This document shows, piece after piece, positions 1-64,000 of a stretch of DNA of 64,000 bases. This DNA is from Marinicella sp. (lineage in GTDB: Bacteria > Pseudomonadota > Gammaproteobacteria > Xanthomonadales > Marinicellaceae), in the NCBI GenBank assembly GCA_965230295.1, contig OZ246001.1, forward strand, positions 3,808,001 through 3,872,000, written 5' to 3'. Under the pieces are notes generated by a model that was given only the letters and a program-made list of their open reading frames with translations, was not told the origin of the DNA and did no database searches. The position numbers and the translations under genes were made by a program. Position 1 is the first letter of the stretch; the number at the start of each line of letters is the position of its first letter.

Positions 1-1116
1 CCATTTAGCCTTTCTACACTCAATAGTAGAAATGGTTTTGCTATACATGGTCAACATCATAGCGATTTTTCAGGCCGTTCAGTTAATTCTGCAGGTGATT
101 TCAATGGCGATGGAGTTGATGATTTGATTATTGGAGCCCATGGAGCAAATCCAGGTGTTGGAGCAAATACTGGTAAAAGTTATGTGATTTTTGGCAGCGA
201 CGAAGAGAATGGTTTGCCTCATCCGTTTGATTTATTTCATATCAATCCACAGAATGGCTTTGTTATTAATGGCGAAGATGCGGGTGATGATTCGGGAATT
301 TCAGTCAATTCTGCAGGCGATGTCAATGGCGATGGTATCGATGATTTAATCATTGGGGCGGATGGTGCTGATCCAGATGGCAAATTAAATGCTGGTAAAA
401 GTTATGTGATCTTTGGTAGAACCGAACCGTTGACCAGCCCGTTCAATTTATCTGAACTCAACAGCCAAGACCAAGACGGGTTTGTCATCAAAGGTGAAAA
501 TGAATTTGATAATTCGGGCGTATCAGTCAGTTCAGCTGGTGATTTCAATGGCGATGGGATCGATGATTTAATTATTGGTGCTAATGGTGCAGGTCTAATT
601 GGCCAACCCGATATTGGTAAAATTTATGTGATCTTTGGAAGTGATCATGAATTGACGAATCAGTTTAATCTATCTAATGTTAATGGACTAAATGGTTTCG
701 TTATAAATGGTGAAAATGCAGGAGATAATTCGGGAATTTCAGTCAATTATGCAGGTGATGTTAATGGCGATGGTGTCGATGATTTAATCATTGGGGCAGA
801 TGGTGCTGATCCAGATGGCAAATCAAATGCTGGTAAAAGTTATGTGGTTTTTGGAAAAAATGGCTGTTTACCCAGTTCACTTAATCTATCAAATCTTGAT
901 GGTAATAATGGTTTTACTATCAACGGTGAAAATGAAGGTGATAATTCGGGAAATTCAGTCAATTCTGCAGGTGATGTTAATGGTGATGAGATTGATGATT
1001 TGATTATCGGAGCTTATACTGCCGATCCGAATGGTGCTTCTGGTGCTGGTAAAAGCTATGTGGTCTTTGGCAGCAAGAGCGATATTATTTTCGAAAGTGC
1101 GTTTGACTGTAATTAG
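1..1116 (+). CDS. FG-GAP/integrin-alpha-like beta-propeller protein (5' end outside window)
   Basis: Frame open from base 1; five GD[FV]NGDG/ExDDLIIGA...GKSYV[IV]FG repeats visible; ends SDIIFESAFDCN. Confidence 0.9.
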   Translation, partial: PFSLSTLNSRNGFAIHGQHHSDFSGRSVNSAGDFNGDGVDDLIIGAHGANPGVGANTGKSYVIFGSDEENGLPHPFDLFHINPQNGFVINGEDAGDDSGISVNSAGDVNGDGIDDLIIGADGADPDGKLNAGKSYVIFGRTEPLTSPFNLSELNSQDQDGFVIKGENEFDNSGVSVSSAGDFNGDGIDDLIIGANGAGLIGQPDIGKIYVIFGSDHELTNQFNLSNVNGLNGFVINGENAGDNSGISVNYAGDVNGDGVDDLIIGADGADPDGKSNAGKSYVVFGKNGCLPSSLNLSNLDGNNGFTINGENEGDNSGNSVNSAGDVNGDEIDDLIIGAYTADPNGASGAGKSYVVFGSKSDIIFESAFDCN

Positions 1117-1222
1117 AAATAAATCTATGACTCGAAAGGTTATTAGCTTTTGGGAGTGTGGCGACCTTTTTAGTAAACTCACTACTATGTCACTGTGATT
1201 TTACTATTTATTTTTTTAGCAT

Positions 1223-1540
1223 GTGACAAAAAGAACAAATATAGTTTTTTGTCTTATTATCCATCAAGTAGCTCTTGCTCAGTTTTCCTTTGAATTAGAC
1301 TTGTCTAATTCAAACGGCCAAAATGGTTTCATTATCAATGGCAAAAATGCAGGAGATGAATTGGGTTATTCAGTCAGTTCAGCTGGTGATGTCAATGGAG
1401 ATGGAGTCGATGATTTGATTATTGGTGCCTTTAGTGCCAATCCAAATGATACTTTTGGGGCAGGTAAAAGTTATATAGTCTTTGGCAGCAAGGGCGATAA
1501 AGTTTTTAAAAGCCCGTTTGATGGGTTTGTCTGTCATTAG
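1223..1540 (+). pseudogene. Internally deleted FG-GAP gene (single repeat joined to C-terminal tail)
   Basis: 5' DNA nearly identical to the 1633 gene; damaged signal peptide; one repeat, then tail GDKVFKSPFD. Confidence 0.75.
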
Positions 1541-1632
1541 GAATAAATCTTTGACTCAAGAGATTACTAATTTTAAAGAGTACGGTGACCTTTTTAATAA
1601 ACTCCACTATGTCAGTGTGAGTTTACTATTGA

Positions 1633-3045
1633 TTGTTTTTAGTATATGAAAAAAAGAAAAATATAGTTTTTGCCTTATTATCAACTGTGCTGAGTCATCA
1701 AGTAGTTTTTGCTCAGTTTTCCGTTGAATTAGACTTGTCTGATTTAAACGGCCAAAATGGTTTCATTATCAATGGCGAAAATGCAGGAGATGAATTGGGT
1801 TATTCAGTCAGTTCAGCAGGCGATGTCAATGGTGATGGGATTGATGATTTAATTATTGGTGCCAATGGTGCACGTCATAATGGTGAGTCAAGTGCTGGCA
1901 ATAGCTATGTGATATTTGGTAACGAGGGGTTTTTATCTGGTTCATTTAACCTACCCAATCTCAATGGTAAAAATGGATTTGTTATTAATGGACAAAATGG
2001 AGTTGATTTTTCATCGGGTTGGTCAGTCAGTTCAGCTGGCGATGTCAATGGTGATGGTGTTGATGATTTGATTATTGGCGCATCTAATGTAGATCCAAAT
2101 CATCAGTTAAGAACAGGAAAAAGTTATGTGATCTTTGGTAGTTTAGACATTTTCCCGCGCTCTCTTAATTTAGCCACTCTTAATGGTGATAATGGTTTTG
2201 TTATCAATGGCGAAAATAGAGGTGATTATTTGGCTCAATCAGTCAGCTCAGCAGGTGATGTCAACAATGACGGGGTTGATGATTTAATCATTGGAGCCCT
2301 TGGTGCAGATCCGGATGGTCGGTCTAATGCAGGGAAAAGTTATGTGATTTTTGGCAGTGACGAAGAGAATGGATTATCTCATCCGTTTAACCTGATTGAT
2401 ATCAATGGTGAAAACGGATTTGTCATCATTGGCGAGAATGCAGATGATTTTTTGGGTTATTCTGTCAGCTCAGCAGGTGATGTCAACAAAGACGGGATTG
2501 ATGATTTGATCATTGGTGCATATCGTGCAGAATCAGATGCCGGGAAAAGTTATGTTATTTTTGGCAGTGACGAAGAGAATGGCTTACCTCATCCGTTTAA
2601 CCTGATTGACATCAATGGTGAGAATGGTTTTGTTATCAATGGTGAAAATGATGGTGATGAATCGGGCCGTACAGTTAGTTCAGCTGGTGATGTCAATGGT
2701 GATGGGGTCGATGATTTGATTATTGGAGCTTATAAAGCAGATTCAGATGGTCGGCCAAACACAGGTAAAAGTTATGTGGTATATGGCAGTAAAATTGAGT
2801 TTCCTAGCCAGTTAAACCTATCCACCCTCGATGATGAAAATGGCTTCGTGATCAATGGCAAAAAAAATGGTGATGGACTGGGTCGTTCAGTTAGTTCAGC
2901 TGGTGATTTCAATAATGATGGAGTGTCCGATATGATTATTGGGGCACCTAATAATAAATGTGATAATTCAGGTAAGAGTTATGTTATTTTTGGAATGAAT
3001 GACAATAACGAAGTTGTTTTCAGAAATGGGTTTGATTGCATTTAG
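1633..3045 (+). CDS. Secreted FG-GAP propeller protein, 6 repeats
   Basis: Signal-like N-terminus ending VFA-QF; 6 GD[VF]NxD repeats; tail NEVVFRNGFDCI; the paralog-like ATG at 1646 is out of frame by one A. Confidence 0.85.
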   Translation: MFLVYEKKKNIVFALLSTVLSHQVVFAQFSVELDLSDLNGQNGFIINGENAGDELGYSVSSAGDVNGDGIDDLIIGANGARHNGESSAGNSYVIFGNEGFLSGSFNLPNLNGKNGFVINGQNGVDFSSGWSVSSAGDVNGDGVDDLIIGASNVDPNHQLRTGKSYVIFGSLDIFPRSLNLATLNGDNGFVINGENRGDYLAQSVSSAGDVNNDGVDDLIIGALGADPDGRSNAGKSYVIFGSDEENGLSHPFNLIDINGENGFVIIGENADDFLGYSVSSAGDVNKDGIDDLIIGAYRAESDAGKSYVIFGSDEENGLPHPFNLIDINGENGFVINGENDGDESGRTVSSAGDVNGDGVDDLIIGAYKADSDGRPNTGKSYVVYGSKIEFPSQLNLSTLDDENGFVINGKKNGDGLGRSVSSAGDFNNDGVSDMIIGAPNNKCDNSGKSYVIFGMNDNNEVVFRNGFDCI

Positions 3046-3136
3046 GTTGAGAATATTCCATTCACAAATTAGTCAGCAAGCAGCCATTTTTCCATTTTTG
3101 AATTAAATCCATTGAAATCAATTATTAAAAAAACCT

Positions 3137-3163
3137 TGCAACAAAACTGATGGCTGCTGCAAC
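3137..3163 (+). promoter_or_regulatory. Putative operator TGCAAC-N15-TGCAAC
   Basis: tgcaacaaaactgatggctgctgcaac; same 21-bp-spaced motif at 7 other loci upstream of secreted-protein genes. Confidence 0.55.
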
Positions 3164-3558
3164 GAAGCTTATAGTTGATTTTTGTGTGTAAATGTAAACT
3201 TGTCATGTTGCATAGTTTTCTTGATTAACAGATCAATTTATTGTGCATCTTTTGATGGTAAGATTCATGCCGACACCAGGGCTGACTGCTAGTGACATGA
3301 TGCCTAAACTCATCCCTGAGAATCTATCTTTCAAAGTGAAAAAGACGTTTTGACATTACGACAGTTTTAATATCGAATCGATTTTTATAGGGAATGAAAT
3401 CATTATTGATGCCAAGTGTGGGCAAGTTAATAGACACATGGGATGATTAAAAGGAGTGGTGGCGTAAAACACATCGCTATTTTTAAAATCGATACCATTG
3501 AAGTTTGGTTATGTGGTGGTTTTTCTTAATTACAAAAAAGCAAAATGAGGTTTGAGTT

Positions 3559-5154
3559 ATGAAAATAAAGAAAAAAGTAAGTGTAACATTATTGTTGGCT
3601 TTATTGAGCCATCAAATAGCTTTGGCACAATTTCCAGTTGAGCTAGAGTTATCTGATTTGAATGGCCAAAATGGCATTGGCATTAATGGAGAAAAATTTG
3701 GTGATTTTTCAGGCTCTTCAGTCAGTTCTGCTGGTGATTTCAATGACGATGGGATCGATGATTTGATTATTGGGGCCTATAATTCAGGTGCAGGTAAAAG
3801 CTATGTGATCTTTGGAAGTTCTACTGGTTTGAATCTATTTAACTTGGGTTCCCTTAATGGCAAAAATGGTTTTGTGATAAATGGCGAAAGCTATGGCGAT
3901 GATTCAGGTCTTTCGGTCAGTTCAGCCGGTGATTTCAATGGCGACGAAATTGATGATTTGATTATTGGAGCCCCCGATGCGTTTCTAAATGGTGGACGAT
4001 CTGTTGGTAAAAGTTATGTAGTCTTTGGTAGATCGGAAGGTTTGCCCAACTCATTAAATTTGTCCGAGCTCAATGGTGAAAATGGCTTTGTGATCAACGG
4101 CGAAAATGAAAGAGATTTTTTAGGTAGATCAGTCAGTTCGGCTGGTGATTTTAATGGTGATGAAATTGATGATTTAATTATTGGGGCTTTCGGCGCAGAT
4201 CCGGACGGAGAAACAAATGCTGGTAAAAGTTATGTGGTGTTTGGTAGTACGGCAGATTTGCCTCGCACACTTAATTTGTCTACCCTAAATGGAGAAAATG
4301 GTTTTGTTATCAATGGCGAAAACGCAGGTGACCATTTGGGTTATTCAGTCAGTTCAGCTGGAGATTTTAATGGTGATGAAGTTGATGATTTGATTTTAGG
4401 AGCCTATGGTGCAGATCCAGACGGCCAATCATTTGCAGGTAAAAGTTATGTGGTCTTTGGCAGTGACGATGAAAACGGTTTACCAAATTCTTTTAACCTT
4501 TCCTCCCTCAATGGCGAGAATGGTTTTGCAATACATGGCCAAAATCAAGATGATTTTTCGGGTCAATCAGTCAGTCTTGCCGGTGATGTCAATGGCGATG
4601 GGTTAGATGATTTGATTATTGGAGCCTTTAATTCAGGCGCAGGCGCAGGTAAAAGTTATGTGGTCTTTGGCAACACTGAAGGTTTATCCAATCCACTAAA
4701 CTTATCCACCCTCAACGGCGAGACTGGATTCGTTATCAACGGCGAAAATGAGAATGACGGTTCGGGTTATTCAGTCAGTTCAGCCGGTGATGTTAACGGT
4801 GATGGGGTTGATGATTTAATTATCGGCGCAGATTTAGCAGATTCTGATGATGCAATAAATGCTGGTAAAAGTTATGTGGTCTTTGGTAGCACAGAGGGTT
4901 TTCCCAATCCGTTTAACCTCTCCGATCTTGATGGTTTAAATGGTTTTGTTATCAATGGTGAAAATAGGGGGGATCTTTCGGGACATTCAGTCAGTTCAGT
5001 CGGTGATGTTAATGGTGATGAAGTTGATGATTTAATTATTGGAGCATATTTTGCTTGTGACCGTTCGGGTAGGAGTTATGTGGTCTATGGTCAGAATAAC
5101 GATGGGAGTAATAATGGTGACATAATTTTTAAAAATGGATTTGGATGTATGTAG
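3559..5154 (+). CDS. Secreted FG-GAP propeller protein, 7 repeats
   Basis: Sec signal MKIKKK...ALA; 7 repeats; tail GDIIFKNGFGCM. Confidence 0.93.
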   Translation: MKIKKKVSVTLLLALLSHQIALAQFPVELELSDLNGQNGIGINGEKFGDFSGSSVSSAGDFNDDGIDDLIIGAYNSGAGKSYVIFGSSTGLNLFNLGSLNGKNGFVINGESYGDDSGLSVSSAGDFNGDEIDDLIIGAPDAFLNGGRSVGKSYVVFGRSEGLPNSLNLSELNGENGFVINGENERDFLGRSVSSAGDFNGDEIDDLIIGAFGADPDGETNAGKSYVVFGSTADLPRTLNLSTLNGENGFVINGENAGDHLGYSVSSAGDFNGDEVDDLILGAYGADPDGQSFAGKSYVVFGSDDENGLPNSFNLSSLNGENGFAIHGQNQDDFSGQSVSLAGDVNGDGLDDLIIGAFNSGAGAGKSYVVFGNTEGLSNPLNLSTLNGETGFVINGENENDGSGYSVSSAGDVNGDGVDDLIIGADLADSDDAINAGKSYVVFGSTEGFPNPFNLSDLDGLNGFVINGENRGDLSGHSVSSVGDVNGDEVDDLIIGAYFACDRSGRSYVVYGQNNDGSNNGDIIFKNGFGCM

Positions 5155-5280
5155 GTACAAGTCATTCAAGAAAGAATTTTTAATTGTGAGGTCTGCGGCG
5201 GTTTTTATAAAGTCTGACATCACTGAAACCTATTTCGTAATTTTTCATTACTTATATGCAAATAACATAAGTCTACATTT

Positions 5281-6879
5281 ATGAAAATAAGAAAAATATT
5301 TATCATTTCTTTAATTTTAGGGTTGAACAACCAAATAGTCTTAGCGCAGTTTCCAGCAGAAATTGAACTAACTGACTTGAACGGTCTAAATGGACTAATT
5401 ATCAATGGCGAAAATACAGGCGATGTTTCAGGTTTCTCTGTAGCTTCAGCAGGCGATGTCAATGGTGATGGGATTGATGATTTAATTATTGGGGCTTTCG
5501 GCGCAGATCAGGGCGGAGAGTCAAGTGCTGGTAAAAGCTATGTGATCTTTGGGAGTAGGAATGGTTTCTCCAATCCGTTGAACCTATCCACCCTCAACGG
5601 TGAAAACGGGTTTGTGATTAATGGCGAAGATACAGATGATTTCTCAGGTATTTCTGTCAGTTTAGCTGGAGATTTTAATGGTGATGAGATTAATGATTTG
5701 ATCATTGGGGCATCTGGTGCAGACCCAGATGCGCAGTCAAGGGCTGGAAAAACTTATATTATATTTGGTAATAGATATTTTCCTAGTTCGCTTCATTTAT
5801 CCGCCCTCAACAGTGAGAATGGGGTTGTCATCAATGGTGAAAATACAAATGATAATGCTGGTAAGTCAGTCAGTTCAGCTGGTGATTTCAATAATGATGG
5901 GATTGGTGATTTGATTATTGGGGCCTATGGTGCAGAAACAATAACAGGTAAAAGTTATGTGGTCCTTGGCAGCACTAGAGGTTTACCCAACAATCCGTTT
6001 GATCTGGCCACTCTCAACGAAGAAAATGGCTTCGTTCTCAATGGTGAAACCATTGGTGATAGCTCAGGAGCACATGTCAGTTCCGCAGGTGATGTCAATG
6101 GTGATGGAATTGATGATTTGATTATTGGGGCCTATACTGCAGATTCAGGTATTATATTTAATGCAGGTAAAAGTTATGTGGTTTTTGGTACTACCGACGA
6201 ATTACCCAGTCCGTTTCACTTGTCCGATCTTGATGGCTTAAATGGTTTTGTCATTCATGGTGAAAATGATAGTGATAATGCTGGTGTTTCAGCCAGTTCA
6301 GCTGGGGATGTTAATGGCGATGGAGTTGATGATTTAATTATTGGAGCTTATAAAGCAGATTCAGATGGTCGACCAAACACAGGTAAAAGTTATGTGGTAT
6401 ATGGCAGTACAACTGCATTTTCTAATCGGTTGAAACTTCGCGACCTAAATGGTGAAAATGGCTTTGTTATCAATGGCGAAAATACAAATGATTTCCTAGG
6501 AGGTTCAGTCAGCTCTGCAGGTGATGTCAATGGTGATGGGTTTAGCGATTTGATCATTGGGGCTACTGGTGCAGATTCAGGTGCGGGTAAAAGCTATGTG
6601 GTTTTTGGGAATTTAACTTCCTGTTTATCGAAGTCACTTAATCTAGACACCCTCAATGGTGAAAATGGATTTGTTATCAATGGTGAAAAAGCGGGAGATA
6701 ACGCAGGTATTTCAGTCAGTTCAGCTGGTGATGTCAATGGGGATGGGATTGACGATTTGATTATTGGAGCTTATAGTGCTGATCACAATAACGAATCAAA
6801 TGCTGGTAAAAGCTATGTAGTCTTTGGAATCAATAACAATGACGATATGATTTTCGAAGATGGGTTTGATTGTATTTAG
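5281..6879 (+). CDS. Secreted FG-GAP propeller protein, 7 repeats
   Basis: Sec signal MKIRK...VLA; 7 repeats; tail DDMIFEDGFDCI. Confidence 0.93.
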   Translation: MKIRKIFIISLILGLNNQIVLAQFPAEIELTDLNGLNGLIINGENTGDVSGFSVASAGDVNGDGIDDLIIGAFGADQGGESSAGKSYVIFGSRNGFSNPLNLSTLNGENGFVINGEDTDDFSGISVSLAGDFNGDEINDLIIGASGADPDAQSRAGKTYIIFGNRYFPSSLHLSALNSENGVVINGENTNDNAGKSVSSAGDFNNDGIGDLIIGAYGAETITGKSYVVLGSTRGLPNNPFDLATLNEENGFVLNGETIGDSSGAHVSSAGDVNGDGIDDLIIGAYTADSGIIFNAGKSYVVFGTTDELPSPFHLSDLDGLNGFVIHGENDSDNAGVSASSAGDVNGDGVDDLIIGAYKADSDGRPNTGKSYVVYGSTTAFSNRLKLRDLNGENGFVINGENTNDFLGGSVSSAGDVNGDGFSDLIIGATGADSGAGKSYVVFGNLTSCLSKSLNLDTLNGENGFVINGEKAGDNAGISVSSAGDVNGDGIDDLIIGAYSADHNNESNAGKSYVVFGINNNDDMIFEDGFDCI

Positions 6880-6990
6880 GCATAAGTGTAAATTCAAAGT
6901 ATATTCTTCCCTAAAAAATGTCTAACAAATAGTAAATTGATATTTCTCTTTCATAATCAAACCTATTGCAATCAGATATTCAGAAGGCGT

Positions 6991-7017
6991 AGCAACAAAA
7001 TTGATTGATGTTGCAAC
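6991..7017 (+). promoter_or_regulatory. Putative operator AGCAAC-N15-TGCAAC
   Basis: agcaacaaaattgattgatgttgcaac; flanks similar to the 3137 copy. Confidence 0.55.
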
Positions 7018-7406
7018 TAACTTCATAGTTGATTTTTCATGTGTATGTGTAAACTTAATTGACTGTGTTTTAATTTACAGTAATTAGACATGATAAGTTC
7101 ATAGCAAGCAAACGCTTAATGTTTTGATTGTAAAAATGGCGCCTCGTTACATTACAGTTATGCAGCATGCCTAATTTCTGGAAATCTATTAACAGCTAAT
7201 AACTTTGGAATTGCTCAGTCTACAACACGTTTATACTGTTTGGCTTTACTTGCTTACGGAAAAAATGTGTGTCATTTCATGGGATAGAAGCCGGAGAAGA
7301 AGTTGACTAGAGAGTTAGTGATAACAATAAGTGGATTATGAAGTGTTTTATCGCTTTAATTTGAATGTGAATTGGCCGTGTAAATTTAAAACAAAATGAG
7401 ATGTTT

Positions 7407-9038
7407 ATGAAAATAAGAAAAAAAGCAAGTTTTGCTTTATTATCAACAGTATTGGGGCATAATTTAGCGTTCGCCACATTACCTCGTCAATTAGATTTAT
7501 CTGATTTGAATGGTCAAAATGTCTTGGTTTTTAATGGTGAAAATGCTAATGATCGCTTGGGTCGATCTGTAAGTTTTGCAGGTGATGTCAATGGAGATGA
7601 AATCGATGATTTAATTATTGGTGCCTATAATGCAGATTCAGGTAGTGAATCACGTGCAGGTAAAAGTTATGTAGTCTTTGGTACTGAGGATAACTTGCCT
7701 AGCTCATTTGATCTGTCTACACTCGATGGTGAGAATGGCTTTGTTATCAATGGCGAAAATAGCCGTGATCTATCGGGTTATTCTGTCAGTTCAGCCGGAG
7801 ACTTTAATAATGATGGTGTTGATGATTTAGTTATTGGAGCATTTGGTGCCAGTATCGATACTAATTTAAGTGTTGTTTCAGATGTCGGTAAAAGTTATGT
7901 GATTTTTGGTAGTAAATTAGGTTTTCCTAGTTTACTTGAATTGTCCACTCTCAATGGTGTAAATGGTTTTATTATCATTGGTGAAACTGAAGAAGATTAT
8001 TCGGGGGTTTCAATCAGTTCAGCAGGTGATGTCAATGGAGATGAAATTGATGATTTAATTATTGGGGCGTATGGTGCAGGATCTGATGCCGGTAAAAGTT
8101 ATGTGATTTTCGGCAGTGAGGAAGAATTAACCAGCCCGTTAAATTTATCAAATCTCGATGGTGAGAATGGTTTTGTAATCAATGGCGAGAATGCAGGCGA
8201 TTCTTCTGGCCTTTCTGTCAATTCAGCTGGCGATGTAAATCATGATGGGATTGATGACATAATTATTGGGGCTTTCGGCGCAGATCCGGGCGGAGAGTCA
8301 AGTGCTGGTAAAAGTTATGTAATCTTTGGCAGTGACGATGAGAACGGCTTGCCTAATCCTTTTAACTTATCCTCCCTCAATGGTGAAAATGGTTTTGCAA
8401 TACATGGTCAATATGATGGTGATTTATCGGGCGAATCAGTCAGTTCAGCAGGTGATGTCAATGGTGATGGAATTGATGACTTGGTTATTGGTGCATTCGG
8501 CGCAGATCCAGGTGAAGTGTTAGGTGCTGGAAAAAGTTATGTGATCTTTGGTAGCCCGGATAATATACCCCATCCGTTTGACCTATTTGATATCAATGGA
8601 CAGAATGGTTTTGTTATTAATGGTGAAAATGCATTTGATGCATCTGGTCATTCAGTGAGTTCAGCCGGCGATATCAATAATGATGGGATCGATGATTTGA
8701 TTATTGGGGCTCTGGGTGCTGATCTGGGTACTGACTTAGATGTTGGCAAAATTTATGTGGTCTTTGGCAGTGATGAGACTTTTCTCAACCCGTTTAACTT
8801 GTCTGACATCAACTTCAAATGTGAAAATACTTTTCTTCAAAATGCTTTTCTCATTAAAGGCGAAAATACAGGTGATAATGCTGGCACCTCCGTCAGTTCA
8901 GCCGGTGATTTTAATCATGATGGGATTGGTGATTTGATCATTGGAGCCGAAGGGGTTAATTCAAGAACTGGCAAAAGCTATGTTGTCTTTGGCCGCGAGA
9001 GCGAAATCATTTCTGCAAATGGCTTTGATTGTATGTAA
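7407..9038 (+). CDS. Secreted FG-GAP propeller protein, 7 repeats
   Basis: Sec signal MKIRKK...AFA; 7 repeats; tail SEIISANGFDCM. Confidence 0.93.
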   Translation: MKIRKKASFALLSTVLGHNLAFATLPRQLDLSDLNGQNVLVFNGENANDRLGRSVSFAGDVNGDEIDDLIIGAYNADSGSESRAGKSYVVFGTEDNLPSSFDLSTLDGENGFVINGENSRDLSGYSVSSAGDFNNDGVDDLVIGAFGASIDTNLSVVSDVGKSYVIFGSKLGFPSLLELSTLNGVNGFIIIGETEEDYSGVSISSAGDVNGDEIDDLIIGAYGAGSDAGKSYVIFGSEEELTSPLNLSNLDGENGFVINGENAGDSSGLSVNSAGDVNHDGIDDIIIGAFGADPGGESSAGKSYVIFGSDDENGLPNPFNLSSLNGENGFAIHGQYDGDLSGESVSSAGDVNGDGIDDLVIGAFGADPGEVLGAGKSYVIFGSPDNIPHPFDLFDINGQNGFVINGENAFDASGHSVSSAGDINNDGIDDLIIGALGADLGTDLDVGKIYVVFGSDETFLNPFNLSDINFKCENTFLQNAFLIKGENTGDNAGTSVSSAGDFNHDGIGDLIIGAEGVNSRTGKSYVVFGRESEIISANGFDCM

Positions 9039-9159
9039 GTGATAATCCTTGATTACAAAAATTCAACTATGAGGAAATTTCAACAGGTCATTTTGTGATC
9101 TCAAAATTGCTGGTGTTGGATGATTTGTTGTTTGTATATAAAAGGTTTAGGGTTGAACT

Positions 9160-9371
9160 AAAAAAAATTATTTCTGGTTATCGTTATGACATTGTTTAAT
9201 CCGCAAATAGTTCTCGTGCATTTTTCCAGTAAATTTAACTTGCCTGATTTGAATGTTCAAAATAGCCCTTTCCTCACTAGAGAAAATACAGGTGATACTT
9301 TGAATTATTCAGCTAACTTATTAGCTGACGATTTCAGTGGTGAACAACAGTCAGTTTCAGAAACCAGGTAA
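9160..9371 (+). pseudogene. Eroded 5' remnant of an FG-GAP gene
   Basis: PQIVLVHFSSKFNLPDLNVQN...ENTGDTLNYS resembles paralog N-termini (QIVLAQFPAEIELTDLNG...ENTGD). Confidence 0.6.
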
Positions 9372-9505
9372 TTATGAATTCAATCTCGATTTCACAAACA
9401 TCATGACACTTACACTTATCAAAACAGGGTTATTTATCAATTATGCTATATAACAAATGGTTATGATCAAACTAACAATAGCTAAATTTAAACAGAGAAA
9501 TGTCG

Positions 9506-9720
9506 ATGAATATTAAAATATTTATAACTTTGATTTTGATGTTATTCGCATGCTACACGTATGCAGAGCGGGAAACGACAGTTATTCCACCAAATTTTCA
9601 CCTATGAATGAAGCATTGATTTCTGTCATTGATATTCCCGAGTTCGCTTCAGTTGAATATTAAGTTCCTGTATGTCTGATTGTTCATGGTTCTGGGGGTG
9701 TTTTCTTCCAATGAAGTTAA
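9506..9720 (+). pseudogene. Remnant of secreted alpha/beta hydrolase (paralog of 13154 gene)
   Basis: MNIKIFITLILMLFACYTYAERETTVIPP..., then frameshift and stop, ...ISVIDIPEF...VPVCLIVHGSGG; DNA aligns with 13154-13360. Confidence 0.8.
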
Positions 9721-10034
9721 GGATAAAAGTGTGAGGCAATATTGAAATGGATTAAATGGCTATATGAAACCGGTGGCCTACTAAACAGAGTTTATATGAA
9801 TTTGTTGGACAACATTGGCTATTGTTAATAACAGCATGAGCCAAATGGAGTTAACAGCTTCCAATCACGATAAGTTCCATTGCTCTGGTTCACCATTTAT
9901 AAAAGTAATTAAATTTAACTTTTTGGCTTTCTATCGAAGATGCAAATTTTGTCAGATGGAATGGTCGTACCAATACAAGGTATAGTGATTAAACACACTA
10001 AACCTTTTAAAAACAACACATGAGGTCTTATAAC

Positions 10035-10694
10035 ATGACAAAACGAATTTTGATTAGTGGAACAAGAAACGCGTCCAGTTGGGCTTTTCGAGCTTGGTTG
10101 GCCCTGAAAGAACAGAACATTCCATTCGAAGAGCGCATCATTGACATACGGCGTCCGCAAAGGTGGAGCAATCTCAAAGACATAAAAAAAATTTCTCCTG
10201 CCGGTTGTGTTCCAATTTTAAAAGATCAGGGCGCTGTCATCTTTGATTCATTAGCAATTATGGAATATGCCAATGACATCGGTGAATATGATTTGTTACC
10301 AAATGATGTAAAAGAAAAGGCCCGCGCACGAAGTTATATGGCTTGGCAACATTCCTCTTTTGGGAAAGTTTGTCCTTGCCTTTCATTTGAAAGTGCTTTT
10401 TACCCTGAAAAGAAAAATTTATCCGAAGCAGAAAAACAACAAATTAATTGGATATATGGAGTATGGGAAAAGTCCATAATTTCATCTGGTGGCTCCTATT
10501 TAGTAGGAAATTACTCTTTGGCTGACATCATGTCTGTCCCTTCTTTAATAAGACTTTCATCTCATTTACGCCCATCAAAAATGTTTCCTTCCGTTCAAAA
10601 TTGGATGTCTGAATTATTGGGAAGAAAATATGTAATTGAGTGGATGAAAGAAGCCAATGAATTAGATCCAATTTATTTGCCAGGATATTTGTGA
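10035..10694 (+). CDS. Glutathione S-transferase family protein
   Basis: N-x-SSW-x-x-R-x-WL, SPAGCVPIL, DSLAIMEY and YSLADIM motifs. Confidence 0.9.
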   Translation: MTKRILISGTRNASSWAFRAWLALKEQNIPFEERIIDIRRPQRWSNLKDIKKISPAGCVPILKDQGAVIFDSLAIMEYANDIGEYDLLPNDVKEKARARSYMAWQHSSFGKVCPCLSFESAFYPEKKNLSEAEKQQINWIYGVWEKSIISSGGSYLVGNYSLADIMSVPSLIRLSSHLRPSKMFPSVQNWMSELLGRKYVIEWMKEANELDPIYLPGYL

Positions 10695-11102
10695 GTAATG
10701 TCGCATAAACACACAACTAGTTTAGTCTGATCAATGTTACTGTGGTAATAAGCACATTAAATTCTCATGTTTGTCTAATTGCAACATTTCTCATGCATGG
10801 CTTTTAGGATTTTTTATAAACTTTCCAAGCTGTTCATGCGTATGTAAATGCCACAGAATTAATCTAAGTTAACTATACAGGACAGTTAAATCTCTGTTCA
10901 AAAGAACTGCAATTCTAAGAATATTTGCAAGCATGTTGGGAACAAATATTAACATATTTACTGATTTACTGATTTAATTTTTTCTCATGGCTTTAGAGGT
11001 TGTTTAAAACCAAACTGTCATTGTCAATAAATAGTTTATCAAAAAAATAATAAATTTACACCCTTTGAATCTTGGAATGATCGAATGCGAAAGCGTATAA
11101 TC

Positions 11103-11490
11103 ATGAAAGATATCTTAATTGATGCTAGGCCCGAAAAGGTATTTGATGCTATTACAACTTCTGAAAAAGCCATAATTTTTTCCGGCTAAAGAAATAGTTT
11201 CAGATTGGAAAGTTTGATGAGTTATTTAGTTTAAAGGGTATGCAAATGGTCGCCCTTTTACTAATTATGGGGTAATAACTGAATTCACAAGACCTCGTCA
11301 ACTTACTTACCAATATAGGAACAATAGTCAGAATCCTTGAGAACCACATTCATATCAGCTACTGTTTAACACGAGCTGATAATCAAACTAAACTGCAAGA
11401 AGTTCAAAGAAATATTAGTTCACAAGATCTATTTAAGGCAATAGATAGTCTCGTTTGAGTCAATATTTTTCATGATCTTAATAAATATAG
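11103..11490 (+). pseudogene. Degraded SRPBCC/AHSA1-domain gene
   Basis: Fragments ILIDARPEKVFDAIT, IVSDWKV and FKG...YGVITEFTRPRQLTYQY, interrupted by stops and frameshifts. Confidence 0.6.
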
Positions 11491-11502
11491 AGAGCAAATC
11501 CT

Positions 11503-11780
11503 GGAGATTTTTCAGGTAGTTCAGTCAGCTCACGGCCGAAGATGTTAATGTTGACGGAGTTGATGATTTCATTATTGGGGCATATGGTACAGTTTAAAAT
11601 ACAGGTAAAAGTTATGTGATATTTGGCAGTTCTGGGAATTATCACAATCCGTTTAACCTATCCAGAATTGATGGTGAGAAGGCTGGTGGTCGTTCGGATG
11701 TTTCAGTCAGACAGTTCGCCGGCCATGTCATTGGTGCTGGCTTTGCTGGTTAGATTATTGGAGCTTATAAAGCAAACACG
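11503..11780 (+). pseudogene. Eroded internal FG-GAP remnant
   Basis: DNA such as gatgatttcattattggggcatatgg and acaggtaaaagttatgtgatatttggcagt matches the FG-GAP repeat; multiple frameshifts. Confidence 0.75.
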
Positions 11781-12801
11781 GATAATCATCTCAATTCCGA
11801 CAAAAGTTGTGTATGTGACCAGTCATACAAGTTTTTCACCATCTTATGTGGGGACTAAGGTTTTTGTAGAGTTTATTATCTGCAGACCTTTGCTTATATA
11901 CTTACACAAAGACCGTCCATTGCAAGTTGAATACCACTAAGATTCCGATCACAGCATAGCAAGATCGCCACATGCCACCTGCGAGTCATTTCGCAAGGTG
12001 GATCTCAAATTGCATAAAAGTCTGTTGAGAGGCTACAAAACGGCATTGGGTGAATGGGGTTTATTGCTGCAATAACCACACGCGAATCAGGGTGAGATCT
12101 GTTGCATAAGAATCCCTATGGAGACTTTCACAAATGGCTTTCTTTCCCTTTGCGAAAATTGGTGGTTTCGATTGCTGCGGACACATCCTTGCCCTAGCCT
12201 AAGTCCGGCAGACCAGGCTTGTCAGATCGAGATGAGAGCACATCACCACATGCCCAAAAACCTCAAATCATAACCTCCTAATTACTCATTAAATTCATTG
12301 TAACATTATTGATTTTTTGCATCAAATTTAGAACAGTGAAGCCTAAATTGTACTCTGTATTTTGGGCATGTGCTGTTAATGAATTAAGTATCCACCAGGC
12401 ACTCCAGGTAACCGCGCCTTTGGATGGAAAAATTGTTTCTCTCTCTAACACACGCTCAAACAATTTTTCATTTCAGGGACTTCTTGTTATCGTTCATGAA
12501 AACTTTTCGGCCGATTGCAAACAGCACTTTGCCTCCTTGGGCTTAGCCACATTAGCCACGCTCATCATCATGTACATGTATTTTACCATCGATGCCCACG
12601 CAGAGTATTTCTAATCCAATGGTTACTCGCAAAACAGCAAACAAGCCGACCAACATGGCATCAATGTGATTTGATTTAAAGATATAATAATTAATGTCTA
12701 CAGCATTCCGCAACATCATTGATAGTGATTGCAACAAAAACCATATTCATGCTTGCATGTTGAGAGTTAATCTACACAAGTGTCTAACTTGAGGCATGGC
12801 T

Positions 12802-13084
12802 ATGGAAATTAAGAGTAATAAATGTGGCATTATCATCGATACTGTTGAGCAATGATATGTCCATTGCACAATTCACCAAAGAACTCGATTTATCTGATTT
12901 AAATGGTCAAAATTGCTTGATCATTAATGGTGAAAACGCAGGCGATTATTCGGGCTATTCAGTCAGCTCAGAGGGTGATGTCAACGGCGATGGAGTTGGT
13001 GATTTGATCATCGAGGCATACGATGTTGGATTATATGCAAGTAAAAGCTATGTGACTTTTGAATGTAGGTTTGATTGTGATTAG
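12802..13084 (+). pseudogene. Internally deleted FG-GAP gene (one repeat plus tail)
   Basis: Frameshifted signal peptide, AQFTKELDLSDLNGQN, one repeat, tail FECRFDCD. Confidence 0.75.
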
Positions 13085-13153
13085 GTGATTGAGAGTTGGT
13101 TGTTTAATTGTTTTTTTTAACGACCATAAAAAATAATAGAGGTAGACTTAAAT

Positions 13154-14269
13154 ATGAAAATTAGACTTTATAAGCCCTTGATTTTGATTTTATTTTCTTA
13201 CTGTACATATGCAGAACGAATTACAACGCTCATTCCACAAAAATTGCACCCATTGGATGAAACATTAATCGCTGTCATTGATATTCCTGAATTTGCCACC
13301 ACCGAACAGACAGTTCCTGCCTGTTTGATCGTTCATGGTTCTGGCGGATTATTTTCTGCGGGTGAGGTGGGTGAAGATTGCGATACAAGTGTAGATAATA
13401 TAGATAGTCGCTATGAAGATCTTATGGATCTTCTGGCCGGTGTTCATGTGGCCACGTTAGCCCCCTCCAGTTTTGTTTCAAGAGACCCCAGATTTTGCGA
13501 AGACAATGATGAAGATTATTTTCAGTTTGTGGCCCCTCCATTTCACCATCCGAATGACGGGGTTCCCCCCCAGCGAGATAATTATTATGAAATGCGAAGA
13601 ATAGTGATCAGAACATTAGATATGTTTGCCGGATACAGTTTCTTGTGCTCTTTAGAAAATATTGATTGTTCCAACACATGTATGGTCGGAACATCTAATG
13701 GTGCAAGCACCATCTTCAGTTACATAGGGAATGATATTGGGCGGCACATCAAAGAGTATACTGACATAACTCAACAGAGAGAACATGAAACTCAATCTAA
13801 TTTTGAAGATAGGATAACCGCTTTTCAGAATTTTCCTAATTTGCCAGAAAACATTGATGATTGGCTTAATCATAAAATTGAACCAAAATTTGCGAACGCC
13901 ATTTCTCCTGGGTGTTTTCTACGGAAATTGATTCCAACCATCACTGCCGGTGACAGTGATTTTGATGCAAAAAAACATATGACAGATCTTTATTACCCAT
14001 CCGGTCAAACCAATTTATACCTCGAAATTGGCACTGAGGACGGTATACCGGACAATTGTTACGATGGAGGAATCAGACAAATTCAAGCAAGTGACTATGA
14101 ATTTCTTAACTCAATTCCATTGGAAGATTCCAAGTACATCATCTCCACGTATGAAAATGCTCCGCATAATTTATTGAGAGAAGAAAAGGCAGGGCAATTG
14201 ATCCGTGACAAGATTAAAAAATCAGCCATTGACTATTTCTATTTAATTTTTCGTAATACATTCGAATGA
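13154..14269 (+). CDS. Secreted alpha/beta hydrolase (dienelactone-hydrolase-like fold)
   Basis: Signal peptide, HGSGG oxyanion motif, GTSNG nucleophile elbow, GTED and YENAPH acid/His motifs; tail YLIFRNTFE. Confidence 0.75.
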   Translation: MKIRLYKPLILILFSYCTYAERITTLIPQKLHPLDETLIAVIDIPEFATTEQTVPACLIVHGSGGLFSAGEVGEDCDTSVDNIDSRYEDLMDLLAGVHVATLAPSSFVSRDPRFCEDNDEDYFQFVAPPFHHPNDGVPPQRDNYYEMRRIVIRTLDMFAGYSFLCSLENIDCSNTCMVGTSNGASTIFSYIGNDIGRHIKEYTDITQQREHETQSNFEDRITAFQNFPNLPENIDDWLNHKIEPKFANAISPGCFLRKLIPTITAGDSDFDAKKHMTDLYYPSGQTNLYLEIGTEDGIPDNCYDGGIRQIQASDYEFLNSIPLEDSKYIISTYENAPHNLLREEKAGQLIRDKIKKSAIDYFYLIFRNTFE

Positions 14270-14532
14270 TTTTCATGGTCATGGTTATTTCAACCTTGTT
14301 TTTAAAAATAGGACAGGTAATCTTGTTTATTAAAAATAAATAATTAACTTCAACTTCTTGCGTTCCAAGGGCTTCAGAACACCGGCAATCCCTAGAGGGA
14401 TGTCTGATCATAAAAACCATAACTTAAGTAATAAAAATTTTCAGTACTGAACTGCACAACATTTTGGGAGTTACCTGGTCAATCATCATAAAGACATCCT
14501 AACATATAAAAAATTTAAATAAGCAGGTCATT

Positions 14533-14559
14533 TGCAACAAAGCTTATATTCAACACAAC
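14533..14559 (+). promoter_or_regulatory. Putative operator, degenerate (TGCAAC-N15-CACAAC)
   Basis: 21-bp spacing, about 120 bp upstream of an FG-GAP gene. Confidence 0.4.
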
Positions 14560-14678
14560 AAAATTAATAACCTCTCCGGAACGTCCTAAATAAAATTTAC
14601 TTGCGAGCAATTTATTTTTTTGCTTTTTCAAGAATTTAAATTAGTCTTTCAGTAACAAAACAAAATTAGGGGTAAAAT

Positions 14679-16268
14679 ATGAAAACGATTAAAATTGGCA
14701 TATGGATTGTTTATGCCTTGTTGATTCAAGGAACAAAAGCTTTTGCTGGATTTGGTGCGGAGTTTAACCTAGCTGATGTAAATGGAAATAATGGTCTGAC
14801 AATTCACGGAGAGCACGCCGATGATCGTTCTGGTGTTTCGGTTAACAGTGCAGGTGATGTTAATGGAGACGGAATTTCTGACATCATCATCGGTGCTCCA
14901 AACGCAGGTCGCAGCTATGTGGTATTTGGCAGTGATCATGGATTTTCTGACCCATTTTCTCACCCTTTGTATTTGGCAAGTTTGAATGGGACAAACGGCT
15001 TCATTATCAATGCCGCAGAAAACAATGATGGTTCGGGCCAGTCTGTTGCCTCCGCTGGCGATTTTAATAAAGATGGCATTACAGATTTACTCATAGGGGC
15101 ACCAAGGGCATTATCAAGTAACGCCGGAGCCGCTTATGTCATATTTGGCAATAGAGAAGAAGATTTCGCAAACCCATTCGAATTGTCTGATGTGGATGCT
15201 GATAACGGATTGGTTATCCATGGTCATGATTTCGCTGAGCAATTGGGGTTTTCTGTTAGTTCAGCTGGTGATATCAATGGTGATGATATAGATGACATCA
15301 TCATTGGCGCACACAGAGGCACTAGTAATGGCTTTGTCGATAATGGTACAATTTATGTGGTATTTGGCAATGAAGCAGGACTTTCAAGCCCATTTAATGT
15401 GAGTTCTATTGATGGAATCAATGGCTTCAAAATCAATGGCCTTCAAGAACATTCTGCACGGTCCGGGGCTTCTGTTGACAAAGCTGGTGATGTCAATGGT
15501 GACGGTATTTCAGATCTTCTGATTGGCGTGCCTGACGCCACATCTAATGGCATGGAAGACTCAGGCATGGCATTTATAATTTTTGGAACAATCAATGGAT
15601 TTCCCAACCCCATTAACCTTTCAAGTGTAGATGGAGTGAATGGTATTCAAATCAATGCTGAACACCCTAGAGGCCTACTAGGTCGGTCTGTCAGTTCACT
15701 TGGTGATGTTAATGGTGATGGCACAGACGACATCATCCTTGGAGCACCAACACCTGCAACTGATAGTACCGGTGAAGGGGTTGCGTATGTCATCTTTGGT
15801 AGTGATGATCAATTGGCACATCCATTTAATGTATCAACCATCAATGGGTTGAATGGATTCAAAATCACAAGCAACACACTCCATTCCAAACTTGCTAGTT
15901 CAGTAAGTGGAGCTGGCGATATCAATGGTGATGGATTAACAGATATCATAATAGGTGAACCTGAATCTCACCCAGATGGCGTTTTTGAGGCAGGAAGAGG
16001 TCATGTGATATTTGGTAGGAATCAGCGCTTCTCTAATCCTTATAACATTGATAATGTTAATGGTACAACAGGGTATGTCATTAATGGCATAAATGAACTT
16101 GACTTATCAGGAGTCTCTATCAATGAAGCGGGAGATTTTAACCACGATGGCTATGGTGATATCGTTATTGGAGCAAGTGGTGCTGATCCATTTGCTGCTC
16201 CTGACGCTGGCAGCAGTTATGTGATATTTGGGAAAGAACAACCCATTTTTGCTGATGGGTTTGATTGA
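14679..16268 (+). CDS. Secreted FG-GAP propeller protein, 7 repeats (divergent subfamily)
   Basis: Signal ending AFA; 7 repeats; tail QPIFADGFD. Confidence 0.93.
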   Translation: MKTIKIGIWIVYALLIQGTKAFAGFGAEFNLADVNGNNGLTIHGEHADDRSGVSVNSAGDVNGDGISDIIIGAPNAGRSYVVFGSDHGFSDPFSHPLYLASLNGTNGFIINAAENNDGSGQSVASAGDFNKDGITDLLIGAPRALSSNAGAAYVIFGNREEDFANPFELSDVDADNGLVIHGHDFAEQLGFSVSSAGDINGDDIDDIIIGAHRGTSNGFVDNGTIYVVFGNEAGLSSPFNVSSIDGINGFKINGLQEHSARSGASVDKAGDVNGDGISDLLIGVPDATSNGMEDSGMAFIIFGTINGFPNPINLSSVDGVNGIQINAEHPRGLLGRSVSSLGDVNGDGTDDIILGAPTPATDSTGEGVAYVIFGSDDQLAHPFNVSTINGLNGFKITSNTLHSKLASSVSGAGDINGDGLTDIIIGEPESHPDGVFEAGRGHVIFGRNQRFSNPYNIDNVNGTTGYVINGINELDLSGVSINEAGDFNHDGYGDIVIGASGADPFAAPDAGSSYVIFGKEQPIFADGFD

Positions 16269-16293
16269 CCATTAAATATTAAACAGCCAGTTT

Positions 16294-16360
16294 GTGCTCT
16301 GAAAACTTAACTTTTCCCCTTTCGAAGCTGGTTAATAGGTAATAGGTAGGAGCACTTTTT
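16294..16360 (+). repeat. 3' hairpin element (GTGC...C/U-rich loop...GCAC-TTTT)
   Basis: gtgctct/ggagcac stem enclosing ttttcccctttc; related copies at 28468, 29723, 41287, 43363. Confidence 0.5.
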
Positions 16361-16788
16361 ATAATTCCAAGCAAAAGAACAATCATAGCAAATCAGCATG
16401 AATGTTTCTGAATATTTAATCATCAATATCAATAGAAATACACATAAAGCTCATAATTTGAATGATGGGATGGTTGCAAGACCAAGGTGCGAGAGCTTTT
16501 TTGAATTCAAAAGAGGGGGGAGAAACTTAAAAGAAGAAATAAATATAGCAGGTACTGTTTCTGGGTAGGTTACAAGTTTTTAAATGAGTTCTGACATTTC
16601 CGATATTAGTCGTACCTGAGTCTGGCACATTGTTTAGAAAAGTAAGGGTTATCGGTTTTATTAAAGATGCATTTTATTGATTTAAACAGTAGAGATAACC
16701 CTTATTAACAAATCATAATCCAAAAAAATCAAACTGTAGCAAACTCAGCCTTGTCTGGCTCCTTTCTAAGCATTAAGGACAATACAAT

Positions 16789-18009
16789 CTAAAGATTGTC
16801 TTCATACATCTCTGCAATGTCTCCAATAGAGTAGGTTCCAAATGGTGAGCTTGCATCAGCAGCGCTGGTTTTTCCAGTCACATAGGATACAGAGATCAAT
16901 CCATTTTCCTCCTCGCTTGTCGTAGCAACATAATAATCAATCTGGTAATAAACAACTTGGCCCAACACATTAGTTACATTGATCCACGGGCTTGCCAAAT
17001 GAATTTTTTTCACATCATACCCTTCCTTCTCCAGATATACTTTCATTTGCTCTTCTAAGTGTTTGGGGTTAGAAACTTTATTCCCTCCAGTATATCTGGG
17101 AGGAAATCTATACTCTGTTCTGGCTTGCAAAATTTCTTCTTCTCTTTTGTTTTTTATGTCATCAACTTCATCCAACAGCTTTTCGACTTTTTCTTTAGTT
17201 CTCATATCTAGTTCTAAACGAATTAATTGATTAAGCATACTTTTTGTATCATTAATAAGGTCAGCCAGGTTTTTACCTTTTTGATATTTTGTTATCAGCA
17301 TATTTGTCTTTACACTTCCAATTACACTGTTAATAAAATTCACCTTTAATTCCATACTTTCTTCCATAGCAAACTTCATTTCTGTTACTTTCGGTGAGGT
17401 CGCATTATGTACATAACCTATATCCAACTCAGAAGAAAGTTTCAGTCTTTGCAAAGGCTCCCAAAGACCACTTCCGGATATTTCTTCTTTAGCTGCTTTC
17501 AAGGCTTCTTGATAATAAAAGCTAAAATCATTGCTGTATTTTTCATCAAACTCCGGAATTACTTTTTCTGCTAACAATTTACCTGTACCTTCAAAATCAT
17601 TAATGGCATCTACACCATTCATTACTTGACTGATGATTTCAGCTCCTGACCCACTGAAGCTTAATCTTTCAATCACATCGTCATATTTATTGAATATCTC
17701 CATAAACTGTTCTTCGTATGCATTATAAATAGCGACATCCTGGCGAATTTTATCCAAAGCAAGTACCATTGGTAGCTTCTCCTTATCAACAGAAAGAATG
17801 GGCAAATCCACTTCAAGGTTAGAAACAGATATCTGGTATGGAGAAAGTACTTTTGCTGCTGAATTCTGACTATCCTTGTGATTGACTTCCGGAGGTATTG
17901 AATCGGATCCGCACCCAGTTAAAATAAGTGTGAAAATGATTAAATTAAATGAATTAAACTGTTTTTTTGTTGATAATATTTTTGAAAGCATAAGTTTCCT
18001 TCCTGACAA
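16789..18009 (-). CDS. Hypothetical lipoprotein
   Basis: 406-aa ORF; hydrophobic stretch and lipobox LTG-C; helical body; lacks the FxxGFD tail. Confidence 0.75.
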   Translation of the reverse strand: MSGRKLMLSKILSTKKQFNSFNLIIFTLILTGCGSDSIPPEVNHKDSQNSAAKVLSPYQISVSNLEVDLPILSVDKEKLPMVLALDKIRQDVAIYNAYEEQFMEIFNKYDDVIERLSFSGSGAEIISQVMNGVDAINDFEGTGKLLAEKVIPEFDEKYSNDFSFYYQEALKAAKEEISGSGLWEPLQRLKLSSELDIGYVHNATSPKVTEMKFAMEESMELKVNFINSVIGSVKTNMLITKYQKGKNLADLINDTKSMLNQLIRLELDMRTKEKVEKLLDEVDDIKNKREEEILQARTEYRFPPRYTGGNKVSNPKHLEEQMKVYLEKEGYDVKKIHLASPWINVTNVLGQVVYYQIDYYVATTSEEENGLISVSYVTGKTSAADASSPFGTYSIGDIAEMYEDNL

Positions 18010-18666
18010 TGTAAAAGTAATAATTATTAGTCTGGAAATTTGAGATTGTTTAATTCTAGACTTTTAATATTAAGTGATCGAAGTTTAATTCTGAATGCAA
18101 AATATGCATTAGCTAATTTATTGCAAATTCTTTCATTATTGTTGCGTATATTGTCACAAGGCTCTTTCAGAGGACGCAATATTGGTTTGACCTGCAACAT
18201 CTTCCTGATACATATAAGGTTTACCTTATTTAGCATCTGCATAGGATCAATATTCTCGCAAGGTTATATACTGGTTAAATGATAATTTAGGCCCGTCACC
18301 CAACTCAAAAACTACCTAGCATCAAAGTTTATATCAATCACAACATTCCTGATAACTCAGGAATGTCACGCCGTAATACCATTGCAGTTAATAAATTTAC
18401 GAGCGCCTTCTAATAGGGAAGACGTAATTGATGCATTCAAAAAGTAAAGCGGATGCTTTTAAAGTATTGTTGTTTTTCAACTGTCAGAATGACAGAGTTT
18501 AATGTGAAATTTGACTTGACTATAAAAGAACTCAATGATTCAGAGCTTAACATGAATGGACAAACACTCATTTATCAGTTAGCGCTGTCAGTGGTGTCGC
18601 TGATGTGAATGGCAATGACGACCTCATTGGATTGTATACGCATTAATCTAATAAATAAGGTTTTTT

Positions 18667-20254
18667 ATGAAAGTAAGAAAAAAAGTAAGAATAGTTTTAA
18701 TATCGGTAGTATTGTGGTATCAAGGAGCCCTTGCGCAATTACCAAACGAACTCGATTTATCTACATTGAATCATCAAAATGGCATAGGTATCAATGGCGA
18801 GAATACTGGTGATAATTCAGGTATATCAGTCAGTTCAGCAGGTGATTTCAATAATGATGGGATTGATGATTTGATTATTGGCGCATACCGTGCCTCGAGT
18901 CGGAATGGTGATGAAACTGGGAAGAGTTATTTGGTTTTTGTCAATCGGCGCTATTTACCCAACTCGTTAGATCTGTCCACCCTCGATGGCGAAAATGGTA
19001 TTATTTTCATTGGCGGAAATGCAGGTGATGAATCGGGTCGTTCAGTCAGTTCAGCAGGCGATGTCAATGGGGATGGAGTTGATGATTTGATTATTGGGGC
19101 CTCTGGTGCAGATACGTATGTAAAGTCAAATGTTGGTAAAAGTTATGTGATCTTTGGTAGTGAAACTAGTTTACAAAACCCGTTTGATCTGTCCACACTC
19201 GACGGCAAAAATGGTTTCATTATCATTGGCGAAAGTGAAAATGATTATTCAAGGCTATTCTGTCAACTCAGCAGGAGATGTTAATGGCGACAGTATTGAT
19301 GATTTAATCATTGGGGCTTATGGAGCAGAGTCAAATGCTGGTAAAAGTTATGTAATCTATGGTAGTAGAGTCAATTTACCTACTTCATTAAACCTGTCTG
19401 ATCTCGATAGTGAAAATGGTTTTATTATCAATGGCGAAAGTGCAAATGATATTTCGGGAGTTTCTGTCAGTTCGGCCGGTGATGTCAATGGTGATGGAAT
19501 TTATGATTTGATTATTGGGGCCTCTGGTGCAGACTGGGATGCAGGCTCAGATTCTGGTAAAAGTTATGTGATCTTTGGTAGTGACGATGAGAATGGTTTA
19601 CCAATACCTAATCCTTTAAATCTGTCCACACTCGATGCTAGAAATGGTTTCGTTATCAATGGCGAAAATGCGGGTGATTTCTCGGGCCATTCAGTCAGCT
19701 CAGCTGGTGATGTCAATGGGGATGGGATTGATGATTTAATAATAGGAGCACCTTCTGCAGAATCAAGCACGGGTAAAAGTTATGTGGTGTTTGGTAGTAG
19801 GGTTTCTTCACACTATCCTTTAAATCTTTCTGATCTCAATGGTGAAAATGCGAATGATCTTTCGGGATTTTCAGTTAGTTCTGCCGGTGATTTAAATAAA
19901 GATGGGTTTAATGATATTATTATTGGAGCTTCTTTTGCAGACCCAGATGCACACTCGGATGCTGGTAAAACTTATGTGATCTTTGGCAAAAGCGGCCTTT
20001 TTTCCAGTCCATTGAACTTGACTGATCTCAATACCAACTTTCAAAATGGTGGTGTTGTCATCAATGGAGAGCACACATTTGATGAGTCGGGGTTCTCAGT
20101 CAGTTCAGCAGGTGATATCAATGGCGATGGAGTTGATGATTTAATCATTGGGGCTCCTGGTGGAGGTGTGAATGCTCATTCAAGTGCTGGTAAAAGCTAT
20201 GTCGTCTTTGGAATGGAAAACTCAGATGTTATTTTTGAAACGGGGTTTGAGTGA
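18667..20254 (+). pseudogene. FG-GAP propeller gene (7 repeats) split by a +1 frameshift
   Basis: Extra A at about 19251 (gattattcAaggctattct versus expected tat tca ggc tat) joins ORFs 18667-19284 and 19154-20254; tail SDVIFETGFE; could be a sequencing error. Confidence 0.8.
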
Positions 20255-20578
20255 GTTTGGACATATGAGCGTAGCGTTGATTAAATGAATTTTAACTGTG
20301 ATAGATGTTGTGGATAGCTTGTCGGGAAAATCGATATTTCAAAAGCTTAATTGTTTAATGGTCTTTTTTAAATTACAAAACACATGGTTTAAGCTATTGA
20401 TTGTAAGGAAAATTATTCTTATTCTTTTATTCTTTTAATGTTTTATTTTGATAGCCGAATAGGGTCGGCACAGTGTTTTGGTTAAAACAATAAAAGAAAT
20501 GATAATCCAAAGTGTGGCACTGATGTTTTTTGTGGTCGATCTGTAATTTGTTCCCCAAAATATAAACTGGAGATAATA

Positions 20579-22300
20579 ATGAAAAAAATATTCGCTCTAT
20601 ATTTTACATTGGTATTCGCTCAAGAATTATTGGCACAGTATTCACTGTTTGATGACTCTTATCTACATGAAATTAGAATCACTTCAACAGATCCGAATTT
20701 TTGGGAAATCTTGGAAAATGACTGGCAGCCAGTTGGTGACATTCCTTACCGATCAGCCACCGTTGAAATAGATGGTTTCAAATTGACAGAAGTGGGGGTG
20801 CGTCAAAAAGGTTTTTCTTCAAACTTCTTTGTAAATACCACCAAAAAACCATTGAAGCTTCATTTCAGCAAATTTGTTGATGATCGTGAATATGATGGAG
20901 TCAGAAAGTTGAATTTAATGAATGGAGTGGGTGATCCGGCTTTGCTCAAAGACAAAATGGCCTATGACATGTTCAGATATCACGGAATACCTGGGCCCAG
21001 AGTTGCTCATACCAAACTTTATATCAATGATGTCTTTTGGGGAGTATATGGCATGATTGAGCAAATTGACAAACGTTATTTAAAACGTAACTTTGCTGAC
21101 AATGACGGTAATTTGTGGAAAAACCAAGGAAATTCTGACCTCAGTTGGCATGGTTCTGACCCAACCAGCTACAGTTTTGAACTGCAGACTAATGTAGAGG
21201 GTAACGATTGGAGTAAATTTATAGAGTTTGTTGACTTCATTAACAATGCCACAGATATTGAATTTGAAAATAATTTTACCGATATTTTTCATTTGGATGA
21301 ATATTTAAGGATTGTGGCGATTGATATTCTAATAAATAACTGGGATTCCTATTTAGATCATGGTCGCAATTGGTACATGTACCATGAGCCTAGATCTGAC
21401 AAAATTCACTGGCTCCCTTGGGACTACAACTTTGCATTTGACCGTCTGGTGGATGGTTCCAATGACCTTGATTTAATACAGAATGACTTAGGTAAAATAC
21501 TCAATGTCAGAATTTTTAATACTCCTGAGTTTCGCACCCAAATAATGGGCTACATGTGTGAGTTATTGGATCATAATTTCACCAGTGATAGACTGACACC
21601 AATGATGGATACCCAATTGTCATTAATAGAAAATGACTGGAACTCCAACAATAATTTTTTCTCTATCCAAGACATAGAAGATTATATCAATGGCGCCACA
21701 TGGACAGGCAGTCAAATAGGTGGAACGTTTCAAGGCTTGAAAGAATTTATTTTAGATCGCAGGGGCAGTATTCAAGCTGATTTGAGTAATCAAAACCATG
21801 CTTGTAGCTCATTACCTGCTGCTGTTGGTTTTCAAGATTTGGTCATTAATGAATTTATGGCCGATAACGACGATGACAGCCCATGGATGGACCAAGATGG
21901 TGAGTTTGATGACTGGATTGAAATTTATAACAACACCAACCAAACGGTCAATTTAGACAACTATTTTCTCAGCGATACCAGCACTTTTGAACACAAATGG
22001 GAATTCCCTAACATTGATATTCCGGCCAATGGATACCTTATAGTTTGGGCCGATAAAGACGTCGATCAAACCGGCTTGCACACTCAGTTCAGTTTGGATA
22101 AAGATGGCGGTGAAATAATCTTATCTCATATAGATAATACAGTCGTCGACAGTGTTTCTTACGGTGAGCAATCAGGCAACATAAGTATGTCAAGAGTCCC
22201 AAATGGCATAGGTAATTTTATTAGTACAGAAACAGTTACACATGGGTCTGCCAATGTACCAATTGATGACTTAATCTTTACCAACAGTTTCGAAAGTTGA
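20579..22300 (+). CDS. Secreted CotH-family kinase with C-terminal lamin-tail domain
   Basis: VGVRQKG, NWDSY...NWYMY, PWDYNFAF (CotH); VINEFMADN...DWIEIYN (LTD); tail DDLIFTNSFES. Confidence 0.9.
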   Translation: MKKIFALYFTLVFAQELLAQYSLFDDSYLHEIRITSTDPNFWEILENDWQPVGDIPYRSATVEIDGFKLTEVGVRQKGFSSNFFVNTTKKPLKLHFSKFVDDREYDGVRKLNLMNGVGDPALLKDKMAYDMFRYHGIPGPRVAHTKLYINDVFWGVYGMIEQIDKRYLKRNFADNDGNLWKNQGNSDLSWHGSDPTSYSFELQTNVEGNDWSKFIEFVDFINNATDIEFENNFTDIFHLDEYLRIVAIDILINNWDSYLDHGRNWYMYHEPRSDKIHWLPWDYNFAFDRLVDGSNDLDLIQNDLGKILNVRIFNTPEFRTQIMGYMCELLDHNFTSDRLTPMMDTQLSLIENDWNSNNNFFSIQDIEDYINGATWTGSQIGGTFQGLKEFILDRRGSIQADLSNQNHACSSLPAAVGFQDLVINEFMADNDDDSPWMDQDGEFDDWIEIYNNTNQTVNLDNYFLSDTSTFEHKWEFPNIDIPANGYLIVWADKDVDQTGLHTQFSLDKDGGEIILSHIDNTVVDSVSYGEQSGNISMSRVPNGIGNFISTETVTHGSANVPIDDLIFTNSFES

Positions 22301-22424
22301 ATGAATTGATATTTTCAAAATTCATAAATTGTTACAAGACAATAGTGATTTTATTGATATTGACCAACGATTAGCACGTGAGGAAGAGTATGACGAGCAC
22401 ATGCTGAGTACTTAGGAATGCTTT

Positions 22425-22451
22425 GACAACAATTTTACCAATAGATGCATC
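22425..22451 (+). promoter_or_regulatory. Putative operator GACAAC-N15-TGCATC
   Basis: 21-bp spacing, upstream of an LRR gene. Confidence 0.45.
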
Positions 22452-22669
22452 AAATTTGATAACTACTTAATAACAACTTTACACAAAGATACGATGCAAC
22501 ACTTAATTTCTTGTCTAAATCTTATGACCAGAATTAGTTAACTCAAATATTTTAATAAATTAAACATAATGATTATCAATCATTTGATATGACTCAGTTT
22601 CCAAATTCAATAACAGATGGACGACATAAATAAAACTGATTCGCAATTAAATCAACAAGCTGAGGGTTT

Positions 22670-23872
22670 ATGAAAATGAAATTATTAGTCACATTATTAA
22701 CCATATTTATGTTTTTTAACATAGATGTTTGGGCTTTTGATTGTTCGAACCCAGATGTTTCTGTAGCTGAGTGTAATGCGTTAAATGATATGTACGGCCC
22801 TTTAGGCATAGCGAGTTCATCATTAATTGCTGTAGATATAATTAGTTGGGGAGAAGAAACTGACAATACTGTTTGTGACATATCAGTAATTGAATGCGAC
22901 TCATCTATCCCTAAACGTGCTGTTCATTTACTTTTATCTCGCAAAGACTTGATAGGCACTATCCCCGACCTGAGTGCTTTGGCCAGTTTGCAACGCCTTG
23001 ACCTGAGTAATAATAATCTCAGTGGTCACATCCCTGACCTGAGTGCCTTGACCAATTTGAAATTCCTTTACCTGAATCAAAATAATCTTAGTGGCCACAT
23101 CCCTGAGCTAGATGCCTTGACTAATTTGCAACAACTTTACCTACATATTAACGATCTCAGAGGTCCCATCCCTGACTTGAGCGTCTTAACTAATTTGAAA
23201 CACCTTCTCCTATATCGTAACAATCTGAGTGGCCCCATTCCTGACTTGAGCGCCTTGACCAGTTTATATAGCCTTATTCTGGAGGATAACAATCTCAATG
23301 GCACCATTCCAGACTTGAGTGCCTTGACTAATTTGCAAAACCTTTACCTAAGTCGTAACGACCTCAATGGTCCCATCCCTAACTTGAGTACCTTGACCAA
23401 TTTACAATACCTTTACCTGAGTGGTAATGATTTCAGTGGCCCCATTCATCGTTTAAGTACCTTAACCAGTTTGAAACACCTAACCTTAAACGATAACAAT
23501 TTCAGTGGTACCATCCATAGCTTGCGCACTTTGATCAATTTGCAAGTTCTTTTCCTGAGTGATAACAATCTTAGTGGTCCCATCCCTGACTTGAGCGCCT
23601 TAACCAATTTGCAACTCTTTTATTTGGCTAACAACTATTTCTTTGGACACTTTCCCGATCTCAGGCAAACAGATTTGCCAGAAGGAAATACGTTGAATTT
23701 TCATTCAAACTGCATAGAGCCGAATGTTAATAACTTTGTTAATGACTGGACTAATGCCAGAACTAGTCCTGCTAATGGCTTTGATAATCAACACGCAGAT
23801 ATAAATACATGCTTGGACGTGTATGCAGACTTCATCATTACAGATACGGTTTTCATCGATACATTTGAGTAA
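22670..23872 (+). CDS. Secreted leucine-rich repeat protein (plant-like LRR)
   Basis: Signal peptide, Cys-capped N-terminus, about 10 repeats of the 23-aa LxxLxLxxNxLSGxIPDLSAL unit; tail TDTVFIDTFE. Confidence 0.92.
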   Translation: MKMKLLVTLLTIFMFFNIDVWAFDCSNPDVSVAECNALNDMYGPLGIASSSLIAVDIISWGEETDNTVCDISVIECDSSIPKRAVHLLLSRKDLIGTIPDLSALASLQRLDLSNNNLSGHIPDLSALTNLKFLYLNQNNLSGHIPELDALTNLQQLYLHINDLRGPIPDLSVLTNLKHLLLYRNNLSGPIPDLSALTSLYSLILEDNNLNGTIPDLSALTNLQNLYLSRNDLNGPIPNLSTLTNLQYLYLSGNDFSGPIHRLSTLTSLKHLTLNDNNFSGTIHSLRTLINLQVLFLSDNNLSGPIPDLSALTNLQLFYLANNYFFGHFPDLRQTDLPEGNTLNFHSNCIEPNVNNFVNDWTNARTSPANGFDNQHADINTCLDVYADFIITDTVFIDTFE

Positions 23873-23977
23873 GTTCTTTACATCAATATGAAATTCATAT
23901 TTCTCAAGTAAGTTTATATCTGCAATACAACCAGTTGTAGTCAATTATCTTTAATATATTTTGAGTACTCAAACATT

Positions 23978-25738
23978 ATGAAACCAATAATAACTTTACT
24001 ATTTATTTTTTCTTTCTCATCTTCTTTTGCTGGTGGTGATATTGATCCATTTGTCATTACCATCACTACCACACCCCGCAACCAAGCAGACACAAACACT
24101 TTATTCAAATACGATTTACCAACTACTGAATATGAATACTCATATGATGTTGATTGGGACTACAATGGAGTCTTTGAAGCAGATGAAGTAGATGTAAATG
24201 GAATTTTAGAACATGATTACGGTAATCCTGGAGAATATACCATTGCTATTAAAGGGATATTTCCTAAATTTGGTTCATCACGCCCTGATCATATAGATCA
24301 ATTAGTAAGCATAGATCAATGGGGAGATATTGTTTGGAAAAGTTTTGAAAGCTCTTTTCGTGGTCAATATGATATCCGACCCGCTAGTTATATTGTAAAT
24401 GCAACAGACATTCCTGACTTGTCAATGGTTAACTCTCTATCAGAAATGTTTTTTATTTCAAGCCAAGCTAATCCAGATGTGACTGGGTGGGATACATCCA
24501 ATGTTACTGACATGAGCTTTATGTTTTCTGTTACTGACGCAGCCAACCCAAATGTGAGTGGATGGGATACATCCAACGTTACTGACATGAGCTTTATGTT
24601 TTCTTTTGCTGACGCAGCCAACCCAAATGTAAGTGGGTGGGATACCTCCAATGTTACTGACATGAGCGGTATGTTTTTTGATTCTGCCATAGCCAACCCA
24701 GATGTGAGCTTATGGGATACATCCAACGTTACTGACATGAGCTTTATGTTTTCTTTTGCTGACGCAGCTAACCCAGATGTGAGTGGGTGGGATACATCCA
24801 ATGTTACTAAAATGGGCGATATGTTTGCAATAGCAAGATTAGCTAACCCAGATGTGAGTGGATGGGATACATCCAATGTTACTGACATGACCCGTATGTT
24901 TTATGGTGCTGATGCAGCAAACCCAGATGTGAGTTTATGGGATACATCCAATGTTACTGACATGACCCGCATGTTTTTTGGTGCTATCTTAGCCACCCCA
25001 GATGTGAGTTTATGGGATACATCCAATGTTGCTGATATGAATGAATTGTTCGCTTATGCAGGATCTGCTAATCCTGATTTAAGAAACTGGGTTATTGAAA
25101 ATGTTAATAGCATGAATGACATGTTTAACTCTAACAAAATGAAACGCAGTAATTATGAAGCCGCACTGATTTCTTTTGCGACGCAATTTACGAATAATAA
25201 TGTTAATTTTGCTGCTGGTTCTTCTCTGTATTGCTCATCAGCTGCTGAAAATGCAAAAACCTTTCTTACAGGCCCTACCAAGAATTGGACGATAGTCGAT
25301 GGATCTGATGGTTTACCAAGTTGCGACATAAATGATGTTTCTGTTTCTATAGAAAGTAATCGTAGCCTACTTGCCCCAGGAGGTATGGTTACTTACCACA
25401 TCAGTATTAAAAATGATGGGGATAGGGATATTGATGATTTGAATGTGATCACCAATACAATGTTATTAACCAACTTGAATTGGGGATGTGAGGCCGTCAG
25501 CGCCACATGTCAAGATTCAGCTGGTAATGGTCCAATTTTGCACAGTAGTACAATAAATTCAGGTGGTGAAATCACTTATATTATCAATGCTACTAATGCA
25601 GGTATGAATGGTGAATATGCTATGATTTCTATTACAGCACAAAGCATCGATACCCCAGATGATTTTCTAAGAGATAATACTGCAACTTTGAATAGCAGAA
25701 CATCAGATGATATTATTTTTTATAATTCACTCGATTAA
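23978..25738 (+). CDS. Secreted BspA/DUF285-type surface repeat protein with DUF11-like C-terminal domain
   Basis: VDWD..G, QWGDIVW, about 8 copies of the 25-aa ANPDVSGWDTSNVTDMxxMF repeat (75-bp DNA repeats at about 24466-25080), VTYHISIKNDG; tail DDIIFYNSLD. Confidence 0.88.
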   Translation: MKPIITLLFIFSFSSSFAGGDIDPFVITITTTPRNQADTNTLFKYDLPTTEYEYSYDVDWDYNGVFEADEVDVNGILEHDYGNPGEYTIAIKGIFPKFGSSRPDHIDQLVSIDQWGDIVWKSFESSFRGQYDIRPASYIVNATDIPDLSMVNSLSEMFFISSQANPDVTGWDTSNVTDMSFMFSVTDAANPNVSGWDTSNVTDMSFMFSFADAANPNVSGWDTSNVTDMSGMFFDSAIANPDVSLWDTSNVTDMSFMFSFADAANPDVSGWDTSNVTKMGDMFAIARLANPDVSGWDTSNVTDMTRMFYGADAANPDVSLWDTSNVTDMTRMFFGAILATPDVSLWDTSNVADMNELFAYAGSANPDLRNWVIENVNSMNDMFNSNKMKRSNYEAALISFATQFTNNNVNFAAGSSLYCSSAAENAKTFLTGPTKNWTIVDGSDGLPSCDINDVSVSIESNRSLLAPGGMVTYHISIKNDGDRDIDDLNVITNTMLLTNLNWGCEAVSATCQDSAGNGPILHSSTINSGGEITYIINATNAGMNGEYAMISITAQSIDTPDDFLRDNTATLNSRTSDDIIFYNSLD

Positions 25739-25927
25739 ATAGCTTAATCAGCAGCAAGCCTTTGTTGCCTAACTCATAAACTTAAAGGGAAGTAGGCAAC
25801 AACTTGCAAATGTATTAGTTTCAGTAGATATTATTGCAAGCCGGTAGTGACTTTGTTGATATTGATCAACCATCAGTAAGTCAGAAAAAACATGAAAAAC
25901 ACATCCTTAGCTTTTACGTATGCTTTG

Positions 25928-25954
25928 TGCAACAATTTTATCACTTATTGCAAC
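25928..25954 (+). promoter_or_regulatory. Putative operator TGCAAC-N15-TGCAAC
   Basis: tgcaacaattttatcacttattgcaac upstream of the second LRR gene. Confidence 0.55.
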
Positions 25955-26107
25955 AGTCTTAATATCGACTTTGGTTTTTCTTCAATAAAATATGTCTCTA
26001 AATTCTTCATTGTCTTGTAAACCTTTCAATCGAAGTTAATTTAAGTTTTTAAAATGTTTTGAGCATACTGAAAATCAATCATTACGATTTTGTTTGATTT
26101 CATTGCC

Positions 26108-26197
26108 CAATAGGTTAGATTACAATAGGTTAGATTACAATAGGTTAGATTACAATAGGTTAGATTACAATAGGTTAGATTACAATAGGTTAGATTA
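26108..26197 (+). repeat. Perfect tandem repeat (CAATAGGTTAGATTA)x6
   Basis: Six exact 15-bp units ending 1 bp before the ATG at 26199. Confidence 0.97.
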
Positions 26198-26198
26198 T

Positions 26199-27053
26199 AT
26201 GAAAATAAAATTATTAATCATATTTATGTTTTTTTTAAGCATGGATGTTTGGGCATTTGATTGCTCTAGCCCAGATGTATCTGTAGCTGAGTGTAATGCG
26301 TTAAATGATATGTATGGCCCTTTAGGCATAGCGGGCTCATCATTGCCTGCAGCAGACATAAACAGCTGGGGGGAAACTACCGACAATACCGTTTGTGACA
26401 TATCACGAATTACATGCGATTCATCCACACCAAGACGTGTTACTCGCTTACATCTAGTCGGCGCGGACTTGAGAGGCACTATCCCTGACTTGAGTGCATT
26501 TACTAATTTGCAAGATCTTTGGTTAGCTAATAACCAGCTCATTGGTCACATCCCTGACTTGAGTGCCTTGGCCAACTTACAATCTCTTGATTTACAGCGT
26601 AATCAACTCAGTGGTCCCATCCCTGACTTGAGCGCCTTAACCAATTTACAACGCCTTTTCTTGCATGTTAATCAGCTCACAGGCCCTATCACTGAGTTGA
26701 GCGCCGTGACCAGTTTGCAACGCATTTACCTGCAATTTAACAATCTCAGTGGCCCTATCCCTGACTTGAACGCCTTGGACGATTTGCAACAACTTTCTTT
26801 GGATAACAATTATTTTTTCGGAGAATTTCCCGACCTCAGAGAAACAGGACTACAAGAAGGACGTACGTTGGGTTTTCATACAAACTGCATAGAACCGAAT
26901 GTAAATAATTTAATTAATGACTGGGTAAATGCCAGAACCAGTCCTAATAACCATTTTAATAATCAACGTGCAGATATAAATACATGCTTGGATGAATTCA
27001 TCATTACTGATATGATTTTCATTGATACATTTGAGTTCGATGCGTTTGAATAA
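26199..27053 (+). CDS. Secreted LRR protein, shorter paralog of the 22670 gene
   Basis: MKIKLL...VWA-FDCS matches the paralog; about 5-6 LRRs; tail TDMIFIDTFEFDAFE. Confidence 0.9.
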   Translation: MKIKLLIIFMFFLSMDVWAFDCSSPDVSVAECNALNDMYGPLGIAGSSLPAADINSWGETTDNTVCDISRITCDSSTPRRVTRLHLVGADLRGTIPDLSAFTNLQDLWLANNQLIGHIPDLSALANLQSLDLQRNQLSGPIPDLSALTNLQRLFLHVNQLTGPITELSAVTSLQRIYLQFNNLSGPIPDLNALDDLQQLSLDNNYFFGEFPDLRETGLQEGRTLGFHTNCIEPNVNNLINDWVNARTSPNNHFNNQRADINTCLDEFIITDMIFIDTFEFDAFE

Positions 27054-27329
27054 GTAGCAATTTTACTCGCATTAAATAAAAATTAAGCCATATAGTGTTG
27101 GCACGGATGCCAAACAAACTGTTGTGCCCCTTCCGAATAGGCCATGCGTGGGCTTCAACCAGAAGAAGTTATTCGCTTACTATCTAGGCATAAAAAGCAT
27201 TTTTTTATAGCCAAATTTTAAATATACGGCAAGTGTTTAAATAAGTAGCATACTTGACATCATTATTTTTATGACCTCAACTGCTATTTCATAGTCTGGT
27301 AAACTGGAAACATGCTGTAAATCCAACCT

Positions 27330-27610
27330 CTATTTAGCAAGGAACTCTCAAGTTAAGTTCCTGCCTAGACATCTTTAAGGTGCAAAGTTTTCGCACGAAG
27401 ATTTTTCACTTCTTCAGAACTGGCTTCACGATTAAAACCACTAGCCAGGTTTTTCATTCCAGTCTCCATGAATTTTTTCGACAAATTGCCACATTGGCGT
27501 AAGGCAGCGATGCATTCCTTACCACTAAGACCTTCGACCAGGGTACGAATTTTATCCTCAGCTGGATAATTTTTAAGAGTACGAAGATGGATGTCTCGTA
27601 CAGTTTTCTA
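27330..27610 (-). mobile_element. Degraded IS3-family orfA remnant
   Basis: Reverse strand reads KTVRDIHLRTLKNYPAEDKIRTLVEGLSGKECIAAL... and ...REASSEEVKNLRA..LKD, matching the IS3-type OrfA HTH and leucine-zipper pattern; broken by stops. Confidence 0.65.
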
Positions 27611-27835
27611 CTTTGTTTACTTCTGTTATTAGAGATAAGAAAGAACCGAAAGCGTCTCTTAGCTAATTAGCCTTAGTAGCCCACATGGTGCTAACAGCAT
27701 ATTAACAAAAAATGATTGCAATAAAGCGACTTTTATTCATATCAAAGAATTTTATACGTGGTTCAAGTAATATTAACTCAAACAAATGATCTAATATTCA
27801 AATTCAATGCATCGATACTACTTGATAAACCTACG

Positions 27836-27862
27836 TGCAACAAGATTGAAGACCTTTGCATC
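27836..27862 (+). promoter_or_regulatory. Putative operator TGCAAC-N15-TGCATC
   Basis: 21-bp spacing, about 90 bp upstream of AGGAG-ATG (27952). Confidence 0.55.
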
Positions 27863-27951
27863 AAATCATATAACTATTTTCCTTCCAGCCTAATAGACTT
27901 TCACGTACCAATACATCATCGCTGATGTCTTTAAAACACAGGAGTAGTTCA

Positions 27952-28440
27952 ATGATCTCAAAAAATCAAAACGGAGCCGCAATAGGCTTTTATTTTGCTG
28001 CCTTTACCTTCAATGGAGACAATGGCTTTCGGCTGGACGGTGGAGTTGGTGTGGATTCCATGTTTGGAAGTGCACTCAGCGAAGCAAAAGATGTGAATCT
28101 AGATGGTATAGATGACATCATAATTGGCTCATCGATTGGTTTTGTGGGCTCAGTTCTAGCTGCGGGTAAAAGTTATGTTGTATTCGGTAACGATGAGGGA
28201 GTGAGCCATCCTTTAAATATTTCTGAATTAAATGGGAGCAACGGCTTTTCCATTTTGGGAGCTGATGTCAATGGATATCTGGGAACCAGCGTCAGCGGAA
28301 TTGGTGATTTCAATGATGATGGAATTGGAGATGTGATGATGAGTGCACCACGAGCGGATGTTGGTGGAGAAAACGAAACAGGTAAAAGCTTTATCATATT
28401 CGGAAATGAACAGGCCATCTTTGTCAATGGTTTTGACTGA
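27952..28440 (+). pseudogene. Internally deleted FG-GAP gene (partial signal fused to last two repeats)
   Basis: RBS AGGAG, MISKNQ...FAAFT joined to NGDNGFRLDG; close to the 3' part of the 39823 gene; tail QAIFVNGFD. Confidence 0.75.
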
Positions 28441-28467
28441 TTATCCACCATAAAAATTTGTGAGTAT

Positions 28468-28542
28468 TGTGCCTGTATTGAACGATTTTCTGTTCCTGCC
28501 TCCTACTATCAGCAGTAAATTCAATAGGTATGGGCACATTTT
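28468..28542 (+). repeat. 3' hairpin element
   Basis: tgtgcctgtat/gtatgggcaca stem, loop containing cctgcctcct, T-tract. Confidence 0.6.
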
Positions 28543-29722
28543 AATAAATATGAATTATTTGGTCATAGTTATTTTCAATAACTAGCCTATGCTTATTTGT
28601 AAAACCAGCTGTTGTTTTATTGAGTTTATGCCACCTAGAAAGGCTGTCCAAACAATTTTGGATCCATACTTTGGTTTACTATCATAAACTGATAAAACAT
28701 TTTGATACTTGAAAATTAATTCAAAACTCCAAGGGCCTTTATACGTGCCCTTGTGGTAAATGTTGATCAATAAGAGCAGATGTTTATGCTCGTTTTGAAA
28801 AATAGCCCTGAGTTTTTCAGTTATTGGTTACAGTACAACTAACTCAAAGGCCAGGGCTTAATGCAAATGCGGTAGATGAACAATGCACCCTTGTGAAATC
28901 CGTTGAAATCACTAAAAATTAGTTATTCAAGGGTAATGAGTTTAGAGGTGAGTAATATTTAGGGCAAGGCATCAGCCGAGCTCAGGTACGCTGGAAAACC
29001 AGGTTTTCATCGTCTCCATCCTGATTAATCCATTAGGATTTTTTAATAATTTCATTGTAAATAGTATTTATTTCTTGGCTAATTTTTGAACTTATAAATT
29101 CTTTTGAATAAACTGCATTTAAGTTATATAGAATTATTGGTGTGGTTTTTGACAATCCTAAATTCGTCAATAACTGAATAGGGCTGATCTCAAAGTTTAA
29201 TTAGCTATTCATACCATATGTATGCCGGAGCCATTGAGCAGTTGCTTTTTCACATTTTTTTAATATCTTCTTCAAAGTATTTTTCTAAGACCGTGTTTTT
29301 TATACAGCGGCTGATTTTGCAGAATCAATTTACTTATATCATCAAAAACTATTATTATATTGGTAATTTGACGTATAGAAACTGTTTTTTGAGATACACG
29401 TTTGGCTACAAAAGAAATATTACCTGAATCTAACTCATTGGAGTTTTGCGCACATTCCCTCTAAATTCACATATTTTTTGCTAAGTGATTGATTGTGAAT
29501 GTCATGTATTTGTTAATAGAACAATGGTCAAAAAATGTGATCATCATTGTTTTTTGAAGATTACAACGACACCCATTCTGACCAGTTTTAATCCTAACAT
29601 TTATAATGTATCTAATCTAATGTTTACAACTTTAAGTACTGAACCAATAATCATTCAAAGTTATCGGTGGCTATTCAATAATTGACCCAAAAAATTAATT
29701 TAATTCTTAAATACAATAAGGA

Positions 29723-29788
29723 GTGCACTTATTTACTGACAAGAGTGGAAAGGGAAAATATAAAGAGTCTAGCTTTCGATAAGTGCAC
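29723..29788 (-). repeat. 3' hairpin element
   Basis: Perfect 10-bp IR gtgcacttat/ataagtgcac; minus-strand loop ttttccctttcc; 18 bp after the stop of a minus-strand FG-GAP gene. Confidence 0.6.
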
Positions 29789-29806
29789 AAACTGGTTGTT
29801 TAATGA

Positions 29807-31387
29807 TTAATCAAATTCAAACCCGTTAGTAAAAATGGCTGATTCTTTGCCAAAGATCACATAGCTTCTACCAGGTGATGTATCAGCCGGACCTGCATCA
29901 GGAGCCCCAATGATCAAATCATCAAACCCATCATCATTGACATCACCAGCTGAACTGACTGAAAAACCAGAGGAGTCAGCTGTATTTTCACCATTGATAA
30001 CAAAGCCATTTTTACCATTTATTGAGGACAGTTCAAACGGATTGGGTAAACCACTAGCACTGCCAAAAATCACATAGCTTTTTCCTGCATCTGTATTACC
30101 ATTTGGATCGGCAAGATTGGCTCCAATAATCAAATCAAAAATTCCATCACCATTGACATCACCCGCTGAACTGACAGAGTGACCTGACTCATCACCTGTA
30201 TTTTCACCATTGATAACAAAGCCATTTTTACCATTTATTGAGGACAGTTCAAACGGATTGGGTAAACCACTGGCACTGCCAAAAATCACATAGCTTTTAC
30301 CTGCATTTGTCTTACCATTTGGATCGGCAAGTTTAGCTCCAATTATCAAATCATCAATCCCATCGTCATTGACATCACCTGCTGAACTGACAGAAAAGCC
30401 CAAATAATCATCAATATTTTCACCATTGATAACTAGACCAATCGGGCTAGTTAGACTAGACAGAGTTAACGGATTAGGAAAACCACTATTCCTATTCCTG
30501 CCAAAGATCAAATAGCTTTTACCATCGCTTTCTGCTCCAGGTGCCCCTACAATTAAATCATCAACCCCATCATCATTAATATCACCAGCTGAGCTAACTG
30601 AACGGCCTGACCAATCATTTTCATTTTCGCCTTCGATAACAAACCCATTTTCATCTTTGAGATTTGATAGGTTTAGCGATCCCGAAAAACCACTTTTACT
30701 GCCAAAAACCACATAGCTTTTACCTGCAGATGATTCGTTATTCGGGCTTGCAGAAAAGGCCCCAATAATTAAATCAACAACCCCATCACCGTTTACGTCA
30801 CCAGCAGAACTGACTGAATAACCCGAATAATCATCTTCATTTTCGCCATTAATCATAAAACCATCCACGCCATAGGGAAATGAAAGATCAATCGGATTAG
30901 GTAAATCATCCTCACTGCCATACACCACATAACTTTTACCAGCTTTTGACTGTGCGCCATAAGCTCCAATGATCAAGTCATCAATCTCATCGCCATTGAC
31001 ATCACCTGCTGAACTAACTGAAATACCTGAAAAATAGAACCTATTAACACCATTGGCAACAAAACCATTCTCACCATCAAGAGCTGAAAGGCTCAACAGC
31101 TTGGGAAAATCACCCTCACTGCCATACACTACATAGCTTTTACCAGCATTAAATCTACCACCTAAACCAGCGCTAAAAGCCCCAATGATCAAATCATCAA
31201 TTCCATCACCATTGATATCACCAGCTGAACTGACTGAAAAACCAGAGGAATCACCTTCATTTTCGCCGTTCATAACAAAGCCGTTGCTGCCATCAATATC
31301 TTCTAAGTTAAGACTTGAATAATACTCAGCAAATCCATCAGTAGAAATAAGTATCAAAGTAAAAGTTATATAAATAAATGTTTTCAT
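29807..31387 (-). CDS. Secreted FG-GAP propeller protein, 7 repeats
   Basis: Signal ending GFA; 7 repeats, two of them near-identical; tail SAIFTNGFEFD. Confidence 0.93.
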   Translation of the reverse strand: MKTFIYITFTLILISTDGFAEYYSSLNLEDIDGSNGFVMNGENEGDSSGFSVSSAGDINGDGIDDLIIGAFSAGLGGRFNAGKSYVVYGSEGDFPKLLSLSALDGENGFVANGVNRFYFSGISVSSAGDVNGDEIDDLIIGAYGAQSKAGKSYVVYGSEDDLPNPIDLSFPYGVDGFMINGENEDDYSGYSVSSAGDVNGDGVVDLIIGAFSASPNNESSAGKSYVVFGSKSGFSGSLNLSNLKDENGFVIEGENENDWSGRSVSSAGDINDDGVDDLIVGAPGAESDGKSYLIFGRNRNSGFPNPLTLSSLTSPIGLVINGENIDDYLGFSVSSAGDVNDDGIDDLIIGAKLADPNGKTNAGKSYVIFGSASGLPNPFELSSINGKNGFVINGENTGDESGHSVSSAGDVNGDGIFDLIIGANLADPNGNTDAGKSYVIFGSASGLPNPFELSSINGKNGFVINGENTADSSGFSVSSAGDVNDDGFDDLIIGAPDAGPADTSPGRSYVIFGKESAIFTNGFEFD

Positions 31388-31492
31388 AATATCTCTCTAG
31401 TCTTCAAGGAAATTATATTTCGTCAGTTGACTAGCTTTAAGTCTGTTGAATACAAATTTTATTTTGGATGCTTCAAAAGTGCTGTGGAATAT

Positions 31493-31519
31493 GTTGCAAT
31501 GGGTATTGACTTTGTTGTA
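31493..31519 (-). promoter_or_regulatory. Putative operator TACAAC-N15-TGCAAC
   Basis: Minus strand tacaacaaagtcaatacccattgcaac; orientation flips with the gene. Confidence 0.55.
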
Positions 31520-31597
31520 AACGACCTCTTGGTTTAATTCTGCAATAATTTCTGAAGGCCTTTGATTATGTATTGAGGATCAATGACCCAATAAACA

Positions 31598-32238
31598 ATG
31601 AGACCGCAATTGGCATCAATAATGTGGGTGGGTTTAGGTGCGCAGACCACTGGAGGTGATATTTTATTGGTTGATTTGAATGGCTCATCACCTGGTTTAC
31701 TTGTCGCGGGTAACACTGTGATTTATGAAATCATGATTAGCAACGATGGGCCGATGGATGCCACCGATGTGGACGTCAGTGATACAACCTGAATTTAGTC
31801 GCTGTGGCTGGTGACACCTCCTGTGCACCAGCCAGTTTTATATATACCATCGCTTCACTCCCCAGTGTCACCAGTGAAAAATTAACTGTCTTAACCACCA
31901 TTAATGCGGTTGGGGTCTTTGATAATGTATATTCTGTGGGCGCAGATCAACCAGACGGCAATCAGTCAAATAATATCGATGATACAGGTAATGGTGGTGA
32001 TGAAATTATCATGAACAATGGATCTTTTGCATTCATTACATTACTTGACGATGAGTAAAGCTATCAGATAACAATCGATTTGCCACCTATTGATCCGATC
32101 CAACCCTGTACAATCACAAATGACATTGAATTAATTGCTGGTGATGATGTAATTGATGTGGAAGTGGCTTGTGAACGAGGAGATGATTTGATTTTTAGAA
32201 ATGATTTTGAAATGATGCCGCCAATTATTATGAAATAA
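31598..32238 (+). pseudogene. Fragmented DUF11-domain secreted protein gene
   Basis: GNTVIYEIMISNDGPMDATDVDVSD, VGADQPDGNQSNNID; last fragment ends GDDLIFRNDFEMMPPIIMK*. Confidence 0.65.
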
Positions 32239-32582
32239 AGATCAAATCTTTTCTAATTTTAACTCTGAAATTGGATGCTGAAGAAACTATGAGTACAGGA
32301 GGTATTTTGGGTTTCTAAAGGTGATGATATCAATAGTTTTAGAATACCATGTCTTTATGGTTCTGTGGGTATGTTATGTTGTCATTAACAAATTCATTTT
32401 ACCTCAAATAAATATCTCATCCTCGTCACGGTGCTAAAACTGAAGGAAAGGTCAAAAGGGTTTGGGTAAATGTAAATATTGGAAAAACAAGTTATCTAAG
32501 GGTAAATAAAGAAGAATTTAAATATATATTGAATCTACTTAACATTAAGTGAGGCTTACCAAATAAAATCACATTAATTTAA

Positions 32583-33833
32583 TCAGTTTGAAAGTTTGTT
32601 GTTTTCAATAATTTGGTCATATATATTTTCAATATCCAACTTATATTTATCGGTAAATTTGCCTGCATTTTTAGCTGAATTCACGCGATATAAAATAACT
32701 GACAATGGGGCATAGTTACCAAGAGTTTTCATTGCCTCAATTGGTCTCATCGACTTATTTTCTACCTTTGCACTCCCAAATGAGTTTCTTAACCATTGAG
32801 CAGTAGCCATTTGGCACTTTTCAATATCATCAATGAAATATTTTTTGTATGTGGTATTTTCATAAATAGATTGGTTCTGAATAATTATTTTGCTGATATC
32901 CATTAAAGTTGATCCAACAATGGTCGAAATCTGCCTAGTTGTTATTTTCTTTAGTTTATAGGTATTTGAAACCAAAGGAATGATGACATCAGAATCAGTT
33001 TCGAAATATTCAGCCATGTAGCTTAGTTGTGAATTAATTACTTTCAACTGCTCAGAGTTCAAACTGATATAACGTTCATTTGAACCCATGATTTTAAGGA
33101 ATAATTCATTTTCTAAAGAAATTACATCTGAATTTTTCATATTGGAAAGTTCTGTTATTTTGAGCCCGAACTCTAACAAAATGTAAATGATCAAAAAAGC
33201 GCGATTGGCTTCAAAACAATCATAAGAAAAGCGATCGTAATCTGTTTCTTGTGCTAATACTGTTAATATGAACCTAGTTAGCTGGGGGTTTAAAGTTTTG
33301 CTGTTATACCGACTTTCCAATTCGCTGAGAGAATCATCTTTCATGAGATAGGCTGGTACAGGGTTCCTATATAAATAACAATTTGATTTCAAAAATCTGT
33401 AAAGAGTGTGTATTTTCCTAAGTGAGGACCTTACTGAAACCTTGGATCGAATTGATTTACGAAAGGGACGCCATTCAGGATTAATGCTATCATCGATTAA
33501 GATTTTTTTCTGATGAGTCCCCACCCATCTCTTTAAAGGTTTTGGATTGTAAAGAAATTCAGAGTAGGCCATGCAATTATCTGTCGTGAAAGCAGTAAAA
33601 GAAATGTTATTCTGCTCTAACCACAATAAAAATGTTTCAATTTCTTTGTAATAGGCACTTATGGTGTTTTTCACAGATTCCTTCATTGAAAGAAACTTCA
33701 TAATTGCATCAATATCAGTATTCACAGACAAATCGTTTTCTAAGTCTTTGCACAGGTTTTGGCCTGGAGCAAATACATCTGGCACTCTGTGCAGAATAAC
33801 TTTTGAGGATTTATATAACAGTATCGGCTCCAT
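32583..33833 (-). CDS. Tyrosine recombinase-family protein with degenerate active site
   Basis: Core-binding domain (NTISAY..E.E.FLLW, WRPF, YLYRNP); box I FGLKITEL (R to K), box II AQWLRNSFG (H to Q), LGNY (H to N), SVILY. Confidence 0.8.
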   Translation of the reverse strand: MEPILLYKSSKVILHRVPDVFAPGQNLCKDLENDLSVNTDIDAIMKFLSMKESVKNTISAYYKEIETFLLWLEQNNISFTAFTTDNCMAYSEFLYNPKPLKRWVGTHQKKILIDDSINPEWRPFRKSIRSKVSVRSSLRKIHTLYRFLKSNCYLYRNPVPAYLMKDDSLSELESRYNSKTLNPQLTRFILTVLAQETDYDRFSYDCFEANRAFLIIYILLEFGLKITELSNMKNSDVISLENELFLKIMGSNERYISLNSEQLKVINSQLSYMAEYFETDSDVIIPLVSNTYKLKKITTRQISTIVGSTLMDISKIIIQNQSIYENTTYKKYFIDDIEKCQMATAQWLRNSFGSAKVENKSMRPIEAMKTLGNYAPLSVILYRVNSAKNAGKFTDKYKLDIENIYDQIIENNKLSN

Positions 33834-33844
33834 AATTTACACTC

Positions 33845-35206
33845 TTAGAAATATGAGTTGATTGCTTCGCCACCGAGATTAAAAATACTCAATAATTTTC
33901 TGGATTGTTTATTATCAAATTCAAAAATATCTTCAGGATAATAAACTGATAGTTTTAATTCATCTAATATGAATGTATATGGGCACCTGCATTCAAAGTT
34001 ATTTTGCAAGCCACCAACTATTTTACCATCGTCACTCTTTTTTGTTTGTTCCAAGAAAGATGACACGTACTTGAAAATACTGAGATAAGTGGTCCATAAA
34101 TCTATCTTATAAACCAACATTGATAGCTCCATAGGCATGCGATAGAACTTTAATTCTGATTTATCACAAATTACTTCATGTCTAATGAAAAACTGATGGA
34201 CTTGAGGTAGCTTAAGGCCACGACTAGTCATGTTGTTATATAAATCAGTAAAAACTGAAGCAGACCTATCTTCTGGCACATAATGACCATCATGAAGTAG
34301 CTTAATTAACTCTAGTGTGTTTGTCTTAATGTGGGCACTTGTTAAATCAGCGGTGTTGTTTTTAAGTAAGCATCTAATTTTTGATAATGATTTTTGGGTT
34401 ACTCTAACTTTTTGCTTATCTAGAGCACTCCAATAGTCATTTTCATTCACAAATCTGGACATATTGTCATCAGTTGTAACAGTATATTTTTGCTTGTTAA
34501 TTCGATAAAAAGGAACTTTTAACTCTTGAGCAAGTTGTTTCTCTGATTCAAATAAATCACCTTCCTTTGCCATTACAGATAAATTGAAAATGTGGTTATT
34601 ATTAATAACAGGCTTTGGAGTGAAAAACTGTGTATCTAAATACAGTTCAAATTTTGGCAGATACTTTTTCGAACGTCTTATGATTGAGTTTAAGAAATGG
34701 ACTTGGTCAAATTTTTCGTCACATGGTATTTTATTTGATTTGACTATTTGATTATCTAATTTTGTACCACAGGAACTACAGCCTCTTGATATTAAGTCAT
34801 GAGACATAGGCCAGTGAATTCCACATACATGACAGTTTGTTATTAAATCAGCATCATGAATAGGGCACTTTAGTAACCAAGGTTCATCAAATAGTTTTGT
34901 ATGAAACCCAATCTCAGCGCATTCTGGGCAATGCTTTAGTGGTCTATATCCTTTTTGTAATAAAAGATTCAACCTTTGATCTGATGGAATGTTTGATCTT
35001 TCATACATACTAGCAAGCAATGCAGGCTTGTATGCAATCAGTTTAGAATTAATAAATAGCTCACTTCCTTTGATGCCGACGTTCTTGAATTCTTTAATGA
35101 CTTTGCAGATAGAATTTAACCTTTGATTTGCAATAAGAAACCTGCGATAAGCGGAGTAGGGGCTTTCTCCTGGTCTTTTCAGCATTTGGCCAGTATTAAT
35201 CATCAA
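33845..35206 (-). CDS. TniQ/TnsD-like target-selector protein
   Basis: PGESPYS N-terminal motif; Zn ligands CPEC...GFH...W..CPIH...CHVC...CSSC; follows the AAA ATPase gene. Confidence 0.72.
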   Translation of the reverse strand: MMINTGQMLKRPGESPYSAYRRFLIANQRLNSICKVIKEFKNVGIKGSELFINSKLIAYKPALLASMYERSNIPSDQRLNLLLQKGYRPLKHCPECAEIGFHTKLFDEPWLLKCPIHDADLITNCHVCGIHWPMSHDLISRGCSSCGTKLDNQIVKSNKIPCDEKFDQVHFLNSIIRRSKKYLPKFELYLDTQFFTPKPVINNNHIFNLSVMAKEGDLFESEKQLAQELKVPFYRINKQKYTVTTDDNMSRFVNENDYWSALDKQKVRVTQKSLSKIRCLLKNNTADLTSAHIKTNTLELIKLLHDGHYVPEDRSASVFTDLYNNMTSRGLKLPQVHQFFIRHEVICDKSELKFYRMPMELSMLVYKIDLWTTYLSIFKYVSSFLEQTKKSDDGKIVGGLQNNFECRCPYTFILDELKLSVYYPEDIFEFDNKQSRKLLSIFNLGGEAINSYF

Positions 35207-36165
35207 ACTAACTCAACTTCATCAGGAATCAAGCCAGAAGCATTTATACTGGCTTCTACCATCTGGCTCATTAGAATAGGGTCATTGACTCCGTTGTTGG
35301 GAATAAAATCAAACAACAATATACGAATCATGGATAGAAAGTATTGAATGGGCCATGACTCTATTCCAGCTTCTTTACGAAAGCATTCCTCATAAACTTG
35401 CCAGATGATTTCTGTAATATCAATTAATCTCCAGTCATCAGACACTTCCTGATTCCATAGGTATTCTTTGGTATACGAGTTTTTCTTTGTAAACAAATAT
35501 TTTTGATCAATCTCACTTAAACATGCCTTCAGTTCTATTTCCTTTCTGATTCCATAGAAATTATGAAATTTCAATAAAAACCGTCCCCTTATCAATTCAT
35601 ACTGTGGGTTTTCTTTCATCTTGTCTAATAACTGTACCGAAGCAGAATGATTCCCAACAAAGAAAATCGAAAGATGAATCCCAAAATTCATCAATCCATC
35701 ATAGAGTTCAGCAAATACTTCAAACTGTTTAGGCCTAAGTCTTTGCATTTCATCAATAAAAAGAATCAGATTATGAGGAGTTTTAGAATTAGTCGCAGAC
35801 TCACCAAGAAAATAAATCAAATCATTAGCCATAATGTCTGCGCGAGTATTCTCAGTTATTGATAGTTCAGCTGAATAGCACAGCTGCCTAAGTATTCCTG
35901 TAATGGTTCCTACATCTCTTGGTGCTATAGAAGTGAAATGGCAATTAATTTTTTGATTTCTTCTTGTGTATATTCGATCTTTGACATGCTGTATTGCCGA
36001 GGTTTTTCCAATTCGGTTAGAACCAAGAATGACCCCTCCAGAGAAGCCATTCAAATGCCATTTATGGATGACCTCAGACAGTTCATCAATCATCGGAGTT
36101 GTTATAAAAAACTCCTTTAGATTCATCATCTGATCATAAATATTTGAGGAGCCATCATTACTCAT
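35203..36165 (-). CDS. TnsC/TniB-like AAA+ ATPase
   Basis: Walker A GSNRIGKTS, Walker B ILFIDEMQRL, sensor FFVGN, Arg finger IRGRF; ATGA overlaps with both neighbours. Confidence 0.85.
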   Translation of the reverse strand: MSNDGSSNIYDQMMNLKEFFITTPMIDELSEVIHKWHLNGFSGGVILGSNRIGKTSAIQHVKDRIYTRRNQKINCHFTSIAPRDVGTITGILRQLCYSAELSITENTRADIMANDLIYFLGESATNSKTPHNLILFIDEMQRLRPKQFEVFAELYDGLMNFGIHLSIFFVGNHSASVQLLDKMKENPQYELIRGRFLLKFHNFYGIRKEIELKACLSEIDQKYLFTKKNSYTKEYLWNQEVSDDWRLIDITEIIWQVYEECFRKEAGIESWPIQYFLSMIRILLFDFIPNNGVNDPILMSQMVEASINASGLIPDEVELV

Positions 36166-38066
36166 CTTTTTTCTCCTTTGAATAAACCTCTGTTCCATTC
36201 GAAAGGGTTGTGTGATTTCCCGGTTTGAGTAAGATCTACTTCGTGATTGCTGTTGTTATTAAAATCATTTATTTCATCATCAGTTTTAAGGTGGTCAAAG
36301 GTGTTTATGCTTGAATTAAACTCTTTGGCCAGCCTCACTATTTCTAATGCTTCGCTAGGAAGGTGCTTGTCTCTCATGTGAATATCAAACATATTTCTGA
36401 GGGGATCTTTCAGTTTCAGGTTTTCCTTTCTGGTATATTTTGAGATTCTTTTTTTGGTTCTAAGCGAGAATGGGTGAGACTGCCAAGAAAGTGGAGCCAT
36501 CAAAGCTCCAAGAGATGTTCCATCTTCCTTAAATGCTTCAACCACTCTCAAGTCCCTTCTGTCAAAACGGATGGTTATTTTCTGATTTTCTAATTCAGAC
36601 TCGTTCAATCCTTCTCCAACATACCGAAGCCCATTAAAACTGATTTCTGGTGCTCGATTGTCACTTTTATACCAACATATTTTTCTGGTGTCTTGAGATA
36701 CAAATGGGCCTATGTTGTCTTCCCTCATTGCATAATTAATCCTTAGTGGATGACGTTCGTTTTGATATTTCAGATAATCTAATGGTGAAAGACCTCCCAA
36801 GCGCTCACGAGGCCGAGTGTTCTCAGCTGACACGACTACACTGATAACTTCTTCTAGTGTGCGCAGGGAAAAAGTAGGAACCTTCTTTGTATTAGATTTT
36901 GTTTCTTTAAGAGGATCTAAAACATGGGAGCCAGTTGTTGATGGAAAACGATGAATAATTTCATTTAATAATTTAAATGCGTACTCAATTAATTGTCTAC
37001 TCTTAGGATTTGCTGGTAAACCATAATTGAGGGTTGCTCCCAATGTAATTAAAACATAATCTTTTATACTCTTAGCCCTATGGCATTTTGCATTATCAAG
37101 TCCTACAATGCCAATTGATCGAAATTGAAACTCCTCATCCAGAGCACTTGGTAAACATGCACCCAATTGATATTCTAGCCCTGGTGTTTTCAATTCCATT
37201 GGCTCCCATTTTTCGTTTAGAAAACTGAATAAATTCAATAAGTCATCTTGATTAGGTTCTTTGGTGTAGCACAAAAAGTAAGAAAGAATACAATCAGATG
37301 CAACATCTTTCATCATAAATAAAGAAAGTCGCGAGAGCTTTAATGTTTTAATTACTCCATTATCATCAATAGCTATATTTACTTTTATATCTGTTAACTG
37401 AGAATCCAGTTGTATTTTTTGAAATGGCAGGAGGTCAATAATTTGAGTCTGGTTAATTGACCGCTGTTTTTTCTTCTTTGGCATGCGGTATTTATTAACC
37501 AATTTATGAAAATACCTTCTACAACTTTCTAATGCCTTGTTAGACTGATCGAAAGGATATTGATCATCAGGCCAGTTTAAGTCTTCCAACTCTGCTAGAA
37601 ACGCTTTATGAAAACTTTTTGGGGTCATGTTTTCTGCATTAGGATCCCTTCGCACAAACGCTTTTACTTTGTTCTTGAGTCTTTCGGTCATTTCTATGTT
37701 TTCCTCAAGAATTTTAGTAAATGAACCTCGAGCTCCTGAACATTTATGCTTACTTAAAGATTTTTTTCTTTTTCCATTATTTATTTTTTGACCTGGAATC
37801 AATGCTTTAGTTAAAGGTTGATCGTCATCCTCATAACCTGCCAATGCTCTACTCATTAAACGGCTTATTGCTGAAACCGAGATATTTTCCTCATCAGCTA
37901 TATCTTTAAACCTAATACCTAACAGTACTTTTATTACAATCCGTTGATTTCTTAAAAATTTTGTTCTTTTAACCCCCTTAAATTTCTTATGGTTTACTTT
38001 CGGCCAATTTTTATAATCTCTAAGTAGTGGAGAATACTGAAGCCGGAGTAACCATGTTAACCACAT
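36162..38066 (-). CDS. TnsB/TniA-like DDE transposase
   Basis: N-terminal HTH; IQLDS / GLDNAKCH / RQLIEYAF (D-D-E); LGGLSPL; Mu-like C-terminal barrel ITIRFDRRDLRVV. Confidence 0.82.
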   Translation of the reverse strand: MWLTWLLRLQYSPLLRDYKNWPKVNHKKFKGVKRTKFLRNQRIVIKVLLGIRFKDIADEENISVSAISRLMSRALAGYEDDDQPLTKALIPGQKINNGKRKKSLSKHKCSGARGSFTKILEENIEMTERLKNKVKAFVRRDPNAENMTPKSFHKAFLAELEDLNWPDDQYPFDQSNKALESCRRYFHKLVNKYRMPKKKKQRSINQTQIIDLLPFQKIQLDSQLTDIKVNIAIDDNGVIKTLKLSRLSLFMMKDVASDCILSYFLCYTKEPNQDDLLNLFSFLNEKWEPMELKTPGLEYQLGACLPSALDEEFQFRSIGIVGLDNAKCHRAKSIKDYVLITLGATLNYGLPANPKSRQLIEYAFKLLNEIIHRFPSTTGSHVLDPLKETKSNTKKVPTFSLRTLEEVISVVVSAENTRPRERLGGLSPLDYLKYQNERHPLRINYAMREDNIGPFVSQDTRKICWYKSDNRAPEISFNGLRYVGEGLNESELENQKITIRFDRRDLRVVEAFKEDGTSLGALMAPLSWQSHPFSLRTKKRISKYTRKENLKLKDPLRNMFDIHMRDKHLPSEALEIVRLAKEFNSSINTFDHLKTDDEINDFNNNSNHEVDLTQTGKSHNPFEWNRGLFKGEKR

Positions 38067-38722
38067 AATTTCACCTCAGTATCATATGAAAACGGCCTCT
38101 CTTCTAAATTCATGATAACCATCCCTTTATGACATAATCTATAGAAAGCAATCTCATGAGCTTTTTTATTAAACCTATCATGCTGAGAAATGATGTCACC
38201 CAACTGCTGCTCTGGTGTAATGCTTAAGGAATCTAATATCTTATATTCTTGGTTCTGTGTTTCAATGTGACTGTTTATAACAAGAGCTCTGATAATTTCG
38301 AGCCAGTTAACAGCAAATATTTCTCTATCCAACACTTCTTCATTTGAGATAACCAAGAATTCAATATTTTCTCTTTTTAGGTAGGCTTTTAATGGGATTT
38401 GTATTCTCTGACTAAATTTACCCTTAGGTTTGAGTTCAACAATATATTTCTTGCCATTTTTTACATAGTAACAATCAGGGATATATGGCCTGTTTCCTAT
38501 TAAGAATTTGTGTGATTGAGGCACAAATCTTGTTACTTCAGGATCACTTTCTAAAATTGCCGCATGAAGAAATTCGCTCTTCGAATGAAATATTCCAACT
38601 TCTGGAAATTTAATGAATATTTGATAAAAACAATTACTGCCTTCTTCTATTTTTTTCGCGTCAGCCATATGCTGGAAAGGGGTTAATGTATCTGTTTTTA
38701 CTTTTAAATTACTAGTTTTCAT
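38057..38722 (-). CDS. TnsA-like endonuclease
   Basis: HSKSE...LESDPEVTRFVPQ, YIPD...IVELKP (PD-(D/E)xK), C-terminal winged helix. Confidence 0.78.
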   Translation of the reverse strand: MKTSNLKVKTDTLTPFQHMADAKKIEEGSNCFYQIFIKFPEVGIFHSKSEFLHAAILESDPEVTRFVPQSHKFLIGNRPYIPDCYYVKNGKKYIVELKPKGKFSQRIQIPLKAYLKRENIEFLVISNEEVLDREIFAVNWLEIIRALVINSHIETQNQEYKILDSLSITPEQQLGDIISQHDRFNKKAHEIAFYRLCHKGMVIMNLEERPFSYDTEVKLCG

Positions 38723-38760
38723 CTCTCAATAATTAGGAATAAAACATTTTTAATTTATCA

Positions 38761-38815
38761 AACAACAATATTTATTGGAAGTAACAACAATATTTTCTGT
38801 TGTTACAACATTTTA
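38761..38815. repeat. Repeat cluster upstream of tnsA (candidate TnsB sites or operator)
   Basis: AACAACAATATTT at 38761 and 38783, partial copy at 38804; perfect IR gtaacaaca/tgttgttac at 38781-38806. Confidence 0.6.
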
Positions 38816-38890
38816 TTGAAAAATTTTATAGCCAATGCTATATTGATAGTTGTAATTTTTTAAACGTATTAGTCGGAGCATGAAATCTTC

Positions 38891-39361
38891 ATGGTCGAAA
38901 AACAAAATAATGTAAAAGGTTACAAACCTGGCCAGGTTTGTGAGCTTATAGGTGAGAGCTATGAAACCCTAAGATATTGGAGAGAATACCTATACCCCAA
39001 ACCTCCCCAAATTCATTTCAGTTTGAATGATATTTTCATTTACCATTTCATAAAATCTTTTATTAAAGGAAAGAGAGTAGATGTCAACGAACTTGAAAAA
39101 GTAGAATGGAGAAAAATTTTACAAAGATGTAGTAGCTTGAGTGCTGAAGAGAAAAAGTCTTGCATTGCTGTATTTGACTTTCAGAGCAGAAAATTTTCTT
39201 TTATAACATCTATCAATCAAATAGATTTAAGCGATGACAGGTACACTTTTGTTTACATGAAAACAATTTTTAATCGATTTAATTTATCATTGCGAAAATT
39301 TGGAAATGCTAGGTCAAATATTGTTCCTATAGAAACCGGCCTTTTTATTGAAGCCTCTTAA
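38891..39361 (+). CDS. MerR-like/excisionase-like HTH protein divergent from tnsA
   Basis: YKPGQVCELIGESYETLRYWR...FSLNDI matches the MerR-type HTH. Confidence 0.65.
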   Translation: MVEKQNNVKGYKPGQVCELIGESYETLRYWREYLYPKPPQIHFSLNDIFIYHFIKSFIKGKRVDVNELEKVEWRKILQRCSSLSAEEKKSCIAVFDFQSRKFSFITSINQIDLSDDRYTFVYMKTIFNRFNLSLRKFGNARSNIVPIETGLFIEAS

Positions 39362-39574
39362 TATTGGTTGGGTTCGGCTAATATTATTTCTTAGTGATTT
39401 AATCCTGCTGAACTGCCCAATTAAATTTCTACCACATTCCATATTATTTTTTTATTTAAATAATGTGCATCTATGTTTAGTGCTATCTGGTTATCTATGT
39501 ACAATATATTGAGAAAATTTTTTTTAAAGGGAAAAGAGTGCTAGACAAGCTACTCATAAAAATGAGTATTTATT

Positions 39575-39825
39575 TTGAATAAAAAATATCGTTTAACATT
39601 GATGGTCATATCACTAATTACGATAATAACAATAGGACGTTTATCCACAGGATCATTTGACTTTTGGAGCACTCAATTCTGGTTTGTTTCTGGGGCTTTA
39701 TTACTTATATTACTAGCATTAATTGATCAACCACATTTTTCAAAAGACGCGAACATATTTGTTAACGGTTCGACTGCTCTTATTTCATTATTCGTCGTCC
39801 AATCCAATGATAGAGATAATTTTTG
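39575..39825 (+). pseudogene. 5' fragment of a membrane protein, truncated by fusion to an FG-GAP gene
   Basis: Three hydrophobic segments; after ...DRDNFW the DNA switches abruptly to FG-GAP sequence (gccggggattttaatggtgat) read in another frame. Confidence 0.65.
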
Positions 39826-41262
39826 GCCGGGGATTTTAATGGTGATGGCATCGACGACCTCATCATTGGCGCTTGCAGAGCTACCCCTGATGCTGTTAAT
39901 AATGCTGGGCGCAGCTATGTTGTTTTTGGCACACAATCTGGTTTATTTAACCCTTTGGCATTAAGCGATTTGGATGGTTCAAATGGGTTTGTCATAGATG
40001 GTCATATTCCTAATGGTTCATCAGGCAGATCGGTGGCATCCGCTGGAGATGTGAATAACGATGGCATTGATGACATTCTGATTGGTGCACCAGAAGCAAC
40101 AAATCAAGTTACACAAGCAGGCATTGTTTATTTGATTTATGGCTCAGATGAAGGTTTCTCTGCACAGCTGAACTTGAACGACCTGAATGGTATCAATGGG
40201 GCGGTCATAAACGGAAACTACATTCAAAGCCGTTTTGGCCATTCAGTGAATGCCGCCGGTGATGTCAATAACGACGGCATTGATGACATCATAATCGGTG
40301 CACCTGATGTTGATAGCAATGACGTTGTTAGATCTGGTGCTGCGTATATCATTTTTGGTCATGAGCAGGGGTTGATTCATCCTTTGGGTGTATCTGACCT
40401 GAATGGAATCAATGGTTTTGAAATTCGCGGAATAACACAAGAAAATTCAAGAATTGGATATTCAGTGGCTGAGGCTGGCGATGTCAATGCAGATGGCATC
40501 TCAGACATCATCATCGGTAGTGCCTATTTAGTAGGCCATATCGGCGATTTTAATGCCGGTCAGAGTTATGTTGTCTTTGGCAGTGATCAGCGGTTCCCAA
40601 ATCCGTTACAGTTATCTGAGTTAAGTGGAAGTAATGGGATCCAGATTTTAGGTGAACATGCAGATGATCAATCGGGATTTGCGGTGAGTGCTGCGGGAGA
40701 TATCAACCATGATGGCATTGATGATTTTGCCATCGGTGCTGTCGGTACGGATCATAATGGGTTAGAAAATTCAGGATCTGTGTATGTGATTTATGGGGGT
40801 CATTCAGAGCTTCCTCACCCTTTTAACCTGAGTTCAATCAATGGCGTTAATGGCTTTCGATTGGATGGAACTGATGCGAGAGCCAATTTTGGGAATGCAA
40901 TCAGTAAAGCACAAGACATTAACCTGGATGGCATGGATGACATCATTATTGGGGCTTTTACTGCACCTGTTCCCTCAGTGACTGATGCGGGCAAAGCATA
41001 TGTCATCTATGGCAGTGATCAACCCATAGGCCACCCCTTCAATCTTTCTGCTTTAAATGGGCTTAATGGATTTGCTGTTTTAGGGTCGGATAATGACAAT
41101 CTGGGGAGCAGCGTGAGCGGAATGGGAGATTTCAATAACGACGGAATTAGCGATCTGATTATTGGTGCTTTTAATGCGGCTGTTGAAGATCAAAGCCGTG
41201 CAGGAAAAAGTTATCTGATATTCGGTACCGAGCAGGCCCTTTTTGCCAATGGTTTTGACTGA
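39823..41262 (+). pseudogene. FG-GAP propeller gene lacking signal peptide and 5' end
   Basis: All 7 Ca-loop repeats present but begins mid-repeat at AGDFNGD; tail QALFANGFD. Confidence 0.8.
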
Positions 41263-41286
41263 CCCTATTAATCTATTTGCGAGCAT

Positions 41287-41363
41287 TGTGCCCGTATTGA
41301 AAGGATTACTGTGTTTCTCTCCCTCCTCTTCACAGTTAATTGACTCGATACGGGCACATTTTT
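41287..41363 (+). repeat. 3' hairpin element with CCTCCT loop
   Basis: 14-bp stem tgtgcccgtattga/tcgatacgggcaca, inner stem actgtg/cacagt, loop tttctctccctcctctt, T-tract. Confidence 0.65.
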
Positions 41364-41621
41364 ATGATGTCTAATCACAGTGCCAAGACACATGTTATAA
41401 ACGATTAAAATATTAAATACCGATGAGCCACAACGAGATAAACGGTTGCTTCCATGCTCCAACATCATCAAAGTCGAAAACTTGCAAATAAAGACTGAGT
41501 TAATTGAGCTGCCCTGACATTACAATTAACTGGTTTGAATCATCCAAGCTCCAAAACAAGCAGTCAAAAGGCGTCCCCCAGTGAGGTCTTTTTGTATTTG
41601 CATTCAATCAGGTAACAAGTA

Positions 41622-41648
41622 TGTAACAAAATTAATACCCATTGCATC
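41622..41648 (+). promoter_or_regulatory. Putative operator TGTAAC-N15-TGCATC
   Basis: 21-bp spacing; spacer nearly identical to the 31493 copy. Confidence 0.55.
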
Positions 41649-41735
41649 AAGCTTGATAACCGTTTTCCTTGCTTCTGCCTAAACTCAAGCCCATCCATCA
41701 AAGTGATGGGCTTTTTTACAAACAGGAGGAGACAA

Positions 41736-43343
41736 ATGAAACCTCAAAAACAACTTTACTGGGCGTTGCTTACGTCTGTATTTTTTAACAACACATCACA
41801 CGCTGGCTTTGATGCCGAATTGAGCTTGAGCGAAATTGAGGGCCTGAACGGCATCGTTGTTCAAGGAGAAAACCCCCATGATATTGCTGGGTTTTCGGTC
41901 AGTCATGCGGGTGACCTCAATGGCGATGAAATTGATGATTTCGTTATTGGTGCTTATGGCGTAGATGAAGGGATTGCCCAGAATGCGGGTCGCAGCTATG
42001 TGGTGTTTGGTTCTGCCTCAGGTTTACCCAGCCCATTGAATCTCTCTACTTTGGATGGCAATAATGGTTTTACCATTCACAGTTCAGCCACCAATGGGGG
42101 CTTTGGTCATTCAGTCAGTCATGCTGGTGATGTGAATCACGATGGATTGGATGATTTAATCATAGGCGCACCTTACTCCAATGTGACCACAATATTCCAA
42201 ACTGGGGCGGCGTACGTGATTTTTGGCCAAGACGAAGGCTTTGACAATGTCATAAATGTTGAAGATTTGAATGGCGATAACGGCTTTGCTATTTTTGGTA
42301 ATCAACAACAGAGTACTTTAGGTTTTTCAGTTTCATCGGCAGGTGACATCAATGATGATGGCATTGATGATGTCATTATCAGTGCACCAAAGACCGATAA
42401 CAATGGTGTCAATGATTCAGGTGCCGCATATGTGATTTTTGGAGATGACTCTGGATTTCCTCACTCTCTTTCCATCTCTGCTTTAAACGGTCTGAACGGA
42501 TTTGAAATTCGTGGTTTTCCATTTCAGTTTAATGGCCCTGAATTAAAAGTAAGTTCGGCAGGAGATGTCAATCACGATAACATCAATGACGTTGTTATTG
42601 GAGGCCCCAGAGTTGGGATAGATGGGCAGGAAGAAGCTGGTGTCGCTGTGGTGGTCTATGGACAATCAACACGCTTTCCTAATCCTGTGCAGATGTCAGA
42701 GATAGATGGTGATAATGGCGTGCATATTTATGGCATTGCTGCATTTGATCAAACCGGTTACAGCGTCAGTGAAGCCGGTGATGTCAATGCCGATGGCATA
42801 GATGACCTGATCATTGGGGCCAGAAGAACTGATTTTAATGTCACCAATACTGGATCGGCATACGTGGTTTATGGTCAATCATCAGGGCTTGCGCATCCTC
42901 TGGATTTAAACGACATCAATGGACTCAACGGCTTTCGCATAGATGGAAACTTATTAGGTGCTGAATTAGGCACTTCTGTCCATTCAGCCGGTGATATCAA
43001 TCATGATGGTATAAACGATCTGGTTGTGGGCGCACCAGACGATTTAGTACCAGATACAAATGCAGCAGGTAAAAGTTATGTGATATATGGCTCTGATCAG
43101 GGCATTGGACATCCCATTAATGTGGCGGCTTTGGATGGCAACAATGGCTTTGCCATCGCAGGTTCGGATGACAATGGGAAATCAGGGCAGGCTGTCAGCC
43201 AGGCTGGTGATGTGAACAACGATGGCATCAGCGACTTCATCATAAGTGCCCATTTAGCTGGTGCCAATGGCATAAATGCAGCAGGAAAAACTTATGTGGT
43301 TTATGGCCGTGAAAAGCCTTTGTTTAAAGGTGGTTTTGAATGA
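41736..43343 (+). CDS. Secreted FG-GAP propeller protein, 7 repeats
   Basis: RBS AGGAGG; signal ending SHA; 7 repeats; tail KPLFKGGFE. Confidence 0.93.
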   Translation: MKPQKQLYWALLTSVFFNNTSHAGFDAELSLSEIEGLNGIVVQGENPHDIAGFSVSHAGDLNGDEIDDFVIGAYGVDEGIAQNAGRSYVVFGSASGLPSPLNLSTLDGNNGFTIHSSATNGGFGHSVSHAGDVNHDGLDDLIIGAPYSNVTTIFQTGAAYVIFGQDEGFDNVINVEDLNGDNGFAIFGNQQQSTLGFSVSSAGDINDDGIDDVIISAPKTDNNGVNDSGAAYVIFGDDSGFPHSLSISALNGLNGFEIRGFPFQFNGPELKVSSAGDVNHDNINDVVIGGPRVGIDGQEEAGVAVVVYGQSTRFPNPVQMSEIDGDNGVHIYGIAAFDQTGYSVSEAGDVNADGIDDLIIGARRTDFNVTNTGSAYVVYGQSSGLAHPLDLNDINGLNGFRIDGNLLGAELGTSVHSAGDINHDGINDLVVGAPDDLVPDTNAAGKSYVIYGSDQGIGHPINVAALDGNNGFAIAGSDDNGKSGQAVSQAGDVNNDGISDFIISAHLAGANGINAAGKTYVVYGREKPLFKGGFE

Positions 43344-43362
43344 TGGTCAAACTTTGAGTCCA

Positions 43363-43432
43363 GTGTTTGTTTTGAACGACTTGCTTTTTCCCACCTCATT
43401 TAGCAAGTTCAGTAGGAATAGGCACATTTTTT
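43363..43432 (+). repeat. 3' hairpin element
   Basis: gtgtttgtt/aataggcac outer stem, gacttgct/agcaagtt inner stem, loop ttttcccacctca, T-tract. Confidence 0.55.
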
Positions 43433-43472
43433 AAATCTTTTCTTTTAAAATCAATGCAGATTCAGGGATAAC

Positions 43473-43829
43473 ATGATGAATTCAAAAAATATTAACTATG
43501 CGTTCAGCTTGATGTTGCTGCTGTTGGCTTTCAAGTCACTGGCTGAATCAACCACCATCGAAATTCCTGCCGAATTTCACCCAAACAATGAAGCGCTCAT
43601 CTCTGTGGTCAATGTGAATGTGCCCTTAAACGCTACGACAGCCCAGCCTGTCCCTGCTTGTATTATTGTTCATGGCTCTGGCGGGTTGTTTTCTGAAGGT
43701 GAAGTTGGCGAAGCATGTGATACTTCTCCCCATAATATGAGTGGCAATTTCGCTGATTTAATGGCTGTTTTCGAAGAATTAGGCGTGGCAACGATTGCCC
43801 CATCCAAAGAAAAAAATAGGCTGAATTAA
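43473..43829 (+). pseudogene. 3'-truncated secreted alpha/beta hydrolase (paralog of 13154 gene)
   Basis: VPACIIVHGSGGLFSEGEVGEACD matches; homology stops at IAPS (about 43806). Confidence 0.8.
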
Positions 43830-44038
43830 TTTTAGATATCTCTTATGGATAGAAATGCATTTTGATTTACTCTCAATTATTAAATCAGGATTAAATCAGG
43901 ATTTAATAATTTAAATTCTTCATTTGAATGGAATAATACAGCCATAAATAAGTATTTTGGGTTTGAGTAAAAAAGAAATAAGCTGTATAGTTAAACTTGA
44001 GATCAAGTCTTAACGACAACAATAAACTGAATAATCAA

Positions 44039-44539
44039 ATGAACATGTTAAAAATAATTGTGACAATTACAACTCTTGTTTTATCATCAATAAGTAAGGG
44101 AGATTCCAAAGAAAGTTGTGAAGATTTATATTCAAAAAGTCTTGAAACAGACTTATACCTAACTTACGAATTATTTGATCAAACTCCAGCAAATGGATTT
44201 CGAAAACTTGCGGGTCAATGTCCAGGCGAAGCTGTTAAATTAATAAAAAACTATATTATCATTAACGAAGCAAAAGAAAGCTCCTTGAGATGGCATATTG
44301 CTCAACTGGAAGGAATGATGGGCAATTATCAGGAGGCTATTATCTTTGCAAATACTGTTCTTACTGAACAAAATACTGGACAGTTTAAATGGAATGATTT
44401 TGTTGAGGGTAAAATTGCATATTGGAAACAAGATTTCGAAACCTTAAAAGATAAGATTAAGATTCTTGAAAGTAATTTGGATCATCGGGGGAACAAGATG
44501 AATGTTGAAATTCTGAAAGGGCATCTTGCTGAAGAGTAA
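44039..44539 (+). CDS. Hypothetical secreted helical (TPR-like) protein
   Basis: Signal-like N-terminus; LRWHIAQLEGMMGNYQEAI helix pair. Confidence 0.6.
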   Translation: MNMLKIIVTITTLVLSSISKGDSKESCEDLYSKSLETDLYLTYELFDQTPANGFRKLAGQCPGEAVKLIKNYIIINEAKESSLRWHIAQLEGMMGNYQEAIIFANTVLTEQNTGQFKWNDFVEGKIAYWKQDFETLKDKIKILESNLDHRGNKMNVEILKGHLAEE

Positions 44540-44614
44540 ATCAATCTAAATATATAGATTTCGTAATGAAAGTAATCTTTGCATCAATAAAATTCAATAT
44601 AACTGATTGAGTCT

Positions 44615-47146
44615 ATGCACAAAGCTTTCAATGCTCTTTTAGTGCTTTTGTCTCTGTACTTATTATCTGGTGAAACAAAGTCACAGATTCTTGCTGAGTA
44701 TTTAAATAACTTTTCGAAAAACATAATACTTCAGTGTGATTCTGAAAAAAACAAGAATATAGTTCAGGAAAATTCTAACGTTGTTGGTGAATATGTCTTT
44801 CAAGAGTTTAGTTCACCATCACCATATCTTGGCAAAGAAAGCATGGATGTCTCTCATGAACTTGTTTGGACTGAGACAATTCACTCATCTGATGCCTCAT
44901 ACATTTCACCTTACTTTAGTCAATACGATATTAAGCCAGAAGACTTCTTTGTTTTAAGATCACCAGATCACACAAGATCTTGGACATATGATTTTGAAGA
45001 GTTAGCTAGTTTTAATGGCAAGGGTTTTTGGGGCATACCAATTCATGGTGATACTGCAATCGTTGAATTATATGCAGGTACAAAACAAGGTTCTGGCGGT
45101 ATAACTATTGGTAAGTTTGCAAAAGGCTTTCCTAAAGATATAGAAAAAACCCAATTCAGATCAATTTGTGGCACAGATGACAGTGAAGAAGCCGTATGTT
45201 ATCAATCAACAGAGCCAACTGTCTATGAAAAATCTCTTGCCGTTGTAAGGCTCAATATTGGTGGTGTCATAGCATGTACAGGTTGGCTCGTAGGCAATGA
45301 AGGACATGTCATTACAAATGAACATTGTATAAGCGTTCAAGCAGCTGCAGAAGTTACTTCAATTGAGTTTTTAGCTGAGGGAGCTGAGTGTTCAGATGAC
45401 TGTACATATCCATTTGGCTGTCCAGGAATCATTGAAGCAGCTTCATCACAAGTAGTAAAAATGAATGCTGATTTAGATTATGTTTTGCTCAAACCCAATA
45501 ACCCAATTAACGACCTTCCCTCGACCTATGGCTATTTACAAATGAGGGAAACCGGTGCAGAAATAAATGAACAAATATATATTCCACAACACCCTCGAGC
45601 TTGGGGCAAAAGGATTGCTTATTTTTCAACTGATACAGCTTCAGGCTTAGGAGAAGTTCACAGTTTGAACATGCCACCATGCTCCTTGGTAGGAAGCGAT
45701 GTTGGATATCTATTAGATACACAAGGTGGTTCTTCAGGGTCTCCGGTGATTTCATACGACGACCATAAAGTAGTCGCTCTTCATCATTGTGGAATATGCC
45801 CAAATCGAGGGGTTCCTATAGAAAGTATCATTGATGACTTGGGAGACGATTTACCCAATTCTGCTCTATGCGACTCACCAGAACCACCATTAAATCTAGC
45901 GGCTCAACAAAAGAATGACAATGAAATTCAGCTGACTTGGAGTCATGGTGTTGGTGCAGATTCTTACGACATATACAGATCAGTTGGTATGTGTACACAT
46001 CAATCTTTGGATTATCAACTTATTGCTTCAAAAGTGGTTGGAACCTCATTTATTGATACAACTGTCTCAGGAAATACCACATATTCTTATAAATTGAAAT
46101 CACACAATCAAACTGTTCAATGTGATTCTTTATTCACTGAATGCTCATATGCAACAGCAACAGGGTTATGTACCATGGCCCCAACTTTTGATGGTTTGGA
46201 AACGATATCCTCATCACAATCACCAATTTGTAAAACCTCTTTACAGTGGTCACAAGCGGATCAAAATTGTGGAACTAACATCAGTTACAACATTTACAGG
46301 GATACTGTTGATGATTTCCAACCATCAGTGCAAAATTTAATTTCTGCTTGTGTGGATGGTTTATCATTTAATGACTTTGACCTTCAAAGTGATGCTACAT
46401 ATTATTATTCAGTACAAGCAGAAGACAACAGTGGTAATGGATCAGGGTTGTGTGGTTTTGGTAATGAAAACACGAGCCTCACCCAATCAGGTATTAGACC
46501 AATGGGCCCTAATTCGGTTGTATTTTTTGATGAAGTTCCATCAAGCCAACCCAACGATGCATGGATCGCTGTTAATGGTTCAGGGGATGATGGATCTACC
46601 CATAATTGGTCAATCACTGATTCCCGCTCATTTTCTCCACCTTATTCTTGGTTCATTCAAGAATATTCAGGTAACAAAGAAAAGTTGTTAATTTACAATA
46701 ATTCGCTAAGTGTAAACAATGAGTTTTATATGCTTGAGTTTAACCAGTTTATGGGGCTTGAAAGACTTAAAAGTGGAGCTGTTTTAGAATACTCAACAGA
46801 CAATGGGGCTACTTGGTATGACATACTTAGAGGGAATGGAGTAACTGTGCCCGACAATTCAAGTCGTATTGAACAAACAGGTTATAATGAAAATCCTTTA
46901 ATTGGTGATGGTGTATTAGCTGGTAGATTAGCATGGACTGGTAACACTTACGACGGCTGGCAAAATGTAAAAGTCTCCTTAGCTGATTTTGATGGAACTG
47001 ACATCAAACTCAGATGGCGATATGGTTCTGATTCGAGTGGCAATAACTATGGGTGGTATGTAGATGATGTCAAAATTTACTCTACATCTTCATGTATAAA
47101 CATAGCAGATGACTTAATTTTCATTAACGGATTTGGAGAAGTTTAA
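44615..47146 (+). CDS. Secreted trypsin-like (S1, lysyl-endopeptidase-like) serine protease with FN3 and jelly-roll domains
   Basis: SICGTDD, CTGWLV, TNEHC, LDY, DTQGGSSGSPV triad; two FN3-like repeats; GWYVDDVKI; tail DDLIFINGFGEV. Confidence 0.9.
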   Translation: MHKAFNALLVLLSLYLLSGETKSQILAEYLNNFSKNIILQCDSEKNKNIVQENSNVVGEYVFQEFSSPSPYLGKESMDVSHELVWTETIHSSDASYISPYFSQYDIKPEDFFVLRSPDHTRSWTYDFEELASFNGKGFWGIPIHGDTAIVELYAGTKQGSGGITIGKFAKGFPKDIEKTQFRSICGTDDSEEAVCYQSTEPTVYEKSLAVVRLNIGGVIACTGWLVGNEGHVITNEHCISVQAAAEVTSIEFLAEGAECSDDCTYPFGCPGIIEAASSQVVKMNADLDYVLLKPNNPINDLPSTYGYLQMRETGAEINEQIYIPQHPRAWGKRIAYFSTDTASGLGEVHSLNMPPCSLVGSDVGYLLDTQGGSSGSPVISYDDHKVVALHHCGICPNRGVPIESIIDDLGDDLPNSALCDSPEPPLNLAAQQKNDNEIQLTWSHGVGADSYDIYRSVGMCTHQSLDYQLIASKVVGTSFIDTTVSGNTTYSYKLKSHNQTVQCDSLFTECSYATATGLCTMAPTFDGLETISSSQSPICKTSLQWSQADQNCGTNISYNIYRDTVDDFQPSVQNLISACVDGLSFNDFDLQSDATYYYSVQAEDNSGNGSGLCGFGNENTSLTQSGIRPMGPNSVVFFDEVPSSQPNDAWIAVNGSGDDGSTHNWSITDSRSFSPPYSWFIQEYSGNKEKLLIYNNSLSVNNEFYMLEFNQFMGLERLKSGAVLEYSTDNGATWYDILRGNGVTVPDNSSRIEQTGYNENPLIGDGVLAGRLAWTGNTYDGWQNVKVSLADFDGTDIKLRWRYGSDSSGNNYGWYVDDVKIYSTSSCINIADDLIFINGFGEV

Positions 47147-47316
47147 TAAAAGTTGGCGGTTTACGTAGCTATGTGGTCACTGGGCCCTTATGGAGGTTTG
47201 ATACCCAAATTAGCCCGAATTTAGTCAATCACCCAAGAGTTGACTCAGAAAAACAAATTATCTCAATAGCTTACGTGGGTTTCATGTCCATTTTTGGTTA
47301 AATCTGGCACATCACC

Positions 47317-47913
47317 CTAAATTTGAATTCGAGGTTCCCAACGATGTGATTTATAGTGTCTGTAGCTTTCAAGAAGAGTAAAGTTGTTATTTTCTTTACT
47401 TAATAAGTTTAATGCTTTTAGATATTCATTTTGATTTGAGAAATTGAAGCCAAAGTTTTGAGGTGATTATAATCTTTTGACGACTTCTAAATATGTTAAT
47501 ACTTCTTGTTTATTATTTGGATTGAATGAATGAAAATTTGACCATACAAGTAAGCTGATTTTTTCTCTCATTAAATAAAGATTCAAAATACAAGCATCAG
47601 CATAAAAACTTACTGGTCCATATGTTTGTGAATGTGCTTGACCATCAGTAGTAACTTCTTTATATGCCAACGAGTGTGACTTCATTTTTGTGAAGCCATA
47701 AACAAGTTGATCTGCCAAATGTTTAATGTCATTTGCCCAATGGAATGTATTGAACTTCCAATGACTGTTTTGATTTTTATAAAATTTAGTTCTTAAAATA
47801 TTAAATTCAATATCTAGCTGATTAATTTCTACATGCTTACACACATCATCAGTAAGAGAGTGATAAATGTTATCCGCATTGTCAAACACGTCTTTATTCG
47901 TTAAGTTTGTCAT
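47317..47913 (-). pseudogene. HEPN-domain (Cthe_2314-like) gene interrupted by nonsense codon
   Basis: Reading through TAA at 47467 continues in frame to ...LLESYRHYKSHRWEPRIQI, containing an Rx4H motif (47344-47361). Confidence 0.55.
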
Positions 47914-48021
47914 GAAACTACCAAGTTCATAGAAACTATAGATTTTACAATTAAATTATGCTCATGTATTAAAGTTAAAAAAAATCAAATTTGCGTACAT
48001 TTCATAATTTAATTTAACTGG

Positions 48022-48102
48022 TGTTTTAGTTTAGTGGGTTAGTTGTAACTTTAGTGGGTTAGTTGTGAAAAGTTTAGTGGTTTAGTTGTGCCTCCAAAAA
48101 CA
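48022..48102. repeat. Three 17-bp direct repeats (TTTAGTGGKTTAGTTGT) bounded by TGTTTT...AAAACA
   Basis: Repeats at 48030, 48050, 48073; TGG on both outer flanks. Confidence 0.8.
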
Positions 48103-48132
48103 TGGAATAGGTTTGTTAAATGATTAATTAAA

Positions 48133-48160
48133 TATACGCATAATATATATTATGTTAAAT
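48133..48160 (+). other. dif: XerCD dif site
   Basis: TATACGCATAA-TATATA-TTATGTTAAAT: perfect XerD arm, near-consensus XerC arm, 6-bp spacer, in an AT-rich intergenic region. Confidence 0.9.
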
Positions 48161-48336
48161 AATACATTAATATGTAAATACTAGAGTTGAGAAAATAATA
48201 TTATATATATTTATTTATCAATAATTTAACTATACTTTATAAAGTATATACTCATATACTCATTCATATATTGGTAAATAGAAAATCGGGAGTCTACGAT
48301 AATGGTGATTGATCTGTGTAATTCGTAGAATTTTAA

Positions 48337-48774
48337 TTATTTAAGCCTCACCACCAAAGTGTCACAAGGCGCACCATGAATGATGCTGGACGCTGTGGAT
48401 CCGAGTAACAAGCCAATACCATGCCTGCCATGGGAACCAGAAATAATCAAATCGCTGTCATTTTCGGCGGCATATTTTCTGATTTCTTTGGCGGGACTGC
48501 CAATAACTATGTGAACATGATCTTCTGAAACGCCATATTTTTCAGCGATGGCCATCATGGCGGCCTCAGCTTCTTCTTTGTCTTTACTGTGGATACCTGG
48601 AAGATCAGGTGAAGGCGGTGCCAATGAAGCACTGGGGAAAATCATCAAAACGTCCATCACATGGATCAAGTGAAATTCAGTATCGGCCTGTTTAAGTGTC
48701 ATGGCTTGATCCATGATTTGGCTGCAATCGATGAACGGGTCCAAAGCCACTGTGATTTTATTATAGTTTGACAT
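48337..48774 (-). CDS. Universal stress protein (UspA family)
   Basis: YNKITVALD, LIHV, GSPAKEI, DLIISGSHGRHG...LLGSTA...APCDTLVV. Confidence 0.92.
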   Translation of the reverse strand: MSNYNKITVALDPFIDCSQIMDQAMTLKQADTEFHLIHVMDVLMIFPSASLAPPSPDLPGIHSKDKEEAEAAMMAIAEKYGVSEDHVHIVIGSPAKEIRKYAAENDSDLIISGSHGRHGIGLLLGSTASSIIHGAPCDTLVVRLK

Positions 48775-48931
48775 GATAAATACCATCAAATTAATGAATA
48801 AAATATCACAACACAAGCTCACCGTTATTGATAAAAGTCAAGAAGGGCACCAGAATGACCGCCCTATTTCACAACCTTTGTCAGATTGTATATCAGTAAC
48901 AAATCACTTAATATGAAATTTTTGACCATCA

Positions 48932-49831
48932 ATGCTTATGAAACATGTCAGAACCCCAGATGACCGATTTGCAAACCTGAAAGATTATCTTTTTAATCCG
49001 CATTACACTGAAGTGGCTGGTTTAAGGATGCATTATGTTGATGAAGGCGATCAGTCAGCTGATCCTGTTTTGATGTTACATGGTGAGCCCAGTTGGTCCT
49101 ATTTATACCGAAAGATGATACCCGTTTGTGCTGATGCAGGGCATCGTGTACTGGCACCAGATTTAATCGGTTTTGGTAAATCAGACAAACCCACCCGATT
49201 CAAAGATTACAGCTATGCAGCTCACTTGGCATGGTTACAAGCTTTCATGGATCAACTGTCTCTCAACAACATCACTTTGGTGTGTCAGGATTGGGGCTCT
49301 TTGTTGGGTTTGCGACTGGTCACTGCCAATCCAGATCGATTCAAGGCGGTGGTTGTAGGCAATGGCTTTTTACCATCTGGCGATCAACCTATACCCAAAG
49401 CTTTTAAACTGTGGAGAATGTTTGCTAAATACAGCCCCTGGTTTCCAATTGGCAAAATTGTCAGCTATGGCTGTCTCAGTGAACTGAGCGAAGGTGAAGT
49501 CTATGCCTATGATGCACCCTTCCCTGGTCGCAAATACAAAGCAGGTACCCGGGCATTCCCTAAATTAGTACCCACAGAATATGATGCGCCAGAGGCCATC
49601 AACAACCGCGCTGCCTGGAATATACTTGAACAATGGAACAAACCATTTCTGACCACATTCAGCAACAAAGATCCGATCATGCGTGGTGGAGAAAAATATT
49701 TACAGGAACGGGTTCCTGGTGCCAAAGATTTACCCCATGTAATTTTAAAAGGTGGTCACTTTTTGCAGGAAGACTCACCCATAGAGTTTGCACAAGCCGT
49801 GAATGAATTACTGTCGGCTATTAAAGACTGA
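48932..49831 (+). CDS. Haloalkane dehalogenase
   Basis: RTPDDRF, LHGEPSWSYLYRKMI, QDWG nucleophile, GGHFLQED. Confidence 0.92.
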   Translation: MLMKHVRTPDDRFANLKDYLFNPHYTEVAGLRMHYVDEGDQSADPVLMLHGEPSWSYLYRKMIPVCADAGHRVLAPDLIGFGKSDKPTRFKDYSYAAHLAWLQAFMDQLSLNNITLVCQDWGSLLGLRLVTANPDRFKAVVVGNGFLPSGDQPIPKAFKLWRMFAKYSPWFPIGKIVSYGCLSELSEGEVYAYDAPFPGRKYKAGTRAFPKLVPTEYDAPEAINNRAAWNILEQWNKPFLTTFSNKDPIMRGGEKYLQERVPGAKDLPHVILKGGHFLQEDSPIEFAQAVNELLSAIKD

Positions 49832-49860
49832 TTCCACCATCACCAAAATTGTAAAATAAA

Positions 49861-49886
49861 AAAGGCAGGGGTTATTCCCTGCCTTT
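49861..49886. terminator. Bidirectional intrinsic terminator
   Basis: aaaggcaggg/ccctgccttt stem between convergent genes, A-tract on the left. Confidence 0.8.
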
Positions 49887-49905
49887 GATTCCAAGCTTTT
49901 TTCGA

Positions 49906-52164
49906 TCACATATCTGAAGTCATCACTTTTACCCAAGCTTTGACAAAATCATTGACAAATTTCTCTTTTGAGTCATCAAACGCATAGAATTCAGCAATGG
50001 CTCTTAATTCTGAATTTGACCCGAACACCAGATCTACCGGAGTGGCTGTCCATTTGTTTTCACCGGTTTTACGATCAAAACCTTGATACAAACCGGCTTG
50101 ATCAGAAGCCTTCCATGTAGTGGACATGTCCAACAAATTCACGAAGAATTGATTGTTCAGGATGCCAGGCGTTGTTGTCAGTACACCATGCTCAGAACCA
50201 CCATGGTTGGCATTCAATGCACGCATTCCACCAACCAAAACAGTCATTTCAGGTACTGTCAGATTCAATTGATCGGCCTTATCTATCAACATTTCGGTGG
50301 GTGAGCGGTAGCTGTTGTCCACATCAAAATAGTTTCTGAAAGCATCAGCTGTAGGCCTTAACAGGTCGAATGAATGCTCGTCGGTTAACGCTTGTGTGGT
50401 ATCAGCACGACCTGCCTTGAATGGGATGTTGACATCATAACCCGCTTTTTCAGCAGCATGCTCAATGGCAGTCGAACCGGCCAATACAATTAAATCTGCC
50501 AAAGAAACCTGGCGCGCCCCTCTGGCCGACTCATTGAACTTGTCTTTGATGTTATTCAGCTTTTCCAAGACCATGGCCAATTCTTTGGGGTCATTGACGG
50601 CCCAGTTCTTTTGAGGCGCCAAGGCAATTCTGGCCCCATTGGCACCACCACGACGATCTGAAGCGCGGTAACTGGAAGCTGCACCCCAAGCCACTCGAAT
50701 CAATGCGGCATGAGGCAAGCCTGATTCTATGATGTGTTGTTTCAATTTTTTGAGGTCACGATCATTGATCATTTTATAGTCTGGTTCTGGAATCGGATCT
50801 TGCCACACCAACACATCTTCAGGCACATCTTCACCCAGGTAGCGAGACCTCGGACCCATGTCTCGATGGGTAAGTTTGTACCAAGCCTTGGCGAATGCCA
50901 GTCGATATTCTTCAGGATCATTTAAAAAGCGTTCAGCAATTTTTTTGTAAGCGGGATCAAATTTGATGGCCAGATCAGCCGTGGTCATCACCGGTGGATT
51001 GAACTTGCCTTTGACGTGTGCATCCGGCACTGATTTATGCAGTGATTCATCAGTCGGAATCCATTGTGTCGCACCACCCGGGCTTTTGCTTTGTTGCCAT
51101 TCAAAATTCAACAAGTTCTGTAAGTACAAGGTGGTCCATTGGGTCGGGGCCTGTGTCCAGGCACCTTCCAACCCACTGGTTACGGTGTCTTCGGAATGGC
51201 CTTTGCCGCATTTGTTTTTCCAACCCAGCCCCTGTTCTTCGGTACTGGCTGCGCCAGGTTCAGGACCCACACAGTCACCAGGCTTGTGGGCACCATGCAT
51301 TTTGCCAAAGGTATGGCCGCCTGCAATCAATGCCACGGTTTCTTCATCATTCATGGCCATGCGACCGAATGACAAACGGATGTTCTTCGCCGATGCGACT
51401 GGATCAGGTACGCCTCTTGGACCTTCTGGATTGACATAAATCAGCCCCATGTGCATGGCACCCAAAGGTCGCTGAAGCTTGCCATCTTTTTCAAATCGAT
51501 CGCTGGCCAGCATTTTCACTTCCGGCCCCCAATAAACCACATCAGGTTCCCAGTCATCTTCACGACCACCCGCAAATCCATAGGTTTTAAACCCCATGTT
51601 CTCTAAGGCTACGTTGCCTGCCAAAATCATCAAATCTGACCAGGACAATGCCGCACCGTATTTCTTTTTAATCGGCCACAACAACCGTTTGGCTTTATCT
51701 AAGTTACCGTTATCTGGCCAGCTATTCAAAGGATCAAAGCGCATTTGTCCGCCATCACCACCACCTCGGCCGTCTAACGTCCGGTATGTGCCGGCACTGT
51801 GCCAAGACATCCTGATAAAGAATGGACCATAATGACCCCAGTCTGCCGGCCACCAGTCTTGAGAGTCTGTAAGGACTTGGTCCAGATCTGCCTTAACTTC
51901 CTCCATGTCTAATGTATTGAAAGCATTGGCATAATCAAGTGTTTCATTGAAGTATGGACTGGACCGATCATCATGATCACGCAATGGTGATAGGTCTAAC
52001 TGATTTGGCCACCAAAATTGATTACTTTTGGTTTGGACATTTTTCATCTCATGAGTGCCTGGTTTGTTTACTTTCGTGTCATCTTTGGCATGGCTGTGAA
52101 ATGGTGCGGTAAGCATAAGGGTGCCTATATATGTACCCATTTTTATGTATTCGGTTATGTTCAT
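49906..52164 (-). CDS. katG: Catalase-peroxidase with probable signal peptide
   Basis: [43 protein letters not shown]; N-terminus ...[11 protein letters not shown]. Confidence 0.97.
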
Positions 52165-52260
52165 AGAATCCTCCGGTTTCAGTAAAAACAACTTTATGAC
52201 TAAATATCAGTTGTAATAGATTTGCAGCAATTTGCATAATCTATCGTTATATTTATATCA

Positions 52261-52275
52261 ATAGAATTTATCTAT
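52261..52275. promoter_or_regulatory. OxyR/LysR-type box ATAG-N7-CTAT upstream of katG
   Basis: atagaatttatctat, with further ATAG/CTAT units nearby. Confidence 0.4.
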
Positions 52276-52454
52276 GACCAATATTTTAAATAGATCAGAT
52301 TGATCTATTTTTACGAAGATGCAGCTAATATGTGTTCAATTTCGAACACTTTTATATTTAATAAATCTGAGTTAAGAGCTGAATATTTATGCTTTCATGA
52401 TTCTGATGACACAAATGGAGAGTACAGTGCCAAAGTAAAACTCATCTTCATTAA

Positions 52455-53678
52455 CTATGGACAGCTGGCAGACCAAGCGCTCGTGTCTCCTGACTCAAAT
52501 CCATCAGAGAATACAGCATCTACATTGACATCTCTGACATACAGATCTGTACCTGTGCTCCCTATTCTCGGTCCACCAACCACCAATCTTGTGTTGTTGG
52601 TGTAGTTACCTTTAAGCTGAACCTGGCATGTAGCAACTGGACCGCCTGTGCCATCTAATGGAAATAAGAAATCATTCATAACTGGTGTGGAAGTATCATA
52701 AGGCTTATAAGACCAGTAATCACCCCATATGGTCTTGTTCAAAACAGGCAGACCGTTGAGATCAAGAAAAGAACTGGTTGTCCCACCTTGAAAAGAAAAT
52801 TGCGAACCATTGTTAACAATCGTCCCTAAATCTCTTTGAACGGCTGCAGCAGGGTTATTTTCAGGCACTTCAACTGATCTGGCAGTACCTTCAGAGTTAT
52901 ATGTGAATGTAATGCCCGTGCCATTGAAGGACCCTGCTCCTTCTTTAACAAAAGTGAAACCACTGGGTGGTGATAAATTCTCAATCGGTGTATGGGTAAA
53001 AGATGCTGAAGAACCAACTGTACTGGTGTGTGTTACCCTGACCTGACCATTGCTCTGTTGATTCAAGCCCATCATATAGCGACCTGAAAAACTGGAGGCC
53101 AAAGGCTCTCTGATACCGCCATCAAACGGACCGGCGGATGTATAACGACCATAAAAAGTGTAATTAGACCCTCCATTGGTTGACCTGAAAATTTCTGTTT
53201 CACCGTCGGTTAAATCATGGGTAGCCACAAAAACCCCATCTTGGGTTAAAGCACAATCTGCATTGTCAAAATCATTGGTGGTGGTACCTGGCATGGTTGA
53301 TGTACTCCAGGTAGATCCATTGTATCTGGCCACTTCTAAGTTAAAGTTTTTGATGTATGGCACAATGACATTGGATCCATCCGTGCAAATATCTCCCAGC
53401 GCAAACAAAACAGATGAGCTATCCAGGGCTGACCCTGTAATACCAGTGCCATTATAAGGAGGTGGAATTCGAACGGTTTGCAGCCGGTTATTCGATCCAT
53501 CGTTCCACAAAACCACAGCCAATAAATCTGGATTGGGTCCAGACGAATATGCACCTAATTTGATTTCCAATGGTTCTTGAAAAAATACTGGGATCGTTTG
53601 CCAGTCCCCCTTAGGATCACCTTTGGCCAGAAATGGTGTAAAAACCCATACCACAAACATCAATTTTAATAATCTCAT
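52455..53678 (-). CDS. Secreted beta-rich protein with Asp-box
   Basis: Signal peptide; FRSTNGGSNY Asp-box; extended tail DAVFSDGFESGDTSAWSASCP. Confidence 0.8.
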   Translation of the reverse strand: MRLLKLMFVVWVFTPFLAKGDPKGDWQTIPVFFQEPLEIKLGAYSSGPNPDLLAVVLWNDGSNNRLQTVRIPPPYNGTGITGSALDSSSVLFALGDICTDGSNVIVPYIKNFNLEVARYNGSTWSTSTMPGTTTNDFDNADCALTQDGVFVATHDLTDGETEIFRSTNGGSNYTFYGRYTSAGPFDGGIREPLASSFSGRYMMGLNQQSNGQVRVTHTSTVGSSASFTHTPIENLSPPSGFTFVKEGAGSFNGTGITFTYNSEGTARSVEVPENNPAAAVQRDLGTIVNNGSQFSFQGGTTSSFLDLNGLPVLNKTIWGDYWSYKPYDTSTPVMNDFLFPLDGTGGPVATCQVQLKGNYTNNTRLVVGGPRIGSTGTDLYVRDVNVDAVFSDGFESGDTSAWSASCP

Positions 53679-53792
53679 TATGCCACCTGATTAAACGCTG
53701 ACTTGTTAATACATGCGAATAATCAAGGCCAATCACGCCATCTATTTGACGCTATGATTAAATATAAATAATTAAGTCTGTTTTATGTACTT

Positions 53793-54689
53793 TCAATAAA
53801 CACTGTTGGCATATTTCTTTTCGCCCGCGTTGATCTCAACCCGCATGCGATTTTGCAAAGGTGGCAATGTACAGGTCGAATAGGCCGTAAAGGAACAAGG
53901 TGGGTTGTAGGACTTGTTGAAGTCAATCCTGACTGTACCCTGTTCGTTTACTTTGCCATCAGTATATAAAAATCGACCTGGACCATAGGTGGTTTTGCCG
54001 TTGGTTTTATCACCAAATATCATGTAGTAATCTTCACTTGAATCCAAGGCATCCAGACTGTAAGACACACCATCGATGCTGAATTCCAACCTACCTGGTG
54101 ACTCTTGTTCAGTGAGTATGCCTAAGACATTAACAGTGGGTATGATTTTAGCCGGTTTATACGGAATGAATTGGGCGTCAATCCGATACTTTTCATCTTC
54201 AGGAAAGTACTCCAATCCCAGAAAACCGGTGCGGGTCTCGGCCAGTGAATCCTTGATCCTGATGGCCATTTTATCACCACGTTCAATGGCATGAAAAAGA
54301 AATGAATCAACAGTAAAAATGGTGGTGTCTTCATCACTAGAATCAGCATGCACTGTCATCATTTCTATGACAGGTAACTCATCGGCCATGATCCCTGAGG
54401 CCATATTGGGTGAAAATTTAATACCTTTGTGCTGATCCAACCAAAAGCTCCCCAGGTTTTCCGGACCATGGGTTAACCTGATGTCATTGTCAGCTGCTGA
54501 ACCAATGCTATTTTCACCCACCCTGAGCCACGCTAACCCAACCAAACTTAACCAGCCATGAGGTTGTTTCAGTCTTTCAACCCGGTATTCTTTCCATTTT
54601 TGGTATTCAGATTTTTGTTCTTCTGCGGCCTGAGTGATAAAAATGAAACCTAAAGCCAATAAACAGGCAGTGATTAATTTTCGTTGCAT
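53793..54689 (-). CDS. DUF1684 family periplasmic protein
   Basis: GWLSLVGL, FGDKTNGKTTYGPGRFL, DFNKSYNPPCSFT..TCTLPP..N....AGEK. Confidence 0.88.
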   Translation of the reverse strand: MQRKLITACLLALGFIFITQAAEEQKSEYQKWKEYRVERLKQPHGWLSLVGLAWLRVGENSIGSAADNDIRLTHGPENLGSFWLDQHKGIKFSPNMASGIMADELPVIEMMTVHADSSDEDTTIFTVDSFLFHAIERGDKMAIRIKDSLAETRTGFLGLEYFPEDEKYRIDAQFIPYKPAKIIPTVNVLGILTEQESPGRLEFSIDGVSYSLDALDSSEDYYMIFGDKTNGKTTYGPGRFLYTDGKVNEQGTVRIDFNKSYNPPCSFTAYSTCTLPPLQNRMRVEINAGEKKYANSVY

Positions 54690-54765
54690 GGTGTTGTTCT
54701 CTGTGTCATCTGACTTAACATGTTAAATCATGCACATAGAAATTCAAGTTTTAAACGATTGATTG

Positions 54766-56913
54766 TCAGTTTTTGTGATGCAAGGCAAAACAATGGTGAA
54801 TTTTCGAACCTGAAAAATCAGGATCCAAGCTTTTCATGGTGATATTTTCAACTATATATTTATCTTTAATATCAATATTTAACGAAAACTTTCTAAAGTT
54901 ATTCGAGAAGTATAAAACACCTTTGGGTGAAAGCAATTTCATACAGGCATCAATCATTCTGGCATGGTCTTTTTGCACATCCCAATCTTCATCTCTGGAG
55001 TGGGAATTAGAAAAGGTCGGTGGATCAGCAATGATCAAATCAAATGATTCTTGGCAACGATGCAAATAACTCATCACATCTGAGCGAATGAATTGATGTC
55101 TTTGGTTGCGCAAACCATTGAGGGCAAAATTTTCTTCTGCCCACTTTAAATAGGTTTTGGACGTGTCTACGCTGGTTACTGATTTGGCTTGGCCTTGAGC
55201 GGCAGCCACTGATATGGTGCCGGTGTAACTGAATAAATTCAAAACTTTAAGGTTTTTTGATTCAGATTGAACCTGATTTCTCAACCATCGATGATCCAAG
55301 AACAAACCCGTGTCTAAGTATTGCTCAAGATCTACCAGATATTTCCTGCCATGTTCATTGATCACGAAGCGATCTTCTTGCTCGTTGAGCTTATTGTATT
55401 GTTGTTTGTCTTTCTGAATCTGCCTTGTTTTCAGGTGAATTTTTTCGACTTTAGGCTGAATAACCGACTGTACAGCCAACAGCACATGGTTTAAATGCAA
55501 CAAAGCTTTTTTGGGGTCAATGCTTTTCGGAGCCTGGTATTCCTGGATGTGAACATGATTTTGATAACAATCTATAGCCACAGCGTATTCTGGCAGATCC
55601 GCATCATACAAACGAAAGGCTTCAATGTGCTTGTCCCCAAGCCACTGACTCAATTGGTTTTTTTTCTTCTTAAGCCGATTTGCCAGCATTTGAGCAGAGG
55701 CCGGCAACGCAAACAACTGACCTTCCGGAACCTCTAATTGACTGTTTTTATTAACATCGATCAACAGCAACTGAATAGGAATGTTGCCGTTGAGTAATGC
55801 ATATGAATTCGTTGCCCTGTAACCCAACAACCACCCCTTCCCTTCATCAGGTGTTAGCACCGCTGCTCTGCCATCACTGACTTTATTTTTCAGCCAATCC
55901 CTCAATTGCACCCAGCTGGACAGGTAATTTTTTTGCAACCTCACACCATAAGGCGGGTTACAGACAATCAAGTTATTGCGTGGTGGGATTCTGAATTTAT
56001 CTAAAGTTTGGTATTGAAAACTGATGCGCTTGGTATGCGGTAGGTTAGATAAGTTTTTATTGGCCTGGTTGATGGAATCTTTGTGGTGGTCTACTCCAAT
56101 GACCTGACCTTTGTACGTTTCCATACCAACAGCAGCTCTTTGCTCGGCGGCCATGACCATTTGGCTCCACTGGTTGCTGTCGAAACCATGCCATGAAAAC
56201 AACGCATGACTCTTTAATTGACTGTTGGGTGCCATGTCACAGGCCATTTGCCAACCTTCTGTTAACAAGGTGCCAGATCCGCACATAGGATCGATTAAGT
56301 TATGATTTTCTCTGGCTGCTTCAGGCCAGCCTGCCCTGATCAGTATGGCCGCAGCCAAGTTTTCTTTCAAGGGTGCCAAGGTGTTGGTACCACGGTATCC
56401 CCTTTGGTGTAAGCTGTGTCCGGTGATGTCCTGATATATATCCAGTTGTTTGTATTTTAACCTGGCATAAACACTCAAATGACCATCAGATTTAACGACT
56501 TTGGGCCGATAACCATAAGCCTCATTCATTTGATCACAAATGGCGTCTTTGGTGACTTGGGACGAAAAATGGGTGTTCTTTAATTCTCGGTTGGTACCAT
56601 TGAATTTGATTGACAAGGTTTTGGGTATGTCATGGCACAATTTAGCCCATTCAACACCCATCACCGCATTGTATAAGTCTTTCTTGTTGCCACATTGACT
56701 GCTGGAAATTTTGATGTAAATTCGATTGGCCAACCTGGACCACATCACCGCCTGCATCCACACTTGAGCCGTTGCAGTGGCATGAACACCAGCCAAACCT
56801 TCAGCCACCTCTGAAGCACCCAATTCAAGCAACTCATCCTTCAGCAATAACTCAAGGTGTTTGGGGCAGCTGACGAAGGCTTGAAAGTCAGTCATTTCAT
56901 TCATCATGGACAT
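54766..56913 (-). CDS. rlmKL: Bifunctional 23S rRNA m2G2445/m7G2069 methyltransferase
   Basis: [63 protein letters not shown]. Confidence 0.95.
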
Positions 56914-58087
56914 GAACTTGAATGATTTCAGCCATGTCTGAAGTTTTCTTTCTGGCAGCGTTCAAAGATCTGGCTGTTGCCAAACAAACGCCCAATCTGC
57001 GTTTGCCATTGATCTCAGGTTTACCAAACAACCTGATTTGAGTGCCCTTTTGAACCAATGCTTGATCAATTTGACTGAATGTGGGGTTAACCCCGTTCCC
57101 TTCACCAATGATCACATGCGAGGCAGAAGGGCCGTTTTGTTGAATGGCCGGAATGGGCAATCCCAGGACCGCACGCACATGTAACGCGAACTGACTCAAG
57201 TCTTGTGAAATCATGGTGACCATGCCTGTGTCATGCGGGCGAGGAGACACTTCGGAAAAAATCACATCATCACCGCGGACAAACAGTTCAACGCCAAAAA
57301 TTCCGTAACCACCCAAAGCATCAGTGACTTTCTTGGCAATTTCTTTGGCTTTGGCCAAAGACACGTCGGTCATGGGCTGTGGCTGCCAAGATTCTTGATA
57401 ATCACCGCCTTCTTGACGGTGGCCTATGGGGTCACAAAACGAAGTACCATCTTTGTGTCTTACAGTGAGCAATGTGATTTCAAAATCGAATTTAACGAAC
57501 CCTTCCACAATCACACGACCCGCACCAGTTCGACCACCGCTTTGTGAATACTCCCAGGCAGCATCTACATCTTCTTCGGTCATGATCGTGGATTGGCCTT
57601 TGCCTGATGAACTCATCACCGGTTTAACCACACAGGGAATGCCTACTTGCTTGACTGCTTTGATGAATTGATCATAGTCATCAACGAAATCATACGGGCT
57701 GGTGGTCACTTCAAGTTCTTCGGCTGCCAATCTTCTGATGCCCTCACGGTCCATGGTTAACTGTGCAGCTGTGGCAGTGGGGACCACATTAAATCCTTCT
57801 TGTTCCAACTCAACCAATACATCTGTGGCAATGGCTTCAATTTCTGGCACAATTAAATCAGGCTGATGCTTTTTGATGGCTTTTTTCAACACTTTGGCAT
57901 CAGTCATGTCCAGAACGACAAAATCGTCAGCAACTTGCATGGCCGGGGCATGGTCATACCGATCTGCAGCAATGACATGAACGCCCAGTCTTTGTGCTTC
58001 GATAACCACTTCTTTACCCAGTTCACCGGAGCCTAAAAGCATCATTTTAATGGGGGTGTTGCGGTCGCTGTTGAATATTTGTTCCAT
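56897..58087 (-). CDS. purT: Formate-dependent GAR transformylase
   Basis: [42 protein letters not shown]. Confidence 0.97.
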
Positions 58088-58276
58088 GCTGTTGATTTTG
58101 TAGGTTTAATGAGGCGGCATTATAGCACCAAACAAAATGAATATAGCCTGAAACCTTTGATTGAATGTACGGTCGAATTGAAGAGAAATTTCAACTTGAT
58201 TTCGAACAAACTGGCATATTTTTGCACGTCAAGTTATCATGTCGGCTGTTTCCACTTTTTGAATTTTGAGGTTTAG

Positions 58277-58870
58277 ATGAAGAAAACAATATTAGTGCTG
58301 TTAATGACCCTGTTATCCACATCAATCATGGCAGAAAACACCTTGGTTAAAATGCAAACCAGTCAAGGAGATATTTATCTCGAACTCTATAACGACAAAG
58401 CCCCTTTGTCAGTTGAAAACTTTCTGGCCTATGCCAATGAAGGATTTTATGATGGCACCATATTTCATCGAGTGATCAGTACATTCATGATTCAAGGCGG
58501 CGGTTTTACAGAAAATTTAGAACGAAAGCCCACCAAAGACCCAATCAAGAATGAAGCCAACAATGGTTTAAAAAACCTACGTGGCACCATTTCAATGGCA
58601 CGACTGCCAGATCCACATTCCGCAACTTCGCAGTTTTTCATCAATGTTCAAGACAATGCGGCTTTGAATTTCACAGGTGAACAAAACACCAACACATGGG
58701 GCTATGCTGTTTTTGGCCATGTCGTTCAAGGGATGAATGTGGTTGATGACATCAGGTTTACCCCCACTGCTGGCAAAATGCCATTCAGAAAAGATGTGCC
58801 TGTTGAAAACGTGGTGATCAAATCAATTACAGTTATAGAACAGTTGCCTGAAGCCACACCTGCTTCATGA
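58277..58870 (+). CDS. Cyclophilin-type peptidyl-prolyl isomerase with signal peptide
   Basis: FHRVISTFMIQGGG, MAR..DPHSATSQFFIN, WGYAVFG; sits in the usual ppiB position before lpxH. Confidence 0.93.
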   Translation: MKKTILVLLMTLLSTSIMAENTLVKMQTSQGDIYLELYNDKAPLSVENFLAYANEGFYDGTIFHRVISTFMIQGGGFTENLERKPTKDPIKNEANNGLKNLRGTISMARLPDPHSATSQFFINVQDNAALNFTGEQNTNTWGYAVFGHVVQGMNVVDDIRFTPTAGKMPFRKDVPVENVVIKSITVIEQLPEATPAS

Positions 58871-59571
58871 CCACTTATTTCATTGCTGACCTACACTTGT
58901 GTGATCAGCAACCTGACATCACCAGGTCATTCCTGAAGTTTTGTAAAGAACAAGCCCGCAATGCGCGGGCTTTGTATATATTGGGTGACTTCTTTGAATA
59001 TTGGTTAGGTGATGATGCCTTGGATAAAACAGCCACAGTGGTTCAACAGACATTGAAAGAGCTGACAGCATCCGGGGTGAATCTTTTTTTCATGGCAGGT
59101 AACAGAGATTTCTTATTGGGCCAGTCATTCGCAGACTCTTGTGGCATGCAATTGCTAGAAGAACCGACCACCATAGGCTTGTATGGTGAAACCGTATTGT
59201 TGGTTCATGGGGATGCCCAGTGTACCGATGACCTGCCCTACCAGGAAGTCAGGAAAATGTTCAGAAACAAAGCTTGGCAACAACAATTTTTAAGTATGGA
59301 CATCCAACAACGCATAGAATTTGCCCAACAAGCCAGAGCCAAGAGTCAGGAGCACACCCAAAGCAGTGACCATCAAATCATGGATGTCAATCTTAAGGAA
59401 ATTACAGCTTTGTTTGAATCACATCAAGTCAAAACCATCATTCATGGCCACACACATCGCCCTGCTGTACACCAAGACAAGGGCCGCAAGCGCATAGTCT
59501 TGGGTGATTGGCATCACCAAACCAGCTATCTGGTTGTTGATGAAAGCGGTTACAACTTAATTTCAGGCTAG
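58867..59571 (+). CDS. lpxH: UDP-2,3-diacylglucosamine diphosphatase
   Basis: ADLHL, LGDFFEYWLGDD, GNRDFL, HGD..CTDD, IHGHTHRP, LGDW. Confidence 0.95.
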   Translation: MTTYFIADLHLCDQQPDITRSFLKFCKEQARNARALYILGDFFEYWLGDDALDKTATVVQQTLKELTASGVNLFFMAGNRDFLLGQSFADSCGMQLLEEPTTIGLYGETVLLVHGDAQCTDDLPYQEVRKMFRNKAWQQQFLSMDIQQRIEFAQQARAKSQEHTQSSDHQIMDVNLKEITALFESHQVKTIIHGHTHRPAVHQDKGRKRIVLGDWHHQTSYLVVDESGYNLISG

Positions 59572-59902
59572 GGTCTAACCTAGCCACTAAACGCCATCAA
59601 ACTATATCATCTGGGATTGATAGGTATTCAATTCACTCTTAGGAAAGCTGCTGAACAGTTTGACCCGCCAAGCCGGTTGGTGAGCATAGCGAATCAGAGG
59701 CGAAGAGCGCGAGGTAGCAAGTCATGTTCGCCGTGGTCGTTTTCACTTTTGTCTCGAACAAAAGTGAATGAAGCCCCAAGAACATTCCTTAGTTTTTGTC
59801 TGTTATGGTTGTATAAATGGCTGTTAAAGCCGTCAGCTAGCAATTGGGTTTCCATGGATTTCATGATAAAATTGTCGGCTGATAAAATTACAGAGATTTA
59901 GA

Positions 59903-61402
59903 ATGACAGTATTCAATCAATTGCTTCAACTCAGAAGTGCACAAGGATCGAAATTGACTCATGGTTTGAGTGATGAGATCATTAAAAAATTCATCGCTAC
60001 GGATACGGATTTAGTGGCCGCCATTGAATTGGCCACACAAGAATTCAATCAAATCAAAACAGACTACCCTGAATTGATTGATATGGACGAAGAATCACAA
60101 TTGGCTTTCATTCACAATGATTACATCAATTTTTATGCAGCTGATGCAGTCAACCCGTATGTGGCATTGGCTGGCAAAGGCCCTTGGGTTGTGACACTGA
60201 AAGGTTCAGTTTTACACGACAGCGGCGGTTATGGGATGTTGGGTGCCGGTCATGCCGCTGAACATGTGTTGGCCACCATGGCCAAACCACACGTGATGGC
60301 CAATATCATGACGCCCAGTTATTACCAAAGACGACTGTCAGATTTATTGAAAAAAGAAATCGGTCAAGGTCGAGATGCATGCCCTTTTGTTAAATTCATC
60401 TGTATGAACTCTGGCTCTGAAGCAGTGACTGTGGCTTCCAGAATTTCCGACGTGAATGCCAAAAACCAGACCAGCATCGGTGGTGACAATTATGGTAAAA
60501 CCATCAAGATCATGGCCCTGGAAGGTGCTTTTCATGGACGTACAGATCGTCCAGCACAGTACTCTGACTCCTCTTTGAAATCTTATAAAAAGAACCTGGC
60601 TTCATTCCAAGGCCGAAATAACCTCATCACGGTACCCATCAATGATGTAGAAGCATTGAAACAAGCTTTTGATGATGCAGCCAATAACAATGAATTCATT
60701 GAATCATTCTTCATGGAGCCTGTGATGGGTGAAGGCAATCCTGGCATGGGCATCACACCAGAGTTTTATGCCACCGCCAGGGCATTGACTGAAGAAAGTG
60801 GTACCTTGTTTTTGGTCGACTCTATACAAGCTGGCCTGCGTGCACAAGGTTGCTTGTCTATTTGTGACTATCCTGGCTTTGAAAACTTGCCAGCTCCAGA
60901 TATGGAAACCTATTCAAAAGCACTGAATGCTGGACACTACCCGCTTTCGGTGTTGGCTTTGAATGAGAAAGCAGCACAATTGTACGTGGTTGGTATTTAT
61001 GGCAACACCATGACAGCTAACCCCAAAGCCCTGGATGTTGCACACACCGTGTTGACTCATTTATCTGATGAAACCCGCGAAAACATCCGTGAAAAGGGCA
61101 AATTATTTGTCACCAAACTCAAAGATCTACAAGCCAGAATGAATGGTGAGATCACCAATGTTCAGGGTACAGGCTTGTTGTTTTCTTGTGAATTAGACCC
61201 TCAATATAAAGCTTATGGCAAAAACAGCATCGAAGAATACCTGCGATACAATGGTTTGGGTGTCATTCATGGTGGAGAAAACTCACTGCGTTTCACCCCG
61301 CATTTCAACATCACAGAAGCTGAAGTTGATTTAATTGTTGAAGGCGTAGAACAAGCGCTTTTACATGGTCCTAAAGCCAATTCTTTGGATAAAGCCAGCT
61401 GA
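59903..61402 (+). CDS. Class-III PLP-dependent aminotransferase
   Basis: NSGSEAV, FHGRT, EPVMGEG, VDSIQAG, YSKALNAG, GNT, SLRFTP. Confidence 0.88.
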   Translation: MTVFNQLLQLRSAQGSKLTHGLSDEIIKKFIATDTDLVAAIELATQEFNQIKTDYPELIDMDEESQLAFIHNDYINFYAADAVNPYVALAGKGPWVVTLKGSVLHDSGGYGMLGAGHAAEHVLATMAKPHVMANIMTPSYYQRRLSDLLKKEIGQGRDACPFVKFICMNSGSEAVTVASRISDVNAKNQTSIGGDNYGKTIKIMALEGAFHGRTDRPAQYSDSSLKSYKKNLASFQGRNNLITVPINDVEALKQAFDDAANNNEFIESFFMEPVMGEGNPGMGITPEFYATARALTEESGTLFLVDSIQAGLRAQGCLSICDYPGFENLPAPDMETYSKALNAGHYPLSVLALNEKAAQLYVVGIYGNTMTANPKALDVAHTVLTHLSDETRENIREKGKLFVTKLKDLQARMNGEITNVQGTGLLFSCELDPQYKAYGKNSIEEYLRYNGLGVIHGGENSLRFTPHFNITEAEVDLIVEGVEQALLHGPKANSLDKAS

Positions 61403-61426
61403 ATTTAATTCTTATATCGAGTAAAT

Positions 61427-61451
61427 AAAGCCACTGTGTGTGGCTTTTTTT
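61427..61451 (+). terminator. Intrinsic terminator-like hairpin
   Basis: aaagccac/gtggcttt followed by a T-run. Confidence 0.6.
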
Positions 61452-61464
61452 AAGGAGTATTTTG

Positions 61465-62874
61465 ATGCAAACGCATTCAATCAAAACATTACTCAATGCT
61501 GCAGAAAGCGGTATTGAAACAGGTTCTACCGTACAAATCAAAGGGTGGATCAGAACCACCAGAGACTCAAAAGGTGGATTTTCATTCTTGGTGGTTCATG
61601 ATGGTTCATGTTTCGATGGTATTCAGGTGGTGGCTAACAATGAATTGGCCAACTATGAAAATGAAGTATTGAAGTTGTTCACTGGCTGTTCTGTGATCGT
61701 AAATGGCCAATTGGTCGAATCTGGTGGTAAAGGCCAATCAGTTGAGATTCATGCCAATGTGGTTGAAGTGGTTGGCTGGGTTGAAAACCCAGACACCTAC
61801 CCTGTTCAACCCAAACGACACACCATGGAATTTTTACGTGAGGTCGCCCACTTGCGTCCGCGCACCAACACATTCAGTGCCATGCTCAGAGTGAGAAACA
61901 CCATGGCTCAGGCAGTACACCAGTACTTCAACCAACATGGCTATTTTTGGTTACACACACCCATCATCACAGCCAGTGATTGTGAAGGTGCTGGTGATTT
62001 GTTCAGGGTCTCAACTTTAGACATGATGAACTTACCCAAAGACGACAAAGGTCAGGTTGACTATGCCAAAGATTTCTTTGGAAAAGAAGCCTATTTAACT
62101 GTATCTGGCCAGCTCAACGCAGAAACTTATGCCTGTGCTTTGAGCAAGGTCTATACTTTCGGCCCCACGTTCCGTGCTGAAAATTCTCACACCCAGAGAC
62201 ATTTGGCTGAGTTCTGGATGATTGAACCTGAAGTGGCCTTTGCTGACTTGAATGATGCAGCTCAACTGGCTGAAGATTTTTTGAAATTTCTGGTCCAGCA
62301 AGTGTTGGAAAATAACATGGATGACATGAAATTTTTCAATAGTTTTGTAGATAAAACGGCCATCAATCGCTTGGAAGCCTTACTCAAAGACAGCTTTGAA
62401 CGAGTGAATTATGCCGATGCTTTGGACATCCTTAAAGATTCTGGTGAATCATTTGAATACCCGGTTGAGTGGGGGCTGGATTTACAAACAGAACATGAGC
62501 GTTATTTGACCGAAAAACACTTTAAAAAGCCCATTGTCGTGATGAACTATCCAGAAGAAATCAAACCTTTCTACATGCGATTGAATGACGATGGTAAAAC
62601 CGTCGCTGCCATGGATGTTTTGGTTCCTGGTGTGGGTGAAATCATGGGTGGTTCTCAGCGTGAAGAACGCTTGGATTACTTGCTGAATCGTATGGAACAT
62701 CATCAATTAGATCCTGAGGAATACAAATGGTACACCGATTTGCGTCGATATGGCACAGTACCCCACTCCGGATTTGGTGCTGGATTTGAGAGGTTGGTCA
62801 GCTATGTCACCGGTTTATCCAATGTCAGGGATGTGATTCCATTCCCAAGAACACCTGGAACTGCGAAATTCTGA
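61465..62874 (+). CDS. asnS: Asparagine--tRNA ligase
   Basis: [54 protein letters not shown]; RBS AAGGAG. Confidence 0.98.
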
Positions 62875-62897
62875 TTTTAGACCCATGAATCCTGTCT

Positions 62898-62922
62898 AAG
62901 GGCGAGCTGATCGCCCTTTTTT
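62898..62922 (+). terminator. Intrinsic terminator after asnS
   Basis: aagggcga/tcgccctt followed by a T-run. Confidence 0.8.
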
Positions 62923-63013
62923 ATGAGGCGTTTTAAACCGATTTATAATTCCTTAGGTTAAATACTCTATTCACTGCATCTATAATGGCGATAAATTAAA
63001 TCACTGCTTAAAC

Positions 63014-63814
63014 ATGCAAACCATTGAAGAATTCTTTGCCAACTTGTGGCAACAATACACAGCCATCAATCCACAGGCACGTGCCATTCATTCTTTATTA
63101 GAAAAACGTGGTGAAAAGGTGGTTAACGATCATGTGGCATTAAGAACATTCAACACGGAAAAGTTGGGTATAGATAGGCTGGCAACGATCTTTGAGGACA
63201 TGGGTTATGAAAATCGTGGCCAATATGATTTCACTGCCAAACAATTAAACGCCTACCATTTTGAACACAAGAACAATCCCAATCATCCAAAAATATTCAT
63301 CAGTGAATTGATCACTGAATCATTTTCTGATGATTTACAAGACATCATAAAACGTTTGGATGATGAAGTGGCCCCGGATGAAGTTTTTGAACCCGATTTT
63401 TTGTACACTGGCAGACCCTGGAATTTGAGTTTCACTGAATACATCCAATTGTTGCAAGAAAGTGAGTACGCCGCATGGACAGCAGCTTTCGGATACCGTG
63501 CCAATCATTTCACTGTTTCAATCAATCATTTGAACACTTTTTTTGACATCGAATCTTTGAATCAGTTTATTTTAGATAATGGCTTTGCCATGAATGAATC
63601 GGGCGGATTAATCAAAGGCTCAGCAGAACAGCTATTGGAACAGTCTTCAACCATGGCACCGATGGTGAATCTAGAATTCAGTGATGTCAATCATTTGGTA
63701 CCAAGTTGTTTTTATGAGTTTGCTAAACGTTACCCCACTGAGTCTGGTCAGCTATACCAAGGATTCATTGCGGCATCGGCTGATAAAATTTTCGAAAGCA
63801 CAAACACCCAATAA
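63014..63814 (+). CDS. DUF1338 family protein (HglS/YdcJ-like VOC fold)
   Basis: NDHVALRTF, PKIFISEL, ESEYAAW...ANHFTVS, LLEQSS, FYEFAKR, GFIAASADKIFEST. Confidence 0.85.
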   Translation: MQTIEEFFANLWQQYTAINPQARAIHSLLEKRGEKVVNDHVALRTFNTEKLGIDRLATIFEDMGYENRGQYDFTAKQLNAYHFEHKNNPNHPKIFISELITESFSDDLQDIIKRLDDEVAPDEVFEPDFLYTGRPWNLSFTEYIQLLQESEYAAWTAAFGYRANHFTVSINHLNTFFDIESLNQFILDNGFAMNESGGLIKGSAEQLLEQSSTMAPMVNLEFSDVNHLVPSCFYEFAKRYPTESGQLYQGFIAASADKIFESTNTQ

Positions 63815-63823
63815 TTTAAATCA

Positions 63824-64000
63824 TTACCCGGCTTGGCCATCAACCCTCGGCAACCACCAAATCGGTAGATAACGGCTGATGAACAAGCCAAAACCTAAGA
63901 CCCAAAATACCACAGACATGGTTAAGGTCCATTGGTAAGGTATCAGGTTGACCACTGGAACCAAAACCCGAGACAAGGTTGCAAACACCAGTGCCAAGAA
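63824..64000 (-). CDS. nnrS: 3' end of NnrS-family membrane protein (start outside window)
   Basis: Translates ...FWVLGFGLFISRYLPIWWLPRVDGQAG*, the typical NnrS C-terminus. Confidence 0.7.
   Translation of the reverse strand, partial: FLALVFATLSRVLVPVVNLIPYQWTLTMSVVFWVLGFGLFISRYLPIWWLPRVDGQAG

Follow-up and report, generated by a model that had tools for sequence, protein, structure and literature searches.

A nine-residue C-terminal tail common to unrelated exported proteins of Marinicella and its order, putatively a sorting or docking signal

In Bacteroidota, the T9SS domain (PF18962/TIGR04183) is a C-terminal module common to unrelated exported passengers; it folds into a beta-sandwich of about 75 aa and has its own translocon. 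The tripartite CTERM signals (LPXTG/sortase, PEP-CTERM/exosortase, GlyGly-CTERM/rhombosortase, MYXO-CTERM/myxosortase, and IPTL-CTERM) are likewise many-to-one and confined to certain lineages, where a genome encodes dozens of tagged proteins; they consist of a signature motif, a hydrophobic TM helix, and a basic cluster and, like the tail described here, are often placed after 'choice-of-anchor' type domains. The 'ultrashort' sort_motif_YLP (NCBIfam NF050076, 11 positions) is a putative C-terminal sorting motif with no known mechanism, and the OMP beta-signal and PDZ ligands (Y-x-F-COOH) are short C-terminal peptides with aromatics that are read in the periplasm. The substrates of type II secretion (T2SS) are folded, cross by Sec or Tat, and leave from the periplasm; to our knowledge, no linear signal has been described for them.

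In this study, a window of 64,000 nucleotides of Marinicella sp. (contig OZ246001.1, positions 3,808,001 to 3,872,000) was analysed. The original prediction had quoted about 20 short tails at the ends of secreted proteins. Every one of them was present in the sequence, and 20 ORFs with a tail were counted within positions 1-53678, including two degenerate variants, one short remnant ORF, and one long form. The tail comprises nine C-terminal residues with the consensus D-[LV]-I-F-x-[DNS]-[GD]-F-[ED]. The tails are listed below by position and strand, with the residues that follow them in parentheses.

1081..1107, plus strand: DIIFESAFD (CN), FG-GAP protein, ORF start beyond the window edge, end 1116
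1496..1522, plus strand: DKVFKSPFD (GFVCH), degenerate; 105-aa FG-GAP gene fragment, 1223-1540
3010..3036, plus strand: EVVFRNGFD (CI), FG-GAP protein, 1633-3045
5119..5145, plus strand: DIIFKNGFG (CM), FG-GAP protein, 3559-5154
6844..6870, plus strand: DMIFEDGFD (CI), FG-GAP protein, 5281-6879
9003..9029, plus strand: EIISANGFD (CM), degenerate variant; FG-GAP protein, 7401-9038
14240..14266, plus strand: YLIFRNTFE at the stop, exported protein of 371 aa without Pfam family, 13154-14269
16239..16265, plus strand: QPIFADGFD at the stop, FG-GAP protein, 14679-16268
20225..20251, plus strand: DVIFETGFE at the stop, FG-GAP ORF, 19154-20254, 5' part apparently split off (18667-19284)
22268..22294, plus strand: DLIFTNSFE (S), CotH kinase and lamin-tail-domain (LTD) protein, 20579-22300
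23843..23869, plus strand: DTVFIDTFE at the stop, LRR protein, 22670-23872
25709..25735, plus strand: DIIFYNSLD at the stop, DUF285/PARCEL-repeat and DUF11 protein, 23978-25738
27009..27035, plus strand: DMIFIDTFE (FDAFE), LRR protein, 26094-27053
28411..28437, plus strand: QAIFVNGFD at the stop, FG-GAP-like fragment of 171 aa, 27925-28440
29816..29842, minus strand: SAIFTNGFE (FD), FG-GAP protein, 29807-31387
32185..32211, plus strand: DLIFRNDFE (8 aa), short remnant frame, 44 aa open upstream, adjoining a Tn7-like element
41233..41259, plus strand: QALFANGFD at the stop, FG-GAP ORF, 39823-41262
43314..43340, plus strand: KPLFKGGFE at the stop, FG-GAP protein, 41703-43343
47111..47137, plus strand: DLIFINGFG (EV), trypsin-like peptidase with a MAM/choice-of-anchor-J-like domain, 44615-47146
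52458..52520, minus strand: DAVFSDGFESGDTSAWSASCP, long form; exported protein of 407 aa, 52455-53678

By Pfam, the passengers in the window belong to the FG-GAP, CotH plus LTD, LRR, DUF285/DUF11, and trypsin-like peptidase (with MAM-like domain) families, and two matched no family. In the same window the tail was absent from KatG (49906-52191), the cyclophilin (58277-58870), the 53793-54689 protein, the 16789-18009 lipoprotein, and the 43997-44539 protein. The expectation of a C-terminal tail common to unrelated exported proteins and missing from periplasmic residents was thus confirmed.

Subsequently, the whole genome (G000, 4.008 Mb) was searched with a loose regular expression over all ORFs of at least 80 aa. 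Of the 181 matches, 60 were immediately followed by the stop and 110 fell no more than 12 aa before it; crude gene calling left 108 tail ORFs, in 60 of which the motif ends exactly at the stop codon. The position -9 is D in 86 of the 108 tails, despite not being specified in the expression, and -7 is I in 92, where six residues were permitted. The F at -6 is invariant, the final residue is E in 65, D in 37, and G in 6 tails (acidic in 102/108), and position-specific conservation reaches no further upstream than -9. Extensions beyond the motif are at most 12 aa long and non-hydrophobic. At the DNA level, the pattern [hydrophobic]-F-x-[DNSG]-[GDE]-F-[DE]-stop had 48 matches in the genome and its reversed control had one. 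Among the 108 tails there are 106 different coding 27-mers, and their synonymous codons are used at frequencies close to those of the genome; for example, nine identical DLIFADDFE tails are encoded by nine different DNAs. Since nearly all 27-mers are distinct, the tail is not a DNA repeat, and selection acts on it at the protein level, not the DNA level. A few copies are internal or follow the leader (e.g., position 39 of 1551084-1558106 and position 327 at 1225667), and therefore a free carboxylate is not always required.

An enrichment of signal peptides, which had been proposed as a check together with that at C-termini, was also observed: a crude and permissive signal-peptide rule was positive for 86 of the 108 tail ORFs versus 1148 of the 3316 other ORFs (odds ratio 7.4, p 6e-21). 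Of the 22 rule-negative tail ORFs, most are gene fragments or begin with a visible leader, and two resemble chance matches in cytoplasmic proteins. Furthermore, the tail is present on a DUF1501 protein with a twin-arginine leader in two genomes (RRQF in G398 and RRKF in G454) and on a DUF1501 look-alike with an RRNFLK leader in Marinicella. The signal does not, therefore, depend on the route through the inner membrane. From 120 loci of other genomes, 131 tail proteins were collected, and the 81 of 150-640 aa matched 40 Pfam families, mainly of beta-helix, propeller, Ig-like, protease, and nuclease types. Against a role of the tail in exit from the periplasm, a small number of passengers (azurin-like, GSDH, and DUF1501) represent kinds typical of that compartment.

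The tail had been placed in an 'accessory region'; instead, it occurs throughout the genome and the order. All 23 congeners examined carry it, and similar tails, mentioned in the original prediction for Xanthomonadales relatives, were indeed found: of 151 genomes sampled from the order (Lysobacterales/Xanthomonadales according to record titles), 76 had 8 or more matches. Another 300 genomes of the class were at background level, none with more than 3 matches. The family of the 52455-53678 protein is sporadic (13/151 genomes of the order).

Neither Pfam nor NCBIfam searches returned a model covering the tail, and the original prediction likewise had no characterised function for such tails. It shares with the T9SS domain its C-terminal position on unrelated passengers, but is proteobacterial, has 9 aa, and is predicted to be disordered; PF18962/TIGR04183 were not matched in 10 tail proteins scanned with Pfam and 9 with NCBIfam. 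The absence of a TM helix and basic cluster was borne out, as 60 of the 108 tails stop at the motif and the extensions are not hydrophobic, so the tail is not a tripartite CTERM signal, and the CTERM mode of reading, by an intramembrane or membrane-bound sorting enzyme, is not open to it. It also differs in sequence from sort_motif_YLP, for which the matches in this genome were at chance level (E 0.15-0.65, in frames of 22-65 aa), and the tail peptides matched no NCBIfam model. The OMP beta-signal was rejected because the last residue is acidic, not aromatic, and the passengers are soluble (propellers, beta-helices, and enzymes) rather than barrels; periplasmic reading, which it may share with the tail, is putative for the latter.

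The orthologues are informative in this respect. Outside the Gammaproteobacteria, the nearest homologues of the CotH protein (55-63% identity; Flavobacteriaceae) carry the PF18962 domain exactly at the position of the gammaproteobacterial tail, and the short tail is found in 21 among the 120 CotH homologues listed. The 120 protease homologues listed include 16 with the short tail, 57 with the long tail, 7 with the PF18962 domain, and 1-3 with a TM plus basic CTERM signal, the CTERM-type ends being those of P0226, P0221, and P0240. As judged by these sequence comparisons, the tail is positionally equivalent to known sorting signals, as the original prediction of a sorting-signal logic would have it. 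Because it occupies the site of surface-sorting signals in relatives, it is probably an address label.

The long form had been likened to the first strand of jelly rolls, and this likeness held. Complete ConA-like jelly rolls (PF14099 Polysacc_lyase, CBM_4_9, and Laminin_G_3) begin with F-x-DGFE(SGD..W), and where the sequence continues beyond the long form F-x-DGFESGD..W, such a domain starts there. The motif coincided with the start of a Pfam profile in 8 of the 10 cases scanned (3 above the curated cut-off), the alignment beginning at position 1-3 of PF14099 or 3-5 of CBM_4_9. The tail as a full domain (PF14099/CBM_4_9/LamG_3, about 130-210 residues) was rejected: tail proteins stop after about one strand plus turn (short form) or two strands (long form), and therefore contain no jelly-roll domain. 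The long form in the window is the only one found in this genome. An AlphaFold2 model of the CotH passenger is confident overall (pLDDT 82.5, pTM 0.82), but residues 564-573 form a coil that scores below 50 in pLDDT. The tail is predicted to be disordered, and it is free and unpacked in the model.

These features would also fit strand donation, in which an incomplete ConA-like jelly roll on a surface scaffold or on other secreted proteins is completed by the tail as its first strand, forming a non-covalent tether. The free tail in the model is consistent with it, internal and N-terminal copies suit a binding motif better than a signal dependent on a free carboxylate, and in metagenome contigs 94 of 129 long-form occurrences end within 10 aa past the W, mostly at W+5, resembling a deliberately cut two-strand stub. 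However, no jelly roll lacking its first strand was found in the Marinicella genome, a PF14099 profile search gave no significant match there, and of the LamG_3 matches in three places both proteins read bear tails themselves. As the short form, moreover, retains just about one strand and a turn and no scaffold-like repeat protein was linked to the tail, we regard the proposed strand complementation onto a scaffold as unlikely. That the tail is merely left over, without function, from a lost C-terminal jelly-roll domain would explain why the motif is the start of such domains, but hardly deserves credence: its sequence and exact end position are kept throughout the order, on over 100 unrelated proteins per genome, while synonymous change is free, and it is newly joined to passengers that are shared horizontally, where it stands instead of T9SS domains.

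The acidic end raises the thought of a stability or quality-control cap, a structured C-terminus that shields exported proteins from tail-specific periplasmic proteases, or prevents them from setting off envelope-stress sensors that recognise aromatic C-termini, with no role in sorting. Prc/Tsp favours non-polar C-termini and DegS recognises Y-x-F-COOH, and E or D is last in nearly all tails. Nevertheless, the last one to three residues would suffice for this, leaving F -6, I -7, and D -9 unexplained, as are the true sorting domains at the same place in orthologues and the absence of the tail from periplasmic residents; such a cap seems improbable. Even less plausible is a regulatory ligand sensed, as accumulating free tails, by periplasmic TPR domains of Ser/Thr kinases partnered with ECF sigma factors, comparable to sigma-E sensing of OMP C-termini. 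TPR carboxylate clamps bind acidic C-terminal peptides, and all six modules of ECF sigma (PF07638) and kinase (one TM helix, TPR region) in the Marinicella genome adjoin a tail gene. Elsewhere, ECF-sigma genes lie beside tail genes in 4 loci and TPR kinases in 4 loci (5 copies), counted separately and not seen as joint loci. This adjacency may only reflect sigma control of a secreted neighbour, most secreted proteins here being tail-bearing; PF07638 occurs in every genome of the order, tail-bearing or tail-free, and six sensors do not account for more than 100 tagged proteins.

With regard to a reader, the recurring neighbours of tail genes were regulators only, and no receptor, peptidase, or transporter for the tail was identified among them; the C13 peptidase (PF01650), the sole sorting-enzyme candidate class searched, is absent from the Marinicella genome and present in tail-free genomes. 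The Marinicella genome has two T2SS gene sets, and tail-rich genomes carry a second, classical Gsp-type T2SS (PDZ-bearing GspC, PF05134 GspL) beside the subtype-b T2SS. A Gsp-type GspC homologue was found in 73 of 76 tail-rich versus 15 of 55 tail-poor genomes, although this co-occurrence rests on few co-losses among related genomes and its independence is therefore overstated. Within family f12, the homologue is present in 5/5 tail-rich genomes versus 1/12 with 0-1 tail matches, and the 13th genome (G407, 3 tail matches) also has a GspC match; within family f2, tail-rich G438 has a match versus two weak ones in 18 others. PF05134 GspL was found in 4/4 tail-rich genomes tested and was absent from G036 and G361. 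There are exceptions: in family f7 the GspC homologue was found in each of the 19 genomes sampled, of which 11 have 0-1 tails, and three genomes of family f8 have 5-9 real-looking tails and no GspC match. The pseudopilin GspG occurs in tail-free genomes also. The T2SS link is a correlation only, and suggestive.

Taken together, we infer that the tail is a sorting signal, that its recognition takes place in the periplasm or at the outer membrane, and that it is linked to T2SS. Passengers would cross the inner membrane via Sec or Tat, with the tail dangling from the folded passenger as a free, flexible peptide to be recognised in trans once past that membrane, and the tag would mark proteins destined to exit the periplasm, either secreted or surface-held. 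Across the outer membrane, type II secretion would be the most likely route, and the system involved may be the second, classical Gsp-type one. In evolutionary terms, the stub may derive from the beginning of a ConA-like jelly-roll domain, namely its first strand and turn, and a 21-residue sister form (..F-x-DGFESGDTSAWSxxVP) would serve in other phyla. We put the probability of this reading, a lineage-wide C-terminal address or docking tag derived from a jelly-roll stub, read in trans after export, and likely routed through T2SS, at roughly 60%. The tail would then represent a putative, undescribed variant among C-terminal sorting signals.

Within positions 1-53678 of the window, 20 reading frames were found, by ORF listing together with six-frame scans, to finish at or a few residues past D-x-[IVL]-F-x-[NDS]-[GST]-F-[DE]. 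Among them were two degenerate variants, one remnant next to a transposon, and one long form, a 21-residue sister tail of the F-x-DGFESGD..W type. The same analyses confirmed every tail quoted in the original prediction, and the individual proteins that it had named as tail-free indeed end without one. According to Pfam, the passengers, i.e. the tail-bearing proteins, comprise FG-GAP propellers, a CotH+LTD protein, LRR and DUF285/DUF11 proteins, and a trypsin-like peptidase with a MAM-like domain; no Pfam family was found for two passengers.

Features of the window
1-9038, 14679-20254, 27925-31387 and 39575-43343: array of FG-GAP propeller paralogues
1223-1540; 18667-19284 with 19154-20254; 27925-28440; 39575-39964 with 39823-41262: broken FG-GAP copies in the array
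16789-18009: lipoprotein, no tail
20579-22300: CotH+LTD protein
26094-27053: second LRR gene
32185-32211: tail remnant
32583-38722 (-): five-gene block resembling a Tn7-like transposon
43997-44539: protein without tail
44615-47146: protease
49906-52191 (-): exported KatG, no tail
52455-53678: 407-aa protein with the long-form tail
52458-52520: long-form tail DAVFSDGFESGDTSAWSASCP
53793-54689: protein without tail

The cyclophilin also lacks a tail. The signal-peptide-like N-terminal extension of KatG suggests that it may be a periplasmic catalase-peroxidase. The first FG-GAP cluster extends upstream in the genome (3803983-3809116), and its tails are followed by an additional Cys-x (GFDC[INM]). 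At the second LRR gene, the longest frame has tandem RLDYN pentapeptide repeats at its beginning, before the likely start. The Tn7-like block has a low G+C content (32-35%), lies inside the FG-GAP gene array adjoining the tail remnant, and encodes a TnsA-like endonuclease, a Mu-type transposase, an AAA ATPase, a 453-aa protein without a family, and an integrase-like protein, with weak Pfam matches.

The whole genome (G000; a single contig, C1, of 4.008 Mb, 44% G+C, in which the window occupies 3808001-3872000) was considered as well. A loose regular expression applied to all ORFs of at least 80 aa gave 181 matches; 60 coincide with the stop itself, and 110 lie no more than 12 residues from it. 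The matches elsewhere were largely chance hits of the loose pattern, besides a few true internal copies. Crude gene calling yielded 108 tail-bearing ORFs with the consensus D(-9, 86/108) [LV] I(-7, 92/108) F x [DNS] [GD] F(-2, 104/108) [ED], and no conservation was observed upstream of -9. Because 106 different 27-mers code for these 108 tails and synonymous usage is like that of the genome itself, selection acts on the peptide and not on a DNA element, and an origin from a DNA repeat or mobile element is ruled out. A permissive leader rule was positive for 86 of the 108 tail ORFs versus 1148 of the 3316 others (odds ratio 7.4), and the 22 that it missed were, by eye, mostly gene fragments or proteins with leaders. 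The tail is also combined with a lipoprotein-type leader (1816483-1819062) and with a twin-arginine-type leader (1044597-1045925); in genomes G398 and G454, relatives of the latter protein, which are DUF1501 proteins adjoining a DUF1800 gene, share the tail. The residues after the tail often include a single Cys (CI, CN, CM, SGC, AQVCP, TCPSF, SASCP, ISPDACK).

The DNA pattern of tail plus stop codon matched 48 times in G000 versus once for the reversed control, and all 23 congeners examined showed enrichment. Of 151 evenly sampled genomes of the order (Lysobacterales/Xanthomonadales), 76 had at least 8 matches, 20 had 2-7, and 55 had 0-1. Some families are split: three genera of family f12 are tail-rich and the others have none, and in family f2 genome G438 alone is tail-rich. 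None of 300 other genomes of the class (about 200 families) had more than 3 matches, a count that takes in the unpublished genomes G154 and G308 with one match each; these two genomes enter into none of the other results. A scan of all prokaryotes, one genome per species, gave at least 120 matching stretches; among the 80 of these from which sources were taken, the named ones were Marinicella, Marinicellaceae, Lysobacterales, Rhodanobacteraceae, Dokdonella, Rudaea, Ahniella(ceae), Wenzhouxiangellaceae and Aquimonas, besides unclassified Proteobacteria MAGs and 'Alcanivoracaceae' MAGs. Matches in Bdellovibrionales and Hoeflea were dismissed as chance, with no ORF at the site. The passengers are diverse elsewhere too: 120 loci of other genomes yielded 131 tail proteins, and the 81 of these with a length of 150-640 aa match 40 Pfam families.

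Homologues of two passengers showed what stands in the place of the tail in other bacteria. Close gammaproteobacterial homologues of the CotH+LTD protein are all tail-terminated. They are followed in relatedness by Flavobacteriaceae and Nonlabens proteins (about 650 aa, 55-63% identity; among them the Flavobacteriaceae proteins P0014-P0051), in which the PF18962 sorting domain of type IX secretion starts exactly where the gammaproteobacterial versions have the tail. Among 120 listed homologues, 21 end in the short tail and 2 more in near-variants, and PF18962 is annotated for most of the remainder. Judged from these sequences, the gene may have been transferred horizontally between phyla with a swap of its C-terminal signal, the T9SS domain versus the tail. 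The anchor choice of the protease is wider: of 120 listed homologues, 16 end in the short tail, 57 in the long tail ..[IL]F-x-DGFESGDTSAWSxxVP-stop (named sources Acidobacteriota and Methylomirabilota MAGs), 7 carry PF18962, and a TM+basic CTERM signal ends 1 by regular expression and 2 more by eye; dockerin-like ends occur among the others. The domain ahead of the protease tail is near 'choice-of-anchor J' and sortase-dependent M36 peptidases in NCBIfam. In orthologues, established sorting domains thus occupy the place of the tail. Furthermore, an AlphaFold2 model of the CotH passenger (32-row alignment) was well folded, with a mean pLDDT of 82.5 and a pTM of 0.82; the last strand covers residues 546-550, and the tail, residues 564-573, is coil with pLDDT below 50. 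On this prediction the tail is a linear peptide that stands free of the fold of its passenger.

Long-form tails are rare in this order: G000 has a single one, and G038, G343, G385 and G036 have none. In metagenome contigs, DGFE[ST]GD...W occurred 129 times in 120 loci: in 94 the protein ends within 10 residues, mostly five residues past the W, in 6 it ends 11-30 residues on, in 23 it continues for more than 30 residues, and 6 leave the contig. Ten continuing cases were scanned, and 8 matched ConA-like jelly-roll families with profiles starting at the motif (PF14099 from position 1-3, CBM_4_9 from 3-5, and also Laminin_G_3), 3 of them above the curated cut-off. Since the profiles begin at the motif in 8 of 10 cases, the tail is a copy of the start of a ConA-like domain, the short form matching its first strand and the long form its first two; the original suggestion of a jelly-roll first strand behind the long form gains support here. 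This origin bears on the main rival explanation, in which the tail would dock by strand donation; however, none of the proteins that match LamG_3 or PF14099 in G000 is a strand-less jelly roll that could be such a receptor. The 407-aa long-form protein was excluded as a core component because its family is sporadic (13 of 151 genomes); C-termini of this family are nearly always ..W-x(1-3)-C-x.

Neither Pfam nor NCBIfam has a model for the tail, whether whole proteins or 24-residue end peptides (E up to 10) are scanned, and full-text literature searches, motif strings included, revealed no publication on it, as judged from the listings. An 'ultrashort' model of 11 positions exists in NCBIfam (NF050076, sort_motif_YLP), but this is a different motif with only chance-level matches in G000. 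The tail belongs with C-terminal sorting signals as a kind, yet does not fit any of the named families, and is best called a new, ultrashort variant. We consider it probable, at roughly 60%, that the tail is an address or docking tag: the passenger would be exported first, and its tail would then be read in trans. Besides strand donation, the minor alternatives to a tag read in trans are that the tail serves in capping or regulatory sensing, or is a product of decay.

Neighbourhoods of tail genes (120 loci of other genomes and all tail genes of G000) revealed no machine that would read such a tag; in both sets, the only recurring neighbours were ECF sigma factors, TPR kinases, a beta-lactamase-fold protein and a PBP. 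The ECF sigma family PF07638 was discarded as a co-occurring marker, being present in 151 of 151 genomes. A legumain-type (C13) transpeptidase acting as a sortase, an idea prompted by [DN]-G at -4/-3 of the tail, was also rejected: PF01650 is absent from G000 and present in the tail-free genomes G036 and G361.

Loci in G000
1134978-1139248, 1157202-1162668, 1520012-1525769, 2288610-2293972, 3153229-3160447 and 3240874-3247427: ECF sigma/kinase modules (L138-L143)
667129-668796: small-tail-protein pair (L121)
857-868 kb: T2SS set 1, complete cluster, with PilM/N-like L, subtype-b M and secretin
654-660 kb: T2SS set 2 (classical), gspCDEF
2608-2611 kb: T2SS set 2, gspGHIJK
2630-2632.5 kb: T2SS set 2, gspLMN

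All six ECF sigma (PF07638) and Ser/Thr kinase modules of G000 sit directly next to a gene with a tail. In every one of these kinases the kinase domain is N-terminal, there is a single TM helix, and the C-terminus is a TPR region of about 450-550 aa, presumably located in the periplasm. ECF-sigma genes, and likewise such kinases, recur in the loci of other genomes (L072, L087, L063, L113). In a conserved pair, also seen at loci L043, L084 and L092, a tail protein of about 90-117 aa is followed at once by a secreted 320-480-aa protein ending in hydrophobic-Y; neither member has a Pfam or NCBIfam match, and the G000 copy lies 7 kb from gspCDEF.

We regard type II secretion as the most plausible route for the tail proteins. 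G000 has two T2SS gene sets; its classical GspC has T2SSC and PDZ domains and its classical L matches PF05134. On the same strand, classical gspLMN are preceded by a block (2621196-2632512 together with gspLMN) encoding a lipoprotein, a protein with an outer-membrane-barrel-like end (..NIKYSF), a 454-aa protein, a 314-aa protein and a 793-aa membrane protein. T2SS as such was rejected as a tail marker: searches with the T2SSL and T2SSG families showed that genomes have it whether or not they have tails, GspG being found everywhere. Homologues of classical GspC were found in 73 of 76 tail-rich, 16 of 20 intermediate and 15 of 55 tail-poor genomes, an association that rests on few independent events because the genomes are related. 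The three tail-rich genomes without a match are fragmented assemblies, and GspC tracks the within-family splits of f12 and f2. PF05134 agreed with this pattern on ten genomes: it was found in G000, G438, G385, G353 and G030, weakly in G396 and G435, and not in G031, G036 and G361. There are counter-cases, however: all 19 genomes of family f7 have GspC, yet 11 have 0-1 tails, and three f8 genomes with 5-9 real-looking tails have no GspC match. We put forward only tentatively, as a rather unlikely specific form of the address tag, that the tail is a linear, transferable signal for the classical T2SS or for a coupled surface-retention step.

Across the whole order, about 3% of the proteome is labelled with a nine-residue end-peptide. 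For type II secretion, it is still an open question how folded proteins are selected to cross, or to be displayed on, the Gram-negative outer membrane, and the system is not known to use a linear signal. If the T2SS reading is true, one order labels more than 100 T2SS cargoes per genome with nine residues, which would be the first sequence-defined T2SS signal, and the 21-residue sister tag would have the same role in Acidobacteriota and other phyla. The tail is short enough for direct tests and might be used as a transferable tag for secretion or display. With its recognition, thousands of exoproteins now called 'hypothetical' could be better annotated, in Lysobacterales and, by way of the long form, also in Acidobacteriota and further environmental bacteria.

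Follow-up and report, generated by a model that had tools for sequence, protein, structure and literature searches.

Tn7 inserts by means of TnsABC and TnsD at attTn7, downstream of glmS, with a characteristic layout of its ends and a 5-bp duplication. The Tn5053/Tn402 transposons lack TnsA, target the res sites of serine resolvases on plasmids and carry their own resolvase for cointegrate resolution; these TniQ-bearing 'res-site hunters' reportedly insert beside res only if that site is occupied by the cognate recombinase. Mobile DNA reaches dif, the chromosomal site of dimer resolution, by another route: IMEX elements (e.g. CTX phage) integrate inside it by XerCD recombination and duplicate it.

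Tyrosine recombinases have also entered Tn7-like elements. TnsF of Tn6022 is a catalytically dead, tyrosine-recombinase-derived protein that is encoded right after tniQ, and both target selection and TniQ binding have been shown for it (Faure et al. 2023, PMC10293859). TnsF has 498 aa; zinc fingers fill ~199 aa at its N-terminus and are joined by two CB domains and an incomplete catalytic domain that lacks the active-site chamber. Its partner is a short TniQ and its target is comM (PMC10293859). [quoted passage not shown]

The tns operon compared with Tn7 and Tn5053/Tn402

The window (the whole 64,000-nt stretch of the Marinicella sp. chromosome that was analysed) holds five coupled genes on its minus strand, tnsA, tnsB, tnsC, tniQ and a gene for a 416-aa tyrosine recombinase (YR), an arrangement proposed in an earlier note on this DNA and borne out by ORF analysis (Table 1). 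Neighbouring genes overlap by 10 nt (tnsA/tnsB), 37 nt (tnsB/tnsC) and 4 nt (tnsC/tniQ), and the gap between tniQ and the YR gene is 11 nt, or 2 nt in the related locus L033. Pfam support for the operon genes is weak but consistent: tnsA matches Tn7_TnsA-like_N at 17.7 bits, under the cut-off, tnsB matches Mu-transpos_C at 22.1 bits and tnsC matches AAA_22 at 37.3 bits, while tniQ has no match to any Pfam model, that of TniQ included. A PD-ExK motif in TnsA and GKT and DE motifs in TnsC can be read from the sequence, and D254, D324 and E361 of TnsB, for which 36 homologs were found, are invariant in a 21-sequence alignment. Homologs of tnsA (26-46%) lie directly upstream of tnsB in 18 of 24 related loci (L009-L026) and also in L195-L198, as found by tblastn. 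TniQ is TnsD-sized, as in its relatives, and C93, C96, H102, C114, H117, C125, C128, C143 and C146 are invariant when it is aligned with 16 of them (17 sequences); its first ~150 aa share 29-40% identity with TniQ of 15 relatives, its C-terminal 290 aa merely 10-21% with any relative. Relative to L033, dN/dS is 0.085 for tnsA, 0.100 for tnsB, 0.111 for tnsC and 0.248 for tniQ.

Table 1. Features of the dif-proximal element in window coordinates.
Position	Strand	Feature	Size	Basis or remark
1..32582	.	Interior, dispersed-end side of the 73.7-kb unit		Runs 25.6 kb past window start
32583..33833	-	Catalytically substituted tyrosine-recombinase-like (YR) gene	416 aa	ORF, alignment, fold
33845..35206	-	tniQ/tnsD-sized target-selector gene	453 aa	ORF, homology
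35203..36198	-	tnsC-like AAA+ gene	331 aa	ORF, Pfam
36162..38066	-	tnsB-like DDE transposase gene	634 aa	ORF, Pfam
38057..38722	-	tnsA-like endonuclease gene	221 aa	ORF
38781..38806	.	9-bp inverted repeat, GTAACAACA, 8-nt spacer, TGTTGTTAC		tnsA/HTH control region; read from sequence
38891..39361	+	ORF divergent from tnsA	156 aa	Helix-turn-helix-like (HTH) N-terminus, read from sequence
39362..48029	.	Cargo between HTH/tnsA side and dif-proximal end		FG-GAP genes, trypsin-like peptidase
48030..48096	+	Packed-site (Tn7R-like) transposon end		Three 18-nt sites at 48030, 48050, 48073 (to 48090)
48097..48101	.	5-bp target-site duplication AAAAC, right copy	5 bp	Sequence
48102..48132	.	Spacer, duplication to dif	31 bp	Sequence
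48133..48160	+	Chromosomal dif: XerC arm, 6-nt spacer, XerD arm		XerC arm faces transposon

With its heteromeric TnsA/TnsB, its TnsC AAA+ protein and a selector of the TniQ/TnsD family, the element resembles Tn7-like transposons, and the presence of TnsA and a DDE TnsB in one operon with TnsC and TniQ places it in that group. TnsA and TnsB would form the transposase of a cut-and-paste transposon, TnsC the AAA+ adaptor and TniQ the selector. Unlike those of Tn7, the proteins are divergent and barely seen by Pfam, recombinase genes accompany the module, and cargo lies between the packed end and tnsA. Pfam scans of 29 window ORFs found neither a cas nor a tnsE gene, in agreement with the earlier note, and no serine resolvase. 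Classification as a Tn5053-type res hunter was therefore rejected, as tnsA is present and no serine resolvase was found among the ORFs scanned. The 156-aa ORF divergent from tnsA has no Pfam match; homologs (25-32%) occupy the same divergent position in L009, L195, L196, L197 and L198, and the inverted repeat between the two genes is a possible operator.

The recombinase-like protein compared with TnsF

The three substitutions already named for YR (GLK, QWLR and LGN) are present in its sequence, and a fourth replaces the beta-hairpin Lys by Ser, leaving YR with four of six catalytic residues lost (R to K, K to S, H to Q, H to N) and with Arg-II and Tyr kept. In a family alignment of 108 sequences, Arg-I reads K/K/K/K, Lys-beta S/S/N/gap, His-II Q/Q/Q/K and His-III N/N/N/I in the four members of the YR clade, all of which retain Arg-II and Tyr. 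Among the remaining 104 sequences, the six catalytic residues are present, in order, in 101 (R), 100 (K), 100 (H), 103 (R), 103 (H) and 102 (Y). Whether the substitutions are held under purifying selection was the check proposed at the outset, and the losses are indeed shared by 4/4 clade members at 33-86% identity, with a dN/dS of 0.107 against the 86% ortholog, within the range of tnsA, tnsB and tnsC (0.085-0.111). This supports the view of YR as an inactivated recombinase maintained under purifying selection.

YR reaches 21.8 bits with Pfam Phage_integrase, under the cut-off of 27.1, and its family counts 884 members at E ≤ 0.001. Its AlphaFold (AF2) model, built from the 108-sequence alignment (pLDDT 95.5, pTM 0.89), has a complete two-domain recombinase fold in which a short beta hairpin is followed by a helical CB domain. 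Foldseek matched the model to 66 PDB chains at E ≤ 0.001, with XerA, XerH-difH, lambda Int and Cre at the top and 350-398 aligned columns with XerH, Cre and lambda Int; the Xer, lambda Int and Cre structures were solved on DNA. The predicted combination of CB and catalytic domains places YR in the tyrosine recombinase superfamily. Its nearest active relatives are ~400-aa island integrases and not XerC or XerD. A role as a XerC/XerD resolvase was rejected on the replacement of 4/6 residues, on length (416 aa versus about 300 aa) and on the NCBIfam equivalog models, which scored 37.7 bits for XerD (cut-off 329.6) and 27.1 for XerC (cut-off 335.15). Two Xer-sized genes lie elsewhere in the host genome.

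The matched PDB structures include, by their titles, the Tn1549 integrase on DNA in Arg-to-Lys and Tyr-to-Phe forms, presumably inactive trapping mutants, and one of these entries (6en2) bears the same Arg-to-Lys change as YR. These variants argue against a YR that is still active with an unusual active site, resolving or reshuffling tandem elements, and so does the clade-wide replacement of residues that are each kept in 100-103 of the 104 relatives. The proposal likens YR to the small recombinase beside tnsA in relatives, since 12 of 17 closer related loci encode, divergently from tnsA, a ~246-aa recombinase whose active site is intact; it can also draw on the retained Arg-II and nucleophile Tyr and on the Tn6022-associated XerC-like enzyme, which works on a dif-like site (PMC11014353), yet we consider it very unlikely. 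Even less credible is that the gene is the decaying remnant of a captured integrase, a reading to which the broken related YR-gene fragments 3-4 kb away would lend themselves. The ORF is intact, the fold is predicted confidently and the same substitutions persist across the clade at a dN/dS that contradicts decay.

Like TnsF, YR is a dead recombinase encoded directly after tniQ in a Tn7-like operon. In other respects the two differ: YR has 416 aa and combines one CB domain with a full catalytic domain, it belongs to another YR family, its partner TniQ is long (453 aa) and not short, and the element sits at dif and not at comM. No zinc-finger CxxC or CxxH pairs occur in the YR sequence. Identity with TnsF was rejected on these grounds, and since the complete CB and catalytic fold lacks a zinc-finger region, the co-option appears separate from that of TnsF, as had been suggested before and as sequence, model and Foldseek matches agree. 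The active XerC-like enzyme of the Tn6022 islands offers a further comparison, being likewise a Xer-type recombinase of a Tn7-like element associated with a dif-type site; it is, however, an active enzyme, and it has no role in directing transposition.

Transposon ends at dif and the tandem island

The window contains a dif site, TATACGCATAATATATATTATGTTAAAT, that differs from the E. coli dif 28-mer at 4 positions; no other site in the 4.0-Mb genome comes as close, the next four having 8 mismatches each, and it coincides with the cumulative GC-skew maximum. Best match and skew maximum together back its identity, and its distance of ~9.4 kb from tnsA is as first reported. The arm names in Table 1 are assigned by comparison with E. 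coli dif. The packed end terminates in ...CCTCCA, with its last base at 48096. The 5-bp duplication and the 31-bp spacer together set it 36 bp off the outer edge of dif (28 bp). Its partner, with three dispersed sites, lies 73.7 kb away at 3782390-3782532 of the genome (window -25610 to -25468), and the left copy of AAAAC is directly outside it at 3782379-3782383. With up to 3 mismatches allowed, the 18-mer forms arrays in the genome only at these two ends, the other matches being three isolated ones with 3 mismatches each, and the same 18-nt sites form the dispersed end of L033, 240 bp after the YR gene. The three packed sites are of TnsB type.

Asymmetric ends with packed and dispersed sites and a 5-bp duplication are features of Tn7 that recur here, as are a packed end that faces the selector's site, an intact site and a tnsA closer to the packed end. 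With several TnsB-type sites and the duplication, the ends are Tn7-like; the termini read TGGAGG... and TAAAGA..., the latter starting with TA and not TG. In contrast to Tn7, the attachment site would be dif, which is neither a protein-coding nor a tRNA gene. IMEX elements likewise land at dif, a universal target at the terminus, and stack in tandem, but they act within dif, whereas here dif is untouched and the insertion lies 36 bp off. An IMEX origin was rejected, as dif is present once and each junction consists of a transposon terminus flanked by the 5-bp duplication. Elements of the IS1202 family are likewise found in a single orientation, a short and constant way off dif and pdif sites on the XerC side; they are 1.5-kb insertion sequences with a single transposase, whereas the element described here has a Tn7-type multi-protein machine and lies 36 bp away.

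The element in the window (Z) is the youngest in a tandem order X|Y|Z|dif. Behind it lie the two older elements X and Y, each 35-36 bp from a former dif junction, and the duplications interlock, in that AAACA of Y is split by the insertion of Z. Because successive insertions reuse the same 5 bp, equal flanks are no proof of a single event, and tandem insertions may have fused to give the 73.7-kb unit; no internal end arrays were found within it. Its interior (1..32582) is rich in FG-GAP, LRR, CotH and DUF285 genes. Recombinase genes accumulate in these dif islands, and YR-gene fragments occur inside this unit. A second related YR gene (L005), broken by 2 stops, is left as a fragment at 29036..29287 on the minus strand that covers residues 329-412 at 31% identity, and a 51-nt copy of the YR 3' end is found at 28553-28603 (78% identity).

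dif homing among relatives and the role of the recombinase

Of 13 dif loci in the host's family, 8 have a packed array whose TGGA-type terminus is 34-37 bp away from dif; of 17 loci in other families of the order, none does. Among 17 closer related loci, four (L015, L021, L025 and L024) have dif within 10 kb upstream of tnsA, and in five further host genomes, counted on the ends alone and not on tns linkage, an array adjoins dif at 33-46 bp. In all, the nine related-element genomes with a dif match (9/9) have family-type ends 33-46 bp from it, mostly at 33-37 bp; the two larger offsets, 43 and 46 bp, come from Marinobacter. Locus L034 holds a 721-bp gene-less mini element with the duplication AGACA and the same 31-bp spacing on the opposite side of dif. 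The ends, duplications, spacing, tandem order and recurrence of the spacing in relatives are established at the level of DNA sequence, and they point to orientation-specific insertion at a fixed distance from an attachment site, in line with the proposal that the element homes to dif and at a much finer precision than the earlier note could give. No published description of Tn7-like elements at this fixed distance from dif was found.

Elements without an in-operon YR have the same dif spacing (Y, G023:C12, L015, L021, L024, L025 and relic ends in many genomes). Since the dif-homing relatives all lack it, dif homing is a family trait, and the specificity of the family for dif does not depend on the YR gene. 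The earlier suggestion that the recombinase steers insertion to dif thus holds for the location of the element, and fails for YR as its cause in the family as a whole. Of the two YR-bearing copies seen in context, here and in L033, the one in this window has a visible dif junction, the contig of L033 ending before the other end of its element. Other YR genes are present in most relatives, and a same-strand YR follows tniQ in two other lineages of the family (L010 and L011), that of L010 with three catalytic positions changed.

From these observations YR might be uninvolved in the choice of dif, with TniQ alone as selector and YR as a regulator or guard that binds DNA without catalysis. Its task might be to control the expression of the tns operon by repression or timing, to bind the transposon ends, or to occupy dif and stop XerCD from recombining it with look-alike sites of the island. 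The YR-less relatives at the same spacing and the TnsD-sized TniQ of 453 aa, as in those relatives, favour such a role, as does the gathering of recombinase genes in dif islands, where control of Xer could matter; we regard it as a serious but rather unlikely alternative, as the position of YR directly after tniQ and the tight coupling of the two genes suggest joint action with TniQ, and no YR-type binding site was noticed within the element. More doubtful still is a second target pathway, in which TniQ alone would lead to chromosomal dif, and TniQ with YR to recombinase sites of plasmids or phages and so to horizontal spread, YR paralleling TnsE or the second TniQ of other Tn7-like elements. 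Two selectors are common in Tn7-like elements (PMC10293859), and the active relatives of YR are integrases of other mobile islands, but there is a single selector-sized TniQ, and none of the copies met among the loci compared is on a plasmid or phage.

On balance we lean towards a Tn7-like family that homes to dif, with YR as a non-catalytic partner of TniQ there. The family would take dif as its attachment site, packed end towards it and dif left intact, and new copies would hit the same 5 bp and displace older ones outward, thus building the >120-kb island at the terminus. In the subclade, YR would cut no DNA but keep the full DNA-clamping fold and be produced together with TniQ; bound to a dif half-site or to the XerC/XerD-dif complex, it would help TniQ and TnsC to mark the spot. 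YR would thus most likely bind DNA at dif as a partner of TniQ, without cutting it, and as relatives reach dif without it, it would modulate or secure dif capture and not be the source of specificity. A more tentative possibility, which we hold to be less likely than this partnership, is that the family senses recombinase-loaded dif and not sequence alone, and that the disabled Xer-like clamp of the subclade loads onto dif and hands the site to TniQ-TnsC. Tn5053/Tn402, as TniQ-bearing transposons that insert beside a site-specific recombination site, would be the closest analogy for such sensing.

If YR sits at dif as such a partner, it would be a private Xer mimic. Under the more tentative reading, in which the clamp hands dif to TniQ-TnsC, the element would be a self-contained module homing to a site found in nearly every bacterial chromosome, and a tyrosine recombinase would have been turned into a Tn7 target selector for a second time, independently of TnsF.

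An operon closed by a disabled recombinase

The earlier note had described a coupled tnsA-tnsB-tnsC-tniQ set followed, 11 bp on, by a tyrosine recombinase (YR), and this description is correct, with ORFs, homolog order and invariant residues all in agreement. Library support for the five-gene operon is thin (Pfam; bit scores in the table), and against NCBIfam the YR matched Xer models only, far below threshold. By tblastn, the order tnsA-tnsB-tnsC-tniQ was found (to contig limits) in 17 of 24 loci retrieved with a TnsB profile (L009-L025; TnsB 30-42% identical) and in an eighteenth, L026 (26% identical); the remaining six are distant (TnsB ~25% identical). D254, D324 and E361 are invariant in the TnsB alignment, as are nine Cys/His in the TniQ alignment, and the identities of the tns genes are settled because homologs share both order and invariant residues. 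TniQ is TnsD-sized with a fast-evolving C-terminal part, for which an Atlas search gave weak leads (best 0.89; a TnsD-named cluster 0.77). Between tnsA and a divergent helix-turn-helix-like ORF, the arms of a 9-bp inverted repeat stand 8 nt apart (window 38781-38806), a possible operator for the tns genes. Two AACAACAATATT repeats adjoin this inverted repeat; they were rejected as an end motif, since they do not recur as an array, and may be an operator.

A profile of the three closest YR sequences, run against 1.84 billion representative proteins, retrieved 884 relatives at E<=0.001, of which 115 reach E<=1e-10 and 4 reach E<=1e-30. Among 108 aligned full-length members, the four nearest sequences (that of the window and three others, which share 85%, 51% and 32% identity with it) were compared with the other 104. 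Arg-I is Lys in all four (Arg in 101 of the others), Lys-beta is S, S, N and a gap (Lys in 100), His-II is Q, Q, Q and K (His in 100) and His-III is N, N, N and I (His in 103); Arg-II and the Tyr are kept (present in 103 and 102 of the others, respectively). The losses are clade-wide (4/4), and dN/dS of the YR against its 86% ortholog in the metagenome locus L033 is 0.107, with 0.085 for tnsA, 0.100 for tnsB, 0.111 for tnsC and 0.248 for tniQ. This bears out the proposal of a substituted, non-catalytic YR, for which conservation under purifying selection had been suggested as a check: the protein is disabled, conserved and complete. An AlphaFold model made with the 108-sequence alignment (pLDDT 95.5, pTM 0.89), superseding an AF2 model made with a 4-sequence alignment (pLDDT 43.5), matches XerA, XerH on difH, lambda Int and Cre across both domains (Foldseek); a sequence search of the PDB gave no match.

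A word-indexed search for YR homologs returned only 3 proteins, a metagenome scan one locus (L033) and two genome-collection scans for the YR clade none; a third collection scan, with TnsB as a single-protein query, found nothing, and tblastn gave an in-operon YR match in 0 of the 24 TnsB-profile loci. The active YR relatives that could be placed (L006, L007) are stand-alone island integrases.

Ends of the element and a stack of insertions beside dif

Locus L033 carries the same five genes as the window (85.5% nucleotide identity), with homology ending exactly at the operon borders, and three dispersed copies of TTTAGTGGGTTAGTTGTA, the first 246 bp past its YR stop codon. When the host genome (G000) was searched for this 18-mer, allowing 3 or fewer mismatches, only two arrays were found, together with three isolated matches of 3 mismatches each. 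Both arrays are oriented outward and bound a unit of 73,713 bp, element Z, whose termini read inward TAAAGA... and TGGAGG... and which is flanked on both sides by AAAAC (genome 3782379-3782383 and window 48097-48101). The closest dif match in the host genome, located at the cumulative GC-skew maximum, starts 31 bases past the right AAAAC. The packed end, with its three close sites, points toward dif, and tnsA lies on this side of Z, 9.4 kb in. The Tn7R end of Tn7 faces attTn7, and the packed end of Z faces dif in the same manner.

Coordinates of the operon, the cargo and ends of element Z, and related features in other loci
Feature	Location	Strand	Remarks
tnsA	window 38057-38722	minus	ORF; Pfam TnsA_N 17.7 bits
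tnsB	window 36162-38066	minus	ORF; Pfam Mu-transpos_C 22.1 bits
tnsC	window 35203-36198	minus	ORF; Pfam AAA_22 37.3 bits
tniQ	window 33845-35206	minus	ORF; no Pfam match
YR, 416 aa	window 32583-33833	minus	11 nt past tniQ; Phage_integrase 21.8 bits, sub-cut-off
FG-GAP repeat genes	window 1633-9038, 14679-16268, 19154-20254, 27925-28440, 29807-31387, 39823-43343		
CotH-kinase/LTD, LRR, DUF285 genes	window 20579-27053		beside FG-GAP genes
Z dispersed array, three copies	genome 3782390-3782532	minus	25.5 kb before window start
Z packed array, three copies	window 48030-48090	plus	18-mer matches
dif, TATACGCATAATATATATTATGTTAAAT	window 48133-48160		starts 31 bases past right AAAAC
Element Y, 47.9 kb	G000 genome 3734469-3782379; L197 7756-12582		left of window; intact tnsABC-tniQ
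Gene-less mini element, 721 bp	L034 5177-5907		MAG; duplication AGACA, 31-bp spacer, XerD side
~246-aa recombinase	L010, L012-L016, L019-L021, L023-L025	opposite to tnsA	~0.2-1 kb upstream of tnsA
~418-aa recombinases or fragments	G000 3776534-3777616; G023:C12:24753-25847; G024:C1:442262-443353; L015 1636-2121	plus (G000)	

The cargo of Z includes at least 10 paralogous FG-GAP repeat genes, which flank the tns operon left and right. The 15-nt unit CAATAGGTTAGATTA is repeated in tandem about six times (8 units in 120 bp; window 26093-26212) directly where an LRR-protein ORF starts.

Z is the youngest of a series. The host genome holds a second tnsABCQ set (3742756-3747582; TnsB 40% identical to that of the window) in element Y, which has no in-operon YR. 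The packed end of Y, ...GGACGTCCA, stops at 3782379, abutting the Z duplication, and its dispersed end begins at 3734469, directly past the packed end, ...GGACATCCA, of a third element, X, which ends at 3734462. The Y duplication AAACA stands at 3734464-3734468, its other copy having been split into AAAC + A by the later insertion of Z. Read back in time, X landed 36 bp, Y 35 bp and Z 36 bp from dif; the three elements in tandem make up an island at the terminus that exceeds 120 kb. With the same 5 bp reused each time, the equal flanks are no proof that the 73.7 kb of Z moved as one. Two broken fragments of related YR genes inside Z (window 29036-29287 and 28553-28603) hint that the unit may be composite in origin; end arrays of X, Y or Z type were not found in its interior.

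A collection scan with an end 17-mer returned mostly Prevotella and Chamaesiphon repeat noise, and only L034 and L041 were relevant. The 273-kb contig of L041, from the MAG of an uncultured Marinicella, opens (1-167) with a dispersed-end array whose sites are of the same type; this genome gave no YR of the family, only a single weak match to a distant integrase.

Homing to dif across the family

Of 151 genomes of the host's order, 56 had a match to the dif pattern; the following counts of dif flanks cover the 30 loci listed. In the host's family, 8 of 13 listed loci show, at 34-37 bp from dif, a packed array that ends in TGGA(N)G...CA, on the XerC side in G000, G001, G002, G003, G008, G022 and G030 and on the XerD side in G023; it is absent from G014, G027 and G028, and G026 and G024 were assigned neither way. 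None of the 17 listed loci outside the family has such an array at dif. Most of these ends are relics: the loci checked have no tns gene within ~20 kb of dif on the element side (less at contig ends). For a TnsB profile run on 25 host-family genomes including G000, the only matches were two each in G000 and G023 and a partial one in G008, with two further weak matches elsewhere.

The spacing recurs among the 17 closer related loci (L009-L025). In L015, L021 and L025, dif is found no more than 10 kb upstream of tnsA, at 34-37 bp from a TGGACG... terminus; the same holds for L024, at 33 bp on the XerD side. Packed arrays of the family also occur at dif in the host genomes of L012 (37 bp), L013 (43 bp), L019 (46 bp), L016 (33 bp) and L023 (36 bp), although these may belong to another copy than the tns-bearing one. 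Among the genomes of the 17 closer loci, four had no dif match and four more lay outside the search. The mini element of L034 has family-type ends in a genome without tns genes of the family. Insertion is on the XerD side in Spongiibacter and Neomelitea genomes and on the XerC side in the Marinobacter group, suggesting that the side used may be lineage-specific. Insertion on either side of dif had been taken as an argument for a symmetric target complex, which is weakened because side may track lineage.

The earlier note had proposed that the YR steers insertion to dif. Z does sit 36 bp from dif, but YR-less relatives and element Y share the spacing, and dependence of homing on the in-operon YR was dropped. 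The sequences show that a Tn7-type machine has placed its insertions ~36 bp from dif repeatedly and in many hosts, each time with the packed end turned to dif and with a duplication of 5 bp. Homing to dif is very probable and is a trait of the family. In another family of the order, L169 (G078), L170 (G152) and L172 (G057) have three packed repeats ending ...GACA on the XerC flank, 28-40 bp from dif, with different site sequences (by eye only). Other Tn7-like lineages may also use dif.

Recruited recombinases and their possible role

The reading that relatives of Z lack any recombinase is wrong, as 12 of the 17 closer loci encode, divergent from tnsA, a ~246-aa tyrosine recombinase consisting of the catalytic domain only, in which all six catalytic residues are present; a fragment is counted among these twelve. 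A helix-turn-helix-like ORF replaces it in the window, L033, L009, Y and the G023 elements. The cargo of Y and that of G023:C12 include an intact 418-aa YR-family member; fragments of the family also lie close to the packed ends of both X and Y, and others are found near dif in G024 and L015. Several ~418-aa recombinase genes lie just inside the packed end and read toward dif; that of G024 ends 254 bp from it. Behind tniQ, L010 has a 387-aa YR at 130 nt, with Arg-I, Lys-beta and His-II changed, and L011 a 328-aa YR at 437 nt. Recombinase genes have thus been added to the module on several occasions, at least two of which placed a crippled one behind tniQ. To the right of dif in L154 (G045:C25), a second partial dif-like arm, TTAACATAATAT, stands ~25 bp past dif, with an intact family recombinase of 430 aa at a distance of 4.9 kb; recombination at dif could have integrated an element here.

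We propose that TniQ would guide TnsC and TnsAB to the spot ~36 bp from dif, and that the disabled YR, co-translated with TniQ, would clamp onto dif, or onto the Xer-dif complex, without cutting and so help to capture the site. A TniQ+YR co-fold (score 0.00) speaks neither for nor against this. A role of the YR as co-selector with TniQ at dif is tentative, being somewhat more doubtful than probable, and the combined statement of dif homing with such a role is one we would narrowly favour.

Z belongs to the Tn7-like kind and differs in its new attachment site, the unusual position of its cargo and a recombinase-derived accessory other than TnsF. By analogy, it works like Tn7 at attTn7 and may also work like the res hunters of the Tn5053 type; Tn5053 is thought to read protein-loaded recombination sites at res. 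dif itself is short, nearly universal and present once per chromosome. According to its published description, TnsF has ~199 aa of zinc fingers, two core-binding domains and a partial catalytic domain only (PMC10293859). The YR, with no zinc-finger motifs in its sequence, a whole catalytic domain and a complete two-domain fold, is set apart by that description and is therefore not TnsF. Other transposons, those of the IS1202 family, also target the XerC side of dif (PMC10132070). A full-text literature search yielded no published account of Tn7-like homing to dif; supplements of the Tn7 surveys may include loci of this kind.

A machine landing at a fixed 36 bp from an unharmed dif would be a natural safe-harbour insertion system of very wide potential host range, and with dif the list of known Tn7 attachment sites gains a non-genic recombination site. 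Stacked insertions offer a route by which large islands arise at replication termini. Besides TnsF, from which it differs, the YR offers a second example of a catalysis-stripped recombinase wired into a Tn7 operon, and it therefore becomes testable whether Tn7 selectors read protein-loaded recombination sites, as is thought for Tn5053.
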